Source: an uncultured Gemmatimonadaceae bacterium (lineage in GTDB: Bacteria > Gemmatimonadota > Gemmatimonadetes > Gemmatimonadales > Gemmatimonadaceae). From it: a stretch of DNA of 64,000 bases. Shown here piece by piece: positions 1-64,000 of this stretch. Position 1 is the first letter of the stretch. Each line of letters opens with the position of its first letter. A model generated the notes under the pieces. That model saw only the letters and a program-made list of their open reading frames with translations, had not been told where the DNA came from and searched no databases. The position numbers were made by a program, and so were the translations under genes. The stretch is from contig CAWHHI010000005.1 in NCBI GenBank assembly GCA_963829055.1, positions 32,001-96,000 of the forward strand, read 5' to 3'.

Positions 1-44
1 GCGGACGTCAGCTCGAGCGCGCCGAGTGTTCGGAGTTCGATCAT
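1..44 (-). CDS. N-terminus of a probable BTAD/SARP-type transcriptional regulator (runs off window)
   Basis: Minus strand from ATG at 44 reads MIELRTLGALELTS, resembling the starts of the BTAD regulators at 25075 (VLTLKLFGAASIE) and 31574 (MLYIRTFGGCSIE). Only 14 codons are visible. Confidence 0.55.
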   Translation of the reverse strand, partial: MIELRTLGALELTS

Positions 45-240
45 GCGGCAGAAGACCGGCAGCGTCGAACGTCCGAGTGCGCCGTCGCACATCGGAGTGA
101 CGCTCCGGGGGTCGGTGAGGTGACGCCCACGCCGTTAGACTCGCCAACCTACGACGCAGACCGACTCACCAACAGACGCCCGCTGGTGGCGTTGGCCGGC
201 CACGCGTCGAAACTCCGACCGAACTCCAAGGAGCTGCCAC

Positions 241-903
241 ATGCGAAGTCGCCCGCTCGACTGGCGCAATGCCGCCATAATCCTCGTCGCCACCTCCGCC
301 GCGTGCGCCGCTCCAGACCGCCCGACGGGTGTGGCGTCCACCGCCATGGACCACGCGACCATGGCAGTCGGCAACGACAACCCCAACTCGGCGGCGGGAG
401 ACGCGAAGGGATTCATCAATGGATGGATGGACGGCGAGACGGTCGATCTCCGCTACACTCGGCTCTACTTCTGCGCCGAGCCGCCGGAGAGTGCCGTCGC
501 CTCGAACTGCGAGGTTGGAGCAGCGGCCACCGTTGCACCGAGGTCGGGGCCGATCCCGAAGATCTATGCCCTGGCAGCAGCCGGCTTTCAGCCGGACCCC
601 GCGACGCTCCACTGCAAGGGCGGCACGCTCTGTCTCAATCACCCGCCCATGCTCGATCTGTCCAGGCTCGGGCTCCCGGCCAGTGTCGCGTCACCGCCGC
701 ACAGCCACATCGTGACGGACCGTCATGCCGGGTGGCACAACACGGTGAACATCCGCGTGACGAGTCTCGCGGTCTGGAACGAGATCGCCGCAGCGAAGAG
801 CCTAACGAAGGTGCGGGAGCTCCAGGCCGCGGGACGACTGGGCCCGGACATTCCGACGAACGTCTACTTCTTCCTCGAGGTACAGCAGGACAAGCCCGAG
901 TAG
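241..903 (+). CDS. Secreted/lipoprotein-like hypothetical protein, His/Cys-containing
   Basis: 220-aa ORF with AAGGAG RBS upstream, hydrophobic N-terminus ending SAAC, GC3-biased codons; motifs CLNHP and PHSHI. Confidence 0.8.
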   Translation: MRSRPLDWRNAAIILVATSAACAAPDRPTGVASTAMDHATMAVGNDNPNSAAGDAKGFINGWMDGETVDLRYTRLYFCAEPPESAVASNCEVGAAATVAPRSGPIPKIYALAAAGFQPDPATLHCKGGTLCLNHPPMLDLSRLGLPASVASPPHSHIVTDRHAGWHNTVNIRVTSLAVWNEIAAAKSLTKVRELQAAGRLGPDIPTNVYFFLEVQQDKPE

Positions 904-1600
904 AGATCGCAGTCGGGACGATGGGCTCGGAAACGGCGCCCGGCATCGCAGCGGTGCCGGGGGTCGTGGAGCGCCTAGCGCGCCTGATCAGGGCTAGGGG
1001 CAGCTCCGGCGAAGCTACCGCGTGTCGACCCCAGTCACCTGGAAGCCCCGCGATGATGCACATCCTCGCCGGCTCGGCGACGAACGACGAAGCGAAGACG
1101 ACCTATCGTCAGGGATGGTCGGAAGACGTTGGCGTCACGTCTGCCCACACGTTCTTGCGGCCCGACCGAACCTGCCGTCGCCCAACCAAACCCGATCGCG
1201 ACCCGTCTGCTCGTCCTCCTCCGGCGTGCTCGCTGCTCCCTGCCCTCGCGCTTGGCGTCGCGTCGAGGATCGGCGCCCAGACCGTTGCCCCGGCCGCGGC
1301 ATACTCGTTCGTTACCTGCGCGGGCGGCTCCACGCATCGATGCGGGTCGTAGCCTGCGAGGTGCGGCGTTCGACTGACCGAGCTGGCTGATGAGACGATC
1401 GTCTGCTCGATGTCGTCGCCTCGCTGCCCACAGGCATTAGCAGCTCTTCACCTCCCAACGGTTCGGCAACGGCCCAATGAGCCGACGCACCATTTCGCCG
1501 TAACCTCAAAATATTCCGCCTGTTGCGGCGATCGCTGCCGTAGCCCAATGTAGGCCCCGTCCGGATGAGTCCGGCCGGCGATCACACCCCAGGAACTCGA

Positions 1601-4206
1601 ATGCCCGAACAGCTCGGCAGGCTGCGTGAAGGGTTGGCAGGACGGTACGAGCTCGAACGCGAGCTCGGGCGCGGCGGCATGGCCACCGTCTACCGCGCGC
1701 GCGACACGCAACACGACCGCCCCGTCGCCCTCAAGGTCCTCCACAGCGAGCTTGCCGAGTCGCTGGGCGCCGAGCGGTTCCAGCGGGAGATCCGGGTGGC
1801 GGCGAGCCTCCAGCATCCGCACATCCTGAGCGTCCACGACTCGGGGAGCACCGACGGGCACCTGTGGTTCACCATGCCTTTCGTCGAGGGCGAGTCGCTC
1901 CGCGACCGGCTCACGCGCGAGCGGCAGCTGCCCGTCGCCGACGCGCTGCGCATCACGCGCGAGGTGGCGCTCGCGCTCGACTACGCGCACCGCCACGGCG
2001 TCGTCCATCGGGACATCAAGCCCGAGAACATCCTGCTCACCGACGGGCAGGCCCTCGTCGCCGACTTCGGGATCGCGCGAGCGCTGGGCAGCGCCGGCGA
2101 GAACCTCACGAGCACCGGGACGATCATCGGCACCCCGGCGTACATGAGTCCGGAGCAGGCCGCCGGTGACCTCGCCATTGACGGCCGCACCGACATCTAT
2201 TCGTTAGGCTGCGTTCTCTACGAGATGCTGGCCGGCGAGCCGCCGTTCTCGGCTCCGACGGCTCAGGCGCTGATCGCGCGCGTGATGACCGAGTCGCCGC
2301 GCCCGCTGCACACCGTGCGATCCACGATCTCCCGGCAGCTCTCCGGCGCGGTCGAGCAGGCGATGGCGAAGTCGCCCGCCGATCGTCCCGCAACCGCGGC
2401 GGACTTCGCGCGCCTGCTCGAGTCGACCGCCACCATGCCCGCGGCCGCGTACGCCGCAGCGCCCCGGCGCATGTCGCGGTGGATGGCGTTAGGCGCGGCG
2501 GTCGTCGTCGTGGGCATCATTGGCGGCGCGCTGGGCGTTCTGTGGTCGCGGCAACATGCCGGGCGGCAGCGGCGAGCGCAAGGTCGCCGTGCTCCCGTTC
2601 GAGAACGCCGGGAGCGCGGACGATGAATACTTCGCCGACGGCATGACCGACGAGGTGCGAAGCCGGCTCTCGACCATTCGCGGTCTCCGCGTCACCGCGC
2701 GCACCAGCAGCGCGCAGTACCGCCGCTCCAAGAAGACAGCGCGTCAGATCGGGCGCGAGCTCGAGGTGCAGTATCTCCTGCAGGGGACCGTGCGGTGGAG
2801 CAAGACGAACGGCGTGAACCGCGTGCGGGTCACGCCTGAGCTGATCGATGTCTCGAACGAGGAGAGCCGGTGGAGCGCGCCGTACGACACCGTGATGTCC
2901 GACGTGTTCGCGGTCCAGGCCAGCATTGCGGCGAAGGTGGCCGAAGCGCTGAACGTGGCGCTGGCCCCGCCGGACCAGGCGCAGATCGCCGCGCGCCCGA
3001 CATCGAGCCTCGACGCGTACGACGAGTTCCTGAAAGGCGAGCAGATCACGAGCTCGTTCGGCAACAACGACCCGCCGACCCTGCTCAAGGGGTTGGGCCA
3101 CTACGAGCGCGCGGTTGCACTCGACAGCACGTTCGCGCGTGCGTGGAGCGCGATCGCCAGGACGCACGCGAGTCTTTCGACCCTCAATCCAACCAGAGAG
3201 TCCGTCGAGCGTGCACGCGTGGCAGCGGAGCGAGCGCTGCAGCTTGCGCCCGACCGTCCCGAGGGGCGGTTGGCAATGGGGTCCTACCTGCTCAGCATCA
3301 AGCTGGATTACGAGGGGGCGCGCCAGCAGTACGTCGAGGGATTGGCACACGACCCGAACAACGCGGATCTCCTCGGCGCGCTCGCGGGCGTGGAAAGAAC
3401 CGTCGGGAAGTTCGACGATGCGCTGACACACCTCAAACAGGCGGCGCTGTTGGACCCGAGATCGGTATCCATGGCCCGACGACTGGCCCGTGCGTACCAC
3501 GACCTGCGACGCTTCAAGGAGGAGCTGCCGGCGTGGGATCGCGCGCTCGCACTGGCGCCGGACAACCTTCCGATCATTCAGGCGAAGGCCATTGGATTCC
3601 TGGCGGTCGGCCAGCTCGATAGCGTCCACGCGCTCGTCCACGCCAAGCTCGCGATCGTCGATACGACGGCGCTGCTCGTCGCGGTTCTCGATGTTCCAGG
3701 AGATGATGTGGACGCTCCCGCCGGAGCTCTGGCCGAAGATTCTGCCGCTCACGGTCAAGGACTTTTCGGGCGACAAGGGACACTGGGGACTCAAGGTCGG
3801 GCACACGTACCTGCTGCTCGGCGACACGGTCCGGGGCCGCATGTTCGGCGACTCTGCGCGGGCGGATTTCGAGGCTCGGCTCAGGGAGTTCCCGGACCGC
3901 GCTCAGCTCCACGAGCTCCTCGGCCGCGCTCTCGCGTTAGGCGGGCACCGGGCCGAAGCGATCGCGGAGGCCGAGCGGTCGCTCGCGCTGCGCGAGACCT
4001 CGCTGGACGTGGGCCTCCGCCCGTACGTGCACTTCCAGGTCGCGCGCATCCTCGTGCAGAGCGGCGAGTACGACAAGGCGCTGGATCTCATCGAGCCGCT
4101 GGTCACCACCTACGCGTCCGATGTCACGCCGGACTACCTCCGGCTGGATCCAACGTTCAAGCCGCTGTACGGGAACGCGCGATTCCGGCGGTTGATCGGC
4201 AAGTAA
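1601..4206 (+). CDS. Ser/Thr protein kinase with TM segment, TolB-like (VAVLPFEN) domain and TPR repeats; two frameshifts (~2540, ~3683)
   Basis: GRGGMATVY, VALKVL, HRDIKPEN, DFG, GTPAYMSPEQ in ORF 1565..2626; VAVLPFENAGSADDEYFADGMTDE and TPRs in ORF 2520; C-terminus LRLDPTFKPL in ORF 3490..4206. Confidence 0.9.
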
Positions 4207-4305
4207 GGCTGCGCAGGTGTGAACGCGCCGTCGAGTCCGACGTCCGCGCGCTGATCCCGAGTCTCCTGATGCCTCAACCGACGTAGTCGAAAGAGCTGAG
4301 GTCCG

Positions 4306-5169
4306 TCAGGCGGAAACGGTGGTTCGGAGCCCCGCGCGCTCGTCGATCGCCTCGCATTGGGTGAGTCGTCGCTCCGAGTCCGGGTCGTGGGACGGCAAAT
4401 AGACGAGGGGCCGCTCTGCCGCCAGCGAGAGGATTCGTGCGTGCGTCTCTTGTGTCACGCGCGGATCGGGACTCACGCCGTCGACTTTGCCGGCGAGCAG
4501 GAGTGATTGGTTGTAGCTCGTATCGCCGGCCAGGAAGAACGACACATCGCCGGACACGACGACGACCGAGACGTGGTGCGGCGTGTGGCCGGGTGTGGGC
4601 ACGACCACCACGTCGCCACGCTTCGTGAGCGACATCGATTCGTCGAATGGCCCGAGCGCTTGCGAGTCGAAGCGGATGAGCTCCGGCTGCCACCACTTCG
4701 GCCAACGATGTGGGAGGTAACCCTGCACTCGTCCGCCAACTCCGCCCGCGCGATCGAGCTCTCCACGCGCCACCCACACTCGGCTTCCCGTGATGTGCGC
4801 CAGACCGCCGGCATGGTCGGTGTGGAGATGGGTGAGCACGACGTGGCGAACATCTCTGGGTCCGATACCGAGCGCGCGAAGCTGCGGGCCGAGCTCCTCT
4901 TCGGGGTGAACGGAGAACTGCGCGGCGCGCCGGTAGAAGGGATGCCACCGCGGGTGGTATCCTCGCTCGTGCACGCGCGCGGTCTCGCCGGTGTCGACGA
5001 GGATGACACCCTCGTCGTGCTCGATCACCCAGACGTAGATCGGCAGCCACTCCGACCACTCCGGGTCGAACAGCATGTTCGACATTCGCCGGGCGCCGGT
5101 GCCGCGTGACTCCATCTGTGGTCGTCGGACCTTCACGAGTCCGGTGCTGATGGCGTGGATCGTCGTCAT
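4306..5169 (-). CDS. Metallo-beta-lactamase fold hydrolase, N-acyl-homoserine lactonase-like
   Basis: HLHTDHAGG (HxHxDH), LVDTG, TPGHTPHH, AGD and terminal PSHD motifs. Confidence 0.85.
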   Translation of the reverse strand: MTTIHAISTGLVKVRRPQMESRGTGARRMSNMLFDPEWSEWLPIYVWVIEHDEGVILVDTGETARVHERGYHPRWHPFYRRAAQFSVHPEEELGPQLRALGIGPRDVRHVVLTHLHTDHAGGLAHITGSRVWVARGELDRAGGVGGRVQGYLPHRWPKWWQPELIRFDSQALGPFDESMSLTKRGDVVVVPTPGHTPHHVSVVVVSGDVSFFLAGDTSYNQSLLLAGKVDGVSPDPRVTQETHARILSLAAERPLVYLPSHDPDSERRLTQCEAIDERAGLRTTVSA

Positions 5170-5416
5170 GTTCGGAATCTCCAATGTGTGCCAACTACGA
5201 CGCGCGAGAGGCGAGGCCCGGCCGGGCAACGTACCGTTCACGGTACGAATGTCTCGGAGGCGTCCGGGGATTCGGGTTGGCTATGTAAACGCAGGCCGGG
5301 CTGCAAAGCGGCCAGCGGCCTGACCGCCGAGTGGCTCGTTTGCGGGCTGGACTCCGCGTTACGGAGATGCGGGCGGTAAACCGCTCCCCGCGTTGACCAT
5401 CGTCTCCGAGGATCCC

Positions 5417-6755
5417 ATGTCCCCAATGTCGCCCGTGCGCCCTCGACGGCGCCTCCCCCTCGCGTTCGGCGTCCTCACCACGCTCACCGTCGCCTGCAGC
5501 GACCCGAACGCTCCGGTCGTGCCGCGCGTGGGTGGCGCAGCACATCCGGACTTCACCGCCGCCATACTCGTGACGAATACCAACGACGACGGGCCTGGCT
5601 CGCTTCGACAGACAATCGCCGACGCTCCCGACGGCGCGCTGATTCAGTTCGCACCCGAGATCGCCGGGCAGACGATCGTGGTGTCCGACGCGATCTCGAT
5701 CGATCAGTCGTTGACTGTCGAGGGGCCGATCCCGCAGGGCATCACGGTGAGCGGTGGTCTCAAACACTTCGTCTTTAGCGTGAACGGCAGCAGCGTGACG
5801 ATTCGGAACCTTTCGATCGTGAATGGGCGGGGTGACTACGGAGGGATTCACGGGGCGGGACGCCTGACGCTGGAGAACACACTCGTCGCGAACAACGAGG
5901 GCACGCTCAGACGGGGGCGGCATCGCATTCGACGGCGACCACCTCAGTCTGATCAACAGCACCGTGACCGGGAACGTGGGTGGCGGAGTCGTCGCTATTG
6001 CCAGCGGAGTCACGATCCGGAACACGACGATCACGGGAAATTCCGGGGGCGGCCTCGTCGCGAGCCACGCCGGTGTCGTGCTGCGGAACTCCATCATCGC
6101 CAACAACACCGACGATGGAAGCAGCCCGCCACGCACCAACTGCCTCATGCTCGAGGGAGCGAGCGTGACGTTCATCGGCCTCAACGTATCGAGCGATGCG
6201 AGCTGCGGAACGGACCCGGCCCTGCTCATCGCCGACCCGAAGCTCGGTCCGCTCGCGAACAATGGCGGCCCGACGAGGACACACGCGCTGCTGCTCGGCA
6301 GCCCCGCGATCGATGCGGGCTCGCTCTGCACGGAGACGATCGATCAGCGGTACGTCACCCGCGACAAGGGATTGTCGTGCGACCTCGGCGCCTTCGAATT
6401 CGAGAGCTTCGCGCCGCTCGGCCTCACGGTCGGACCTAACGTGGCGGCGAATCCAAAGACGGGGGCGGTGACCGTGAGCGGGACGGTCACGTGTGCCGTT
6501 CCGACGTCCGTCGCGCTGAACGTCGCGCTGAGTCAGACCCAGAAGGTCACGGGCCGCTTCTCCACCATCGTCCAGGCCGCGGCGACGACGAACGTCAACT
6601 GCACGGGAACCTCATCGTGGACGGCCGTGCTCACGCCGGCTTCGGGCAAGTTCGAAGTCGGGGAGGCGACGACCACGGCGAGCACGGCGACCGTCACGGG
6701 GGGCTTCCTGCCCGCCACGGTGGCCGCACCGGTCAAAGTGTTCACCGCGAAGTAG
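5417..6755 (+). CDS. Lipoprotein with beta-helix/choice-of-anchor Q-like domain; frameshift ~5905
   Basis: TVAC lipobox; VTNTNDDGPGSLRQ; DPKLGPLANNGGPTRTHALLLGSPAIDAG...DQR...CDLGAFE; joins ORFs 5393 and 5964. Confidence 0.8.
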
Positions 6756-6882
6756 GTTGCGCGCCGCCATGACCGCGGTCATGTTCGGTTCCCGCGCTCG
6801 CCGATCTCATCGGCCGCGCGGGAACCCCGGCGTTCATCCGCACCTGCCAACCACGCCGAGGGGCATCGGAAGACGTCCCGGG

Positions 6883-7467
6883 ATGGAGTCGGAGTGGATG
6901 GCGGACGAGCAGCTCCCCGCGACCGATCTGCTGTTGCGTGCCGGCGCCGGCGAGGCGGCCGCCGTGGCCAGCATGTTCCCGCTGGTCTATGAAGAGCTCC
7001 GCCGCCTCGCGCACCGACACCTGTCCCGGGAGCCGACCGGCCGCACGTTAGGCACGACCGAGCTCGTACACGAGGCGTACCTGCGCCTGATCGACCAGAC
7101 GCGCGTCCAGTGGACCGGCCGCGCGCACTTCATGGGCGTCGCCGCGACGGCCATGCGTCGCATTCTGGTGGATCGAGCGCGAGCCCGGCGAAGCCTCAAG
7201 CGCGGCGGGGCGCTCGCTCCCGTGTCTCTCGACGTACTCGACCTCGGTACCGACGAACGCGCGGACCTGCTCGTCGCGCTCGACGAGGCGCTCGACCGCC
7301 TCCGTGAGCTCGACGCGCGGCAGGCGCGCGTGGTCGAGTGCCGCTTCTTCGGCGGCATGACCGAGGAAGAAACGGCGGAGGCACTCGGCATTGGGCTTCG
7401 CACGGCCAAGCGGGATTGGGCGAAGGCGAAGAGCTGGCTTTTCCGCGAGATCTTCGACCAGGAATGA
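6883..7467 (+). CDS. ECF RNA polymerase sigma factor (TIGR02999-like, kinase-associated)
   Basis: PLVYEELRRLAH, TTELVHEAYLRL, AMRRILVD, VVECRFFGGMT, RDWAKAKSWL motifs; immediately upstream of a kinase gene. Confidence 0.9.
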   Translation: MESEWMADEQLPATDLLLRAGAGEAAAVASMFPLVYEELRRLAHRHLSREPTGRTLGTTELVHEAYLRLIDQTRVQWTGRAHFMGVAATAMRRILVDRARARRSLKRGGALAPVSLDVLDLGTDERADLLVALDEALDRLRELDARQARVVECRFFGGMTEEETAEALGIGLRTAKRDWAKAKSWLFREIFDQE

Positions 7468-7473
7468 CGTGAC

Positions 7474-10191
7474 GTGAGCCATCCCTCGCGCGAGCGCTTT
7501 CGGGAGATCGACGCGATCTTCGACGCCGCCCTCGACCTCGCACCTGACGAGCGCGACGCGTTCATCACGCAGCGCTGTGGCGATGACGTCGGCCTCCGCG
7601 CCGAAGTACGAGCACTCCTGGACGCGCATACCAGGTCGGGCGACTTCCTCGAGGCACCGGCGGTGCAGATCGGCGCGGCGCTGCTGGAAGAGCCCTCCAC
7701 CCCCGACCAGCCGGTGGCGCCCGTGCGCGCCGGCCCATTCCGCATCGTGCGCGAGATCGGTCGCGGCGGCATGGGCGTCGTGTACCTGGCGGCTCGCGCC
7801 GGAGCGGAGTTCGAGCAGCGCGTCGCCCTCAAGGTGATCCGACAGGCGAACCGAGGGGCGGACGTGGTCCGGCGCTTTCTCGAGGAACGCCGCATCCTCG
7901 CGCTGCTCGAGCATCCCGGCATCGCCCGCCTCATCGACGGCGGCGTGACGGACCAGGGGGACCCGTATTTCGCGATGGAGCTCGTCGACGGCGAACCGAT
8001 CGATACGTACTGCAACTCGCGGCAGCTGGCGATCGAGCAACGCCTCGACGTGTTCGGCGCGGTGTGCGACGCCGTGCAGTATGCCCACGAGCATCTCGTC
8101 ATCCATCGCGACCTCAAGCCCTCGAACATTCTCGTCCGCAGCGACGGGCAGCTCAAGCTGCTCGACTTCGGAATCGCGAAGCTGCTCGATCCGCTCCGCA
8201 GCGATGGCGGCCACGAGACGCAGACCGGGCTGATCGCGTTGACGCCGGAGTATGCCGCGCCGGAACAGGTCCGCGGCAAGCCGGTGAGCACCGCGACGGA
8301 CACGTATGCGTTAGGCGTGCTCCTCTACGTGCTGCTCGCCGGCCGGCGCCCCTACGACGTGCGGGGTCGAACACCGAGCGACGTGGAGCACATCGTCTGC
8401 GAGCTCGAGCCGCCGCGTCCATCGCTCGTGGCGCCGGAGAATGTACGTCGCCGGTTGGCCGGCGATCTCGATCTCATCGTGATGAAGGCGCTGCGCAAGG
8501 ATCCGGCACGCCGGTACCCATCGGCCGCGGCCCTCCACGACGACCTGCGGCGCTATCGCCGTGGGCTTCCCGTGCTCGCGCGACCGGACAGCGCGCGCTA
8601 CCGACTCACCAAGTTCGCGCGCCGACACCGAACCGGCGTCGCGGCAGCAACGGTGACGCTCGCCACGCTCATCGGCGCGACCGTGTTCTCCGCGACGCAG
8701 ATGCGTGAGGCAGAGCGGCAGCGCGACGCCGCGCTGCGCGAAGTCGAACGGCAGCAGGCGATGGTGCAGGTGCAGAACGTGCTCGCCGGCGATGCGCGCG
8801 ACTCGCTTGGCCGTCCGCTGTCCGCCGAGCGGCGAATCGGTCTCGCCGAACAGGTGCTGTCGCGTCAGTTTCGCGGTGAGCCGTGGCTCGTCACGGATGT
8901 TCTGCTCGGGCTCGCGTCCCGCCTCTACGACCTCGGTGAGCGGCGATCACAGCGAGCGATGCTGTCGCGTGCCCGCGGCGTCGCGCGCGCCGCGAACCTG
9001 CCGACCGAGATCGCGCTCGTGGATTGTATGCGCACGTCGAGCCTCGTGTACGACGACCAGCTCGACTCCGCTCGCGCAGATCTCGCGGAGGCCCAGGCGG
9101 CGCTCGCCCGGCCCGGCACGCGAACGGATCTCGCGAGCGCCATGTGTCTCGATGCGGAGGGTCGACTGCGTGAGGCCGAAGGCAACCCCGACTCCGCGGT
9201 CGCGCTGCTGCGGCGTGCGGTCGACCTCACGCGCACGGGCGGCGCGGGCGCCCTGCGGCTTCAAATGACCGTCGCGCTCGGAACCGCGCTGCGCTCGACC
9301 GGGCACGTGCGCGAGGCCAGCACGTACTATCGCCAAAGCGTCATCGATCTCGACTCGACAGGATATCGGGGGACCGACATCCTGCCTAACGTCGTCACGT
9401 TTCTCACGTCGGCGCTCAACGAGCTCGGAGAGATCGCGAGCATGGATTCGCTCGTTGCGGCGTCGATCGAGAACATGGCGGCAGTGCACGGTCAGCACGC
9501 GAGCGGACAGCTCAACTTTTTACGCGGACTGGCCAAGCTGCGTCTCGGCGAGCTGGATTCCGCCGAGGTCTGGATCGTGCGAGCCATGCGCGACACGACC
9601 GAGGGCGCGGGTGGTCTCGCCGCGTACCTTCCACCGGCGATCACGCAGCTGCGTCTCGAGCAGGGGCGTCTCGCCGAGGCGAGGACGAGTCTCGCCACAC
9701 TGCCGTCCGGTACGCTGGTTCGCCGTATCAATCGAGTGTGGTTCACGGCGCGGCTTCGTCATGCCGAAGGTGATACCAGGGGTGGCTCGAGCATGCTCGA
9801 GGACTCGCTGAGAGCGATCGCGGCGGAGGCACCGAGGACCACGGCGCCGCTGGCGCTGCCGTTCGTGACGGCAGCGGAGTGGCGACTCGAGGCCGGGGAT
9901 GCACGCGGTGCCGACTCGCTGGCACGGCTCGGCCGGACGGCAGGCGCGATCGACTCGATCGCCTTCGAGCGCAGTGGATACGTCGGACGCGCGGAGCTCG
10001 TGCGCGCTCGGGCGCTGGTTCGGTTGGGACAGACGCAGGAGGCACGACGTGCGGCAGAGCGTGCGCTCGTTGCCCTGACGAATGGCTTCGGCGCGGCCAA
10101 TCGGTGGACCCTCGAGGCCGGCGCTATGGCGCGCCTCGGCTCGCGTCAGTCCACGCCGGACACCTCGGGCCCGCCTGCGCCTGACCGCTAG
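7474..10191 (+). CDS. Membrane Ser/Thr protein kinase with TPR-like C-terminal region
   Basis: GRGGMGVVY, HRDLKPSN, DFGIAK, TPEYAAPEQ; TM segment after the kinase domain; 905 aa. Confidence 0.92.
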   Translation: MSHPSRERFREIDAIFDAALDLAPDERDAFITQRCGDDVGLRAEVRALLDAHTRSGDFLEAPAVQIGAALLEEPSTPDQPVAPVRAGPFRIVREIGRGGMGVVYLAARAGAEFEQRVALKVIRQANRGADVVRRFLEERRILALLEHPGIARLIDGGVTDQGDPYFAMELVDGEPIDTYCNSRQLAIEQRLDVFGAVCDAVQYAHEHLVIHRDLKPSNILVRSDGQLKLLDFGIAKLLDPLRSDGGHETQTGLIALTPEYAAPEQVRGKPVSTATDTYALGVLLYVLLAGRRPYDVRGRTPSDVEHIVCELEPPRPSLVAPENVRRRLAGDLDLIVMKALRKDPARRYPSAAALHDDLRRYRRGLPVLARPDSARYRLTKFARRHRTGVAAATVTLATLIGATVFSATQMREAERQRDAALREVERQQAMVQVQNVLAGDARDSLGRPLSAERRIGLAEQVLSRQFRGEPWLVTDVLLGLASRLYDLGERRSQRAMLSRARGVARAANLPTEIALVDCMRTSSLVYDDQLDSARADLAEAQAALARPGTRTDLASAMCLDAEGRLREAEGNPDSAVALLRRAVDLTRTGGAGALRLQMTVALGTALRSTGHVREASTYYRQSVIDLDSTGYRGTDILPNVVTFLTSALNELGEIASMDSLVAASIENMAAVHGQHASGQLNFLRGLAKLRLGELDSAEVWIVRAMRDTTEGAGGLAAYLPPAITQLRLEQGRLAEARTSLATLPSGTLVRRINRVWFTARLRHAEGDTRGGSSMLEDSLRAIAAEAPRTTAPLALPFVTAAEWRLEAGDARGADSLARLGRTAGAIDSIAFERSGYVGRAELVRARALVRLGQTQEARRAAERALVALTNGFGAANRWTLEAGAMARLGSRQSTPDTSGPPAPDR

Positions 10192-10289
10192 CGGGTGGGC
10201 CACTGATGTACTGTGTCATGTTTCGGCGCACGACGTCCTGCGGAGACGGCTCCGGCATTCGGGTGCGCGTATACGACGGGTGGCGCGGT

Positions 10290-10386
10290 GACATTCCGCT
10301 CACCCGCCAACCAGCACCCGGGTCCAGGTCCCGCGCTCGTTCGACCGGAGTTTCTCATCGAGGTCGAAGCGCTGGCGTTTCGCTGA
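10290..10386 (+). pseudogene. C-terminal remnant of a RidA/YjgF-family protein
   Basis: With a one-base shift reads PPTSTRVQV/PALVRPEFLIEVEALAFR*, the typical RidA C-terminus; no intact N-terminus. Confidence 0.6.
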
Positions 10387-10455
10387 TAGCTTCCAGTCAC
10401 GACCATCAGTGAGCTACGCGCGCACCGCGTTTCCCCTCCGCCGGACCGCCCCGCC

Positions 10456-12583
10456 ATGTCATTTACTCGCTCGCTGTTCATTGCTTTGTCGCTCATCGCG
10501 ACCGCATCCACCGTCGCCACGGCACAGCAGCGCTTCACGCTCGAGCAGGTCATGAGCGCGCCGTTCGCGAGCGACCTCGTCGCCGCGCGGCGCGGCAGCT
10601 CCGTCGCATGGATCGTCAACCAGCGCGGCACGCGCAACGTCTGGGTCGCGAGCGGACCATCGTGGCAAGGACGCCAGCTCACGAGCTACCGCGATGACGA
10701 CGGTCAGGAGATCGGCAACCTGACGTTCACGCCCGACGGCAGGTCCGTCGTGTACGTGCGCGGCGGCGGCGCGAACGGCGCCGGCGAGCGACCGAACCCC
10801 GCACTCCTTCCCGGTGGCGCGGAGGAGGCGATCTGGATGCTTGCGCTCGACGGCGGTGCGCCGCGCAAGATCGCCGACGGCTCGTCGCCATCGCTCTCGC
10901 CAAGTGGCGACTCGATCGCGTTCACGCGCGCGGGGCAAATCTGGATCGCGCCGACCTCGCCGGAGGCGAAGGCGGCGGAGCTCACGCAAGCTCCGCGGCG
11001 GGTCATCGAACCTTCGCTGGTCGCCCGACGGGAAGCGTCTCGCGTTCGTGAGCAATCGCCAGCGCCACAGCTTCGTCGGCGTCTGGGACTTCGCATCGAG
11101 ATCGCTCCGCTACGTGGACCCGAGCACGGATCAGGACGCCGCGCCGGTCTGGTCGCCCGACGGCAAGTCGCTCGCGTTCATGCGCACGCCGTCGCAGGTG
11201 TCGGATCTCATCTTCGTTCCCGAGCGCGAGAGCCCGATCCCGTGGTCCATCCGCGTTGCAGACCCGAGCACCGGCACGTCACGCGAGGTGTGGCACGCGA
11301 AGAAGGGGCGCGGCAGCGTCTTCCGCGAGATCGTGGCCGACGATCAGCTGTTCTGGTCGCCTAACGGGGACCGGATCGCGTTCCCGTGGGAGGCAGACGG
11401 GTGGACCCACCTCTACTCGGTGCCGACGACCGGCGGCTCGGCGCAGCTGCTCACGCCCGGCGCGTTCGAGGTCGAGCACGTCAGCCCGACGCCCGATGGG
11501 CGTGCGCTCGTCTATGCATCCAATGAAGGCGACATCGACCGGCGTCACGTCTGGAAGGTGCCGGTCGACGGCTCGGCGAAGCCATCGGCGCTCACGAGCG
11601 GGCAAGGGCTCGAGTGGGGGCCGGTCATCACGGCCGACGGCCAGACGACGCTCGTCCTCCACTCCGACCCGCGTCTGCCGGCCCGCGTCGCGATAGCGGA
11701 CGGCCGGGCGCTCCGTGACCTGGCACCGACCGGGATACCTAACGACTTTCCCGCGACCGCCCTGGTCGAGCCCACGCAGGTCATCCTCCACGCGGCCGAC
11801 GGGACGACCGTTCACGCGCAGCTGTTCCTCCCGCCTAACGCCAAGCCGGGCGAGCGGCACCCCGCCGCGATCTTCTTCCACGGCGGCTCGCGACGCCAGA
11901 TGCTGCTCGGCTGGCACTACATGTACTACTACGCCAACTCGTACGCGATGAATCAGTACCTCGCGAATCACGGCTACGTGGTCCTGGCCGTGAACTACCG
12001 CAGCGGCATCGGCTACGGACTCGACTTCCGCGAGGCGCTCAAGTACGGCGCCGCCGGCGCGAGCGAGTACCAGGACGTCGTGGCCGCCGGGAAGTACATG
12101 CGTGCCCGCGCCGATGTCGATCCGAGCCGGGTGGCGCTGTGGGGCGGATCGTACGGCGGGTACCTCACGGCGATGGGACTCGCGCACAACTCGGACATGT
12201 TCGCCGCCGGCGTGGACATCCATGGCGTGCACGACTGGAACTCGGAGATCCCGAACTTCGTGCCGGCGTACGACTCGCTGCATTACGCGACGGAGTCCGC
12301 GATCGCGTATCGCGCGTCACCGCTCTCGGCCATCGCCGGATGGCGCTCGCCGGTGCTGCTCATTCACGGCGACGACGACCGCAACGTCCCGTTCACGGAG
12401 TCGATCACGCTCGCGTACGAGCTGCGGAAGCGGAACGTCCCGGTGGAGGAGCTCATCTTCCCCGACGAGGTGCACGACTTCCTGCTGTGGAAGAACTGGC
12501 TGAGCGCGTACAAGGCAGCGGACGACTTTCTCGGACGGCGCCTGAAGGCTGGCTCCACGGCGGCGACGACGAATTCGCGTTAG
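10456..12583 (+). CDS. S9-family peptidase (dipeptidyl aminopeptidase/acylaminoacyl peptidase-like); frameshift ~10988
   Basis: Signal peptide, PD40-like WSPDG repeats, GGSYGG nucleophile motif, HGDDDRNV, DEVHDF. Confidence 0.9.
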
Positions 12584-12688
12584 GTGTGTACCTCTACCGA
12601 GGATCGTCGCCGGTGGGATGCCCGCGTATGCTTCGTCGACGCCTGAGACCCTGAAGTCGAGAGCTGAGTTGGGGCTCGTGCTTTATCC

Positions 12689-13072
12689 GTGGATGGAGAC
12701 GTCTATGCCGCCGCCAGCCTGACGGCCTACATGCTCCAGGACTGGGTGGCGACGACGGACGAGCTGTTCGCGGCCGGCGCGACGTTCACGCTCCTGGCCT
12801 GGGCGTTCGCGTACGCCTACGTCGCGTGCCAGGGGATCTTCCCGGAGAGCTTCAGCGCGCCTCGCGACCTGCAGGCGCCGCGCACGTGGGTGGAGCTGCT
12901 CTTCCTGAGCGTTGCGGTGCTGTCGAGCGTCGGGTTGAGCGACATCCTGCCGGTCACGCCGCAGGCGCGGTCACTCGTCATGCTCGAGTCGATCGCCGGC
13001 GTGATGTACATCGCGCTCGTCGTGTCGCGCGTGGTCGGGCTGACGTTGGCGGAGCGGAAGAGGCGACCCTAG
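12689..13072 (+). pseudogene. C-terminal part of a two-TM ion channel (Ion_trans_2-like) protein, probably 5'-truncated
   Basis: TDELFAAGATFTLLAWAFAY and LLFLSVAVLSSVGLSDILPVTPQARSLVMLE pore-like segment; lacks N-terminal TM helices. Confidence 0.65.
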
Positions 13073-13156
13073 ACCAGACCCCCGACCGCGGGCTCCAGTA
13101 TTCGTCCTGCAGAAGAATCGGCGATGACCCCGCGCACGCTCGCGATACTACCACGG

Positions 13157-13349
13157 CGACATCGCGTCGCGTCTGCTGAGCGGAGCGTTGGTCACCCTGC
13201 TCGCCGCCTGCGGTGGAAAAAAAGGTCCAATCCGATCGGTTCGGACGACTCATTCTCTCGACGTACCGAGTTTCCGGTCGTTCACCGTCACGATCCCGGT
13301 CACCGACCGGTCCGGCAACGACCAACTCTCGATAGCGGGGCTTCCATGA
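13157..13349 (+). pseudogene. Remnant of a lipoprotein gene (signal/lipobox joined to a short C-terminus)
   Basis: Frame reads DIASRLLSGALVTLLAACGGKK...FTVTIPVTDRSGNDQLSIAGLP*, with its TGA overlapping the next ATG at 13346. Confidence 0.4.
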
Positions 13350-14200
13350 CGTATAGAAACCTGACCACCGCGGGCATGGCGCTGGCCATCGCCTTGATCC
13401 AGACCCCGGCGGCTGCACAGACCGCCGACCGCCCGAATCTGCACGTGAGCTCGGGGCGAGACGCCAACCCTCCAGTCCTTCACGTCAATCCGAGGTGGAA
13501 GGAGTGCTCGTTCCAGCTCAACTCCGCCCTGACCCAGACCGCCTGGCGCGAATTCGCACGGGAAGCCGGCCTCGTCGCGTACTTCCGCCCGCTGTCCGAC
13601 GCGCGGCCGATGGGGAAGCGGCGTTTCGAGCTATCCGTGCTCCAGTCGGAGACCGGCATCGACGACCACGACGCCGCGTGGAACGACACCTTCGTCCATC
13701 CCGATTCCGCGCACTGGCTGTTCGAAGGTGAGGGGCTGAAATTCCCGGGCCTCATGGCCCGAGCCGGTGTCGGCGAGAACACGGACGTGGGGATGTACTT
13801 CACCAAGAGCCCCGGCGCGAACTACGGGTTCTTCGGCGCGCAGGTCCAGCGCGCCCTCATCAACAACCCTGCCAGCGCCTGGGCGGCGGCGGCACGCGTG
13901 AGCTTCGTCTCGATGTACGGACCCGACGACCTCGAACCTGCGCGTGTACGGCGCGGACCTGCTGACGAGCCGGAGGTTCGCTCTCACCCGGTGGGCATCC
14001 GTCTCGCCCTACGTCGGAGCCTCGACGTACCTGTCGACGGCCCACGAGAAGACCGCAGTGGTGGATCTCGCGACGAGCGCGTGCTCGGCGCGCAGGCAAT
14101 GGTTGGCGCTGCGCTCCAGGTGTCGAAGGCACGGCTCGGCGTGGAGTACAACGTCTCGAAGGTGAACTCGTTGTCGATCAAAGTGGGCATCGGGAGCTGA
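13346..14200 (+). CDS. Secreted, probable outer-membrane beta-barrel hypothetical protein; two compensating frameshifts (~13937, ~14071)
   Basis: Signal peptide MTYRNLTTAGMALAIAL; alternating beta-strand pattern; the ORF 13944 frame (YGADLLTSRRFALTRWASVSPYVG) restores the middle part. Confidence 0.7.
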   Translation: MTYRNLTTAGMALAIALIQTPAAAQTADRPNLHVSSGRDANPPVLHVNPRWKECSFQLNSALTQTAWREFAREAGLVAYFRPLSDARPMGKRRFELSVLQSETGIDDHDAAWNDTFVHPDSAHWLFEGEGLKFPGLMARAGVGENTDVGMYFTKSPGANYGFFGAQVQRALINNPASAWAAAARVSFVSMYGPDDLEPARVRRGPADEPEVRSHPVGIRLALRRSLDVPVDGPREDRSGGSRDERVLGAQAMVGAALQVSKARLGVEYNVSKVNSLSIKVGIGS

Positions 14201-14410
14201 CGAGCATCTTGTCGGCGGCGGCTTCCTTCGCAAGCTGGAATCCGCACGTGACATGCGAGCATGCGACGGAAGCGATGACGATGTCGCGCTAGCAGCCATG
14301 GTCGTACGGCGGCGCCGAACGACGTTCGAGGCGCCGCCGTACTTCCTCGAAGATGTGCTGAAGGCAAACCGCCGGCAGCACGACACCCGCGCTTGGCCGG
14401 AACGCTGACC

Positions 14411-16093
14411 TCAGGGTTCGAAACTCCGCCAGCGCTCGTGCACGATCCCCAGTAGCTGCTGGAATCGCGGTTGGCTCCGCACGGGCTCGAAGCACGGATC
14501 GTATCGAGCCATGAAGGGATGATTGATGTAGCCTCGATCCACTGCCACCTCGAGCCAGTGGATCGCGCGCTCCGGTACGCCCGCCATCGCGTACCCGTCC
14601 GCCAGAAATCGCGCAAAGACGTCGCTCGTGGTTGCGATGGCCTCGATCTCCGGTGTCACGCACGCCAACGCGTCCTGCTGGCGGCGACCGAGGGCATGCG
14701 CAAGGAACTGTGCGACGCGTGCCGGCACAGACTCGCGCTCCGCGAATGAAAACCCATCGAGCACCGTGGCGACGTCGTCGTGACGTCCGTTCAGAGCGAG
14801 GATCCACATATAGAACAGACGCCCCATGGGATTGCCCGGATCCATCGCGAACATCTGTCGGTAGGGTTCGACGGCCGAACGGAGATTCCCCTCCGACGCA
14901 TCGGCAAACCCGGGCAGGCAGCGGGTCAGCGGTGTGAGAGGATCCAGCGTTTGAAGGCGGCCGATCAACGGGCGAGCAGCCGGCACTTGCCCAGAGATGA
15001 GGTAGCAGTTGCACAACAGGAGCAGTGTATCCGCGTCGTTCGGGTCGAGATCCAACGCAGCCTTCAAGTTTCGAACGGCGTCCTGTATCTGGCCGCGCGC
15101 GTACTGAATCCAGCCGTGCAATCGAAATCCTGACGCGGATCCCGGTTCGAGCGCGACGACCTTCTGCGCGCACCGTTCCGCCTCGGCGAGCGGGCGCTCG
15201 CCCAGGTCGATGCCGGCTTCCCGATATTGCAGATGCGCGTGGCCGAGGGCGGCGTAGAGTCTGGCGTTGTCGCCGACCATCGCCAGCCCGTTGTGAAGGA
15301 GATGGATGGCGTGATCGATGGCATTGGCGCGCCAGCGCCACGCGTCGTAACGAGCGCGCAGATAGCACTCGTACGCGTGCAGATCGCGGATGGGGCGCTC
15401 GGAGAGCCGCTGCTGTTCGTCAGCCGTCAGCCGGAGCTCGAGGGCCGCGACGATGACGCGGGCGAGCCGCTGCTGGATCGCGAAAACATCGTCGAGCGTC
15501 CCATCGTAGCTCTCGGCCCACAGGTGCTCGTCGCGAGTGGCGTCGATGAGCTGAGCGCTGATTCGCAGCTGTGTTCCCGCGCGCCGCGCGCTCCCTTGCA
15601 GGAGGTACCTGACGCCAAGCTCACGGGCGATGGTCTTCAGCTCCTTCTTCGTGTCCTTGAAGGCCATCGACGACATGCGTGAGATGACGCGCAGGCGCCG
15701 AACCTTCGACAGATCGGCAATCACCTCCTCCGTGAGACCGTCGGCGAAGTACGCGTTGTCCGGATCGGTGCTGAGGTTGGTGAAAGGCAGCACCGCGATC
15801 GACTTCACCGCGCTCGACACCGCGGCGCTGCGGCGAGCTTCTATTGACGCTGGCGCGGGGAGACGGGTTGGACGGTTCTCCCGCCAGGCGTCGATCTCGG
15901 ACCTGTACGCGTAGACGCTGCCGAGCGTGCGATGCACGTGACGGTGCACGGGCAGACCCTCGTCGGTTTCCCAACGGCGCACCGTCCGCACGCCTCGATT
16001 GAGATAGGCGGCAATCTCCTTCCACGACTCGAGACGGTCTCCGACGGCTTCTGGCACTGATCGATTCCTCGCGACGTGGCCAACGTGGGCCAC
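14411..16093 (-). CDS. Putative DNA-binding regulator: N-terminal HTH (RLESWKEIAAYL), TolB-like domain, TPR repeats
   Basis: RLESWKEIAAYLNRGVRTVRRWE; SIAVLPFTNLS..YFADGLTEE; TPRs; C-terminal DPCFEPVRSQPRF. Confidence 0.85.
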   Translation of the reverse strand: MAHVGHVARNRSVPEAVGDRLESWKEIAAYLNRGVRTVRRWETDEGLPVHRHVHRTLGSVYAYRSEIDAWRENRPTRLPAPASIEARRSAAVSSAVKSIAVLPFTNLSTDPDNAYFADGLTEEVIADLSKVRRLRVISRMSSMAFKDTKKELKTIARELGVRYLLQGSARRAGTQLRISAQLIDATRDEHLWAESYDGTLDDVFAIQQRLARVIVAALELRLTADEQQRLSERPIRDLHAYECYLRARYDAWRWRANAIDHAIHLLHNGLAMVGDNARLYAALGHAHLQYREAGIDLGERPLAEAERCAQKVVALEPGSASGFRLHGWIQYARGQIQDAVRNLKAALDLDPNDADTLLLLCNCYLISGQVPAARPLIGRLQTLDPLTPLTRCLPGFADASEGNLRSAVEPYRQMFAMDPGNPMGRLFYMWILALNGRHDDVATVLDGFSFAERESVPARVAQFLAHALGRRQQDALACVTPEIEAIATTSDVFARFLADGYAMAGVPERAIHWLEVAVDRGYINHPFMARYDPCFEPVRSQPRFQQLLGIVHERWRSFEP

Positions 16094-16186
16094 AGCAGGC
16101 CGTTGGAGTGGAATGCCCCATCATGACGCTTGCTCGGTCTTTCAGGCGCCGCGTAGCGTGCGGTCCATCTTGGACGGAGCTTCACC

Positions 16187-16714
16187 ATGCGTCAATTCCT
16201 GGCAGCACCGGCGTTTGTCGCCGCGCTCTCCTTCGCGGGCGCGATGGCCCCCAACGCGCGCAGTCAACAGACCCAGCAATCTGTGACGCGGTCGGTCTCG
16301 GGGAAGGCGATACACCACTTCACGACGGCGATCATTCACTCCGCGACGGCGACGCCGACTGGAAAGACCCAGCGCAGCACCGACATCATCGAGCTCAGTG
16401 GCGATCTCACGGGACGTGTTCTGTACCACCCCATCACGGTCATCGACACTGTGAAGGGCACGCTGGTGAATACCGGAAACGAGGTTTTCTCCGGAACGGT
16501 CCTCGGATCGGAGCCCGTCCTGCTGCACGATGACCGGTTCCGTTTCGAGGTCGATCTGAAGACCGGAGGGATGGAGTCCGGCGAGGTTCACCTGTCCAAC
16601 GTGCTCGCCGGCCCGAAGATCCGCTGCGATCTCGTCGTGGTCGGAGCCGGCGCGAAGACGGCCGAGGGCAACGGTATCGTCGATTACCGCGGCACGTGCA
16701 CGTTCACGAAGTGA
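16187..16714 (+). CDS. Secreted hypothetical protein (beta-rich)
   Basis: 175 aa, GGAG RBS, signal peptide, strong GC3 bias. Confidence 0.8.
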   Translation: MRQFLAAPAFVAALSFAGAMAPNARSQQTQQSVTRSVSGKAIHHFTTAIIHSATATPTGKTQRSTDIIELSGDLTGRVLYHPITVIDTVKGTLVNTGNEVFSGTVLGSEPVLLHDDRFRFEVDLKTGGMESGEVHLSNVLAGPKIRCDLVVVGAGAKTAEGNGIVDYRGTCTFTK

Positions 16715-16821
16715 GAAAGCACCTCTCACGTGTCACGAGAGCGCCGACCTTCGAGGAGCGGATGGATGGTCGGCCGTCGGCTTGTTAGGCGGTCGTTTTG
16801 GCGATCGTTTGGCTCCGGAGG

Positions 16822-17040
16822 CCTAACGCGGTCGCATTCGTCGCTCGATCGGTCGCTGCGGGTGCAAGTGACGGAACGGTTCGAGTGTGGGCGATTGCCT
16901 GGGGCCTGCTGATCGAACATCTGCGAACGGCAACGACGGTTTGCCTGGAGCCTGGGCAGCGTGAGCAGCTCCTCGGCGAATCCCCGGCCGAGGCGAGAGC
17001 GCGGTTCGCCGAGTGCGAGCGACGTAACGGGCGGAGTTGA
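16822..17040 (+). pseudogene. C-terminal remnant of a WD40-repeat protein
   Basis: AVAF...AGASDGTVRVW (WD40 end) followed by LRTATTVCLEPGQREQLLGESPAEARARFAECERR*; no upstream coding continuation. Confidence 0.5.
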
Positions 17041-17254
17041 TGAGGCCGCGTAGCACCGCGCTGACGACCTGCGTGTCCGCCGTGGCGTCCGCAAGACGCA
17101 GTACATAGGAGCGGGATCGCGAATTCAAATGCGACCGGGTAGAAGCGGGGACAATCCCGTCCGAGCGGCGACCTGCTCGGCGGGCCGCACCGGCGGATGA
17201 GAAGGTGAACCCGCCTCACAATTTTGGTCTGGTGCGGCGCGCACACGACGCATA

Positions 17255-18383
17255 GTGTGCCGTCCCCCACGCCGTCCACCCATCGCCCCGCCTGTCGTGC
17301 CCCGTAGCCCGCTGCTCACGCGCGTCGTCGCCGCCTGCCATACCGCCGCCCACGCCGCCCGAACCGGCGCCTCCCCGAGCGATCTGCTCGCGGCCGATGC
17401 GACTGGGCCTAACGATCACAACGCCATCACGCGCCACTTCGTCGGCGCGGCGGCGGCTGGAGCAGTCGGCGCGCTTGCCGCGTGTGCCGGGCCCGAGCGT
17501 ACCCTGCTCCCGATTGCCGGCGACCCTAACGCGACAAAGACCTCGGCGCCTGATCGGGTCGTCGTCGTTGGGGCGGGACTCGCGGGGCTCACGTGCGCCT
17601 ACCGTCTCCTGCAGCGCGGCGTCGACGTCACGGTCTACGAGGGCAACACCCGCGTGGGTGGACGGTGCTGGACCAACCGCACCGCGTTCGACGGCGGACA
17701 GCTCGCCGAGCACGGGGGCGAGTTGATCGACCAGTCGCACACCACAATCCGTCAGCTCGCCCAGGAGCTCGGCCTGCCCCTCGACAACGTCCTGGCGGCC
17801 GAGCCTAACGGGACGGAGCCGTTCTTCTGGTTTGATGGTGGCCGGTACCCGGTCGCCGACGCAGTCCGCGACCTCAAGGCCGTCTGACAACCGCTCAAGC
17901 GCGACTACCAGGCGGCGGGGTTCCCGACGCTCTATACGTCGTCGACGGCGGAGGGCCGCGCCCTGGACGCAATGTCCATCGCTGACTGGATTTCCACGCG
18001 CGTTCCCGGGGACGCGCGGCATCCTCGTCGACTACACCGGCGCGGGCGTGACGATGACCCAGAGTGGCCGCTTGCCGGCAGCACTCGCGCCCGAGTTTCT
18101 CGCGCGCGCGGAGCCGGTGTTCCCGGGGCTCACCGCGCGGTGGAACGGCAAGGCGACGTTCGACGACTGGCCGCGGAACCCGTGGACGCTCGGCTCCTAC
18201 TCCTACTTCCGGGTCGGTCAGTATCAGCGCTTCGCCGGGGCGGAGGGCGAGCCGGTGGGGACCTGCCATTTCGCCGGCGAGCACACGTCGATCGACGCGC
18301 AGGGCTACCTGGAAGGGGCCGTGGAAAGCGGGGCACGGGCGGCGCGGGAGGTGCTCGCGCGCGTGGGGCTCGTTCCGCGTTAG
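17255..18383 (+). pseudogene. Flavin monoamine oxidase-family pseudogene (internal TGA and large internal deletion)
   Basis: VVVVGAGLAGL, RVGGRC, EHGGELID; TGA at 17885 with the frame continuing QPLKRDYQ; jumps at ~18008 to C-terminal WTLGSYSY..HFAGEHTS..QGYLEGAVESG. Confidence 0.85.
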
Positions 18384-18396
18384 GTGCGCGGGCGGC
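18366..18396 (+). repeat. 31-bp direct repeat copy 1 (3' end of oxidase gene)
   Basis: gggctcgttccgcgttaggtgcgcgggcggc; 29/31 identical to 20219-20249. Confidence 0.85.
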
Positions 18397-18508
18397 ACAT
18401 ACCTCTCCTCCGCCGGCGGACTATGTCGAGCCGCCGGCAAGTCGCTGGATACGCTGGAGAGGCCGTCGTCGCATCACAGGCGCGATCCGTCACGCGATGC
18501 GTCGACGA

Positions 18509-20005
18509 TTACATCAGGCTCCGCATCGACAGCACGACGAACGTCGAATAGAAGAGCGCCATCACGACGAGCATGACTCGGCGCCAGAGTGGCGGTCGAA
18601 TCTCCCGTGGAAGGAGTCGCGTGTTGACGTAGAGCAGGTGCAACGACGAGATGACGAAGACGACGCCAGCGATGTTCGCCGCCACCTGCAGCAGCACGAT
18701 CGGCTGCGCGAGGCGAAGCGCGATCACGCCCCACACGGCAACGGCCGCCAACACGGCGTAGTACACGGCGCGCACATCGCCATTGCGCCACGCGCGGACG
18801 CGGCGGCTCCCCGTCCACAACATGTCGGTCATCGCGCGGACCATCCCTTCCATTGTATCGAGCTGCGTCTTGAACAGAATCCACGCACCAAGGAACGCGA
18901 TCGCCCCTGCGAGGATCGGCCCTGATCGCTCACCGATGGCTGACGCCAGCGCCGCACTGATGCCCAGCCCGCGAAGGTCCGTGCCGCTCGGCAGCAGTGA
19001 CGTGTAGAGAATTGCGGGCAGCAGCATACCGAGAATCGCGCCGGTGAAGAACACCCCCCACTGATCGGCGCGCACGACGCGCCACCACCCTTTCCATCGC
19101 GCGCGCCCGTCCGCATCCGGCGTGAACATGAAGCCGTTGTGCGCGAGGCGCACCTTCTCGCCGCCGACGGCGGAGGCGATGTAGCCAACGCGTGCACCCA
19201 TCCCGTAGCCCTTGTCGCGCGCCCAGTTCGAGAGCGTGATGTTGCCGACGCCTCCGGCGCCCGAATACGCGACAAGGGCCGCGAGCAGAAAGAAATCCGC
19301 TCCCTCGGGCATGAACCGGAACGTGGCGTTAGGCGCATCGTAGCCGACGAGGCCCGCCACCCCCGATATCCAATGACCCGCGCCGCCGAACATCAGCGCG
19401 AGCACGAGAAAGGCGCTCAGGATGCACCCGACCAACACCCAGTTGAGCAGCTCGAGCGTGTGCTCGATCCGCCGTCCGACCAACAGGATGGCAACGCACA
19501 ACAGAAACGTCCCGACGCCGATGAGGTAGACGGCACCCGCGTCGTTAGGCCCGGCCAGGCGCCTGGCGATCAGAAAGAAGATGGCCCCCGCTGCGTTCGC
19601 CGCGAACGCCGGCCATCCCATCTGGAGCACGTGCAGCGTGGCATAAAACCATCCCCACGCCGTCGACGACGGCCGCGTGCGCATGAACCCCGTGTAGATG
19701 GGTTCACCCGTGGCGATCGTGTAGCGCATGAGCTCCGTGTTGAACACGGTCTGCAGAAACACGGCGACGGCCGTCACCCACAGCAGCGACAGTCCGTGGC
19801 GCACGAACACCGCTGGGCCAAGGAGAAACTCGCCGCTCCCGATCGATGCGCCAAGCACGATGACCCCTGGCCCGACGACCGCCAGCCAGCCGAGCCCCTT
19901 GGGTGACGGCGGCACCGGCAACTCCGCGCGCGTCCACGGGGCGAGTCCCGAACGCGCCTCCTGAGCCACCGCCACTACTCTACCAACGGTCATCGGCTCA
20001 GCCAT
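18509..20005 (-). CDS. Nramp-like (APC superfamily) divalent cation/solute transporter
   Basis: GPGVIVLGASIGSGEFLLGP motif; many hydrophobic segments; 498 aa; GGAGG RBS. Confidence 0.8.
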   Translation of the reverse strand: MAEPMTVGRVVAVAQEARSGLAPWTRAELPVPPSPKGLGWLAVVGPGVIVLGASIGSGEFLLGPAVFVRHGLSLLWVTAVAVFLQTVFNTELMRYTIATGEPIYTGFMRTRPSSTAWGWFYATLHVLQMGWPAFAANAAGAIFFLIARRLAGPNDAGAVYLIGVGTFLLCVAILLVGRRIEHTLELLNWVLVGCILSAFLVLALMFGGAGHWISGVAGLVGYDAPNATFRFMPEGADFFLLAALVAYSGAGGVGNITLSNWARDKGYGMGARVGYIASAVGGEKVRLAHNGFMFTPDADGRARWKGWWRVVRADQWGVFFTGAILGMLLPAILYTSLLPSGTDLRGLGISAALASAIGERSGPILAGAIAFLGAWILFKTQLDTMEGMVRAMTDMLWTGSRRVRAWRNGDVRAVYYAVLAAVAVWGVIALRLAQPIVLLQVAANIAGVVFVISSLHLLYVNTRLLPREIRPPLWRRVMLVVMALFYSTFVVLSMRSLM

Positions 20006-20218
20006 CAGCGAGCCTCCAGATCCAGGGACGTTGACACGCTGGTCGGCGACGGACTGCCCGCGGCGACCGGGGCTTCAGGGCTGCGGGCCAGAATGTCGCA
20101 GCGCGGGCTCGTGAAAAGAAGGTCGGACGTGCGGTATCCCCACGGGTGGTGCATCGGCGCGCGTCGCGGCGACGGCCTGGTCTTCGCGTCCGGGCGATGA
20201 ACCGCGCCGCGTTGTCGC

Positions 20219-20249
20219 GGGCTCGTTCCGCGTTAGGCGCGCGGGCCGC
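20219..20249 (+). repeat. 31-bp direct repeat copy 2
   Basis: gggctcgttccgcgttaggcgcgcgggccgc; matches 18366-18396. Confidence 0.85.
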
Positions 20250-20278
20250 CTAGTCCATCGCACGAGGCTTGGCGTCCC
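20250..20278 (-). repeat. Diverged copy of the M20 peptidase 3' end (encodes DAKPRAMD*)
   Basis: ctagtccatcgcacgaggcttggcgtccc; 24/29 identical to 27294-27322 and 25/29 to 22613-22641. Confidence 0.75.
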
Positions 20279-20300
20279 TTTTCTCGACGCGTCAGCCTAA

Positions 20301-20576
20301 TTAGACGAGGAACGACCACGGCGTTCCATCGAGCCGGACTCGGAACTGCGGGTTGACGCTGAAGCCACCGCGACGGATCGCCATGTCGAGGGTGGCGGCT
20401 GGCTTGCCAAGCGTGGACGTGGGGATGGTGGAGATTCCCTTGTTGGCCACGCTGATCGCCCAGGTGACCTCGGTGCGAGAGCCCGCGCTGTCGACGGATT
20501 GCGAGAACGCCGGATGCGCGAGGCTCGATGCGGCGTGCACCGACAGTGCGAGCGTGATGATGCCGCGCGTCTTCAT
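20301..20576 (-). pseudogene. 3'-truncated secreted hypothetical protein
   Basis: MKTRGIITLALS signal peptide, then ANKGISTIPTSTLGKPAA...FRVRLDGTPWSFLV*; ends abruptly next to the repeat junction. Confidence 0.5.
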
Positions 20577-20596
20577 CGTGACCCCTCCCCTTCGCG

Positions 20597-21154
20597 TCAA
20601 TCCCGGGGAAATCGCGCAACCCACGCGGCGAACGCGTTCATGTACCGCTCGAGGAACGCGCGCGTGCCGTCTACAACGAGCCGTCCGTCGTCGAATAGCT
20701 TGTCGACGCCGCTGACGTACGCCTCGGGCTGCTGCATCGTCGGGACGTTCAGGAACGTGAGTGACTGGCGCAGGTGGTGGTTCGCGCCGAAGCCGCCGGC
20801 CTGTCCCGCAGTCGCCGTCACCACACCGCCCGCCTTGCCGTTCCACACGCTCCGTCCGGACGGACGCGAGCCGACGTCGAGCGCGTTCTTCAGCGCCGCG
20901 GGCACCGAGCGGTTGTATTCCGGCGTCACGAACAGCAGGGCGTCCGCCACGGCGATGCGCGTACGGAACTCGGACCACGCGGCCGGCGGCGTGTCCTCGT
21001 CGTCCGTGTTGTAGAGCGGAAGCTGGCCGATCTCCACGATGCTGAGTGAGAGCGCCGGGGGTGCGAGCTCCGCGAGCACGTGCGCGAGCTTTCGGTTCAG
21101 CGAGTCCCGTCGGAGGCTGCCGACGAGAACGGCGACGTCGTATGTGTAGTTCAT
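20597..21154 (-). CDS. NAD(P)H-dependent FMN reductase (ChrR/YieF-like)
   Basis: GSLRRDSLN, TPEYNRSVPAALKNALD, GGFGANHHLRQ, QQPEAY. Confidence 0.92.
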   Translation of the reverse strand: MNYTYDVAVLVGSLRRDSLNRKLAHVLAELAPPALSLSIVEIGQLPLYNTDDEDTPPAAWSEFRTRIAVADALLFVTPEYNRSVPAALKNALDVGSRPSGRSVWNGKAGGVVTATAGQAGGFGANHHLRQSLTFLNVPTMQQPEAYVSGVDKLFDDGRLVVDGTRAFLERYMNAFAAWVARFPRD

Positions 21155-21332
21155 GGGATCCTCCCACGGATGAATTCGAAAAGGGTTGGTTCAGCGGAGC
21201 GTGAAGGCGGCGCAGTCGGGATCGAACGAGCGCCTGGTCGCTATGCTAGACGCGCCTTCGATACACGTCCAAGTCTTTCTTCCGATCGACTGAGACGTCA
21301 GACTTATCACTCCACGGTCACCGAGCGTCCCT

Positions 21333-22223
21333 TTGGAGCTCCGCCATCTCCGCTACTTCGTAGCCGTCGCCGAGGAGCTGCACTTCGGGCGCGCGGCGGC
21401 GCGACTGAACGTTGCGCAGCCCGCGCTGAGCCAGCAGATCAAGCAGCTCGAGCGGGAGCTCGGCGCCCTCCTGCTCGCGCGGACAAAGCGGCGCGTGGCG
21501 CTCACCGAGCCGGGGCGTCTTTTCCTGACCGAGGCGCGGCGCACGCTCGCCCAGGCGGCGCTCGCCGTCGAGGTGGCGCGCGGCGCCGAGGCAGGCGAGG
21601 TCGGACGCCTGCGTATCGGCTACGTGGATGCGGCGCTCTGGAGCCCGCTGCCAGAAGTCATCCGCGCCTTCCGCGAGCGCTTTCCGCGCGTGGCCCTGAC
21701 GATGCTCGAGCGGATGCCGACCGAGCAGCCCGCGGACATCCGTCGCGGTGACATCGATCTCGCGATCGGTCCGCCGCCGCCGGCGGGAGCGCCGGTGGAG
21801 GTCACGCCGTTCACCGAGGAGACGGGAATGGTTGCGCTTCCGGCGGCGCACCCGCTCGCGGGCCGCGAGGCGATCGCGATCGGCGACCTGGCCGACGCCC
21901 CGTGGCTGCTCGTCCCAGCGCGCGTCCCGAGTCGGCTGCGCGACCTCACGCTCCGCGCGGCCGCGGCGGCGGGGTTCACGCCGCGCGTGGCGCAGGAGGC
22001 GCGCGAGCTCGACACGCTCATCGCACTCGTGAGCGCGGGGCTCGGCGTCACCCTCGTGCCCGCGAGCGCCGCACGGTTTCCACGGCCTGGAGTCGTGTTC
22101 CGCCCGCTCGCCGGCAAGGCGCTCTCGTTCCGTCTCGTGGCGCTCCAGCGACGGGGGCTCGTGCCGCCCGCGGTACGGTCGTTCCTGGACGTGCTGCGCG
22201 AGGTCGGTCGCGGCGGCGCCTAA
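21333..22223 (+). CDS. LysR-family transcriptional regulator, divergent from the FMN reductase
   Basis: LELRHLRYFVAVAEELHFGRAAARLNVAQPALSQQIKQLE. Confidence 0.95.
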   Translation: MELRHLRYFVAVAEELHFGRAAARLNVAQPALSQQIKQLERELGALLLARTKRRVALTEPGRLFLTEARRTLAQAALAVEVARGAEAGEVGRLRIGYVDAALWSPLPEVIRAFRERFPRVALTMLERMPTEQPADIRRGDIDLAIGPPPPAGAPVEVTPFTEETGMVALPAAHPLAGREAIAIGDLADAPWLLVPARVPSRLRDLTLRAAAAAGFTPRVAQEARELDTLIALVSAGLGVTLVPASAARFPRPGVVFRPLAGKALSFRLVALQRRGLVPPAVRSFLDVLREVGRGGA

Positions 22224-22612
22224 CGCCGACCCGTGCGGAAAGTTCGCGTCCTCGTCGCGAGTGGCAATTCGAAACGGGCGCTTGCGGGCAAGAACGCGCG
22301 CACGCTCGCGCGGGACTTGTTAGGCATGATGCAGGAGACGCGGAGCCGCGCGCGGTCTACGTGTCCCTGCGTGATGAGGATGTAGTCGGCACGCCGCACG
22401 TGCGCATCGATCATCGCCGTGTCGTGCCAGGAGCGTCGCGTGTCCCGTTCGCAGTCCGACATGTCGCGCCAGAGCGGCCAGGCGTTCGATGGTCATCATA
22501 TCGTGGTGCCTAACGCGCTGTCTTCAAGGGCTCGGCCTCGAACGTGGCGGGCGGTTCTTTCGGCAACAACCGCGTCAATCAGTTCGACCGGTTGCCGCGA
22601 AGCCGGGAAACT

Positions 22613-22721
22613 CTAGTCCATCGCGCGCGGCTTCCCGTCCCCACGGGCGAGCGAGGTCGCGGCGCTCGTTGCCGGGCGGGTTGCGCGTGTCGATCCTGAG
22701 CAGCGCCTGGAAGTGCTCGAG
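22613..22721 (-). repeat. Internally deleted mini-copy of the M20 peptidase gene
   Basis: 22613-22658 = 27294-27339 (1 mismatch); 22659-22721 = 28563-28625 (identical by eye). Confidence 0.9.
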
Positions 22722-22743
22722 AGGGTAGCACGCAGCTGCGACC

Positions 22744-25075
22744 TCACCGCGCCGGAAATTTCATTCATCTCGCTCAGGATTCGGCCGACGCGCGGGTGCG
22801 CGCGCAGACTCTCGAGCGTCGGATCGTATCGCAGGTACACGAGCGCTGGATGGCGCTCGGCGTACGCGCGGTCGAGCCAATCGAGGGCCCGGGTGGTGTC
22901 GCCGATCAGCGTCCACAGCTTGGCGATGCGGAACGGGTCGGGAGCGCCCTCCGTCTGCCGGAGATCCATGTCGAGCCAACTCCGCCAGAAGCCGCGCATG
23001 CCCGAGGCGACATACCCCTTTCGAAGGGCGTCCACTTCGGCAGCGGTCGCTCCGCGCAGCGTCGCGATCCTGACGTACTCCTCCACAGCCTCCTCGAACC
23101 GGTGTTGCTGCAGATATACCTCTGCGGGGCCAGCGGGCAGGAACGGACCGGAGCCGAGAGCGAACGTGTGCACCGGGTCGAGCTTGAGCGCACGGCGGTA
23201 CTGCATCAATGCGCGATCGAGGTCACCAGCAACGCGGTAGTCGCCGGCGAGCAGGACAACGGTCCGCGCATTCAGGGGGTCCAGCTCGACCGCCCGCTCG
23301 CGTGCGGCGACCGCATCATCGAAGCGGCCCATCGCGCGCATGTAGTTCGCGAGGTGATGGTAGGCGTGCGCGTCATTCGGATTCAGCTCGATCGCGCGGC
23401 GCAGCGCCTGCTCGGCACCCTTCCAGTCCCAATCGAAGAACAACTTGATGATCCCGAGATTCACGTGGGCCTCGCCAAGGGCGGGGTCGAGCTCGAGGGC
23501 GCGGGCCGTGAGGGCGCGAACCTCGGGCGTGCCCTCCCTGGAAGACACGTGTCCGAGCATGATCTGCGGTGCGACGACGCTCGCCTTCGCGGCGTAGGCG
23601 AGCGCAAAGCCGGGCTCCCGTGCGATGGCGCGATCGAAGAGATCCTTCGCCTGCCGCAGGGCATCCGCCGTCAGGCTGTTTCGAAGGTAGAGGCCGCGCA
23701 GGTAGAGGTCGTAGGCCTGCAGATCGGGCAACGGCCGAGACGCCGGCGCCGCGCCGGCGCGGGCGAGTCGCAGAGCGAGCGCGCCGGCGATCGCGGTCGC
23801 GATCTCGTCCTGCACGGCGATGATGTCCTCCAGCCCACGATCGTATTCGTCCGTCCAGAGGTGATAGCCCGTCGCGGCGTCGATCAGCTGTGCCGTGATC
23901 CGAAGTCGATTGCCGTCCTTTCGTACGCTGCCCTCGAGCACAGCCGCGACGCCCAGCGTATCGCCGATCGCGCGGACATCCAGCGTACCGTCGCGCAGCG
24001 CGAACGAGGATGTGCGAGCGGCCACGCGTAGCCCCTCGATGCGGCTGAGCGATGCGATGATCTGTTCGGTCAGTCCATCGCCGAAGTATCTGTTCTCCGG
24101 ATCGGGACTCATGTTCACGAACGGCAATACGCCCACGGATGACGCGACAGGCGGCGCGGCAAGGCGTGGAGCGGCGATGTTGCGGACGCCGAGGATCGCG
24201 AGCACGAACACGAGCGCGGCGGCCGTCGCGTAACGGACTGTTGCCGGCTTCCGAGCCGTCGGCACGTCTAGGGTCGCCGCAGGAACGAGATCCGAAGCGG
24301 CACTCTGATGTTGCGGCGAGCTGGCTGGGCGAACGACGGCGGGCTGCGTGGCCGTGCGCGCAGGCGGTTCGAGACGCAGACGCTCCGCGAACGTCGTGAT
24401 CTCGGGGTCCGGCTCCGCCTCGAACTCCTCTCGCAGCAGCGCGGCGTGAACGCGCGCATGTCTGAGCGCGCCGGCGCGGTCGCCCGCCGCCTCGAGCGCG
24501 CGCATCAGCCGCAACACCACCCGGCCGTTGTAGGGATCATGAGCGGCTAGCCTCCGCCACCAGCTCACGGCAAGGCCGAACTCGGCGCGCGCTTCACGGG
24601 CTTCCGCCAGTGACTCCAGTGCCGCCGCGTAACGCTGCCCAAGGCGCGCGCGCTCCGCGTCGAGCCAATGATCGAATTCCGCGCTATCCGACAGGTGAAA
24701 GCCGTCCAGCAGCGGACCCGCAAACAGTTCGACCGCGGGCTCGAGCTGTCCTTCGTCGAGCAGCCGCTCGAACGTCCCGGCGTCACTCACCATCGCGTCC
24801 GGATTCAGCGCGAGCTCATCGCCGAACGAGCGGACCACGTCCTCGCCCAGGGCGCTGCGCACGATGTAGAGATCGTCGGACAGCTGGTGGCGTGCGCGGT
24901 CGGTGGGGCTCTCCGGCCAGAGCACCGCGATGAGCTTGTCGCGCGTGACGAGGCGCGAGCGCGCGAGAGCCAGGAATGCCAGCAGCGCGAGGCGGCGGCC
25001 TTGTGCTGCTCGTCCGGTAACCGGCCCGTCGGACCGCTCGATCGAGGCGGCACCGAAGAGCTTGAGCGTCAACAC
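22744..25075 (-). CDS. BTAD/SARP-type regulator with TM, TolB-like domain and TPR repeats
   Basis: VLTLKLFG, RDKLIAVLWPES, GPLLDGFHL, VGVLPFVNMS, TPRs. Native end probably EMKFPAR* at 22744; an ATGA duplication near 22761-22768 extends the frame to 22613. Confidence 0.88.
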
Positions 25076-25252
25076 GATTGGCGTCGAGAGAGAGAAAAAC
25101 GAGAGCGGCGCGAGAATGCCCCGAGAGCGCCGGTTACCATATGCGCGCGGCACGGGCCGGAGCAAGCTCCGGGCGCGCACTGCTCGCGGCGGGAGACTCG
25201 CGCGGAGCTCCCTGCCATCACACCACCGACACCCCCACCGAGGCACACTTTC

Positions 25253-25762
25253 ATGGTATTCCGTTCCTTGAGGCTCGCCGCATCGCTCACGGTTATCGCC
25301 GCCGGCCTCGCCGCCTGCCGTCAGGAGACGGCGATTCCCGTCGCCGTGCAGACCGTCCGACTCGCCCTGATCGCGGGCGCCGAGCATGGCGGCGCGCCGT
25401 TCTCGACTCCGATGACGCAGGAGGTCACCAGCACGCCACCGTACGCGGGTGACCCCAATGGCACCGGCACGGCTCTCGTCACCGTGAACCACGGCCAGCG
25501 TGAGATCTGCTGGGAGGTATCAGTGTCCGACATCACCCTGCCGGCGACGGCCTCGCACATTCACAAGGCGGCTCCTGGTATCCGCGGCCCGATTGTCGTC
25601 GGCCTCTCGGCCCCGGACGCGGCCGGAAGGTCGGTCGGCTGTGCTTCGGGCCTGGACCAGGCTCTCCTGAGGGACATCCTCACGAACACCGCAGCTTATT
25701 ACGTGAACGTTCACACGACCGATTACCCACCGGGGGCCGTTCGCGGCCAGCTTGGGCACTAG
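25253..25762 (+). CDS. CHRD-domain lipoprotein
   Basis: LAAC lipobox; QEV, ASHIHKAAPGIRGPIVV, YYVNVHTTDYPPGAVRGQL. Confidence 0.9.
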   Translation: MVFRSLRLAASLTVIAAGLAACRQETAIPVAVQTVRLALIAGAEHGGAPFSTPMTQEVTSTPPYAGDPNGTGTALVTVNHGQREICWEVSVSDITLPATASHIHKAAPGIRGPIVVGLSAPDAAGRSVGCASGLDQALLRDILTNTAAYYVNVHTTDYPPGAVRGQLGH

Positions 25763-25807
25763 CTCCGCTGACTGACGCCGCGCAGCGAATTCGAGCGGCG
25801 GCGCGCT

Positions 25808-25867
25808 TGTCGTTCCGAGCGGAGAGCCGAAAGCCCGCGGGCACCCGGCCGCTCGCTCGGAATGACA
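25808..25867. repeat. REP-like inverted repeat
   Basis: TGTCGTTCCGAGCG (25808-25821) pairs with CGCTCGGAATGACA (25854-25867), just after the CHRD stop. Confidence 0.65.
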
Positions 25868-25929
25868 GGCGTTGCGGTCTGACCTGGCCGGACGGCTCGT
25901 AACTGATCGGGCAGTCGCGATCCGCGAGA

Positions 25930-26210
25930 TGGAACTCGCGCACCTTCGCGACGGACCTCGCCGCCGTGAACCATCATCTGATGCGAGCCGAGCGTGTGCT
26001 CATGCTGCGTGAGGGACTGAAGAACCGACCGTGGTTCAAGCACTCGCTCTACGCGCCGGGGTTCTACACCGGCTACGGCGTGAAGACGATGCCGGGGATT
26101 CGCGAGGCGATCGAGCAGGGAGAGTGGAGCAACGTGAACGGCGAGATCGCGCGCGTTGCGGAGGCGCTCAACGCGAAGGCCGCGCTGTTGAAGGAGGCAG
26201 CTCGTTGCTC
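25930..26210 (+). pseudogene. C-terminal remnant of an M28 peptidase (transferrin-receptor-like dimerisation domain)
   Basis: VNHHLMRAER..EGLKNRPWFKHSLYAPGFYTGYGVKTMPGIREAIE; no catalytic domain upstream. Confidence 0.75.
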
Positions 26211-26265
26211 GAATCGTGGTGAGACCGACGTGAGTGACGGGTGCGAAATCGGTACCAGGCGCCGG

Positions 26266-26724
26266 TTAACGAACCAGCCGGGGATCAAACCCGAACGGCT
26301 GCACTGATTCGACCACGAGCTGCGGGAACTTTACGTGCTGCGGATTGATCAGGACGTTGTAGCTCCCGTCCACGATCGCGCTTGGCACCGTCAGCACGAG
26401 TGCGCCACCCAATCGGACCCACGCATCTCCGATCGCCTGGACTTCGGGTGGGACTGGAAACGCGCGCCAGCTCCTGGGGAGTTCTGATGCGGGCAGCTCG
26501 TCGACGAGGGGGTCGGGAACGTGCGCGCGGATGAGTGAGTAGCCCGGCAGGGCCGCACCCGCGGTCATGTGGACGAGTACCTCCAGCACCGCGAGCGCGG
26601 AGTTGCTCGAGGCGTAGGCGACGCGCGTCCCGGGGGAGTTCCACCGACCTCCGTGGACGCGGGCTCCCTCGCCGTCGAACGCGGTGGCGGCATACCTGGT
26701 CTTTACCAACCGCCAGAGCTGCAT
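26266..26724 (-). CDS. RES-domain toxin (NAD+ phosphorylase family)
   Basis: WRL, FDGEGARVHGGRWNSPG, LAVLEVLVH, VPSAIV, NVLINPQH, FDPRL. Confidence 0.92.
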   Translation of the reverse strand: MQLWRLVKTRYAATAFDGEGARVHGGRWNSPGTRVAYASSNSALAVLEVLVHMTAGAALPGYSLIRAHVPDPLVDELPASELPRSWRAFPVPPEVQAIGDAWVRLGGALVLTVPSAIVDGSYNVLINPQHVKFPQLVVESVQPFGFDPRLVR

Positions 26725-26727
26725 CGC

Positions 26728-27231
26728 CTAAGTTGGAATCCCGTACTCCAACCGGCCGATGAGATGTTCCACCTCGATTGCGCCGACGTCCGTGGACGCG
26801 AAGTCAAGCGGCGTTCGTCCGCCTAACGCCGTCACCGGGCTCGTCAGCCACCCGCGTGCATCCTCGACGTGCCCCTCGAACAGCTCGATGGCTCGGGCGA
26901 CTACACGGGAAAGACGGGCGAGGCGATCAGACTCGTCAGGCTCGAGCCGCCCGCTCTCCTTTCTTCTCGCGAGGGTACGTTCGGGGATTTCCGCCGCCTC
27001 GGCCAGCACGCGATACGGAAGCTCCGTGTTCCGCTGTAAGCGCTCGAAAGCCGAGTACGCGAACCCGCGTCGGATCTGCTCCATGACGTGGAGCGCGTCA
27101 TACCGGCGCAACCCGAACAGGGCGACGTAGTAGTGTCCATCGCGCCTGCCGGACCTGACCCGGTTCCAGAGCTCCGCGATGTCGGGAGCGATCTTTTCGG
27201 CGGATTGTGCCGCGGATTCTCGCGCTGCCAT
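26728..27231 (-). CDS. Xre/MbcA/ParS-type antitoxin
   Basis: IPERTLARRKESGRLEPDESDRLARL, ARGWLTSPVTALGGRTPLD, LIGRLEYGI; 3 nt upstream of the RES gene. Confidence 0.92.
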   Translation of the reverse strand: MAARESAAQSAEKIAPDIAELWNRVRSGRRDGHYYVALFGLRRYDALHVMEQIRRGFAYSAFERLQRNTELPYRVLAEAAEIPERTLARRKESGRLEPDESDRLARLSRVVARAIELFEGHVEDARGWLTSPVTALGGRTPLDFASTDVGAIEVEHLIGRLEYGIPT

Positions 27232-27267
27232 ATGGCATAATGTATGTCGCCAAACGGCAACGAGCAA
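27226..27267 (-). promoter_or_regulatory. Sigma70-like promoter of xre-RES with two palindromic operator-like sites
   Basis: TTGCTC (27267-27262)-17 nt-TACATT (27244-27239)-7 nt-ATG; palindromes TGCCATATGGCA (27226-27237) and TGCCGTTTGGCG (27259-27248). Confidence 0.65.
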
Positions 27268-27293
27268 CCATTCTGGAGTCGACGGCGCTGCGC

Positions 27294-28742
27294 CTAGTTC
27301 ATCGCGCGCGGCTTCCCGTCCCCACGGGCGAGCGAGGTCACGGCGTCCCAGTTGAACCGCACGAAGCGATGCAGCTCGCTCTCGAGGATGCGCTCCTGAT
27401 CGCTGTGCGCGCCGAAGCCGCGCGGCCCATCCTCGATGTCGATGGCCGGACCGATGCCGAAGCACTGGATGCCCTTCGCGCGCGTGAACGACATGTCGGT
27501 CGCGCCGGTGCCCATGACCGGGATCGCCGGCACGTTGTACACGCGGCGCACCGATGCCTCGAGCGCCTTGAACGCCTCGGAGTCGAGTCGACTCTCGACG
27601 CCCGTTGGACGGCCGAATGACGGCGACACGCGGACTTCGACCGCCGGGTCGTTGATGACCTTCCTCATCTCCTCGGCGAACCGGTCCGCGTCCTCGTCGG
27701 GGAGCATGCGGACGTCGAGCGTCGCGCGCGCTTCCGACGGGATGACGTTCGAGCGGTACCCGCCGGCGATGACGTTAGGCGACGCCGACGTGCGCAGCAT
27801 CGACGAGTGCCGAGGCTCGTGCTCGTAGAGCCAGTCGTCGGCGGCGCGGCGGACGGCGGAATCCGCGGAGAGCACACCGCGATAATGTTGTGCGACGTCG
27901 GGCGGCGAGATCGCCGCGAGCCGCTCGAAGTACGCGCGCGTCGTCTCGTTGAGCCGGATCTCGGGACGCCACGCGCCGACGCGCGCGACCGCGCCCGCGA
28001 GATGCACGATGGCGTTGGACGCGAGCGGCACCGACCCGTGTCCGGCGATGCCGCGGGCGACGAGCTCGATGCCGCGGCCGCGCTTCTCCAGCGTCTGGAT
28101 GGTCGAGTACTTCACCTGGCCACCGATGCGCGTCGCCCCGCCGCCTTCGGCCAGGCAATACTCGGCCTCGATCTCGGGCAGGTGTTGCTCGGTGACGAAG
28201 CCGATCCCGACGCGCGTGTTCCCCTCCTCTCCCGACTCGGCGAGGAAGATCACGTCGCGGTCGAGCGGGACGTTGAGCCGCTTGAGCAGCAGCATCGTCA
28301 TGAGGCCGGCGGTGACGTTGTCCTTGTCGTCGACGGCGCCGCGCCCGTAGACGTAGCCGCTGTCCCGCGTGGCGGCGAACGGCGGATGCGTCCACTTCGT
28401 GGTGTCCACCGTGACGACGTCGGTGTGCCCCATGATGAGGAGCGGGCGCTTGCGACCGGTCCCCTTGAGGCGAGCGATGACGTTCGAGCGGCTGGAGTCG
28501 AGCGCGACGATCTGCGCGGGGATGCCCTCACGGTCGAACACGGCCTTGAGGTACTCGGCGGCGCGGCGCTCGTTGCCGGGCGGGTTGCGCGTGTCGATCC
28601 TGAGCAGCGCCTGGAAGTGCTCGAGCGTCTCGCGCTCGACGTCGGCCCAGTTGGGTTGGCGCGGAGACTGTTGTGCGCGAGCAGGGGTGGCGGCTGCGAG
28701 CGCGAGGACGATCGACGCAGTGGCGAGGGATATGTGTCTCAT
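27294..28742 (-). CDS. Secreted M20/M25/M40-family metallopeptidase
   Basis: Signal peptide; GHTDVV, YGRGAVDDK, SGEEG, AEGG, GHGS, GATD, AHSDQE. Confidence 0.92.
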   Translation of the reverse strand: MRHISLATASIVLALAAATPARAQQSPRQPNWADVERETLEHFQALLRIDTRNPPGNERRAAEYLKAVFDREGIPAQIVALDSSRSNVIARLKGTGRKRPLLIMGHTDVVTVDTTKWTHPPFAATRDSGYVYGRGAVDDKDNVTAGLMTMLLLKRLNVPLDRDVIFLAESGEEGNTRVGIGFVTEQHLPEIEAEYCLAEGGGATRIGGQVKYSTIQTLEKRGRGIELVARGIAGHGSVPLASNAIVHLAGAVARVGAWRPEIRLNETTRAYFERLAAISPPDVAQHYRGVLSADSAVRRAADDWLYEHEPRHSSMLRTSASPNVIAGGYRSNVIPSEARATLDVRMLPDEDADRFAEEMRKVINDPAVEVRVSPSFGRPTGVESRLDSEAFKALEASVRRVYNVPAIPVMGTGATDMSFTRAKGIQCFGIGPAIDIEDGPRGFGAHSDQERILESELHRFVRFNWDAVTSLARGDGKPRAMN

Positions 28743-28858
28743 GAACGAAATGATACGACGCGTGACGGTACACTGACGAGAGTCCGTCAACGTGCGATCG
28801 GAACGGTTGTCGTGACCGCGGTCGCAACCGCGGCGGCCTGCACCGCAGCAACAGCGGA

Positions 28859-29317
28859 TCAGTACTTCACGTCGAACCTGCCCGAGGTGACCTGTTGTTC
28901 CGCCGGCGACGCACCCTCGTGTGCCAGCGTGAACTGGAACGTGCCTGCCAGGTGGCCCGGCGCGGCGGTCGTGAGCGTGATACTGCCGGCTCCGCCCTGG
29001 GTCCTGCTCGCCGCCCACGTTTGCGAGCCGATGATGAGCCCGGCGGCGATTGGCGTTGTAGACCCAACCGTCTGCGTCCCTAGGCCCTGACTGGCCGGGA
29101 TGACGAGCGTGAGCGTAGCAGTGGCATTCGTCCCCCTAACGATGATCAGAGAGGGCGGGGCAGTGTCGGTCGCGATCGACATCGCGCTCCACGCCGCACC
29201 GGCGATACGGGCGGACATGCCGCCGGCATCTGACTTCGCTGGACCGGTCGTGTCGCCGCCGCACGCGGCAAGGAGGACGAGCGCCGCTGCCGCGACGATG
29301 GTGGACGAGTGTCGCAT
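28859..29317 (-). CDS. Lipoprotein, hypothetical (DUF6252-like beta-rich)
   Basis: LAAC lipobox; GSITLT..LAGTFQFT..VTSGRFDVKY; AGAGG RBS. Confidence 0.75.
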   Translation of the reverse strand: MRHSSTIVAAAALVLLAACGGDTTGPAKSDAGGMSARIAGAAWSAMSIATDTAPPSLIIVRGTNATATLTLVIPASQGLGTQTVGSTTPIAAGLIIGSQTWAASRTQGGAGSITLTTAAPGHLAGTFQFTLAHEGASPAEQQVTSGRFDVKY

Positions 29318-29443
29318 GATTGCCTCTGGGGTGAGAAGACGCGGGTCGTGTCGTTCTCCCGCGTTCGCGTAGGTACTGGGCGGAACCCCGTCGAGCGCAC
29401 AGCGGTCACTCGGTGTTGCGCAGTGCGTGGAGCTGAGTGCCTC

Positions 29444-31574
29444 TCAGGGAGAGAGTCCCAATCTGCGGAGCAGCTTTGCCCATCGCGGTGAGGAGTGCAG
29501 GACGTCGAATGCTATCGTCGCCTTGATGCTGTGAAGGAATGCGTCACGCTCGGTGTACGCTCGCTCGAGCCACTGGAACGCCGTGTCCGCATCGCGCAGG
29601 CCCGCGTATGCCATCGCGAGACCAAACGACGGTAGGTGATCCTGGTCGGTCGCACGAAGGATCCCGTCGAGGATGGCCCGCGCGTCGTGCGAGAGACCGG
29701 TGACCGCGAGGGCGTATGCCAGACGAGTCGCGCCTCGCGCGCCGCCAAGGGCGGAGACGACTCGGAACGCCGCGACTGCTTCGTCACGGCGATCGAGCCG
29801 CAAGTACGCGTGCCCGAGATGCTCGTGCGCGAGGGCGAGTCGCGGATTCAGCTCCACGGCCGCCTCGAGTAATGGGACTGCCATCTCCGCGCGACCAGCG
29901 CAGAGGTGTAAGCGTCCGAGATTCATGCTCGCCGATGGTGCCAGTGGGTCGACCTTGCGAGCTTGCTCGAGGACCGGCCGCGCCTCGTCGAAGCGTCCCT
30001 GGTACATGAGATAGAGGCCGTAGCGCTGATGCGCGAGGCCGTACCCGGGGTCGAGCGCAATGGCGCGCTCGAACTCCCGCTCGGCCGCCGGCCAGTTCCA
30101 GTCGAAGCTGAAGAGGATGCTTGCGAGCGACGTGTGGGCTTCCGCGAGCGTGCTGTCGAGGGCGAGCGCCCGCGCGACCGCTTCGCGGACCTGCGACACG
30201 TGGTAGTCCTGTGGCCCGTCACCGAGGACCGCTAGCAGCAGGTGTGCATCGGCCAGCCCTGCGTGGGCCCGCGCATAGTTGGCGTCTCGCGTGATCGCCT
30301 GCTCGAAGTAGGCGACCGAGCGGCGCAGATCCTCCTCCGACACGCGATTCTGGAAGTAGCGTCCCTTGAGGTAGAGCTCGTGCGCGACGAGGTCCTCGGT
30401 TGCCGCGCGCTTCTGTGTCGAGACAGTGGGGCCGAGCCTAACGCGCAGAGCATTGGCGATCGCGTGTGCGATTTCCTCCTGCACGGCGAAGACATCCTTC
30501 GTGTCGCGATCGTAAATCTCGGACCAGATGACAGCGCCGTCGCTGGCGCGGATGAGGTGCGCGCCGATCTTGAGCCGCTCTCCGGAGCGTCGGACGCTCC
30601 CCTCGAGCACGTGGTCGACGCGAAGCGACTCAGCGATGGCTCGAACATCCAGCCCCTTGCCCTTGAACGAGAACGAGGACGTTCGCCCGGTGATGATGAG
30701 ACCTGGCAGCTTGCCGATGGTGCCGATCAGCTCGTCCGTCAAACCGTCGCTGAAATGCTCGTCCGAGAGGTCGCCGCCAGTGTTGGCGAAGGGGAGCACC
30801 GCGAGAGTCGCACCCTGCTGTGTCGTCCGCGGTGCGTCCGCTGGTTGCGCGCGGCCGCCACTCTCTCGTCGTCGGACAAGCTCGTTCAACGCCTCCGCGA
30901 ATACAGGATCTGGCTCGATGCCCAGCTCGTCGCGGACGCGGTCGTGAAAACCGCGCGCATGCTGAATGGCGGCTGCGTAGTCACCGGACGCGTCAAGCGC
31001 GCGGAGCAGGCCGACCGCAACCCGCTCGTTGAGCGGCTCTGCCGTCGCGAGTCGTTGCCACGACTCGACTCGCGGTGCGCGCGTCACCGCTCCGATCCGC
31101 GCGCACGGCGAGCGCTTCGAGCGTTTGAGCGAAATCGCGCGCGAGCGAAGTCCGCTCGTCAGACGCCCAGCGCTCGAACCCGTCGGCGCCACGCACATGG
31201 AAGCCGTCGAGAAATGGCCCGCTATAGAGCTTCACCGCCCGCTCGTGGTCGCCATGCCTAACGGCATTGCGGAAGTCGTCGACGTCACTCGACACGTAAC
31301 GCGTGTCGAGCCGCAGATCGGCGGAGGCCAGCAGCAAGTCGGGATGTAACTGTCGGCGAGCGGAATGGACCAGCTGCTTGAGCGACGTCCGGGCGCGCTC
31401 GTCGTCGCGGTCTGGCCAGAGAAGCGCGGTGACGGATTCCCGGGTGAGGCCGCGCGGACCGGCGCCAGCGAGCAAGGCCAGCAAGGAGAGCACCTTGCGC
31501 TGGCCCGACAGCTCGTCGAGCCGCGCGCCACCACGCTCGATGGAGCAACCGCCGAAGGTCCGGATGTAGAGCAT
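29444..31574 (-). CDS. BTAD/SARP-type regulator with TolB-like domain and TPR repeats; frameshift ~31075
   Basis: MLYIRTFGG, ALLWPDRDDERARTSLKQ, YSGPFLDGF in ORF 30993..31574; LAVLPFANTG and TPRs in ORF 29444..31198. Confidence 0.88.
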
Positions 31575-31683
31575 CAGTCGCCCCGCAATCTCACTTGGAA
31601 CTCACCCGGATTTTACGAGGTGGCGCTACATACCGCCTCACCAGACGGGCATCAACCACCGAACGCTAACTCCAGAGAGGCTT

Positions 31684-32235
31684 GTGATGCGATTTCTCGC
31701 CACGTTCCCGCTCCTCGTCGCACTCGTCGCCGCCGGATGTGCTCCCGATGCTCTCACATCGCCACGCTCGGCGACACGTCCGGCGGCACATGCAACCGCC
31801 GATCGGAGCAACCTTGCTTCGCTTCCGATCTCCGGCCGCTGCGCGCTGACGACGCTCGGCAGCGTGCCATACCCGGCGCCCCCGGTGTTCCGGCAGACTG
31901 CGACCGGCGAGTGTCAGCTCTCGCACCTCGGACGCGTCCAGGTTGACTTCGTTCAGGTCGTCAACTTCGCAACCAGGACGCAGCAATCGCTCGAGCTGTC
32001 GTACACCGCGCCGAACGGTGACATCCTGTACGCCGCCAGTGCAGGCACCAACACCCCGACCAGCACGGGCGCGGACTTCACTGCCGTGATCACGTTCGCC
32101 GGCGGCACCGGTCGCTTCGCGAACGCTCGCGGGCAAGCGCAGGCCATCGGCGAGGCGAATATCGCAGCGGGCACCAGTGAATACGTGCTCGACGGATGGA
32201 TTGCGTACGACGCCGCCGACAGCGCGGGGAAGTAG
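31684..32235 (+). CDS. Lipoprotein, hypothetical (beta-barrel-like)
   Basis: VAAGC lipobox; GECQLSHLG, APNGDIL, GGTGRFANARG; GAGAGG RBS. Confidence 0.8.
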   Translation: MMRFLATFPLLVALVAAGCAPDALTSPRSATRPAAHATADRSNLASLPISGRCALTTLGSVPYPAPPVFRQTATGECQLSHLGRVQVDFVQVVNFATRTQQSLELSYTAPNGDILYAASAGTNTPTSTGADFTAVITFAGGTGRFANARGQAQAIGEANIAAGTSEYVLDGWIAYDAADSAGK

Positions 32236-32300
32236 ACCGCGCAACACGGATTGCTCTCGAGCACGTGGTCGGCTCCGGTAACCCTAACGTCAAAGCAGCC

Positions 32301-32783
32301 ATGCGTAGAATCCTCGCAATCGCGGTGCTCGTGTCGCTGATCCCTGTTCTGATCGTCATGGGGCAAGCCAGGGCTTCACGAGCGCGTTCGTCGAATAGTG
32401 CCGACGTCGAACGAGAGGTTCGGCGCGCGAGTGCCGAGGAAGTCACGGCCCTCGTGGCTCGCGACACGACGGCGCTCGAGCGCATCTGGTCCGATGATTT
32501 CGTGGTGACGAACCCGCTCAACCAGCTGGTCGACAAGCGCCAGGTCCTGGCCCTGATCGAAACGGATACGCTGGCCTTTCGGTCATACGATCGACGGATC
32601 GAGTACTTCCACAGGTTCGGCGACGTGGCCGTGGTCGCGGGAAGCGAGGTTGTGATCTGGGCCGGACGCATGCCACTCGCCGGCACACCATCGTCTCTTC
32701 GGTTTACCGCGGTGTGGCGGGAGCACGATGGGCGCTGGGAGGAGGTGGCTCGTCATGCAAACGTCCTCCCGCAGCCCAGATAG
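32301..32783 (+). CDS. Secreted NTF2-like (DUF4440) protein
   Basis: Signal peptide; DTTALERIWSDDFVVTNP, GDVAVVAGSE, RFTAVW..GRWEEVARH. Confidence 0.85.
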   Translation: MRRILAIAVLVSLIPVLIVMGQARASRARSSNSADVEREVRRASAEEVTALVARDTTALERIWSDDFVVTNPLNQLVDKRQVLALIETDTLAFRSYDRRIEYFHRFGDVAVVAGSEVVIWAGRMPLAGTPSSLRFTAVWREHDGRWEEVARHANVLPQPR

Positions 32784-32929
32784 CACCGTGAGAGGCGGAT
32801 AAGTCACGTCGAATCCAGGCGGGCACGCCGTCACGCGTCCAGAAATCGCCGGCGGCTGATACCCGTGCTCGTCGATGTAATGCCCGATCAATTGCGGGCA
32901 GGCGGAGGCATACGATCTCCGGGCACGAG

Positions 32930-33432
32930 GAGGCGGCGGCTCCGGGCGTGGAGGGTTCATGGCGCGCATTGCCTCGACGGGCAGATTCATATAGAAGACG
33001 CGTTCCGGCACGCCGGGCGCCCCGAAGCGCTGGAGCTGCGTCGCGATGGCGCTCACGATGCGGTGGTCTGGGTGACCCGTGCCGCCGTCGGGCCCCCACG
33101 TGATCACCGCATCGGGACGAAGCCGCGCGAGCTCCCCGGCGATGCGCTCCGTCGCGCGGTCAATGAGCGCGCGGTCGCCGACATAGTCGCCGAGCTTGCC
33201 GTCGGGGAACCCGAGGAGGATCGGTCGCTCGAGCCTAACGCCTGCGTCGCGCAGCGAGCCTCTTCGGCGCGCGGCGGACGAGATCCTCGCCCGCCACGGT
33301 GCTCTCAGGACGGGATCTGGCCCTGCTGGCCGGCGCCAGCACCGCCGCCGGTTGCGATGGTCAGGTACACCTGCACGCCCTCGCGGGCGTAGCGGGCGAG
33401 GATCGGCGCGACGGGGGTCTCGTCATCGGGAG
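32930..33432 (-). pseudogene. PIG-L/LmbE-family deacetylase remnant
   Basis: Fragments PDDETPVAPILARYAREGVQVYL, LGFPDGKL and ITWGPDGGTGHPDHR in different frames; both ends missing. Confidence 0.75.
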
Positions 33433-33561
33433 CTCGACATACAGACGATTCGCATCTCGATCTCACCGCCCGTGTGACACGTCGTAGATTGTTGTCGCTG
33501 GCGAATCCGGCCGACCGTTGAAGGACAGCTACTGTTGAACGCTCACATCGCATCGACCCTC

Positions 33562-34993
33562 ATGCTCAACCGTCGACGAGCATGCGCACGCGCGCGCAGC
33601 CTGGCAGCGATTCCGCTCGTGTGGGCGAGTCTGGCCTGCAGCGACAGCCCCGCCGAGCTGCCCACGCGCGGCTCACTCGAGGTGACGATCGCCGGACTCC
33701 CCGCTGGTCAGTCGGCGGACGTCACCGTGACGGGGCCCGGCAACACATCACGGGCGCTCACCGCCACGGCGACAATGAGCGATCTCGCTTCCCGGGAGCT
33801 ATGCTGTCACAGCGCTCAATGTGACCGCAGGCGGCGTGGCGTACGTGCCGACGCCTGCTACCCAGAGCATCGCCGTAACAGGCGCCCTCACCGCCACGGC
33901 GACAGTTACCTACGCGTCGTCGACATTCGGCCTGCGCGCGCAACAGGTCGTGGAAGGACTCACGAACCCCGTCTATCTCACGGCGCCAAAGAATGACCCG
34001 CGACTGTTCGTTGTCGAACAGCCGGGTCGTATTCGCATCGTGAAGGGCGGCGCGCTGCTCGCTACGCCGTTTCTGGACATTACCGCACGTGTCATCTCCG
34101 GCGGTGAGCGCGGACTGCTCAGCATGGCGTTCGATCCGGCGTACGCGACCAACGGGCGGTTCTATGTCTACTACACCGGAACACAGGGCGACATCTTCGT
34201 CGACCGGTTCACGGTGTCGACCAACCCCGACGTCGCGAATACCACGTCGGACCCGGTGCTCACGATTCAGCATCGCGCGAATAGCAATCACAACGGCGGC
34301 CTTCTGTTGTTCGGACCGGACGGGATGCTCTATCTCGGAACCGGTGACGGCGGCGGCGCCGGCGACGTGCCTAACAACGCGCAGAACATCAATGTCCTGT
34401 TGGGCAAGATTCTTCGCCTCAACGTCACGGCCCTTCCGTACACGATTCCGGCGGGCAACCCGTTCGTCGGCCAGGCCGGCGCCAATGAGATCTGGGCGTA
34501 CGGACTTCGGAATCCGTGGCGTTTCGCGTTCGACGTTCCGCCGGATGGCTCGTCGCCCAAGCTCTACATCGCCGATGTCGGACAGGGCGCGCGAGAAGAG
34601 GTCAATGTCGTCGACGCTTCAGCCGCCGGCCGCAACTATGGGTGGCGGACGATGGAAGGAACGCAGTGCTACAACCCGTCCAGCGGCTGCAATCAGGCGG
34701 GCCTAACGCTTCCCATCGTCGACTACGACCACGGCCAGAACGGAGGCTGCTCGATCACCGGTGGCTTCGTGTATCGTGGCACGGCGATTCCGGAGGTGCG
34801 GGGCCACTACTTCTACTCCGACTACTGCTCGGGTTGGCTGCGAAGCTTCCGGCTCTCGGACGGAGTGGCTGTGGACCAGCGCGATTGGGCACTCGCGAGC
34901 ATTGGCAATGTCACGTCGTTCGGCGTCGATAGCGCAGGCGAGTTATACGTGCTCTCGGTGAACGGTCGCGTGTATCGCGTCGTGAAGCAGTAG
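33562..34993 (+). CDS. PQQ-dependent sugar dehydrogenase (GSDH family) lipoprotein; frameshift ~33790
   Basis: SLAC lipobox; ERGLLSMAFDP, NHNGGLLLFGPDGMLYLGTGDGG, YGLRNPWR, ADVGQ, CSITGG. Confidence 0.9.
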
Positions 34994-34999
34994 TAAGCG

Positions 35000-35209
35000 T
35001 TATTCCTGGTCGGCCGCGAATGCCAGGCAGGCGCGGATATCCTCGCGCGTCAGGCTCGGAAACTCGCGCAGGATCTGCTCCTCACTCATCCCGCTGGCTA
35101 GATAGCCGAGAACGTCATCGACCGTGATGCGCGTGCCGCGCACGACCGGTTTGCCGACGCGGATCTCCGGGGCGAGGACGAGTCGCTGGCGATAGTCGGG
35201 AGCCGTCAT
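35000..35209 (-). CDS. DUF433-domain protein (putative antitoxin)
   Basis: 69 aa: GKPVVRGTRITVDDVLGYLASGMSEEQILREFPSLTREDIRACLAFAAD. Confidence 0.9.
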   Translation of the reverse strand: MTAPDYRQRLVLAPEIRVGKPVVRGTRITVDDVLGYLASGMSEEQILREFPSLTREDIRACLAFAADQE

Positions 35210-35438
35210 GAGGCAGAGATAGGCCAGCGCTCTGGATGGCAAGCGGAGGCAGCGGCTCGGGCTCGGTAGAGGCGCGACGCAGGACGAAATGTACGCCTCT
35301 GGCAAATGCCGGAATGCCAGCACCGGATCTCGTTGCCGAAGCGGATCACCGGGGCGAGGAGGAGTCGCGGCGATAGTCGGGAGCGTATCGGACGATGGAT
35401 AGGCCAGCGCTCTGGACGCGGCAAGCGGAAGCAGCGGC
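35151..35438. repeat. Imperfect ~105-bp direct repeat (35151-35256 and 35333-35438) covering the DUF433 5' end and upstream region
   Basis: Shared blocks gcggatc-ccggggcgagga-gagtcgc-ggcgatagtcgggagc and gataggccagcgctctgga-ggcaagcgga-gcagcggc. Confidence 0.85.
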
Positions 35439-35690
35439 ACGGGCGTGCGCGTCACCGCCGCTTCCACACGGAATCTCGCACGCTCGCCTCGCGAATCCGT
35501 TGCAGCGACCTCCAGGATCGGCTGCCGCCCGCGGCGTGTCAGCCCGCAGCCGATGCGCGGAGGTACAGTGTCGAGATACGCCGTCACGGTATCCGGCACG
35601 ACGATGCGCAGTCTCGACCACCATGTGATAACCAATCGGTGCCTCGTAACCCGTGGGACAGTGTACGGAGCGTGCCGACGCCGAGACTGT

Positions 35691-36890
35691 CTATCTCGCA
35701 CGCGCGTCTGACACGGCCTGAATCGCCACGGCAGAAGGCACGACTTCGGTGAGCCTCGCATCCACGAGGCCGCGCGTCACCCAATCCGCTGCGAGCGCGC
35801 CGAGTTGGTCCTGTGCCGGATCGCCGGTGCGGTTCTCGAGCGGGAGTACTGCGATGCGTTCCTCACCGACGTCGCGTCCCCCGCGCGAAGACGTGGCCAC
35901 GCGAGCACCACGCCCCCGAGGACGACGACGGCGGCCACGACGCCTAACGTCACACGGCGCGCCCGCGTGCGGCCACCGCTCGCGGCGACTTGAACGGGCT
36001 GCGCCCCTCCGCTTGGCGTCTGGAGCCCCTCGAGTTGCGCGACCAACTCCTCTGCGCTCTGCCACCGGTCGGCAGGGCGCTTTTCCAGGCACTTCATGAC
36101 CAGGGACGCGAGCACGGCCGGCACCGCTGGGCGAAGCGCCGAGACGGGCTCGGCCGCCCGCGTCACGTGCGCGGCGAGGATCTGTTGGGGAGAGTTCCCG
36201 CTGAACGGTGGGCGACCTGTGAGGAGCTCGTACGCCAGCACCCCAAACGCGTAGATGTCGGCGCGATGGTCCGTGAGCGGGTCGGCGGTGCCTGCTCCGG
36301 GGCCATATACGCCGGTGTGCCTAACGCTACTCCGATAGACGTTGTGGCCGTCGAGAGGTCCGTCGCGCCATCGGTGCGCCGGGAGGCTGACCGCCAGCGG
36401 CAGTCAGCGCCTTCGCCACGCCGAAGTCGGTCACCAGCGCGTGGCGCCCAGCGAGCATGACGTTTTCCGGCTTGATGTCCCGGTGTACGACTCCGCGTAC
36501 GTGGGCATACGCCATGGCGTCCGCGACGTCGCGCAGAACGTGGACCGCGTCGGCGATGGGGAACTCCCCGCCGCGCTCAAGCCGCTGGCGCAGTGTCGGG
36601 CCGTTGACCAGCGGCGTAACATAGAAGAGGAGACCTGCGGCCTCTCCCGAATCGTGCAGCGGGAGGATGTGGGGGTGGGTGAGCGCGGCCGCGATGTTGA
36701 TCTCGCGCACGAAGCGCCTGGGCCCGAGCGAGGCCGCCAACTCCTCACGCAGGACCTTGATTGCCACTTTTCGGTGGTGCTTGAGATCCTCGGCGAGGTA
36801 GACGGTCGCCATCCCGCCAGCTCCCAGCTCGCGTTCGAGTCGGTAGCGATCGATGAGCGCCGCGGCGAGTTGCTGCGCTCAAGCTCCTTC
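35691..36890 (-). pseudogene. Ser/Thr kinase-TolB-like gene remnant, frameshifted and 3'-truncated
   Basis: GAGGMATVYLAED, HRDIKPEN, DFGVAK; later fragments YELLTGRPPF and IAVLPLENRTGD; no TPR part. Confidence 0.8.
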
Positions 36891-37346
36891 GCCCACAAGA
36901 ACGACGTACAACTCAGGTTGCGACACCGTCACCCCGCCGCGCTGCGGGGATGCGAGAAGATGCGTCGCAGGGCTCCACCCGTCGAGCATATCCAGCGACA
37001 CCCTCCTGAGTGACACCCTCTGCAGGATGGCGAAGCTCCTCACGCCGCAGGTCTGCACGCTCGCTAGGCGACTCACGCCGTCCAGCGGTGATGTTCGCGC
37101 GCGAGCGGGCCGGTGCCGGTGGGGATTCCGTCGGATGAGCGCGGGCAACTCCGTGCGATTCGCGCGAGCGATGGTATCTCGTGTCGGGCGTGAGCTCGTT
37201 CGGCCAGGCCAGCCGCTCTCGGATGCCTACTCGCCGGAAGAAACGCACAACGCCGCGCGAGCGAGGCAAGGTCGGCGGGACCAACGGCCTACCGCTCGTA
37301 CGCGTATTCAAAGATTCACCGCTCTACAACCCTACCCGGCCGCGAG

Positions 37347-40300
37347 ATGCGACTCTTCTCTCTGTCCGCCCGGGCGCTGCTCATAGCCGCGCTCCCTCTC
37401 CCTTTGCTCGCCCAGCAGGTCGCCCAGAACGCCTCCCAGAAAAAGGCCCTCACCCAGGCCGACTGGGACCGCTGGCGCTCCATCCAGAACCCCCAGCTGT
37501 CCAACGACGGCAAGTGGGCCGCCTACACCCTGATCCCCCAGGTCGGCGACGGCGAGTTCGTCGTCCGCGCCACCTCCGGGAGCACAGAGTACCGTGTCCC
37601 AATGGGTTACATCGGGCGGCCGAACAACGTCCCCGGTGGGCTTCGCCCGCCGCAGGCCGGTCCGCCGGGCGGTGGCGGACGCGGCGGTGGCGCTTCGGCG
37701 GCGCCGGCGCTCCCTCGCCGTTCTCGGCCGACAGTCGCTTCGCGTTCGTCATCACCCAGTCCAACAAGGCCGAGATCGAGGCGCTTCAGCGCCAGTGGCG
37801 CGCCGCTCGCGCGCAGGGCGGCGCCGGCGCGAACGCCGTCGATACCGCCGGCATTCAGTCGCTCGCCATCGTGAGCCTCGCCGACGGCAAGGTCACGACG
37901 CATCCCGGCGTCCGCTCCTTCCGCCTCCCGCGCGACAACGGGAAGTGGATCGCCTACGTCGGCCCCCGACACCGCGCGTCGCGCGGCGGGCGACTCCGCG
38001 AACCGCGGCGCCGGCGGCGCGCCGGGTGCGCGGCCGCGGCGGTCGCGGCCGGGCGCGGCGGCGCCGCGCGCGGCGGTCGCGCAGTACGGCATCGCGCATC
38101 GTCCTCCGCAACCTCGAGACGGGCGCCGAGGAGCGGCTCAACGACGTGCTCGCGCTACACGTTCGACGACAGCGCGAAGGTGCTCGCGTACACCGTCGTC
38201 TCGCGCGACTCGACGAAGGACGGCGCGTTACGTCCGCGACCTCACCAAGGGGACGACGCCGACGCTGCTCGCCGGCCGCGGCAACTACCGCGCGTTCGCG
38301 TTCGACCGCAACCAGCAGCAGTTCGTGTTCGAGTCCGACCGCGACGAGTTCGGCAAGCCGAACGCGCGCGCTACGCGTCTACTACGGCACGCTGAAGGGC
38401 GGCACGGCGCAGTCGCTCGTCGCGCCCGAGCATGCTGCCGCCGAGGATGCACCTCGCCGACAACGCGCCGCGTCACGTTCACGCGCACCGGCAACGCGAT
38501 CACGTTCAGCGATCGCGCCGCCGGCCGATCGACTCGGTGCCCGCCGATTCGCTCGTCGGCAAGGCGCGTGTTCGACCTCTGGCACTACAAGGACCCGCAG
38601 CTCCAGCCGACGCAGAAGCTCCAGCGTCGCGCGCGATCGCAACACGCTCGTACCAGGCGATCTACAACCTCGCCACGAAGAAGCTCGTGCAGCTCGCCGA
38701 CGGACTCGGTGCCGAACGTGCTCGCTGTCGGACGACGGCAAGATCGGCATCGCGTACCACGCGCGTAGCGCTACGACATCGAGCGCATGTGGGGCGACGA
38801 CGGCAACGACGTCTACGTCGTCGATCCGGCCGACGGGCACGCGCAAGCTCATCGGCGAGAAGATCACCGGACAGGCGCACGCTCTCCGCCGGACGGCAAG
38901 TACGTCATCTTCTTCGACAACGGACACTGGTACACGTACAACATCGCGACCGGCAAGACGGTCGACATCACGGCGCCGCTGAAGGGCGTGCACTTCGACC
39001 AGGAGACGTGGAGCACGCCGGCACGCCGGCCGCGTGGGGCGTCGCCGGCTGGACGAAGGGCGACCAGTCGGTGCTCGCTCTACGATCGCTTCGACATCTG
39101 GGAGCTCGACCCGACGGGCGCGCAAGCCGGCGGTCATCGTCACGGACTCCGTTAGGTCGCAAGAGCAGATCAGCTCGCTCGTTCCGGCTGCGGTGGACGC
39201 GGTCGGACCGCGGTGGCGGACGAGCGACGACCGCGCGCATCGACCCGACCGAAGCCGCTCATGCTCCGCGCGTTCAACGAAGAGACGAAGGCGAGCGGGT
39301 TCTACCGCGACCAGCTCGGCGCGAACAAGGCGCCCGAGAAGGTCGTCATGGCGGACCTCGCGTACGGCAACGCCGCTGAAGGCGCGCGAACGCCGACGTC
39401 TACATGGTCACGAAGAGCACGTTCATCGACTTCCCGAACCTCTGGGTCGGTCCGACCCTGACGTCGCTCACGAAGATCTCCGACGCGAACCCGCAGCAGA
39501 AGGACTACAACTGGGGCACCGCGGAGCTCGTGACGTGGACCAGCGCCGACGGCGTGCCGCTCAAGGGCATTCTCTACAAGCCGGAGAACTTCGATCCGAC
39601 GAAGAAGTATCCGATGATCTCGTACTTCTACGAGGATCTCTCGGACGGCCTGCACAACTACGTCGCCGCCGAACGGGCGCAACGTCATCAACCCGACGCA
39701 CTACGTCTCGAACGGCTATCTCGTGTTCGAGCCGGACATCCACTACGAGATCGGCTATCCCGGGACCGAGCGCGTTCAAGTCGATCGTGCCGGGCGTGCA
39801 GAAGCTGCTCGCAGCGCGGCTACGTCGACCCGAAGAGGCTCGGCCTGCAGGGCCAGTCGTGGGGCGGCTACCAGACGCTCGTACATCATCACGCAGACGC
39901 AGATGTTCTCGGCGGCGATGGCCGGCGCGCCGGTCGCGAACATGATCGAGCGCGTACGGCGGCATTCGCTGGGGCACGGGCATGGCGCGCGCGTTCCAGT
40001 ACGAGACAGACGCAGAGCCGCATCGGCAAGTCGATCTGGGAGGCGCCGACGCTCTACATCGAGAACTCGCCGCTGTTCTGGCTGCGCAGCGTGACGACGC
40101 CGCTGTTCATCATGAACAACGACATGGACGACGCGGTACCCTGGTACCAGGGCATCGAGCTGTTCGTCGGCATGCGCCGGCTCGGCAAGGAGGTGTACTT
40201 CATCGACTACAACAACGACGTGCACAACCCGGCGAGCCGCGCGAACCAGAAGGACATCGCGATGCGCATGCAGCAGTTCTTCGACAACAAGCTGAAGGGC

Positions 40301-40415
40301 ACGCCGGCACCGGAGTGGATGGTCAAGGGCATCCCGGCGAAGGACAAGGGACGCGATCAGGTCCAGATGCAGCTGCAGAGCGACGCAGTCGCAGAACGTC
40401 GTACCGAATCAGTAG
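37347..40415 (+). CDS. Large secreted S9-family peptidase, heavily frameshifted in this sequence
   Basis: Signal peptide MRLFSLS; fragments DLWHYKDPQLQP, GILYKPENFDPTKKYPMI, GQSWGGYQ, ENSPLF, DDAVPWYQG, NNDVHN across many frames. End is approximate. Confidence 0.85.
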
Positions 40416-40555
40416 CTATCAGCCATCGGCCATCGGCCATCAGCTCAAACGGCGAACCCTCGGGATGCTTCTCTCGCCAAGAGAAACGTCCCGAGGGTTT
40501 GCGCTTTCTTAGCTGATGGCTGATGGCTGATGGCTGATGGCTGATGGCTTATAGC
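40415..40555. repeat. Long imperfect palindrome with heptamer tandem-repeat arms
   Basis: Left arm (CATCGGC/CATCAGC)n, core AACCCTCGGGA...TCCCGAGGGTT (40455-40499), right arm (GCTGATG)5 at 40512-40546. Confidence 0.85.
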
Positions 40556-40657
40556 GCTGGGCTTACTGGGAATGCACATTGTCGCGAGTGCTCGCGCGAC
40601 GCCGCGACTTGCCGACCGGACGCCGTCAGAGGCGTTGGACTCCTCTGGAGTACCACC

Positions 40658-41278
40658 ATGAAAATCGCTCTCGCTAGCGCATTCATTGGTGTTGTGGCGG
40701 CTGCGGCAGCCGCTACGATCCCCCACCGCACGTCTGCCGCCGAACCCGATCTCGCCGCTGTTCGAAAGGCGACCGAGCGTTTCCGCGACGTCAAAGTCGC
40801 CCTCGCCGCGGGCTACATCCGCGACCCCGGCAACATGTGTGATGTCGCGGAGATGATGGGCAAGCCCGCCAAGCTCGGGGTCATGGGCATCCACTACCTG
40901 CGCCCGGATCTCCTGGGGATCACGGGGCCGCCGAATCCGCGCGTCGACGGCACCGGCACGCACACCGATTTCATGACGCCGGCGGTGCTCATCTACGAGC
41001 CGCAGGCGGACGAATCACTGCAGCTCGTCGCCATCGAGAACCTGGTGTTCATCAAGGCGTGGGAGGCGGCGGGAAACAAGGCGCCGCCGCGTTTCCAGAA
41101 CGTGCCGTTCGATCGCATGGTCGATGATCCGGCCACCAAGGTCGACGAAGCCCATAACTTCGAGCCGCACTACGACCGCCACGTCTGGCTGTACCGCGAC
41201 AATCCGAACGGCATGTACGCGCAGTTCAACCCGAACGCGACGTGCAAGTATCACAAGGGCGGCTCACACACGCACTGA
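40658..41278 (+). CDS. Secreted hypothetical protein, paralog 1
   Basis: GGAG RBS, signal peptide; GYIRDPGNMC, MGIHY, LIYEP, HYDRHVW, NPNATC. Confidence 0.85.
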   Translation: MKIALASAFIGVVAAAAAATIPHRTSAAEPDLAAVRKATERFRDVKVALAAGYIRDPGNMCDVAEMMGKPAKLGVMGIHYLRPDLLGITGPPNPRVDGTGTHTDFMTPAVLIYEPQADESLQLVAIENLVFIKAWEAAGNKAPPRFQNVPFDRMVDDPATKVDEAHNFEPHYDRHVWLYRDNPNGMYAQFNPNATCKYHKGGSHTH

Positions 41279-41354
41279 GCCACGCTCCTCGATGGAACCC
41301 GTTAGGGGCACGCGATCTGCGCGCCGTGCACTCATCAACGACGGTGAGGAATCC

Positions 41355-41540
41355 ATGGCCAACGATCGCGAGCTCATCGAGCCCAACGAAGGCGATAAGC
41401 GCTACGTTCGCCGGAACGATCAAGGGGAGTTCACCGAGTCCCAGGACGACGTGGGGCGGTCGCTCTCGCAAGACCAGCAGCGCGATGCGAAGACCGAGAC
41501 GAAGAAAGGACAGGGCGACCGCGGCGACCGCCACGAGTGA
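41355..41540 (+). CDS. Small hydrophilic hypothetical protein (61 aa)
   Basis: GAGGA RBS; MANDRELIEPNEGDKRYVRRNDQGEF..QDDVGRSLSQD..KKGQGDRGD. Confidence 0.8.
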   Translation: MANDRELIEPNEGDKRYVRRNDQGEFTESQDDVGRSLSQDQQRDAKTETKKGQGDRGDRHE

Positions 41541-41611
41541 GACGGGCCGCGCTCGGCTAGCAAGCACGGCGATAGCACTCTAGTTGACGGAACGGCTGAA
41601 TTGGGGTCGCT

Positions 41612-41645
41612 GAATTGGGGTCAGACTCGAGTCTGACCCCAATTC
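41612..41645. repeat. Perfect 34-bp palindrome (REP-like)
   Basis: GAATTGGGGTCAGACTC|GAGTCTGACCCCAATTC; preceded by a tandem copy of GCTGAATTGGGGTC. Confidence 0.9.
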
Positions 41646-41789
41646 CGATTTCGGGACGTTTTCTGGGTCAGATGACTCATTCGCGAAGAATCGGGCAGGC
41701 GCAGATTCTCGGCAGGTCGCGCGAGGCCGCGCGACATGATCCGATAGATGCGCCGTCATCGGCGCCGCACCTGCTTCGCGAGTTGCGCC

Positions 41790-42422
41790 ATGAAAACCGC
41801 CATTGCCACTACCGTCCTGGGGCTCAGCCTCGTTGCTGTATCCGCCATTGCGGCGACCAGGACTCCTGCCCGTAGTTCCGCTACCGAGCCCGACCTCGCC
41901 ACTGTTCGCAAGGCGACCGACCGTTTCCGTGATGTGAAGGTCGCGCTCGCCGAGGGCTACATCCGCGACCCCGGCAACATGTGCGACGCGGCCGAGATGA
42001 TGGGGAAGCCCAAAGAGCTTGGCGTGATGGGTATTCATTTCTTCCGCCCCGACCTGCTCGGCATCACGGGTCCGCCGAATCCGCGCGTGAATGGAACCGG
42101 CACGCACACCGACTTCAACAAACCGTCGATCCTGATCTACGAGCCACAGGCCGATAGCTCGCTACAGCTCGTGGCCGTCGAGAACCTCGTGTTCATCAAG
42201 GCGTGGGAGAAGGCCGGGAACATGGCGCCACCTTCGTATCAGGGTGTGCCGTACGATCTTATGGCGGACGATCCCATGACGACGATCGACGAAGCGCACA
42301 ACTTCGAACCGCACTACGATCGGCACGTCTGGATCTACCGCGACAACCCGAACGGCGTGTTCGCGCAGTTCAATCCGAACGCGACCTGCAAGTACCACCT
42401 GGGCGGGGCACACAAGCACTAA
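41790..42422 (+). CDS. Secreted hypothetical protein, paralog 2
   Basis: Mature region highly similar to 40658..41278; different signal peptide. Confidence 0.85.
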   Translation: MKTAIATTVLGLSLVAVSAIAATRTPARSSATEPDLATVRKATDRFRDVKVALAEGYIRDPGNMCDAAEMMGKPKELGVMGIHFFRPDLLGITGPPNPRVNGTGTHTDFNKPSILIYEPQADSSLQLVAVENLVFIKAWEKAGNMAPPSYQGVPYDLMADDPMTTIDEAHNFEPHYDRHVWIYRDNPNGVFAQFNPNATCKYHLGGAHKH

Positions 42423-42426
42423 ACTC

Positions 42427-42672
42427 TCGGGAATCGGGAATAGGGAATCGGGAATCGAACTGCAGGAGCTTGTAGCTGGCAGCTCGTGCTGGTCGCTGGT
42501 CGAAATGACAAACCCCGGGGCGCCACGCATTGGCATCCCGGGGTTGTCGTTCCCGACCAGCGACCAGCACGAGCGACCAGCTACCAGCCGCCGGTAGTAC
42601 GTTGAATCGAGTCGGGCTTTTCTATTCCCGATTCCCGATTCCCGATTCCCGATCCCGATTCCCGATTCCCGA
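42427..42672. repeat. Nested palindrome with two kinds of heptamer-repeat arms
   Basis: Outer (GGGAATC)~4 / (GATTCCC)~7; inner GCTGGTC / GACCAGC repeats; core GACAAACCCCGGG...CCCGGGGTTGTC. Confidence 0.85.
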
Positions 42673-42685
42673 CATTGAGGCATCC

Positions 42686-44875
42686 ATGACCCGCGTCCAC
42701 GTTCGCCTCGTCACATTCGTGGCGTGTAGTCTCGTCGCTCTGCCGCTCGTGTCGATCTCTCCACAGACGCCGCCGACGCGCGTCCAGTACCCTGCCACGC
42801 GCACCGTCGAACACGTCGACACCTACAACGGCACCAAGGTCGCCGATCCGTATCGCTGGCTCGAGGCGATCGACAGCACCGGCGTGGCCGACTGGGTTCG
42901 TGCGCAGAACGCGGTGACGATGCCGTATCTCGCGGCGCTCCCCGGACGTGACCTGCTCAAGCAGCGCATCACCGCGCTCTACGACTTCCCACGCACGAGC
43001 GTTCCGTTCTGGGAAGGCACACGCTGGTTCTACACGAAGAACTCCGGACTCCAGCGTCAGAGCGTGTGGTACGCGCGCCTAACGCTCGACGGTCCCGAAC
43101 AGGTCGTGCTGGACCCGAACCAGCTCTCGCCGGACGGGTCCATCGCGCTCTCGGGATTCTCGCCATCTCCGGACGGCAAATCGCTCGCGTACGGGCAGAG
43201 CGAAGGCGGATCCGACTGGGTCACCTACTACGTGCGCGACCTCGGCACGGGGAAGAACACCGCCGACACGGTTCGCTGGGCGAAGTTCAGCGGCGCGTCG
43301 TGGACCAGGGACGGGAAAGGCTTCTTCTACTCTCGTTTTCCGGAGCCCACGAAGGCACAGCAGCTCAAGGTCAAGCTCGAGCACCAGACGCTCTATTACC
43401 ACAAGCTCGGCACGCCGCAATCAGCCGACGTGCGAGTGTACGCGCGGCCGGATCACCCGTCGTGGTTCGTGTTCGGCGGCGTCGATGAATCCGGCCGCTA
43501 CCTGTTCATCAGCACGTCGCCAGGGACGGACAGGACCGAGGTCTACCTCGCCGACCTCGGCGACCCGATGCATCCGAACGTGCGCGCAGCCATTCGGCCC
43601 GTCGTCACCGGGCAGGATGCCAACTACTTCCCGTTAGGCGTGGTCCACGGACGCCTGTACCTGCAGGTCGACAAGGACGCGCCGAAGCGGAAGATCGTGT
43701 CTGCGCCGGTCGCCACACCCGGACCGAGCTCGTGGACGACGGTCATCCCCGAGGGCGCCATGCCCATCGAAGCCGCATCGCTCGTCGCGGGACGCATCGG
43801 GACGCTCTCGCTTCAGGACGTCGCATCGGTGGTGCGCCTGTACTCGCTCGATGGGAAACTGGAACGCGAGGTGCCGATGCCCGGACTCGGAAGCGCGAGC
43901 GGGCTCGTTGGGCGCTTCGATCGCCCGGAGCTGTTCTACAGCTTCACGTCGCCGCTCCAACCGGCGACGGCGTTCGTGTACGACGCCAAGACGAATACCA
44001 GTCGCGCGTTCAACCCACCCAAGCTGACGTTCGACCCCGCGCAATTCGAGACCGAGCGCGTCTTCTATCAGAGCAAGGACGGAACGCGCGTGCCGATGTT
44101 CATCACGCACCGCCGTGACCTCGTGAAGGATGGCAGCAATCCGACGATGCTGTACTCGTACGGCGGCTTCTCGATCAGTGAAACGCCCGGGTTCCGCCCC
44201 GACGTGATCGCGTGGCTGGAGCAGGGCGGTGTGTACGCGGTGGCGAACATCCGCGGGGGCGGAGAGTACGGTGAGGAGTGGCATCGTGCCGGTCAGTTCG
44301 AGCACAAGCAGAACGTGTTCGATGACTTCATCGCGGCGGCCGAGTACCTCGTGCGGGAGAAGTACACGTCGAAAGAAAAGCTCGCGATCAACGGCGGATC
44401 CAACGGCGGCCTGCTCGTCGGGGCGGTGATGACCCAGCGACCGGACCTGTTCGGCGTGGCGGTACCGCAGGTCGGCGTGATGGACATGCTGCGCTACAAC
44501 GCGTTCACCGGCGGCGCGGCGTGGGCTACGGAGTACGGCGCCTCGAGCGACTCGGCGGCGTTTCGCTATCTGCGCGCGTATTCGCCGCTGCATAACGTGA
44601 AGGCGGGTGTCTGCTACCCGGCGACCCTGCTCACGACCGCGGATCACGACGATCGCGTGGTGCCGAGCCACTCGTACAAGTTCGCGGCGACCGTGCAGAA
44701 GGTGCAGAGCGCGACGCCATCGTGTGATCGCCCGGTGCTGCTGCGGGTCGAAGCGCAGGGAAGTCACGGCTACCGTCCGCTCGACCGTCGCATCGCCGAG
44801 CTGGCGGACATCTGGGCGTTCACGGCCTATCATCTCGGAATGAAGGTCCGTCCGCCTAACGCTGTCGTGCAGTAG
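42686..44875 (+). CDS. Prolyl oligopeptidase (S9A)
   Basis: VADPYRWLE, YGGF, ANIRGGGEYGEEWH, GGSNGGLL, TADHDDRVVPSHS, GSHG. Confidence 0.95.
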   Translation: MTRVHVRLVTFVACSLVALPLVSISPQTPPTRVQYPATRTVEHVDTYNGTKVADPYRWLEAIDSTGVADWVRAQNAVTMPYLAALPGRDLLKQRITALYDFPRTSVPFWEGTRWFYTKNSGLQRQSVWYARLTLDGPEQVVLDPNQLSPDGSIALSGFSPSPDGKSLAYGQSEGGSDWVTYYVRDLGTGKNTADTVRWAKFSGASWTRDGKGFFYSRFPEPTKAQQLKVKLEHQTLYYHKLGTPQSADVRVYARPDHPSWFVFGGVDESGRYLFISTSPGTDRTEVYLADLGDPMHPNVRAAIRPVVTGQDANYFPLGVVHGRLYLQVDKDAPKRKIVSAPVATPGPSSWTTVIPEGAMPIEAASLVAGRIGTLSLQDVASVVRLYSLDGKLEREVPMPGLGSASGLVGRFDRPELFYSFTSPLQPATAFVYDAKTNTSRAFNPPKLTFDPAQFETERVFYQSKDGTRVPMFITHRRDLVKDGSNPTMLYSYGGFSISETPGFRPDVIAWLEQGGVYAVANIRGGGEYGEEWHRAGQFEHKQNVFDDFIAAAEYLVREKYTSKEKLAINGGSNGGLLVGAVMTQRPDLFGVAVPQVGVMDMLRYNAFTGGAAWATEYGASSDSAAFRYLRAYSPLHNVKAGVCYPATLLTTADHDDRVVPSHSYKFAATVQKVQSATPSCDRPVLLRVEAQGSHGYRPLDRRIAELADIWAFTAYHLGMKVRPPNAVVQ

Positions 44876-44883
44876 TACGGTAA

Positions 44884-45009
44884 ATGTCGATGGCAGGCGA
44901 TTCGGGCCTCATGGCCAGATTTGGCAAATGCGCAGCGCAACACGCCCGTCACAGCGAGTCTCCATTTGCCAAATCTGGCAATACGGCCCGCCTCGCCTGC
45001 CATCGACAT
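44884..45009. repeat. 126-bp imperfect inverted repeat between convergent genes
   Basis: ATGTCGATGGCAGGCGA..GCCAGATTTGGCAAATG pairs with CATTTGCCAAATCTGGC..TCGCCTGCCATCGACAT. Confidence 0.85.
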
Positions 45010-45054
45010 CTCGTTCGCTGCCATCAACGTCTCGAACGTGCTCCAGCAGTACGA

Positions 45055-47179
45055 TCAGGGCATCGCGGAGTCCCAGCGGATCCGGTAGAGCAGCGCGCGC
45101 TCATCCTCGTACATGGTCTCATACCGCTCGGCGGCGGTGCGCGCGTTGGTGAGCGCGTAGCTCTCCCACGTAATGCCCGGGCCGTAGCGGTTCGCCTGCA
45201 GGAACCGTTTGTCGATGAGGATGTGCGTGATGCCGAGCCGGCGCAGAGCGTCGAACGCGCGCCGCTCCTGTCCCGTCGGGGCGGCAGCGGCGTCGCGAAC
45301 CGCCGGTGAAAAGACCCAGATGCGCGATGCCGTCCCGAAGAAGTGATCGCCCCCGCTCCACGTAAGCACCATCGCGTTAGGCGGCAGCATGCGATTCGCG
45401 GCTCGCCATGCCGCGTACGTCGGTACCATCCGCTGCAGGTACGCATCGCGGGACTCCGCGCCGATCACCACGAGCGGCATCCCGTGCACCACGTGCGTCA
45501 GCCAGCCGGATCCCCCGGCCCAGTCACGGCGCTCGTGCTCGTGCGCCGGAGTGTACGGGGGAAGGTTCAGGATCAGCAGGGCTACGACGAGCACCGTCAG
45601 CGCCACGCGTGCCCGCAGCACCGTAGCCAGTTGCTCGTACCCGACAGCGGCGAGCACCGCGAGCACGGGCGTCACCGCCAGTACCCATCGCATCTGAAAG
45701 CTCGCGATGGGCGACGCCCACAAGGCCATGTACGCGATCACGAAGATGGTGAGCGCGGTGAGCGCACTCACCCGAGGCGCCCCATCGCCAATGTTACGGG
45801 TGCCGCGCCGGAGTCGCAGCGCAGCCAGCGGCACCAGCGCGAGAAACAACGGCCCGAGCGCGCCGCCGTAGCGCTCCTCGTGCATCGTCATGTCCCATGG
45901 GAGCGTGAGCTGGTTGACGGGCGTTCGCGGCCGGCCGAACTGGGCGAAGAAGCGCTCGAGCCCCGCCCGAGCCACCTCGTCCCACCGGTCGGGTGGCCCG
46001 CCGAAGATGCCGTACAGCTCGGGGAACACGGGATTCCCGGTCGCGAGCCACGCGCGGACGTACCACGGCAGCACCACCAGCAGGCTCATCACGCCTAACG
46101 TCGTCGCGGTGCGGAGGGCTGGCAGCAAACGCCGGTCGTCGTGCCAGCGGATGATCAGCGTGCCCGACGCACGCGATCGCGAGCACGATCAGTCCCACGT
46201 GCTTGGTGGCGAGGGCGAAGCCAAGATCGAGCGCCGCGACGACGAGCCATTGGACGCGCCGCGTCTCGCGATGCCGCAACAGCGCGAACACAGCCACCGA
46301 CACGTGAAACGTGAACGCCAGGTCCACGTAGGCCGTCGTTCCTTCCCAGATGATCGTCGGTACGGTGACGAACAGTGCCGCCGCGAGCCACGGCGACGCC
46401 GGCGGCGCGTACCGGCGCGTCAACTCGAACACCACCAACGCCGTCAGCGGCAGCGTGGCGCACTGCAGCAGCGCCGCCGTGTTTGCGCCACCTAACGCCA
46501 GGCCGTACCCGAACCATAGTTCCCACAACATCGGGTAGAGCGACACGTACTCGTGTCGGAGGTCCACGAAGCGGCCATGCTCGAGGAATACCTTTGGGAA
46601 GTGCAGGTGAAACCACAGCGCGTCGTAGTCGACCACGGGGGCCAGCGCCCCGTACAGCGAGAACAGCAGTGCGAGCGCCGCGACCCCGACCCATATCCGG
46701 CCGGCACGTGCGACGTCCGGCCACACCCTCGTCGACGACTTCGGGCCTGGCACCCGAACGCGCAACCAACTCGCGACCGACACGACGAGCACAACGGCGA
46801 TGACCGCGCGGAGCACCCAGGGCCGGTACGCTCCCACGACGGCGAGCACGAACCCGAGACACGCGAGCGACCCGATCCCGACGCTGGCTGCCACCGCAAT
46901 GCGCTCGGCCGCACCCTCGAACTGCCACCGCGCGAATCGCGCGATCGAGAGCCCGGCCGCGATCGCGGCGCCAGTGAGTACGACGGCGCCGAGCAGCGAG
47001 CCAGCGGCGCTGCGGATCGCCTCCCCGAGATACGGCAGCGAGAAGTCGCGTGGCCCGTCCAGCACTGGCCACGGGCCAAGCCCGCCGGCGATCACTCTCC
47101 AGAGCTGTCGGTAATAGAACGCCGCCACCAGCACGACCCACGCGGCACCGACCAATGCCACGCCACGCCGCCGCGTCAT
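45055..47179 (-). CDS. Polytopic membrane glycosyltransferase-like protein (GT-C/ArnT-like); frameshift ~46160
   Basis: DYDALWFHLHFPK, AYVDL, ATKH, PWYVRAWLATGNPVFP; many TM segments; joins ORFs 45794..47179 and 45055..46128. Confidence 0.75.
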
Positions 47180-47197
47180 GACGGCGTCACGACCACG

Positions 47198-48292
47198 TCA
47201 TGTCAGCGAGCGGCCTAACGCGCGCGCCACCACTCGACGCAACGTGCCGGCGCGCAATGCGCGCAGCCGGCCTAGCAGGCGCTGGATGCGAGTCCCTCCA
47301 CGCCGTGCCCGCTCGGCCGCCATCAGCTCCTCGCGCACGCGACGCCGCGCGCCGATCAGCCACGCGAGCTCGCGCTGATCACGCGCCTCGGCCTCGACGC
47401 CTTCCCAGTAGTGAGCGCCCTGCGTCAGCGCGGCTGCGACGCCCCACGCGCGACCGCCGCGATCGTTCCGCGAGAGCACAAAGCGCTCGAGCCACGGGAT
47501 CGCGTGGCTCATGCCCGGCCAGCGAGGAAAGGGCGAGAGCCCCATCACCTCGTCCACACTCGCCGGATGCTTTCGCGCGAAGATCACGTCCGCTCGCCCC
47601 ATGGAGCGGAACAGCCGTAGCCACTCGAGCGGTTCCTTCTCATAGTGGTGAACACCGATGGCGGTCGGCTCATAGACAAAGTGGAGACCCGCTCGCTGGA
47701 GTCGAAATCCGAGCTCGTAGTCTTCGCGGCCGTATCCGGTGAACGCCGCGTCGAAGCCGCCAAGCTCGACGAGTCGGGCCTTCGCGACGGAGACGTTGCC
47801 CGTCACGAAATCACGGAACGTGGCCTGGTGAGCGTGCGATGCCTTCTCGAGCAGCTCACCGTCCCACCACTCGCGCACCGTCCGGCGGTGCGCCGCCTCG
47901 CCGGGCACCGGCGTCATCGGGACGGCACCCGTCACCACCACGTCGTCGCGGTCCCGGTGGTGGCGCATGTGCGCCGCGAGCAACCCCGGGACGGCGGCGA
48001 TGTCGTCATCGAGCATGACGACCACACGACCGGTCGCCGCAGCGATCCCTCGATTCCGCGCGCTTCCCTGCCCCTGACGAGGTTGTTCGATGAGGCGGAT
48101 GACGCAGGCCGCGCCGCGCGCCACGTCATCGACTGTCGCGCTGGTCGCCGGGTCGGGACCGTCGCACACGACGATGATCTCCACTCGCGTCAGGTCATAC
48201 TCCTGCTGCAACAGCATCTCGAGCGTCCGACGCAGCGTGGCGGCGCGCCCGCGGGTCGGGATGACGACACTGAGATCGAACGACGGATTCAC
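47198..48292 (-). CDS. GT2-family glycosyltransferase
   Basis: SVVIPTRGR, ARNRG, MLDDD, GGFDAAFTGYGREDYELG; GTG start overlaps the upstream TGA. Confidence 0.9.
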   Translation of the reverse strand: MNPSFDLSVVIPTRGRAATLRRTLEMLLQQEYDLTRVEIIVVCDGPDPATSATVDDVARGAACVIRLIEQPRQGQGSARNRGIAAATGRVVVMLDDDIAAVPGLLAAHMRHHRDRDDVVVTGAVPMTPVPGEAAHRRTVREWWDGELLEKASHAHQATFRDFVTGNVSVAKARLVELGGFDAAFTGYGREDYELGFRLQRAGLHFVYEPTAIGVHHYEKEPLEWLRLFRSMGRADVIFARKHPASVDEVMGLSPFPRWPGMSHAIPWLERFVLSRNDRGGRAWGVAAALTQGAHYWEGVEAEARDQRELAWLIGARRRVREELMAAERARRGGTRIQRLLGRLRALRAGTLRRVVARALGRSLT

Positions 48293-49245
48293 CGCGCGCC
48301 GCCCGGTACGCCACTGCCTCGCGCAACGCGTCGGCGCGCTGTCGCGTACGCGACCGGTCCCCACAGCGAGCCAGCCAGCTCCGCGAGCACGAGCCGAGCG
48401 GGGAGCTCGTCGGGCTCGCCGCGGAGCGCGCCCGGAAGGCGGCGCGCGTGGAATCGCAACGTGTCGAGCGCGAAACGGAACGCGTCGTGGTCGTGATGGC
48501 GCGTTAGGCGATGCGTCCAGAACGCGTACACGCCCACGCCGTACCCGAAGAGCTGTCGTCGGAGCTCGGCGAGCGTACGGCGGTGACGATGATGGACGAC
48601 CGCGCGTGGCTCGTACACGAGGCGCATCCCGGCGTCGATCAGACGGGCGAACATCTCGGTGTCGCCACCGCTGTGGGTCGCCGTTCCAGCGTCGAACGCT
48701 TCGTCGAACAGGCCGACTGCGTCCAGCGCCTCGCGGCGAAACGCCATGTTCGCCCCCGCGCCGACGTGCCCCGCGCTCGACGCCGGGAATGGTCGAACGA
48801 ACTCGCGCCGCTCGTGACGCGGGCGCGTTCGCGTCATGCGTTCGAGGTAGCGTTCGAACAGGCGTTGCGCGTTCGTCTCGAGCTCGAGCGGCAGCATGAC
48901 GCCCGCCATGCCCGCGACGCCCGGCTCGGCGAGCGTCGCCAGCACGACTGCTGCCCAGTCGCGCGCGGGGACGGCGTCATCGTCAGTGAACGCGATGAAC
49001 GCGGCGCGCGACGCAGCGAGCCCCGCGTTCCGCGCGCAGTCGAGACCGGGGCGCGGCTCGAGCACGTATCGCACGCCGGCCGCGTCCGCCACCCGGCGCG
49101 TGTCCCCGGTACGCGGCGCATTGTCGACGACAATGACTTCGAGCTCGCCCACTGTCTGCTCGGCGAGCGCGCGAAGGCAGCACTCGAGATCCTGTGGGCG
49201 CTCGCGTGTGCAGATGATGACCGAGAGTCGCGGCGCCGCGTTCAT
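48289..49245 (-). CDS. GT2-family glycosyltransferase
   Basis: SVIICTRERP, VVDNAP, ARNAG, FTDDD, GANMAFRR, GGDTEM. Confidence 0.92.
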   Translation of the reverse strand: MNAAPRLSVIICTRERPQDLECCLRALAEQTVGELEVIVVDNAPRTGDTRRVADAAGVRYVLEPRPGLDCARNAGLAASRAAFIAFTDDDAVPARDWAAVVLATLAEPGVAGMAGVMLPLELETNAQRLFERYLERMTRTRPRHERREFVRPFPASSAGHVGAGANMAFRREALDAVGLFDEAFDAGTATHSGGDTEMFARLIDAGMRLVYEPRAVVHHRHRRTLAELRRQLFGYGVGVYAFWTHRLTRHHDHDAFRFALDTLRFHARRLPGALRGEPDELPARLVLAELAGSLWGPVAYATARRRVARGSGVPGGAR

Positions 49246-50954
49246 TGTCCTGCGGTTGCGTGGGAGAGGCGGTCGCGCATCGCTCGCCCGGCCCGGCTTC
49301 GTGTCGCCTCGGCCCGCTTCTGCAGCGACGAGAGGATGCCCTCGGCCAGCTCGCGCTCGGCGCCTCGGTGATGCCTAACGCCCGTTGGCAGTCCGCAGAT
49401 CTGTGGGCCCGCGCTCTCTGCGACGATGTCGCGGAGGCGAACCACGCCCGCGGTGCGCCCGCAGTGCACGAGCGGCGGCGTCGTCACGGGCGATCCCTTG
49501 AACCTGATGTCGAGCCGCACGATGTTCGCGGTTCCCGGATGCGTGAATGGCTCGATCGGCGCGGCAAGGTCGACGACGTGATCGACGACGTGGGATGGTG
49601 CGCGCGTACCCGTGCGTGTGGTGCGACGCGTCACCCGAGGCAATGGGACGCTCGGGCCGAAGCGTCGCGCGATTTCGTCAGCGACAACTCGCGCCTGGTG
49701 GTAGTACTCGCGTCCGCCCGCGAGGCCAACAATCTCCTTTACCACCAGTCGTGTGGAGAGATCACGGTTGAAGAGCGACCAGAGCAGGCGGCGAAGGTGC
49801 CACGTCGCAAGCAACCAGTGGACGAGGATGGCAAATGGGAGCCGCTCTTCCGGATGGTTGAATCGATTTCGCTCCGCGTACGAGCGCATCGCCGTACCCC
49901 AGTTGCTCAGCTGCTCCTCGAGCTCGTGCATGTCGCGCCGGTGCTCGTGTCGGACCAGTGCTGATGGCTCGTACACGAGCGTGCCTCTGGCCTTGATGAT
50001 GCGAAAGAACATGTCGAGGTCGCCGCCGCCTTGCGTCAGTGTCCCGACGTCGAGCGCGGGATCGAAGCCGCCGATGATCGCGAGGGCCGAGCGGCGGAAA
50101 GCCATGTTCGCGCCGGTGCCGAACCGCCCTGAGTTCCCGTACTGGAGCGCGATCGCGTGCGCGCAGGGGTTCGGGTCTCCCCACCAGCGGCGTTCGAACC
50201 CGCGTCCGAAGCCCAGGTAACGTTCGAACTGCAACTGCGGCTCAGTCTCGAGCTCGAGAGGCATAACGAGTCCCGTAACTGCATGCACTTCGGGACTCGA
50301 GTCGAACAGGCGTGCGATTGCAGTTGCCCATCCGCGGTCGACTCTCGCGTCGTCATCGGTGAACGCGATGATGTCGCGTGTCGCCGCCATGATCCCGCGA
50401 TTTCGCGCGCGGTCGAGCCCCGGGGCCGGCTCGTGGATGTAGCGCGCTCCAGCCGGATGCGCGCGCGCGATGTGCTCGGCGGCGCTCCGAGCAGGCGCGT
50501 TGTCGACAACGATGATTTCCAGGTCAGGATGATCGAGACGCTCGATCGCGTCCAGGCAGCCCTGTAGTCTCTCCGGGCGGCCGCGCGTACACACGACGAC
50601 GGTCAGCCCGGACAGCGGCGCGGTGCGAGTGACCGGCGGGCGCGCCAACCGCTCTGCATCGAGCGGCATCGCATCGATCGGCGCTTCCACGCTGTGCCGA
50701 ATGGCGACGCGCACGATCGACGGCGCCAGTCTGTCGAGGATGGCCGCCGTGAGTATCGACGCACTGCACCGATCCTCTACGAGCGGCAACGAGATGACAC
50801 CGACGGATTCGCCGTGCAGGCGGACGAGGGCGTGGACCGACCGGTACCCGGGAGCGTGAACGTCGCCGAGCGGCTCGGCAAGCTCGACGTCGATGCACTT
50901 CGCGGGAACGCGAACGGCATCGAGCTCGCGACGTGTTCGCGTCGTGAACCGCAT
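49242..50954 (-). CDS. GT2-family glycosyltransferase with N- and C-terminal extensions
   Basis: Starts MRFTTRTR (ATG overlaps the wzt TGA); VVVCTRGRP, ARNRG, FTDDD, GANMAFRR, GGDLDMF. Confidence 0.88.
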   Translation of the reverse strand: MRFTTRTRRELDAVRVPAKCIDVELAEPLGDVHAPGYRSVHALVRLHGESVGVISLPLVEDRCSASILTAAILDRLAPSIVRVAIRHSVEAPIDAMPLDAERLARPPVTRTAPLSGLTVVVCTRGRPERLQGCLDAIERLDHPDLEIIVVDNAPARSAAEHIARAHPAGARYIHEPAPGLDRARNRGIMAATRDIIAFTDDDARVDRGWATAIARLFDSSPEVHAVTGLVMPLELETEPQLQFERYLGFGRGFERRWWGDPNPCAHAIALQYGNSGRFGTGANMAFRRSALAIIGGFDPALDVGTLTQGGGDLDMFFRIIKARGTLVYEPSALVRHEHRRDMHELEEQLSNWGTAMRSYAERNRFNHPEERLPFAILVHWLLATWHLRRLLWSLFNRDLSTRLVVKEIVGLAGGREYYHQARVVADEIARRFGPSVPLPRVTRRTTRTGTRAPSHVVDHVVDLAAPIEPFTHPGTANIVRLDIRFKGSPVTTPPLVHCGRTAGVVRLRDIVAESAGPQICGLPTGVRHHRGAERELAEGILSSLQKRAEATRSRAGRAMRDRLSHATAGQ

Positions 50955-51755
50955 CAGCCCGCTCTCGAGGCCGCTGCTTCGTACGCGTCCAGCACGGTGT
51001 TCGCCTCCCCGGTCATCCGCACCTCGCCATTCTCCATCCACACCACGCGCGAGCACAGCTTGCCGGATCGTCCAGAGGTCGTGCGATACGACGATCAATG
51101 TCCCGCCCGCCGCGTGATAGCGGGCCAGTCGCGTTAGGCAGCGACCCCGGAACGACTCGTCTCCGACCGCCAGCACTTCGTCGAGCAGCAGAATATCGGG
51201 GTCGGCGCAGATGGCGACAGCAAACGCAAGCCGCGTGCGCATACCGGAGGAGTAGTACTTGACCGGGACCTGCATGAAGTCGCCGATGTCGGCGAACGCC
51301 ACGACCTCGGGATATCTCACGGCAATTTCCCGGCGACTGAAGCCGAGCGCGGCGGCATACAGCTCGACGTTCTCCGCTCCAGTGAGCTCGGGCTGGAAGG
51401 TCGCGCCAAGCTCGAGCACGGCGACGAGTCGGCCGCGCACGACGATGCGCCCCTCGGTCGGCGGGTAGATGCCGGCCATCAGTCGCAACGCCGTGCTCTT
51501 GCCTGACCCGTTCGCGCCGACGAGCGCGATCGACTCGCCGTGTGCGACGCAAAGGTCGAGGCGGTGGATCTGGAAGGTCGCTGACCGGGCCGGCGGTGGG
51601 CGGCGAAGGATGGTTCTCAAAGCAAATTCCTGAAGCGTCGTGGTGCGGTGCTCGTACAGGTAGAACCGCTTCACGACGCCAACGCACTCTACGGCGTTCG
51701 CGCGCGCTGCCTGGGGGCCGCGCAATTGCGGCTCGGCGATCGCCGCGTGAGCCAC
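50954..51755 (-). CDS. wzt: Polysaccharide ABC transporter ATP-binding subunit; frameshift ~51061
   Basis: GANGSGKST, YSSGMRTRLAF, LLLDEVLAVGD, VSHD; C-terminus LCSRVVWMENGEVRMTG lies in a shifted frame. Confidence 0.9.
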
Positions 51756-51756
51756 G

Positions 51757-52567
51757 CTAGATGATCTCGGCAAAGAGCGCTCGCTGGCGGCGGAAAAGTC
51801 CGACACCGATGACGCAGACGACGGTTGCGAGCGCGGCGCTGCCGACGAGCAGCATCGGGCTCGGCAATCGGCCCTCGTACAGAATCTCGTGGTACAACGC
51901 GAGCACCGCCGCCACCGGGTTGAGGAGGTACACCGTGCGGAAGCGCTCGGGCACGAGTGAGAGCGGGTAGTACACGGGGGCGAGATACCCGAGCATCATG
52001 AGCCCAACCGGCACCGCGTGCTGCACGTCCTTGAAGAACACCGCTGCCGCCGCGATAGGCATCGCGAGTCCGATGGCCAGAAGGACGTGGATGACAATGA
52101 TCACCGGCAGCAGCAGCATGCTGACGGGAATGCCATGGTGGTGAAACACCACCAGCGCGACGACCACGATCGCGAGCTCGGCCAGGTACTCCACGAGTCG
52201 AGCGAGCACCGAGCTGAGAACGAGAATCTCCGCCGGAAACGCCAGGCTCCGCGTCATGTACGAGTGATCGGTGATGACACCCGCGCTCGTCGCCACCGTG
52301 TGCTGTAGGAAGACCCAGGCGAAGTACCCGCTCACCAGAAATGCCCAGTACTCCGCGACGCCGATGCGGATGATGTAGTGGAATACCATCACGAGAATCG
52401 ACGATCGTGGCAAGCGGGTTCAGCAGTGTCCAGACGAAGCCGAGCACCGACCGCTGGTAGCGCATCTTGAGGTTGCGGACGACCAGGCGCGACAGCAACT
52501 CACGGTGCCGCCACAGATCCGGCAACATCGGTGGTCTGCCGCCGGCGGCATCGTAGACGATCTCCAC
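51757..52567 (-). CDS. wzm: Polysaccharide ABC transporter permease; frameshift ~52400
   Basis: RNLKMRYQRSVLGFVWTLLNP, APVYYP, LNP; about six TM segments. Confidence 0.9.
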
Positions 52568-52787
52568 AGTGGTTCGATGGTTAGGCGCGAGTGTGGATCC
52601 GCGGTGACAGCGGGGCGCAGACCGTAGTGGTCGGTTCCGAGCTCCGATTACTGCGAGGGGCGCGCCACTACGACGGTGGCCGGGCCATTCGAGCTGCCGG
52701 CGTCACGGTTTCCTTGTCAGGATTTGGCTTGTTGTGATCCCAGCCACAGCTCGGTCGTCATCTGGAACCAGCCCTGTTCGACCTCTA

Positions 52788-55700
52788 ATGAAAGTGGAAC
52801 ACGTCGTGACCGATGACCGATGGGCGCGGCTGACCGATCTCTACCACTCCGCGGTTGCAATGACCGCGGAGGAGCGGGCGAGCTTCCTCGCCGACGCGTG
52901 TGACGGTGATGCGAGCCTCCGCGCCGGCGTCGAGCGCCTCGTTGCCGCCCACGAGCGCGCGAACCAGCCCGCCAGAGCCGAAGAACCGGTAGCAGTCGCC
53001 GCGATGCCAGTCGCCGGCGCATCGTTAGGCGCGATCGCGGAACCGGCATCGCTGGTTCACCAATTCGGCCCATATCGCGCCGTCCGGGAGCTGGGCCGCG
53101 GCGCCATGGGCACTGTCTACCTCGCGGAGCGCGCCGACGGGCACGACGGTCAGGTCGCCATCAAGGTGATCGAGCGAGCGGCCGACACGGACGTCCTGCA
53201 GGATCGGCTTCGGGCCGAGCGCAAGATTCTGGCGTCGCTCGACCATCCGAACGTCGGGCGCCTGCTCGACGGCGGTGTCAGCGACGAAGGGTTCCTGTAC
53301 TTCGTCATGGAGTACATCGACGGCGAGCCGCTCGACGAGTACGCCGACGCGTACCGCCTCTCCGTGCCGGACCGACTGAAGCTGTTCCTGCAGATCACGA
53401 GCGCGGTCGCGCAGGCACATCGCCTCCGCATCATCCACCGCGACATCAAACCCGCGAACGTCCTCGTCACGCCGGGCGGCGTGCCGAAGCTGCTCGACTT
53501 CGGCATCACGAACGTGCTCGACCCGGATGGCGACGGGCAGACGTCCTCGGATCTCCGAGTGCTCACGCCGGAGTACGCGAGTCCGGAGCAGATCGAAGGA
53601 CGTCGCGCGACGGCCGCGAGCGACGTGTACTCCCTCGGCGTGCTGCTCTACGAGTTGCTCACCGGTCAGTCGCCGTATCGCCTGCGGACACGGGAGCCGC
53701 TCGAAGTTTCCCAGGCCGTGCGGACGATCGACCCCGAGCGACCAAGCAAGGCGGCCAGACGTGAAATGGAAGCGGCGGGCAACAGCGAGAAGCTCGGCCG
53801 ACGACTGAACGGCGACCTCGACACGATCGTGCTCAAGGCGCTTCGCAAGGAGCCGGCCCAACGCTATCAGTCCGTGGAACAGCTCGCGGCTGACGTTAGG
53901 CTGCACCTCGATGGCCGGCCCGTCGCGACGCAGGCCGACAACACCGGCAACCGAAACGGCAGCTTCCTTCATCGGAACCGAAAGGCGGTTTCCGTCGTCA
54001 TGGCGGCCGCGTTCGTGGCACTGGCCCTTGGCGGCGGGTTCATCGCCTTCCGGCCGAAGACCGAGCGCGTCGCACCGCCGGTGGCGTTAGGCGCCCTGAC
54101 GTTGCATGACCGCATCGTCGTCGCCGACCTCGCGGACAGCACCGGCGACGCCGTGCTCGCCACTGCCCTCAGCGACGCGTTCCGCAAGGATCTCACGCAG
54201 TCCCCGTTCGTGCAGGTGCTCCCTGATCGCGAAGCTGGCTCGATGCGCGAGATCGCCGGGCGGGAAGGCGCGAAGGCGATCGTCACGGGCTCGATCTCGA
54301 AAGCCGGCGAGAGCTACGAGATCACCGCTCGGCTCGTGAGCACGGAGAAGGGCGACGTCCTCGCGACAGTTCGAGAAGCGGCGACCGATTCGACCGCTGT
54401 CATTGGCGCGGTGGACCGCCTGTCCAACAGCCTCCGCCGGCACATGGGAGAATCGTCAGCGAGCATCCAGGCGAGCCCGCGGCTCGAGCTGGTGACCACG
54501 AGCTCGGTGTCCGCGCTTCGATCCTACTCCGAGGGCGTGCAGGCGATCCGCGACGGCAATCGCACGCGCGGGCTGCAACTGCTGGAGAAGGCCGTCGAGC
54601 TGGATACGGGATTCGCGTCGGCCTACCGGGTACTCGGCGCCACCTACGGCGACATGGCGGAAACCGGCCGCTCGACGTCGGCGCTGGAGCACGCGATCGC
54701 GAATCAACCGCGTCTCTCGTTCTACGACCGGTATCACACGATCGCGACGCACGCCTCCACCGTGCTGAACGACAACATTACCGCGATCGATGCGTACCAG
54801 CACGTGCTCGAGCGCTACCCTAACGATGTTCCCGCGCTGACGGGCCTTGCCCACGTGTACGCGCTGCGTCGCGAGCATGCGGCGCAGGAGAGTCTGCTCG
54901 TCCGCGCGCTCGCCGTGGACTCGACGAATCCGAGGGTCTCCATCGCACTCGTGGCCACGCGGTTGAATCGCGGCGATTTCGAGGGCGCACGACGCGAGCT
55001 CGATCGCGTGGAGAAGCGTTCCGCCACGTTGAGCAGCGCACACCTCGCGGAGATCTACCTCGCTGCCGCGCAGCAGGATTGGGCGAGCGCCGAGCGTTGG
55101 GCGCGTTCGCGGATGGCGCTACCGTCAACCGGTCCCCTCGACTCGCTCGACGGTCTCGAGACGCTTGCGGGAATCGCGATGGCGCAGGGTCGGCTCGCCG
55201 AGGCGGAACGGCACTCGCGCGCGGCGCTCGCGCTTGCCGCGAGGATGAGGTCACCCGGACGCTATCTGTCGTCTGCGGTCAGGCTCGCGTCCATCGATCT
55301 CCGCTATCGGAACGCGCCGACCAGAGCGCGCGCGACGGTGACCGCGGCACTCGCACGGTATCCGTTGGGCAAGCTCCAGGAAAGCGATCGACCGTACGAC
55401 CTGCTCGCGCGCTTCTTCGTCGCCGCGGGGAACACGGCACGAGCGCGCGACCTGATCCTCCACGCCGACCAGACGAAGCTCGGCCGGCAGCGCGAGGTCA
55501 GTGCAGACCGTCGCTGGACGTTAGGCGTGATCTCGCTCGCCGAGGGACACACACCTGAAGCGACGGCGCAGCTTCGCGTGGCAACGGAGGAACACGAGTG
55601 TCCGATGTGCGCGCTGCCGGATCTGGCTCGCGCGTACGAAGCGGTGGGCAAGCCCGACTCGACGATCGCCGTCTACGAGCGGTATCTGCGCGAGCCGTGG

Positions 55701-55916
55701 GGACGGCGATTCGAAACCGACGCGACCGAGCTCGGATGGTCGATGCATCGGCTCGCGGAGCTGTACGAGTCGCGGCGCGAAACGACGAAGGTCGCGGAGC
55801 AGTACACGGCGCTCGTCGCGCTCTGGAACGGCGCCGACCGGGAGCTGCGTCCGGTGATCGAGGACATTCGGAAGCGCATCGATCGAGCAGGCCAGGTCAC
55901 CGGGCGACGCGACTGA
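52788..55916 (+). CDS. Membrane Ser/Thr protein kinase with TolB-like domain and TPR repeats
   Basis: GRGAMGTVY, HRDIKPAN, DFG, TPEYASPEQ; TM; TTSSVSALRSY; TPRs; CPMC near the C-terminus. Confidence 0.92.
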   Translation: MKVEHVVTDDRWARLTDLYHSAVAMTAEERASFLADACDGDASLRAGVERLVAAHERANQPARAEEPVAVAAMPVAGASLGAIAEPASLVHQFGPYRAVRELGRGAMGTVYLAERADGHDGQVAIKVIERAADTDVLQDRLRAERKILASLDHPNVGRLLDGGVSDEGFLYFVMEYIDGEPLDEYADAYRLSVPDRLKLFLQITSAVAQAHRLRIIHRDIKPANVLVTPGGVPKLLDFGITNVLDPDGDGQTSSDLRVLTPEYASPEQIEGRRATAASDVYSLGVLLYELLTGQSPYRLRTREPLEVSQAVRTIDPERPSKAARREMEAAGNSEKLGRRLNGDLDTIVLKALRKEPAQRYQSVEQLAADVRLHLDGRPVATQADNTGNRNGSFLHRNRKAVSVVMAAAFVALALGGGFIAFRPKTERVAPPVALGALTLHDRIVVADLADSTGDAVLATALSDAFRKDLTQSPFVQVLPDREAGSMREIAGREGAKAIVTGSISKAGESYEITARLVSTEKGDVLATVREAATDSTAVIGAVDRLSNSLRRHMGESSASIQASPRLELVTTSSVSALRSYSEGVQAIRDGNRTRGLQLLEKAVELDTGFASAYRVLGATYGDMAETGRSTSALEHAIANQPRLSFYDRYHTIATHASTVLNDNITAIDAYQHVLERYPNDVPALTGLAHVYALRREHAAQESLLVRALAVDSTNPRVSIALVATRLNRGDFEGARRELDRVEKRSATLSSAHLAEIYLAAAQQDWASAERWARSRMALPSTGPLDSLDGLETLAGIAMAQGRLAEAERHSRAALALAARMRSPGRYLSSAVRLASIDLRYRNAPTRARATVTAALARYPLGKLQESDRPYDLLARFFVAAGNTARARDLILHADQTKLGRQREVSADRRWTLGVISLAEGHTPEATAQLRVATEEHECPMCALPDLARAYEAVGKPDSTIAVYERYLREPWGRRFETDATELGWSMHRLAELYESRRETTKVAEQYTALVALWNGADRELRPVIEDIRKRIDRAGQVTGRRD

Positions 55917-55954
55917 TACTTGCCGTCCCGGGGTTCGTCAGACTCGGGACCTTG

Positions 55955-57181
55955 TCAGGCGGACGACGTCTCATCGAGCGGTAGAAGATCGCCACCCTCC
56001 TGCGGTCGCGACTCCCCGCTTCGGTCGAGCGCGAACCGCGCACTGAGCGGGCCGGCAATCTCGAAGACGATCACCGCCCCCAGCACGACGGTCGTCACCG
56101 TGGGCGCGATATCAGGAAATCGCTCCCGTGTCACGAGCACGAGCCCGACGGCGAGCCCCGCCTGCGCGAAGATCGACATTCCGAGCAGCCGCTGCACCGG
56201 CTCGGGGAAGCGCGTGCGCTTCGCGGCGAGCCGCGCGCCCGCGAGCTTTCCGGTAGCGCGGCAGAGTACGTAGACCAGGCCCAGCAAGCCTAACGACGGC
56301 AGCAGCGACAGGTCGAGATCGGCGCCAGCCAGCACGAAGAAGATCACGTACAGCGGCGGGTCGGTGCGGGACAGCGCGCCGAACAGCCGTCGACTCTTCC
56401 CCGACAGGTTCGCCATCGTCGCGCCGACCGCGAGACTGGCGACCAGCGGCGAGAGGCCCAGCACCGTCGACACACCCACCGTGAGCAGCACGCATCCGAT
56501 GAGCAGGATCAGGATCTCACCGGACTCGACGACCTGCGATGCCCACGACGCGAGCAGCAATCCGACGAGGAATCCGAGCGCCGCGGAGCCGACGAGCTGC
56601 CAGAACAGCGGAAACAGCGCGCGTCCGATCTCGCCCACGCTTACCCCGCCAGTCGCGGCCAGCGCGTTGACGTCGAGCGTCGCGGCCGCAAGGCTGAACG
56701 CGACGAGCGCGAAGATGTTGTTCAACCCGATCACGCCCGTCAGCGCTTCCGTGAACGGGCCAGCGGAGTTGTTCTCGCGAATCACCATCAGCGTCGACGC
56801 CGCTCCCGTCTCGACCGCGATGGCACCTAACAACAACGCGACGGGCCAGGGTTGGCCGATGATCAGCATCCCGACGAACACGAGCGCGGCTGCCAGTCCG
56901 GACTCGGCGAGCGTCAGCGTCACGAGGCGTCGGCCGATAGCGCGCACGCGCCCGAGCTCGAACACGGCGCCGATCGAGAACAGGATGAGCCCGAGGCCAA
57001 CCTCGCTGAAGATGTGCAGCGCCTCGAGGTTCTCATGGGTCACCCAGCCGAGCGCCGACGGCCCGACGATCATTCCGGCGACGAGGTAGCCCGTCACCTC
57101 GGGGACTCGCGCGAATTTGACCAGGTGGCCGACCAGCAGCGCGAACAGCAGGATGAGGCCGAGCGATGCGAGCTCGTTCAT
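55955..57181 (-). CDS. Cation:proton antiporter (CPA superfamily)
   Basis: RVPEVTGYLVAGMIVGPS, IFFVLAGA, QAGLAVGL, FEIAGP; highly hydrophobic 408 aa. Confidence 0.88.
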   Translation of the reverse strand: MNELASLGLILLFALLVGHLVKFARVPEVTGYLVAGMIVGPSALGWVTHENLEALHIFSEVGLGLILFSIGAVFELGRVRAIGRRLVTLTLAESGLAAALVFVGMLIIGQPWPVALLLGAIAVETGAASTLMVIRENNSAGPFTEALTGVIGLNNIFALVAFSLAAATLDVNALAATGGVSVGEIGRALFPLFWQLVGSAALGFLVGLLLASWASQVVESGEILILLIGCVLLTVGVSTVLGLSPLVASLAVGATMANLSGKSRRLFGALSRTDPPLYVIFFVLAGADLDLSLLPSLGLLGLVYVLCRATGKLAGARLAAKRTRFPEPVQRLLGMSIFAQAGLAVGLVLVTRERFPDIAPTVTTVVLGAVIVFEIAGPLSARFALDRSGESRPQEGGDLLPLDETSSA

Positions 57182-58371
57182 CGTGGGAGCAGCACGCCAC
57201 GCTGCGCGGAATCGCGTTCGAACACCACGAGCGTCGCGCCCTCACGTCGTTCGAGCAGCCGACGCGCGGTCCGCGGATCACGGACCGCGCGTCCGCCAAC
57301 CTCCAGCAATCGATCACCACCGCGGAGCCCGGCCCTGCCAGCTGGTGACTCCGCGCGAACGGCATCGATGATCACGCCCTCGGGTGGCGAGCGTTCCGCA
57401 AGTCGAATCCCGGCGTCGGCCGACCGAGCCGAGTCGGTTGGTGTTCCGACCACCGCGTCGCGACGCAGGATTCGAACTCGGGCGTCCGACTTACCGCGCC
57501 GGCGTACCACGTCGTGCTCGGCAGGCGGGTCGCCCACGAGGACCGCGAGGTCATCGGGCGCCGCGACTCGCTGGTCGTCGACGCCGAGAATCACATCGCC
57601 TGGGCGCAGTGCCGAAGCTGCGGGAGCATCCTGCCTGACGGTGACGACGAGCACACCCGAGTCGCTGGCGAAATACGCGCGTGCGAGCGAGTCGAGCGGC
57701 GACACGGCGAAGCCGTAGCCGTCCCAGACCCGCGCCGCGAGCGATGCCGTGGTAGCCAACAGTCGCGTGGCCTCGGCCATTGGGATCGCCGCCATCTGGC
57801 CGGCGCAGCGAACGACCATTCCGACCAGCCGTCCATCGAGATTGAACAACCCAGCGCCGGCGAAGCTGTCGTGCAGCGCCACGCCGAGGACCAACTCCGC
57901 CAGCGACTCGTTGCCGCACCGCCTAACGGCCCTCCCGCCGAACAGGCCGGCTGACGACACGACCCTGCCCTCCGGCGTGCGCCCGACCACGAGCAGCCAA
58001 TCGTTAGGTGCCGGGTCGGCAATGGCGGGCGGCGCGGCGCGTCCGGTGTCGCGGGCCGTCGCGGCGACGGAGATGACGGGACGACCCGCGAGCGTCGTCA
58101 CGAGCGTGTCCCCCTGACCAAACCGGAATCCGGCGGCACCCACGGTCGCGATGTAGACCACCCGCGGCGCGACGGCGGCGATGCGTGTCGCGAGAAAGTC
58201 CGAAACACGTTCGAGCTGTCCGTCCTGCGAGAGCTGCTGCAATGCAGACGCTTCGCTCGGCGGCGCTGGTGCTGACGGCTGCGCGCGCTGGAGGCGGCCG
58301 CGGATGAAAATGCCGATGGCCAACACGAGAGCGGCGCCGAGCGCCAGCGACGCGAGATACTTTCGGTTCAT
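57178..58371 (-). CDS. Membrane-anchored PDZ-domain protein with degenerate trypsin-like (HtrA-like) region
   Basis: N-terminal TM; AGAGLFNLDGRLVGM; two PDZ-like motifs (APAASALRPGDVILGVD, SPAGRAGLRGGDRLLEVG). Confidence 0.75.
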   Translation of the reverse strand: MNRKYLASLALGAALVLAIGIFIRGRLQRAQPSAPAPPSEASALQQLSQDGQLERVSDFLATRIAAVAPRVVYIATVGAAGFRFGQGDTLVTTLAGRPVISVAATARDTGRAAPPAIADPAPNDWLLVVGRTPEGRVVSSAGLFGGRAVRRCGNESLAELVLGVALHDSFAGAGLFNLDGRLVGMVVRCAGQMAAIPMAEATRLLATTASLAARVWDGYGFAVSPLDSLARAYFASDSGVLVVTVRQDAPAASALRPGDVILGVDDQRVAAPDDLAVLVGDPPAEHDVVRRRGKSDARVRILRRDAVVGTPTDSARSADAGIRLAERSPPEGVIIDAVRAESPAGRAGLRGGDRLLEVGGRAVRDPRTARRLLERREGATLVVFERDSAQRGVLLPR

Positions 58372-58384
58372 GCGTGGCGATGGC

Positions 58385-59425
58385 TCACTGAAAAAAGTCG
58401 GTGGGCGCCCGTGGCGCATGAATCGCGCCGGCGGTCAGATGAGCGATCAACGTAATCAGGTACGCGAGATAGGCGCCGAACAACAGCGCGCCTTCGCCGC
58501 GCGAGAGCCGCGCGCCCGATCGCATGAGCGGCAACAGCAGCAGCGACGTGCCGATCATCCACCACATGTCGCTCCGCGCCAGCGCGGGCGCCACGTGCAT
58601 CGGCGCGATCACAGCGGTCACGCCGAGAATCCCGAGGATGTTGAAGATGTTCGAGCCGATCATATTCGCGACCGCCACGTCGGTCCGCTTGCGGAACGCC
58701 GCCACCAGCGATGTCGCCAGCTCGGGCGCGCCTGTGCCACCCGCGACGATGGTCAGGCCGATCACGCGCTCGCTCAGGCCCGCGATGCGCGCGAGCGTCA
58801 CGGCACCGTCGACCAGCAACCGGCCGCCGGCGATCAGCCCAACGATGCCTAACGCGAGCACGGCGAGGGTGACCGCTATCGACGCAGGGCGACCCACTGG
58901 CGTACCTGGACGGTCAATGTCACGCGCCTCAGTCTGCGCGGCGAACTGTCGGGCCTCCGCCGCGCCGACATCGCGCCGCGCGATGCGCACCGTGTACGCG
59001 ATGAACAGCACCATCGCGATGAGCAGCACACCGCCTTCGACTCGATCGATCGTGCCGCCCCTCGCGACGACCAGACACACGAGACTCGCCGCGAACATGA
59101 CCGGCCACTCGCGCCGGACGGCAGAACCGTGAACCGGCAGCGGGATGATCATGGCCGTGAGCCCGAGCGTCGCGGCGATGTTGAAGATGTTCGAGCCCAC
59201 GACGTTCGCGACGGCGAGGTCTGGCTCGCCCCGCAGCGCGGCGAGCAGACTCACCACGAGCTCGGGGAGCGACGTGCCGATGGCGACGACCGTCAGGCCA
59301 ATCACGGCGGGGCTCACGCCCGCGATCTCGGCGATCGTTGTCGCCGCGCGCACGAGCGCCTCGCCACCGCCGACGAGCAGCACGAGTCCACCCAGGATGA
59401 GGCCCAGCGGAAGTAGGATTTCCAT
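58385..59425 (-). CDS. yrbG: Ca2+/Na+ antiporter (CaCA family, YrbG-like)
   Basis: Two alpha repeats: GTSLPEL..NVVGSNIFN and GTGAPEL..NMIGSNIFN. Confidence 0.9.
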   Translation of the reverse strand: MEILLPLGLILGGLVLLVGGGEALVRAATTIAEIAGVSPAVIGLTVVAIGTSLPELVVSLLAALRGEPDLAVANVVGSNIFNIAATLGLTAMIIPLPVHGSAVRREWPVMFAASLVCLVVARGGTIDRVEGGVLLIAMVLFIAYTVRIARRDVGAAEARQFAAQTEARDIDRPGTPVGRPASIAVTLAVLALGIVGLIAGGRLLVDGAVTLARIAGLSERVIGLTIVAGGTGAPELATSLVAAFRKRTDVAVANMIGSNIFNILGILGVTAVIAPMHVAPALARSDMWWMIGTSLLLLPLMRSGARLSRGEGALLFGAYLAYLITLIAHLTAGAIHAPRAPTDFFQ

Positions 59426-60908
59426 ATGCGGTGTTCGAACGCCCGCGTCCGCGGGCGACGACGTGTGAGGCGCTAGTCTGGCGGTCGCGGCGGGCTTTGG
59501 CAGAGGCGCCATTCCCCGTCGCAGCAAGAGACTGCCGGCTATGCCGGCGACAGCCGACGCGGCGAGGATGCCGAGCTTCGCGGCGTCGAGGAACTCCGCG
59601 CGTCCGGAGCCCTCCGGAAACGCGAGCCCGGCGATGAACAGCGCCATCGTGAACCCGATGCCGCCCAGCACCGCGACGCCGGCGAGCGCCATCCATGTCG
59701 AGCCGCGCGGCAGGGACGCGATGCCGAACCGCACTGCGAGCCACGCGAATCCGGCGATGCCTAACGGCTTCCCGAGCAACAGCCCGAGCGCGGCACCGAG
59801 CGCAACGGGGCTAGTGGCGCCGGCGCCGAGGGCGGCGGCGTCGAGCGTGACGCCGGCGTTCGCGAGCGCGAACAGCGGCATGATCCCGAACGCCACCACC
59901 CCGTGCAGCGCGTGCTCGAGGCGGATGAGCGGCGGCTGCGCCTGCTGGCACAGCGTCTCGATCTCTTCGAGCACCGTATGGTGCTCGACGTTCGAGAGAA
60001 CGGTCGTGTTCGGATCCGTTTCCGTCACCGTCGCCGCCGCATCGAAATGGTCGAGCGCGCGCCTGGCACTGCTGAGGAACTCCCGCTCGTTCACCCGCGT
60101 GCGAACCGGAATCGTGAACGCGAGCAGCACGCCGGCCACAGTCGCGTGAATACCGGACAGGAGCACGGTGCCCCACAGCGCGAGTCCGATCGCGCCATAC
60201 GTCCACGGGCGACGCGCGCCGGCGCGATTGACGACCGACCGCGAACAGCAGGAGCGCGCCCGCGGCGGCCAGCGGGCCCCACGCGACGCCTGACGAGTAG
60301 AAGATCGCGATCACGAGCACCGCGCCGATGTCATCCACGATCGCCAGCGCGGCGAGGAACACTTTGAGTCCCGTCGGGACACGATCACCGAGCAGCGCGA
60401 GCACGCCGAGCGCGAACGCGATGTCCGTGGCCATGGGCACGCCCCACCCAGCCGCGCCGGGGCCGCCACGGTTCACGAGCGCGTAGATCGCCGCCGGCAC
60501 GACCATCCCGCCGAGCGCCGCGATCATCGGCAACGACGCCGTTCTCAGCGACGCGAGCTCACCGGCGATGATCTCGCGCTTGATCTCCAACCCGACCAGG
60601 AAGAAAAACACGGCCATCAGGCCGTCGTTGATCAGATGGTGAAGGGTCGTTCGGAACGACGCTCCCCCGAACGTGCCGCCGACGGGCAGTTCCCACAGAT
60701 GATGGTAGCTCTCCGCCCACGGCGAGTTCGCCCAGCCGAGCGCGATCGCCGTTGCCAGCAGCAGAACCACACCACCCGACGACTGTGCGTGCGTGAATCG
60801 AAGAAACGGAGCGAGCACGCGCTCGATGAGCGGCGCCTCCGACGTCGACGCTCCGCCGAGGTCATCACTTACCGGTATCGGCCTGGTGGGGACGGACTTG
60901 CTGGTCAT
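59426..60908 (-). CDS. nhaA: Na+/H+ antiporter NhaA; frameshift ~60235; no in-frame stop before the CaCA gene
   Basis: [59 protein letters not shown]. Confidence 0.92.
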
Positions 60909-61084
60909 CGACTTCGGTAGAGGACGCGACGCGCTGTCAGCGTTGCACGGCGACAGGCTCGCCAGCGGTAATGCGGAATTCGTCTCGCCGGTTCCGTGCC
61001 CGGGAGTCGTCGGTCGTGTCCTGACAGGCTGTACGCTCCCCACCGAAGCTCGCGATCTCGATGCGCTCGCGGTAGATGTCCCGC

Positions 61085-62260
61085 TTAGGCGCCGTTGAAC
61101 GACGTCGCGAGAACGCCGGCGACGCCGGCGGTGGCGATGACCAGCGGCTCGGGAATTTTTCGAGTCCGAAGCAATATCAGCAGCGTGACGCTGGCGATCA
61201 TCGCTGTCGTCAGGTCGACCACCGCTCGACGCCCCAACACGACCGCCGCTCCGGCAATCGCACCGGTGGCCGCCGCGGTCACGCCGTCCACGAACGCCCG
61301 CACCCGCCGGTCTGCCTTGAGCCGCTCATAACGCGGCGCGAGTACCAGCGTGATCACGTACACGGGCGCGAACACGCCCATGGCCGCCGCGGTGGCACCT
61401 GACGCGCCCGCGACCAGGTAGCCGATGAACGCGACAGTGATCACCACCGGCCCCGGCGTGATCAGCGCGACGGCCACGGCGTCGAGAAACTGTCGCTCGG
61501 TGAGCCAGTGATGCTGCTGCACCACGCCGCCATGAAGAAACGGCACGATCGCCAGCCCACTCCCGAACACGAACAAGCCGGCGGACGCGAAGTAGATGAA
61601 TATCGCTCCGATCATCACGAGCGACGTACCGCCCGCTCCCTCGAGGGCCGCGACGAGCCAGGTGGGCACGTGAGCCGTGCCGACGACTGGACCGACCGTC
61701 GCCACCCACCGCCCGGGCAGGCCCGAGCTCGTCCGTGCCATGACGGACACCACTCCGCATAACGCGAATACCCAGACGACCTCCGACTCGGTCCAGGCCG
61801 TCACGAGCGCGCTGGCGGCGAACAATACCCACATCAGGCGATCGCTGCCTAACGTCGTCCGGGCGAGCTTGACGGCGCTGCGCGCGATGATCGCGATTAC
61901 GGCCGCGCCGATTCCGTAGAACGCGCCCTGGAGCCAGGGTATACCGCCCAGCCGCTGGTAGAGCGCGGCGAGCACGAGCACCATCGCGAACGACGGCGCC
62001 ACGAACGCAATGCCGGCGACCGTCGCACCCCGCGCTCCGCGGCACAGCCATCCGAGGTAGATCGCGAGCTGGGCCGCGAGCGGTCCCGGCGCGAGCTGGG
62101 AGAATGCGAGACCGTCGCTGAGCTCCTGGCGCGTCACCCAGCGGCGGCGGTCCACGAACTCGTGCTCCATGTAACCCACCAGCGCGATCGGCCCGCCAAA
62201 GCCAGTGGTGCCGAGCCAGAGGAAAAACCGGAGCAGGTCGCGCGAGGACGGCCGTGTCAC
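61085..62260 (-). CDS. chrA: Chromate efflux transporter
   Basis: [35 protein letters not shown]. Confidence 0.93.
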
Positions 62261-63222
62261 CTGGACAGTAAGGCGTACAGGTCATCGAACAGCTGATACC
62301 CGCGCTCGAGCCGAGCGGCGTCGTCGGGGTTCGATGCGGCGATGCCGGCGATGACCCGCTCGATACCGGCGGCGTCCTCTCGGGCGAATTTGCCATCCTT
62401 GAGATCGATGTCGTGCACTACTTCCGCGATGGAGCGCAGTGCGCCGTCATCCATCGCGAATCGCTCGAGCAATGTCTCGAACGTGCACCGCTCGCCCTCG
62501 TGCGTGAACTCGCCTTCGAACATGTCGAAGCGCAGCTCGCCCTTTGACGGACGATAGCCGTCGTCCGCGACGAACTTGAATCGAGCGGCAGGATCGATGA
62601 AACGATGGATGAGCCAGGCGCTCGCCATGCGGTCGACGAAGACGTCGGCGCGCGTGACCCACGTCCGGCTTCGATACCCAGAGCGATCGGCGATGCGCGC
62701 ACTGGTGGACGCCGCCACGGGCCTCAGCTCCGCCTCGGCGATGCCTAACGCCTCCTCGGCCATCCCACGCTCGGGGGCAGCAAAGAAATCGAGCGCGGCA
62801 ACGGCCGCGAACCGCTTCTGGAGCCTGGCGAGATCGTCGTCGGGGCGAGCGGGGCGTGACGCTGCGTCGCGGCGCCGGATCGCGGCCCAGAGCTCGCGCG
62901 CAGCCGCCGCGATCTCGGCGTAATCCGCGTTGCGAGCGCTCCGGAACATGTGCCGCAGCTGATCGGAGGTGAGGCCGTCGACGAAATCCGCTCGGCAGAT
63001 CGATGCGTCGCCGCCGCCGTCGATGATCTCCGTGCGGATCCACTGGAAGTCCTCGTACGCCTGTGCGACGTCCGGCAGGACGTACACGGAATTCTTCACT
63101 GGTACAGCGCCCACGCGCTGCAGGCGCCGCCCGATCTTGACGCGCAGGTAGTCCGGCTTGGGCGGGATCTGATGGATGAGCAGGAGCCACTGCGTGGCGG
63201 CGGCGTCAGCGGGCTTGCTCAC
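62257..63222 (-). CDS. chrB: Chromate resistance protein ChrB
   Basis: WLLLIHQIPPKPDYLRVKI, WVTR, VDRMASAWLI, FTHEGERCTFE, VHDIDLKD; GTGA overlaps at both ends. Confidence 0.9.
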   Translation of the reverse strand: MSKPADAAATQWLLLIHQIPPKPDYLRVKIGRRLQRVGAVPVKNSVYVLPDVAQAYEDFQWIRTEIIDGGGDASICRADFVDGLTSDQLRHMFRSARNADYAEIAAAARELWAAIRRRDAASRPARPDDDLARLQKRFAAVAALDFFAAPERGMAEEALGIAEAELRPVAASTSARIADRSGYRSRTWVTRADVFVDRMASAWLIHRFIDPAARFKFVADDGYRPSKGELRFDMFEGEFTHEGERCTFETLLERFAMDDGALRSIAEVVHDIDLKDGKFAREDAAGIERVIAGIAASNPDDAARLERGYQLFDDLYALLSR

Positions 63223-64000
63223 GGGGCGATGCCTAACGCCAGCGCGCCGACCGGCACCGAGGGACCTGCGAGGTCGACGGCGAAGCCTGCACCCGCGGCG
63301 AGGGCTCGCTCGTACACGAGTGCCGCGACCGCTACGTCCTGCAGCGCGGTGCCTGTGCTGTCGAAGATGATGACCTCGTCGTCCGACTGACGGCCAACGG
63401 TCCGCCCGGACACCACGTCCGCTAACTCGCCCCGTACATCGCTCGTGCGCATGACACCCGCATCGAGCGCATGGTGGAGATCGCCGATCGCGGCGCACTG
63501 CTCGACGATGTCGGCGACGACAACGCTCGCGGCCATGAGCTCCGGCTCGATCTCGTGCTTCTCCGGGTTGTCCGCGCCGACGGCCGCGACGAACGCGCCG
63601 CGCCTGACGTGCGCGCGTCCGAGGAACCATTGGCGGGACGACGTGCACGTCACCCAGACGTCGGTGGCGGAGGGAACGTGACCGAGGTCGGCCACGGCGT
63701 CGATCGGGATCTCGAGCTCCGCGCTCATGGCATGCGCGAATCGCTCCACCCGCTCACGGTCGATGTCGTAGGCGAAGACGTGACTCACGTGCCTCACGCA
63801 CGCGAGCGCCCGCAACTGGTGAGCGGCCTGCTCACCGCAGCCGCATAACGCGACGACACTCGCGTCCACACGCGCGAGGTACCGTGCGGCGACGGCCGTC
63901 GCGGCCGCGGTGCGGACACTCGTGATCTCGGCGGAATCGAGCACGGCGAGGACGCGCCCGTCGGTGGCGTCGAACAGCGCGATGACACCCTGAATGGTTG
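63219..64000 (-). CDS. Ornithine cyclodeaminase/mu-crystallin family protein (5' end outside window)
   Basis: ITSVRTAAA, GCGEQA, AVGAD, GDL, FDSTGTALQD. Confidence 0.92.
   Translation of the reverse strand, partial: TIQGVIALFDATDGRVLAVLDSAEITSVRTAAATAVAARYLARVDASVVALCGCGEQAAHQLRALACVRHVSHVFAYDIDRERVERFAHAMSAELEIPIDAVADLGHVPSATDVWVTCTSSRQWFLGRAHVRRGAFVAAVGADNPEKHEIEPELMAASVVVADIVEQCAAIGDLHHALDAGVMRTSDVRGELADVVSGRTVGRQSDDEVIIFDSTGTALQDVAVAALVYERALAAGAGFAVDLAGPSVPVGALALGIAP

Follow-up and report, generated by a model that had tools for sequence, protein, structure and literature searches.

An abundant, non-polar octamer in Gemmatimonadaceae and Chthoniobacterales: a putative uptake-sequence-like tag

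The purpose of hyper-abundant genome words is still debated. In cyanobacteria, HIP1 (GCGATCGC) is a palindromic octamer that occupies all permitted reading frames, is conserved as DNA, contains the methylated site of a resident methyltransferase, and has a 10- to 90-kb periodicity. Chi and KOPS are over-represented non-palindromic octamers within genes, and the R' core site of integron attC sites has the consensus GTTRRRY. Closest to the case described here are the DUS of Neisseriaceae and the USS of Pasteurellaceae, to which sequence-specific uptake is confined in the literature cited here: short, non-palindromic words, present in thousands of copies in both orientations equally, more evenly spaced than random, found in several reading frames, scarce in foreign DNA, and carried by genomes that encode competence genes. 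The tripeptides that they encode are enriched (PMC2817400), they often form inverted terminator pairs (PMC2397512, PMC2817400), and the core genome is particularly rich in DUS (PMC2397512). In Haemophilus influenzae, uptake does not increase when a fragment has another USS no more than 100 bp away (PMC7811141), and 23% of USS have a neighboring USS at such a distance.

Here, we describe CGTTAGGC, a word of the same scale as HIP1 in two soil lineages. It has another sequence from DUS and USS but shares their abundance, lack of polarity, even spacing, use of several frames with enriched tripeptides, and occurrence in a genome that encodes competence genes; it is missing from three foreign-looking segments but dense in some phage-like records. 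We found no published description of it among the matches listed by exact-word and topic searches, with bioRxiv supplements and subscription journals beyond their reach.

The window, the whole 64-kb stretch analyzed, has a GC content of 67.4%, below the ~70% assumed in the first-pass annotation. It contains 45 exact copies, 17 of CGTTAGGC and 28 of its reverse strand, GCCTAACG (Table 1), compared with a mean of 1.19 and a maximum of 4 in 100 dinucleotide shuffles. That annotation had counted at least 45 exact copies, divided in the same way, and about 15 or more near-copies with the GTTAGG/CCTAAC core; every exact copy was found again, and the near-copies number 17. It had also placed most copies in coding sequences in several frames, and 38 of the 45 indeed fall fully within the 41 listed open reading frames, encoding [ATSP]LG (17), xPN[AVDEG] (10), xVRx (6), and [RGSC]LT (5). 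One of the rest makes the stop codon of a LysR gene, and six lie outside the 41 listed frames. The smallest gap between any two copies is 191 bp.

Table 1. Positions of the word, selected copies, and near-copies in the 64-kb window
Feature	Position	Strand	Detail
CGTTAGGC, exact copies (n = 17)	starts 2202, 2487, 3935, 7046, 8309, 19327, 19543, 20231, 27773, 43632, 45375, 48502, 51132, 53023, 53894, 54085, 55519 (span 2202..55526)	+	
GCCTAACG, exact copies as read on + (n = 28)	starts 800, 9384, 11359, 11833, 16821, 17407, 17803, 22218, 22508, 26821, 30436, 31256, 33233, 34701, 35942, 36319, 43077, 44854, 46093, 47213, 49373, 56288, 57921, 58847, 59759, 61847, 62743, 63231 (span 800..63238)	-	
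Copy in Ser/Thr kinase gene	2202..2209	+	TCG-TTA-GGC (Ser-Leu-Gly); most frequent frame, imposes rare TTA codon
Copy in kinase-TPR gene	9384..9391	-	xxG-CCT-AAC-Gxx (Leu-Pro-Asn-Val)
Copy in TPR region	3935..3942	+	CGC-GTT-AGG-CGG (Arg-Val-Arg-Arg)
Copy in prolyl oligopeptidase gene	43077..43084	-	CGC-CTA-ACG (Arg-Leu-Thr)
Copy giving LysR gene its TAA stop	22218..22225	-	GCC-TAA-CG
Near-copies with GTTAGG core (n = 17)	within 6435..63850	either	CGTTAGGT 7, CGTTAGGG 5, TGTTAGGC 3, GGTTAGGC 1, TGTTAGGT 1
CGTTATGC near-copies (n = 4)	44590, 50261, 61757, 63843	.	weak variant of word

The first-pass proposal of a genome-wide signal, constrained at the DNA level and using rare codons, held up in the genome from which the window derives (G000). 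There, the word has 5,004 copies in 7.78 Mb (0.64/kb; 2,547 forward and 2,457 reverse), is present on all 20 contigs, and is the top-ranked 8-mer against Markov models of order 1, 2, and 3 (38×, 49×, and 19×). Called genes, from a gene caller that covers 75% of this genome, contain 3,287 copies compared with 136 to 178 in five within-gene synonymous shuffles, so that an excess of ~20× remains under a codon-level null. The word occupies every permitted reading frame: it holds 1,312 of the 2,832 TTA codons in called genes (46%) and, genome-wide, fills 912 of 1,564 xxG-CCT-AAC-Gxx slots (58%) and contains 231 of 891 TAA and 197 of 1,848 TAG stops. Tripeptides that it encodes outnumber the reversed ones (PNA, 638/377; PND, 284/145; ALG, 2,820/1,802), with PNA, PNV, PND, PNE, PNG, and ALG at 1.5 to 2.0× their reverses and PLG and GLT not enriched.

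A by-product of methylation or mismatch repair, a codon effect, or a base-calling artifact is a very improbable source of such a pattern. Frameshifts in the assembly (split kinase, NhaA, rpoB, and comEA frames) do show that sequencing error exists, but against this explanation stand the synonymous-shuffle excess, the absence of the word from three foreign-looking segments of 31 to 50 kb each in the same assembly, and its presence in many independent assemblies, including relatives' fragmented assemblies and finished plasmids. Two plasmids of the cultured, word-rich Gemmatirosa kalamazoonensis KBS708 hold 701 and 778 copies, yet the methylome of this strain lists only RGATCY, ATGCAC, and CCAGN7TCA (PMC3974934), none of which falls within the word (the word may still carry 5-methylcytosine); in this, as in not being palindromic, CGTTAGGC differs from HIP1. 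Furthermore, a process acting independently at each site would not be expected to yield the mutual avoidance of copies described below, and we consider this group of explanations largely refuted.

The occurrence on both strands had been taken to indicate a non-polar signal, and replichore analysis agrees. Copies number 1,539 on the leading and 1,435 on the lagging strand (51.7% leading), and intergenic copies are balanced (376 versus 375), whereas the KOPS-type GGGNAGGG is strongly polar in the same genome and flips at C16:557-573 kb, where the word does not. This is the site of dif (AGTTTACATAA-TACATA-TTATAAGTATA, at C16:560790), whose sequence is unrelated to the word, and XerC/D were rejected as its reader on that ground. 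CGTTAGGC is a DNA-level, genome-wide, non-polar signal, and Chi, KOPS, and HIP1, as well as artifact, were rejected as its identity.

Copies of the word avoid one another. Gaps of 10 to 100 bp occur at 0.23 of expectation, compared with an average of 1.10 for 25 control 8-mers, and the pair correlation rises from 0.21 below 60 bp to ~1 past 500 bp. Use of synonymous slots climbs with distance to the nearest copy, from 21 of 623 (<50 bp; 3%) to 588 of 1,923 (700 to 1,000 bp), reaching ~30% past 500 bp. Fitted to 14,428 slots, the exclusion has a range of 100 to 150 bp with a 3.2 log-odds gain, equal for same-strand and opposite-strand neighbors, a disregard of orientation that also separates the word from Chi and KOPS. 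The variants CGTTAGGT, CGTTAGGG, TGTTAGGC, and CGTTATGC obey the same rule genome-wide, and close pairs are again depleted in 1.98 Mb of a word-rich Chthoniobacterales genome (G322). USS, with their common close pairs, differ in this respect, as do DUS and USS in their inverted terminator pairs, since only three to four opposite-strand gaps of <40 bp occur among the 4,982 gaps of G000. The word is also thin in housekeeping clusters (most listed ribosomal-protein genes have zero copies) and dense in phage-like DNA, unlike the core-genome enrichment of DUS.

Exclusion without orientation at a scale of 100 to 150 bp, together with the missing terminator pairs and the presence of the word on chromosome, megaplasmids, and phage-like DNA alike, would also fit a site for a cytoplasmic chromosome protein, such as a nucleoid organizer or loading factor, under weak selection per copy; a second site within ~150 bp would then be redundant because it lies inside the protein's reach. 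HIP1 has been proposed to act in this way (PMC5861425). We nevertheless regard this as unlikely, albeit the strongest of the alternatives. No helical phasing was detected, and no clear 10- to 90-kb period appeared in a simple 5-kb autocorrelation of three contigs, a method weaker than the published one for HIP1. SWIB proteins, a candidate of this kind, are found in 63 of 74 genomes irrespective of the word. Gain and loss among close relatives would likewise be odd for a structural need: within one genus, G239 and G296 have ~950 copies/Mb and G292 has 13/Mb, and the RpoB sisters G130 and G137 differ at 116 versus 4. The word arises and disappears by point substitution; at ~77% DNA identity, the word is unchanged in 21 of 52 site-genome comparisons, compared with 15 to 17% for any 8-mer.

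The first-pass annotation had framed the word as belonging to a single lineage, which proved too narrow. Two scans over 185,579 species returned 69 dense loci, every one from Gemmatimonadota or Chthoniobacterales/Verrucomicrobiae; a RecA locus scan, which sampled 1 of 64 parts, recovered few relatives. Density in Chthoniobacterales matches that in the Gemmatimonadota host lineage, and both groups contain word-poor relatives too. DUS and USS do not offer a parallel to this distribution, in which members of one genus may differ while two phyla share exactly the same word.

Seven phage-like records carry the word at host-level or higher density (e.g., G489, 31 in 17 kb; G487, 26 in 28.5 kb), as would be expected if a recombination, repair, or topoisomerase factor that acts without directionality favored word-bearing alleles inside the cell, in chromosomes, plasmids, and phages. 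Slot use that grows with GC3 is in keeping with such a bias, as is topoisomerase IB, found in 11/11 word-rich Gemmatimonadales and 12/12 word-rich or intermediate Chthoniobacterales. However, this enzyme, although correlated with the word, does not track it one-to-one, being present in 10/22 and 5/15 word-poor genomes and missing from 9/14 intermediate Gemmatimonadales. The rSAM-UDG TIGR03916 occurs in only 3/12 word-bearing Chthoniobacterales, and a Chi-like polar version is excluded. We judge an in-cell bias of this sort improbable.

An IntI-like protein, mobile between phyla and binding the word as an integron-integrase R box, would explain the identical eight letters. All eight match the R' end seen most often in the attC arrays analyzed (36 of 45 attC-like sites in G025 and G027, arrays chosen for containing the word), the word is also the R' end in cassette arrays of viral contigs, and G000 has a divergent IntI-like gene. 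Even so, this origin is quite improbable. Copies of CGTTAGGC are single and intragenic and lack the paired R''/L boxes of attC; a loose attC scan of G000 gave 11 hits, some of them a single site scored once per strand, compared with 5,004 copies of the word. Integrase genes and the word are not co-distributed across 57 and 74 genomes (8/11 rich, 10/14 intermediate, and 5/9 poor Gemmatimonadales; 16/19 versus 12/21 in Chthoniobacterales), and IntI was rejected as reader. According to 10.1101/2022.09.11.507474, genomic integrase targets share only a GWT consensus. The dif sequence is unrelated to the word. Genes ending in GCC-TAA-C have no paired upstream core (16 sense versus 17 antisense of 255), and a cassette-relic origin was rejected for lack of cassette-like pairing at gene ends.

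We tentatively prefer to read CGTTAGGC as a putative uptake-sequence-like tag, bound as double-stranded DNA by a sequence-specific protein. That the word serves as a protein binding site is likely, and accumulation in the manner of DUS and USS is the most likely course. A candidate protein reader would recognize the duplex word, for which CGTCAGGC would be a control; capture of word-bearing fragments and their recombination into the chromosome would be favored over those of other fragments, and the word would build up. The favored step may be uptake via the type IV pilus/ComEA/ComEC route. A neighboring site within ~150 bp would bring scant extra benefit, since a sliding reader would arrive at one or the other, and the specificity may have moved between soil phyla or arisen twice. 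Abundance, lack of polarity, the spacing rule with its USS precedent in H. influenzae, the tripeptide excess, the retention of copies between diverged genomes, absence from three foreign-looking segments, lower density in low-GC3 genes (0.39 versus 0.73/kb), the 9-mer form in Chthoniobacterales, and the competence genes all count toward this tentative reading. Counting against it are the failure to find a receptor in G000 and the half of G322 compared with it, the presence of ComEC and ComEA in word-poor genomes, the missing terminator pairs, the un-USS-like deficit of close pairs, the thin housekeeping clusters, and the dense phage-like records; moreover, one word in two phyla weakens the case for a purpose in kin recognition.

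G000 encodes PilM-Q-, PilB/T/C-, pilin-, ComEA-, ComEC-, DprA-, ComM-, and ComF-like genes, some of them named from sequence motifs, and comEA is frameshifted in the assembly. The link to competence genes raised in the first pass did not emerge: among five genomes each, ComEC and ComEA occur in the word-rich genomes and in both word-poor ones (G292 and G094) as well, and they were rejected as trackers of the word. The DUS/USS systems have ComP and the predicted ComN as receptors, whereas a comparison of G000 with half of G322 (1.98 of 3.94 Mb) gave no receptor and no common pilin globular domain. All-against-all matching of proteins over the same sequence gave at least 684 blast-matched frames plus weaker matches, with no obvious common sequence-specific binder when matches were judged by sequence starts rather than family scans. 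With one query per candidate over hand-picked rich and poor genomes, none of IntI, topoisomerase IB, TIGR03916, SWIB, ComEC, and ComEA splits the two classes. Word-rich and word-poor pairs of relatives in two phyla offer a strong filter for the reader. In ComEC, 20 word-rich genomes group in one clade.

A bolder reading, on balance doubtful, is that a previously undescribed DNA reader moved between these unrelated soil phyla and imprinted a single word on their genomes, plasmids, and phages. In that case, CGTTAGGC would be the first known signal of the uptake type beyond Proteobacteria and the first common to two phyla, Gemmatimonadaceae and Chthoniobacterales would be mutually preferred DNA donors, and the reader's target would be identical to the integron core site. 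Given a cultured word-rich strain (KBS708) and gain and loss between close relatives, function is directly testable; the 100- to 150-bp spacing rule is a quantitative prediction for an uptake assay, and an uptake tag may aid genetics of these rarely cultured groups.

Substitute words were not found in 40- to 80-kb samples of the word-poor Gemmatimonadaceae G094, G129, and G292, and CCAAGGGCG, considered as an alternative word, is not hyper-abundant. In Chthoniobacterales, the word takes the form of the 9-mer TCGTTAGGC, with T at position -1 in 88%. Sister Chthoniobacterales carry a second hyper-abundant word, AAGATCGACA, which is enriched in 0 of 201 Gemmatimonadales. Its pairs at <200 bp include 0 same-strand and 5 opposite-strand cases in 87 gaps; it may thus space by strand, in which case AAGATCGACA and CGTTAGGC might not be dialects of one system.

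The window holds 45 exact copies of the over-represented octamer (here "the word," counted on both strands), 17 on the plus strand and 28 on the minus strand, against a mean of 1.19 in dinucleotide shuffles. A further 17 near-copies keep the GTTAGG core, so the first-pass annotation's counts of at least 45 exact copies and about 15 or more core-keeping near-copies hold. As it also described, most copies lie in coding sequences in several frames: 38 of 45 fall within ordinary genes (kinases, peptidases, glycosyltransferases, and antiporters) in four frames, and one copy furnishes the stop codon of a gene. The genome of the source bacterium (G000), placed among Gemmatimonadales/Gemmatimonadaceae because its RecA is 81 to 90% identical to seven records from these groups, carries 5,004 copies in 7.78 Mb. 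Enrichment is not confined to one contig, as copies occur on all 20, and the word ranks first among 8-mers under Markov models of order 1 to 3 (higher orders absorb the word itself). Synonymous shuffling leaves 136 to 178 copies in called genes, compared to 3,287 observed; the genic share is a floor because gene calling reached 75% of the sequence. This codon-aware null upholds the earlier proposal that the constraint acts on DNA rather than protein.

In G000, the boundary of the word is sharp at eight bases and the strictest positions are two Gs (2 and 7). CGTTAGGT, CGTTAGGG, TGTTAGGC, and CGTTATGC act like weaker forms; CGTCAGGC and CGTTCGGC do not in this genome. The coding footprint is large: 46% of TTA codons fall within the word, 26% of TAA stops are taken by it, and 58% of xPN[AVDEG] slots (positions that can accommodate it with the protein sequence unchanged) carry it. 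Six word-encoded tripeptides exceed their own reverses 1.5- to 2-fold and two do not. The apparent frameshift splits of the kinase/TPR, NhaA, RpoB, and ComEA genes (see the table) are probably assembly errors.

The word lacks strand polarity. Neighbors lie on the same strand in 2,587 of 4,982 adjacent pairs in G000, and in blocks with replichore set by KOPS and GC skew, the leading strand has 1,539 copies and the lagging strand 1,435 (376 versus 375 for intergenic copies), which bears out the suggestion that a strictly polar motif fits poorly. The KOPS sequence GGGNAGGG is strongly polar in the same genome and reverses at the dif position; the dif sequence is unrelated to the word. The absence of polarity therefore rules out KOPS and Chi-like roles.

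Copies are spaced evenly. Pair correlation is 0.21 below 60 bp, 0.38 at 100 to 150 bp, 0.72 at 200 to 250 bp, and about 1 beyond 500 bp, compared to a short-range average of 1.1 for 25 control words. Among protein-neutral slots only, use rises with distance from another copy from 3% to ∼30%. Across 14,428 slots, a smooth decay of 100 to 150 bp, with a gain of 3.2 log-odds, fits better than a hard cutoff or a fixed fragment length, and suppression is equal for same- and opposite-strand neighbors; copy spacing in G000 shows no helical phase. Given this local, orientation-free exclusion, we infer a force with local saturation and no dependence on direction, as for a sliding protein finding a duplex site. 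Such spacing would not arise from a mutation bias that works on each site independently.

In an alignment of 20 kb of G000 with the corresponding DNA of five congeners (∼77% identity), the word was kept in 21 of 52 site comparisons, which are not independent counts because the genomes are related, versus 15 to 17% for any 8-mer. Of 11 sites, 4 persist in four or more of these congeners, and the word is gained and lost through base substitutions. Within G000, density increases with GC3, and the word is sparse in ribosomal-protein, division, and respiration clusters and absent from three segments of 31 to 50 kb with foreign-looking genes. The word-free segments are likely chimeric joins or contamination (proteins of C19:1-10600 are 57 to 72% identical to Chthoniobacterales proteins), and the word could act as a binning check.

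All six congeners of G000 carry 0.35 to 0.68 copies/kb, and genome G014 reaches 1.25/kb. Across Gemmatimonadota, 13 of 301 genomes have ≥0.1/kb, every one within Gemmatimonadales, and 102 genomes outside that order have at most 70 copies each; unpublished genomes G013, G084, G123, G202, G463, and G484 enter as low rows in denominators only. In an RpoB tree (30 rows), word-rich genomes are scattered, and rich and poor genomes are closely related. Species-collection scans with two three-copy patterns, which detect dense genomes only, returned 34 and 35 loci: 16 and 18 from Gemmatimonadota, 18 and 17 from Chthoniobacterales/Verrucomicrobiae, and none from other taxa. Four dense Verrucomicrobiota genomes hold 2,512 to 3,510 copies each. 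Of 161 Chthoniobacterales, 5 exceed 0.4/kb and 11 lie at 0.07 to 0.26/kb; their form, TCGTTAGGC, is non-polar and depleted at short range as in G000, and 20 of 50 loci in a ComEC tree make up one clade with 0.62 to 1.80 copies/kb. Some sister Chthoniobacterales lineages instead carry AAGATCGACA (of five genomes checked, three hold 1,415 to 2,673 copies), which is not enriched in 201 Gemmatimonadales. It may be spaced by strand (0 same-strand versus 5 opposite-strand pairs under 200 bp among 87 gaps in G495); for this reason, and because one locus holds both words, we do not call it a dialect.

Two megaplasmids of G. kalamazoonensis KBS708 carry 701 and 778 copies, and none of the three motifs in its methylome lies within the word (PMC3974934). 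Seven viral records, picked by word search from 280 loci (most with the queried pair alone), have 0.43 to 1.8 copies/kb; two are classed as proviruses, and one of the seven has head genes. The highest density, in phage-like record G489, exceeds every host genome average in the data set.

By genomic signature, the word would resemble DUS/USS in how it works, and we tentatively attribute its abundance to an uptake-sequence-like drive, given its scale, symmetry, frames, tripeptide enrichment, and even spacing, its scarcity in foreign DNA, the presence of a competence gene set, and, from the accessible part of PMC7811141, that two USS within 100 bp behave as one. Against uptake count the lack of terminator pairs among G000 copies, the high density in phage-like DNA, the sharing of one word by two phyla, and its sparsity in housekeeping genes, unlike DUS, which favor the core genome according to the accessible part of PMC2397512. 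Two serious rivals are a cytoplasmic chromosome protein, which seems unlikely, and a bias in intracellular recombination, which seems less likely still. Literature searches by word and by taxa plus uptake terms returned no description; closed supplements or subscription papers may contain one.

A minor alternative is that the word is an integron R box bound by an IntI-like protein. All eight letters match the attC R′ end in cassette arrays of word-poor relatives and viral contigs, which is hard to dismiss, but copies in G000 are unpaired, IntI presence does not follow the word, and published genomic integrase targets are GWT only in the accessible part of bioRxiv 10.1101/2022.09.11.507474. The attC-like arrays on IMG/VR contigs are cassette arrays, carried by DNA that is either viral or wrongly classed as such.

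No protein recognizing the word was found among G000 proteins compared with half of G322 (a word-rich Chthoniobacterales genome) or among six protein families checked in word-rich and word-poor genomes. TopIB occurs in 23 of 23 word-rich or Verrucomicrobiota-positive genomes tested, yet 15 of 37 word-poor genomes have it too, and it is absent from 9 of 14 intermediate Gemmatimonadales; ComEC, ComEA, TIGR03916, SWIB, and IntI fail more plainly to follow the word. The gene beside the G000 TIGR03916 gene is presumably its uracil-DNA-glycosylase partner, and we take the fusion partner of the HhH domain in G322 to be staphylococcal-nuclease-like.

Locations of features in the window, in G000, and in other genomes and viral records
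Feature	Location	Observation
Word-free foreign-looking segments	G000 C6:5440-55037, C11:1-46789, C6:591808-623330, C19:1-10600	
Genes with apparent frameshift splits	Window 1565-4286, 58385-61043 (kinase/TPR and NhaA); G000 C19 (RpoB), C12 (ComEA)	
RES/Xre toxin-antitoxin pair	Window 26266-27465 (-)	
TIGR03916 radical-SAM gene	G000 C11:689293-692639	63% identical to G322; presence does not follow word
ComEA-type HhH domain	L266 (G322:C2 ∼1,205,100-1,206,130)	In fusion protein
Divergent integron-integrase-like gene	L005 (G000 C20:208011-208985)	Scarcely above TIGR02249 cutoff; catalytic motifs altered; no adjoining cassette array; most similar genes from G003, G001, and the word-poor genome G292
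Long cassette arrays in word-poor Gemmatimonadales	L001-L004 (G027:C95, C80; G025:C3)	Closely related attC sites
attC-like arrays on IMG/VR viral contigs	L420, L454/L492/L575, L433/L562, L432, L456/L457/L577, L481	Same-strand sites ending in CGTTAGGC, spaced 200-700 bp
AT-rich viral contig	L469/L591	Tandem ∼108-bp units, CGTTAGGC in each
Phage-like contig	L618 (G489)	Small ORFs; 31 copies/17 kb (1.8/kb), 22 on one strand
Second hyper-abundant non-palindromic word, AAGATCGACA	L683, L688, L708, L679 (G494-G496)	Genomes of 2.1-2.5 Mb
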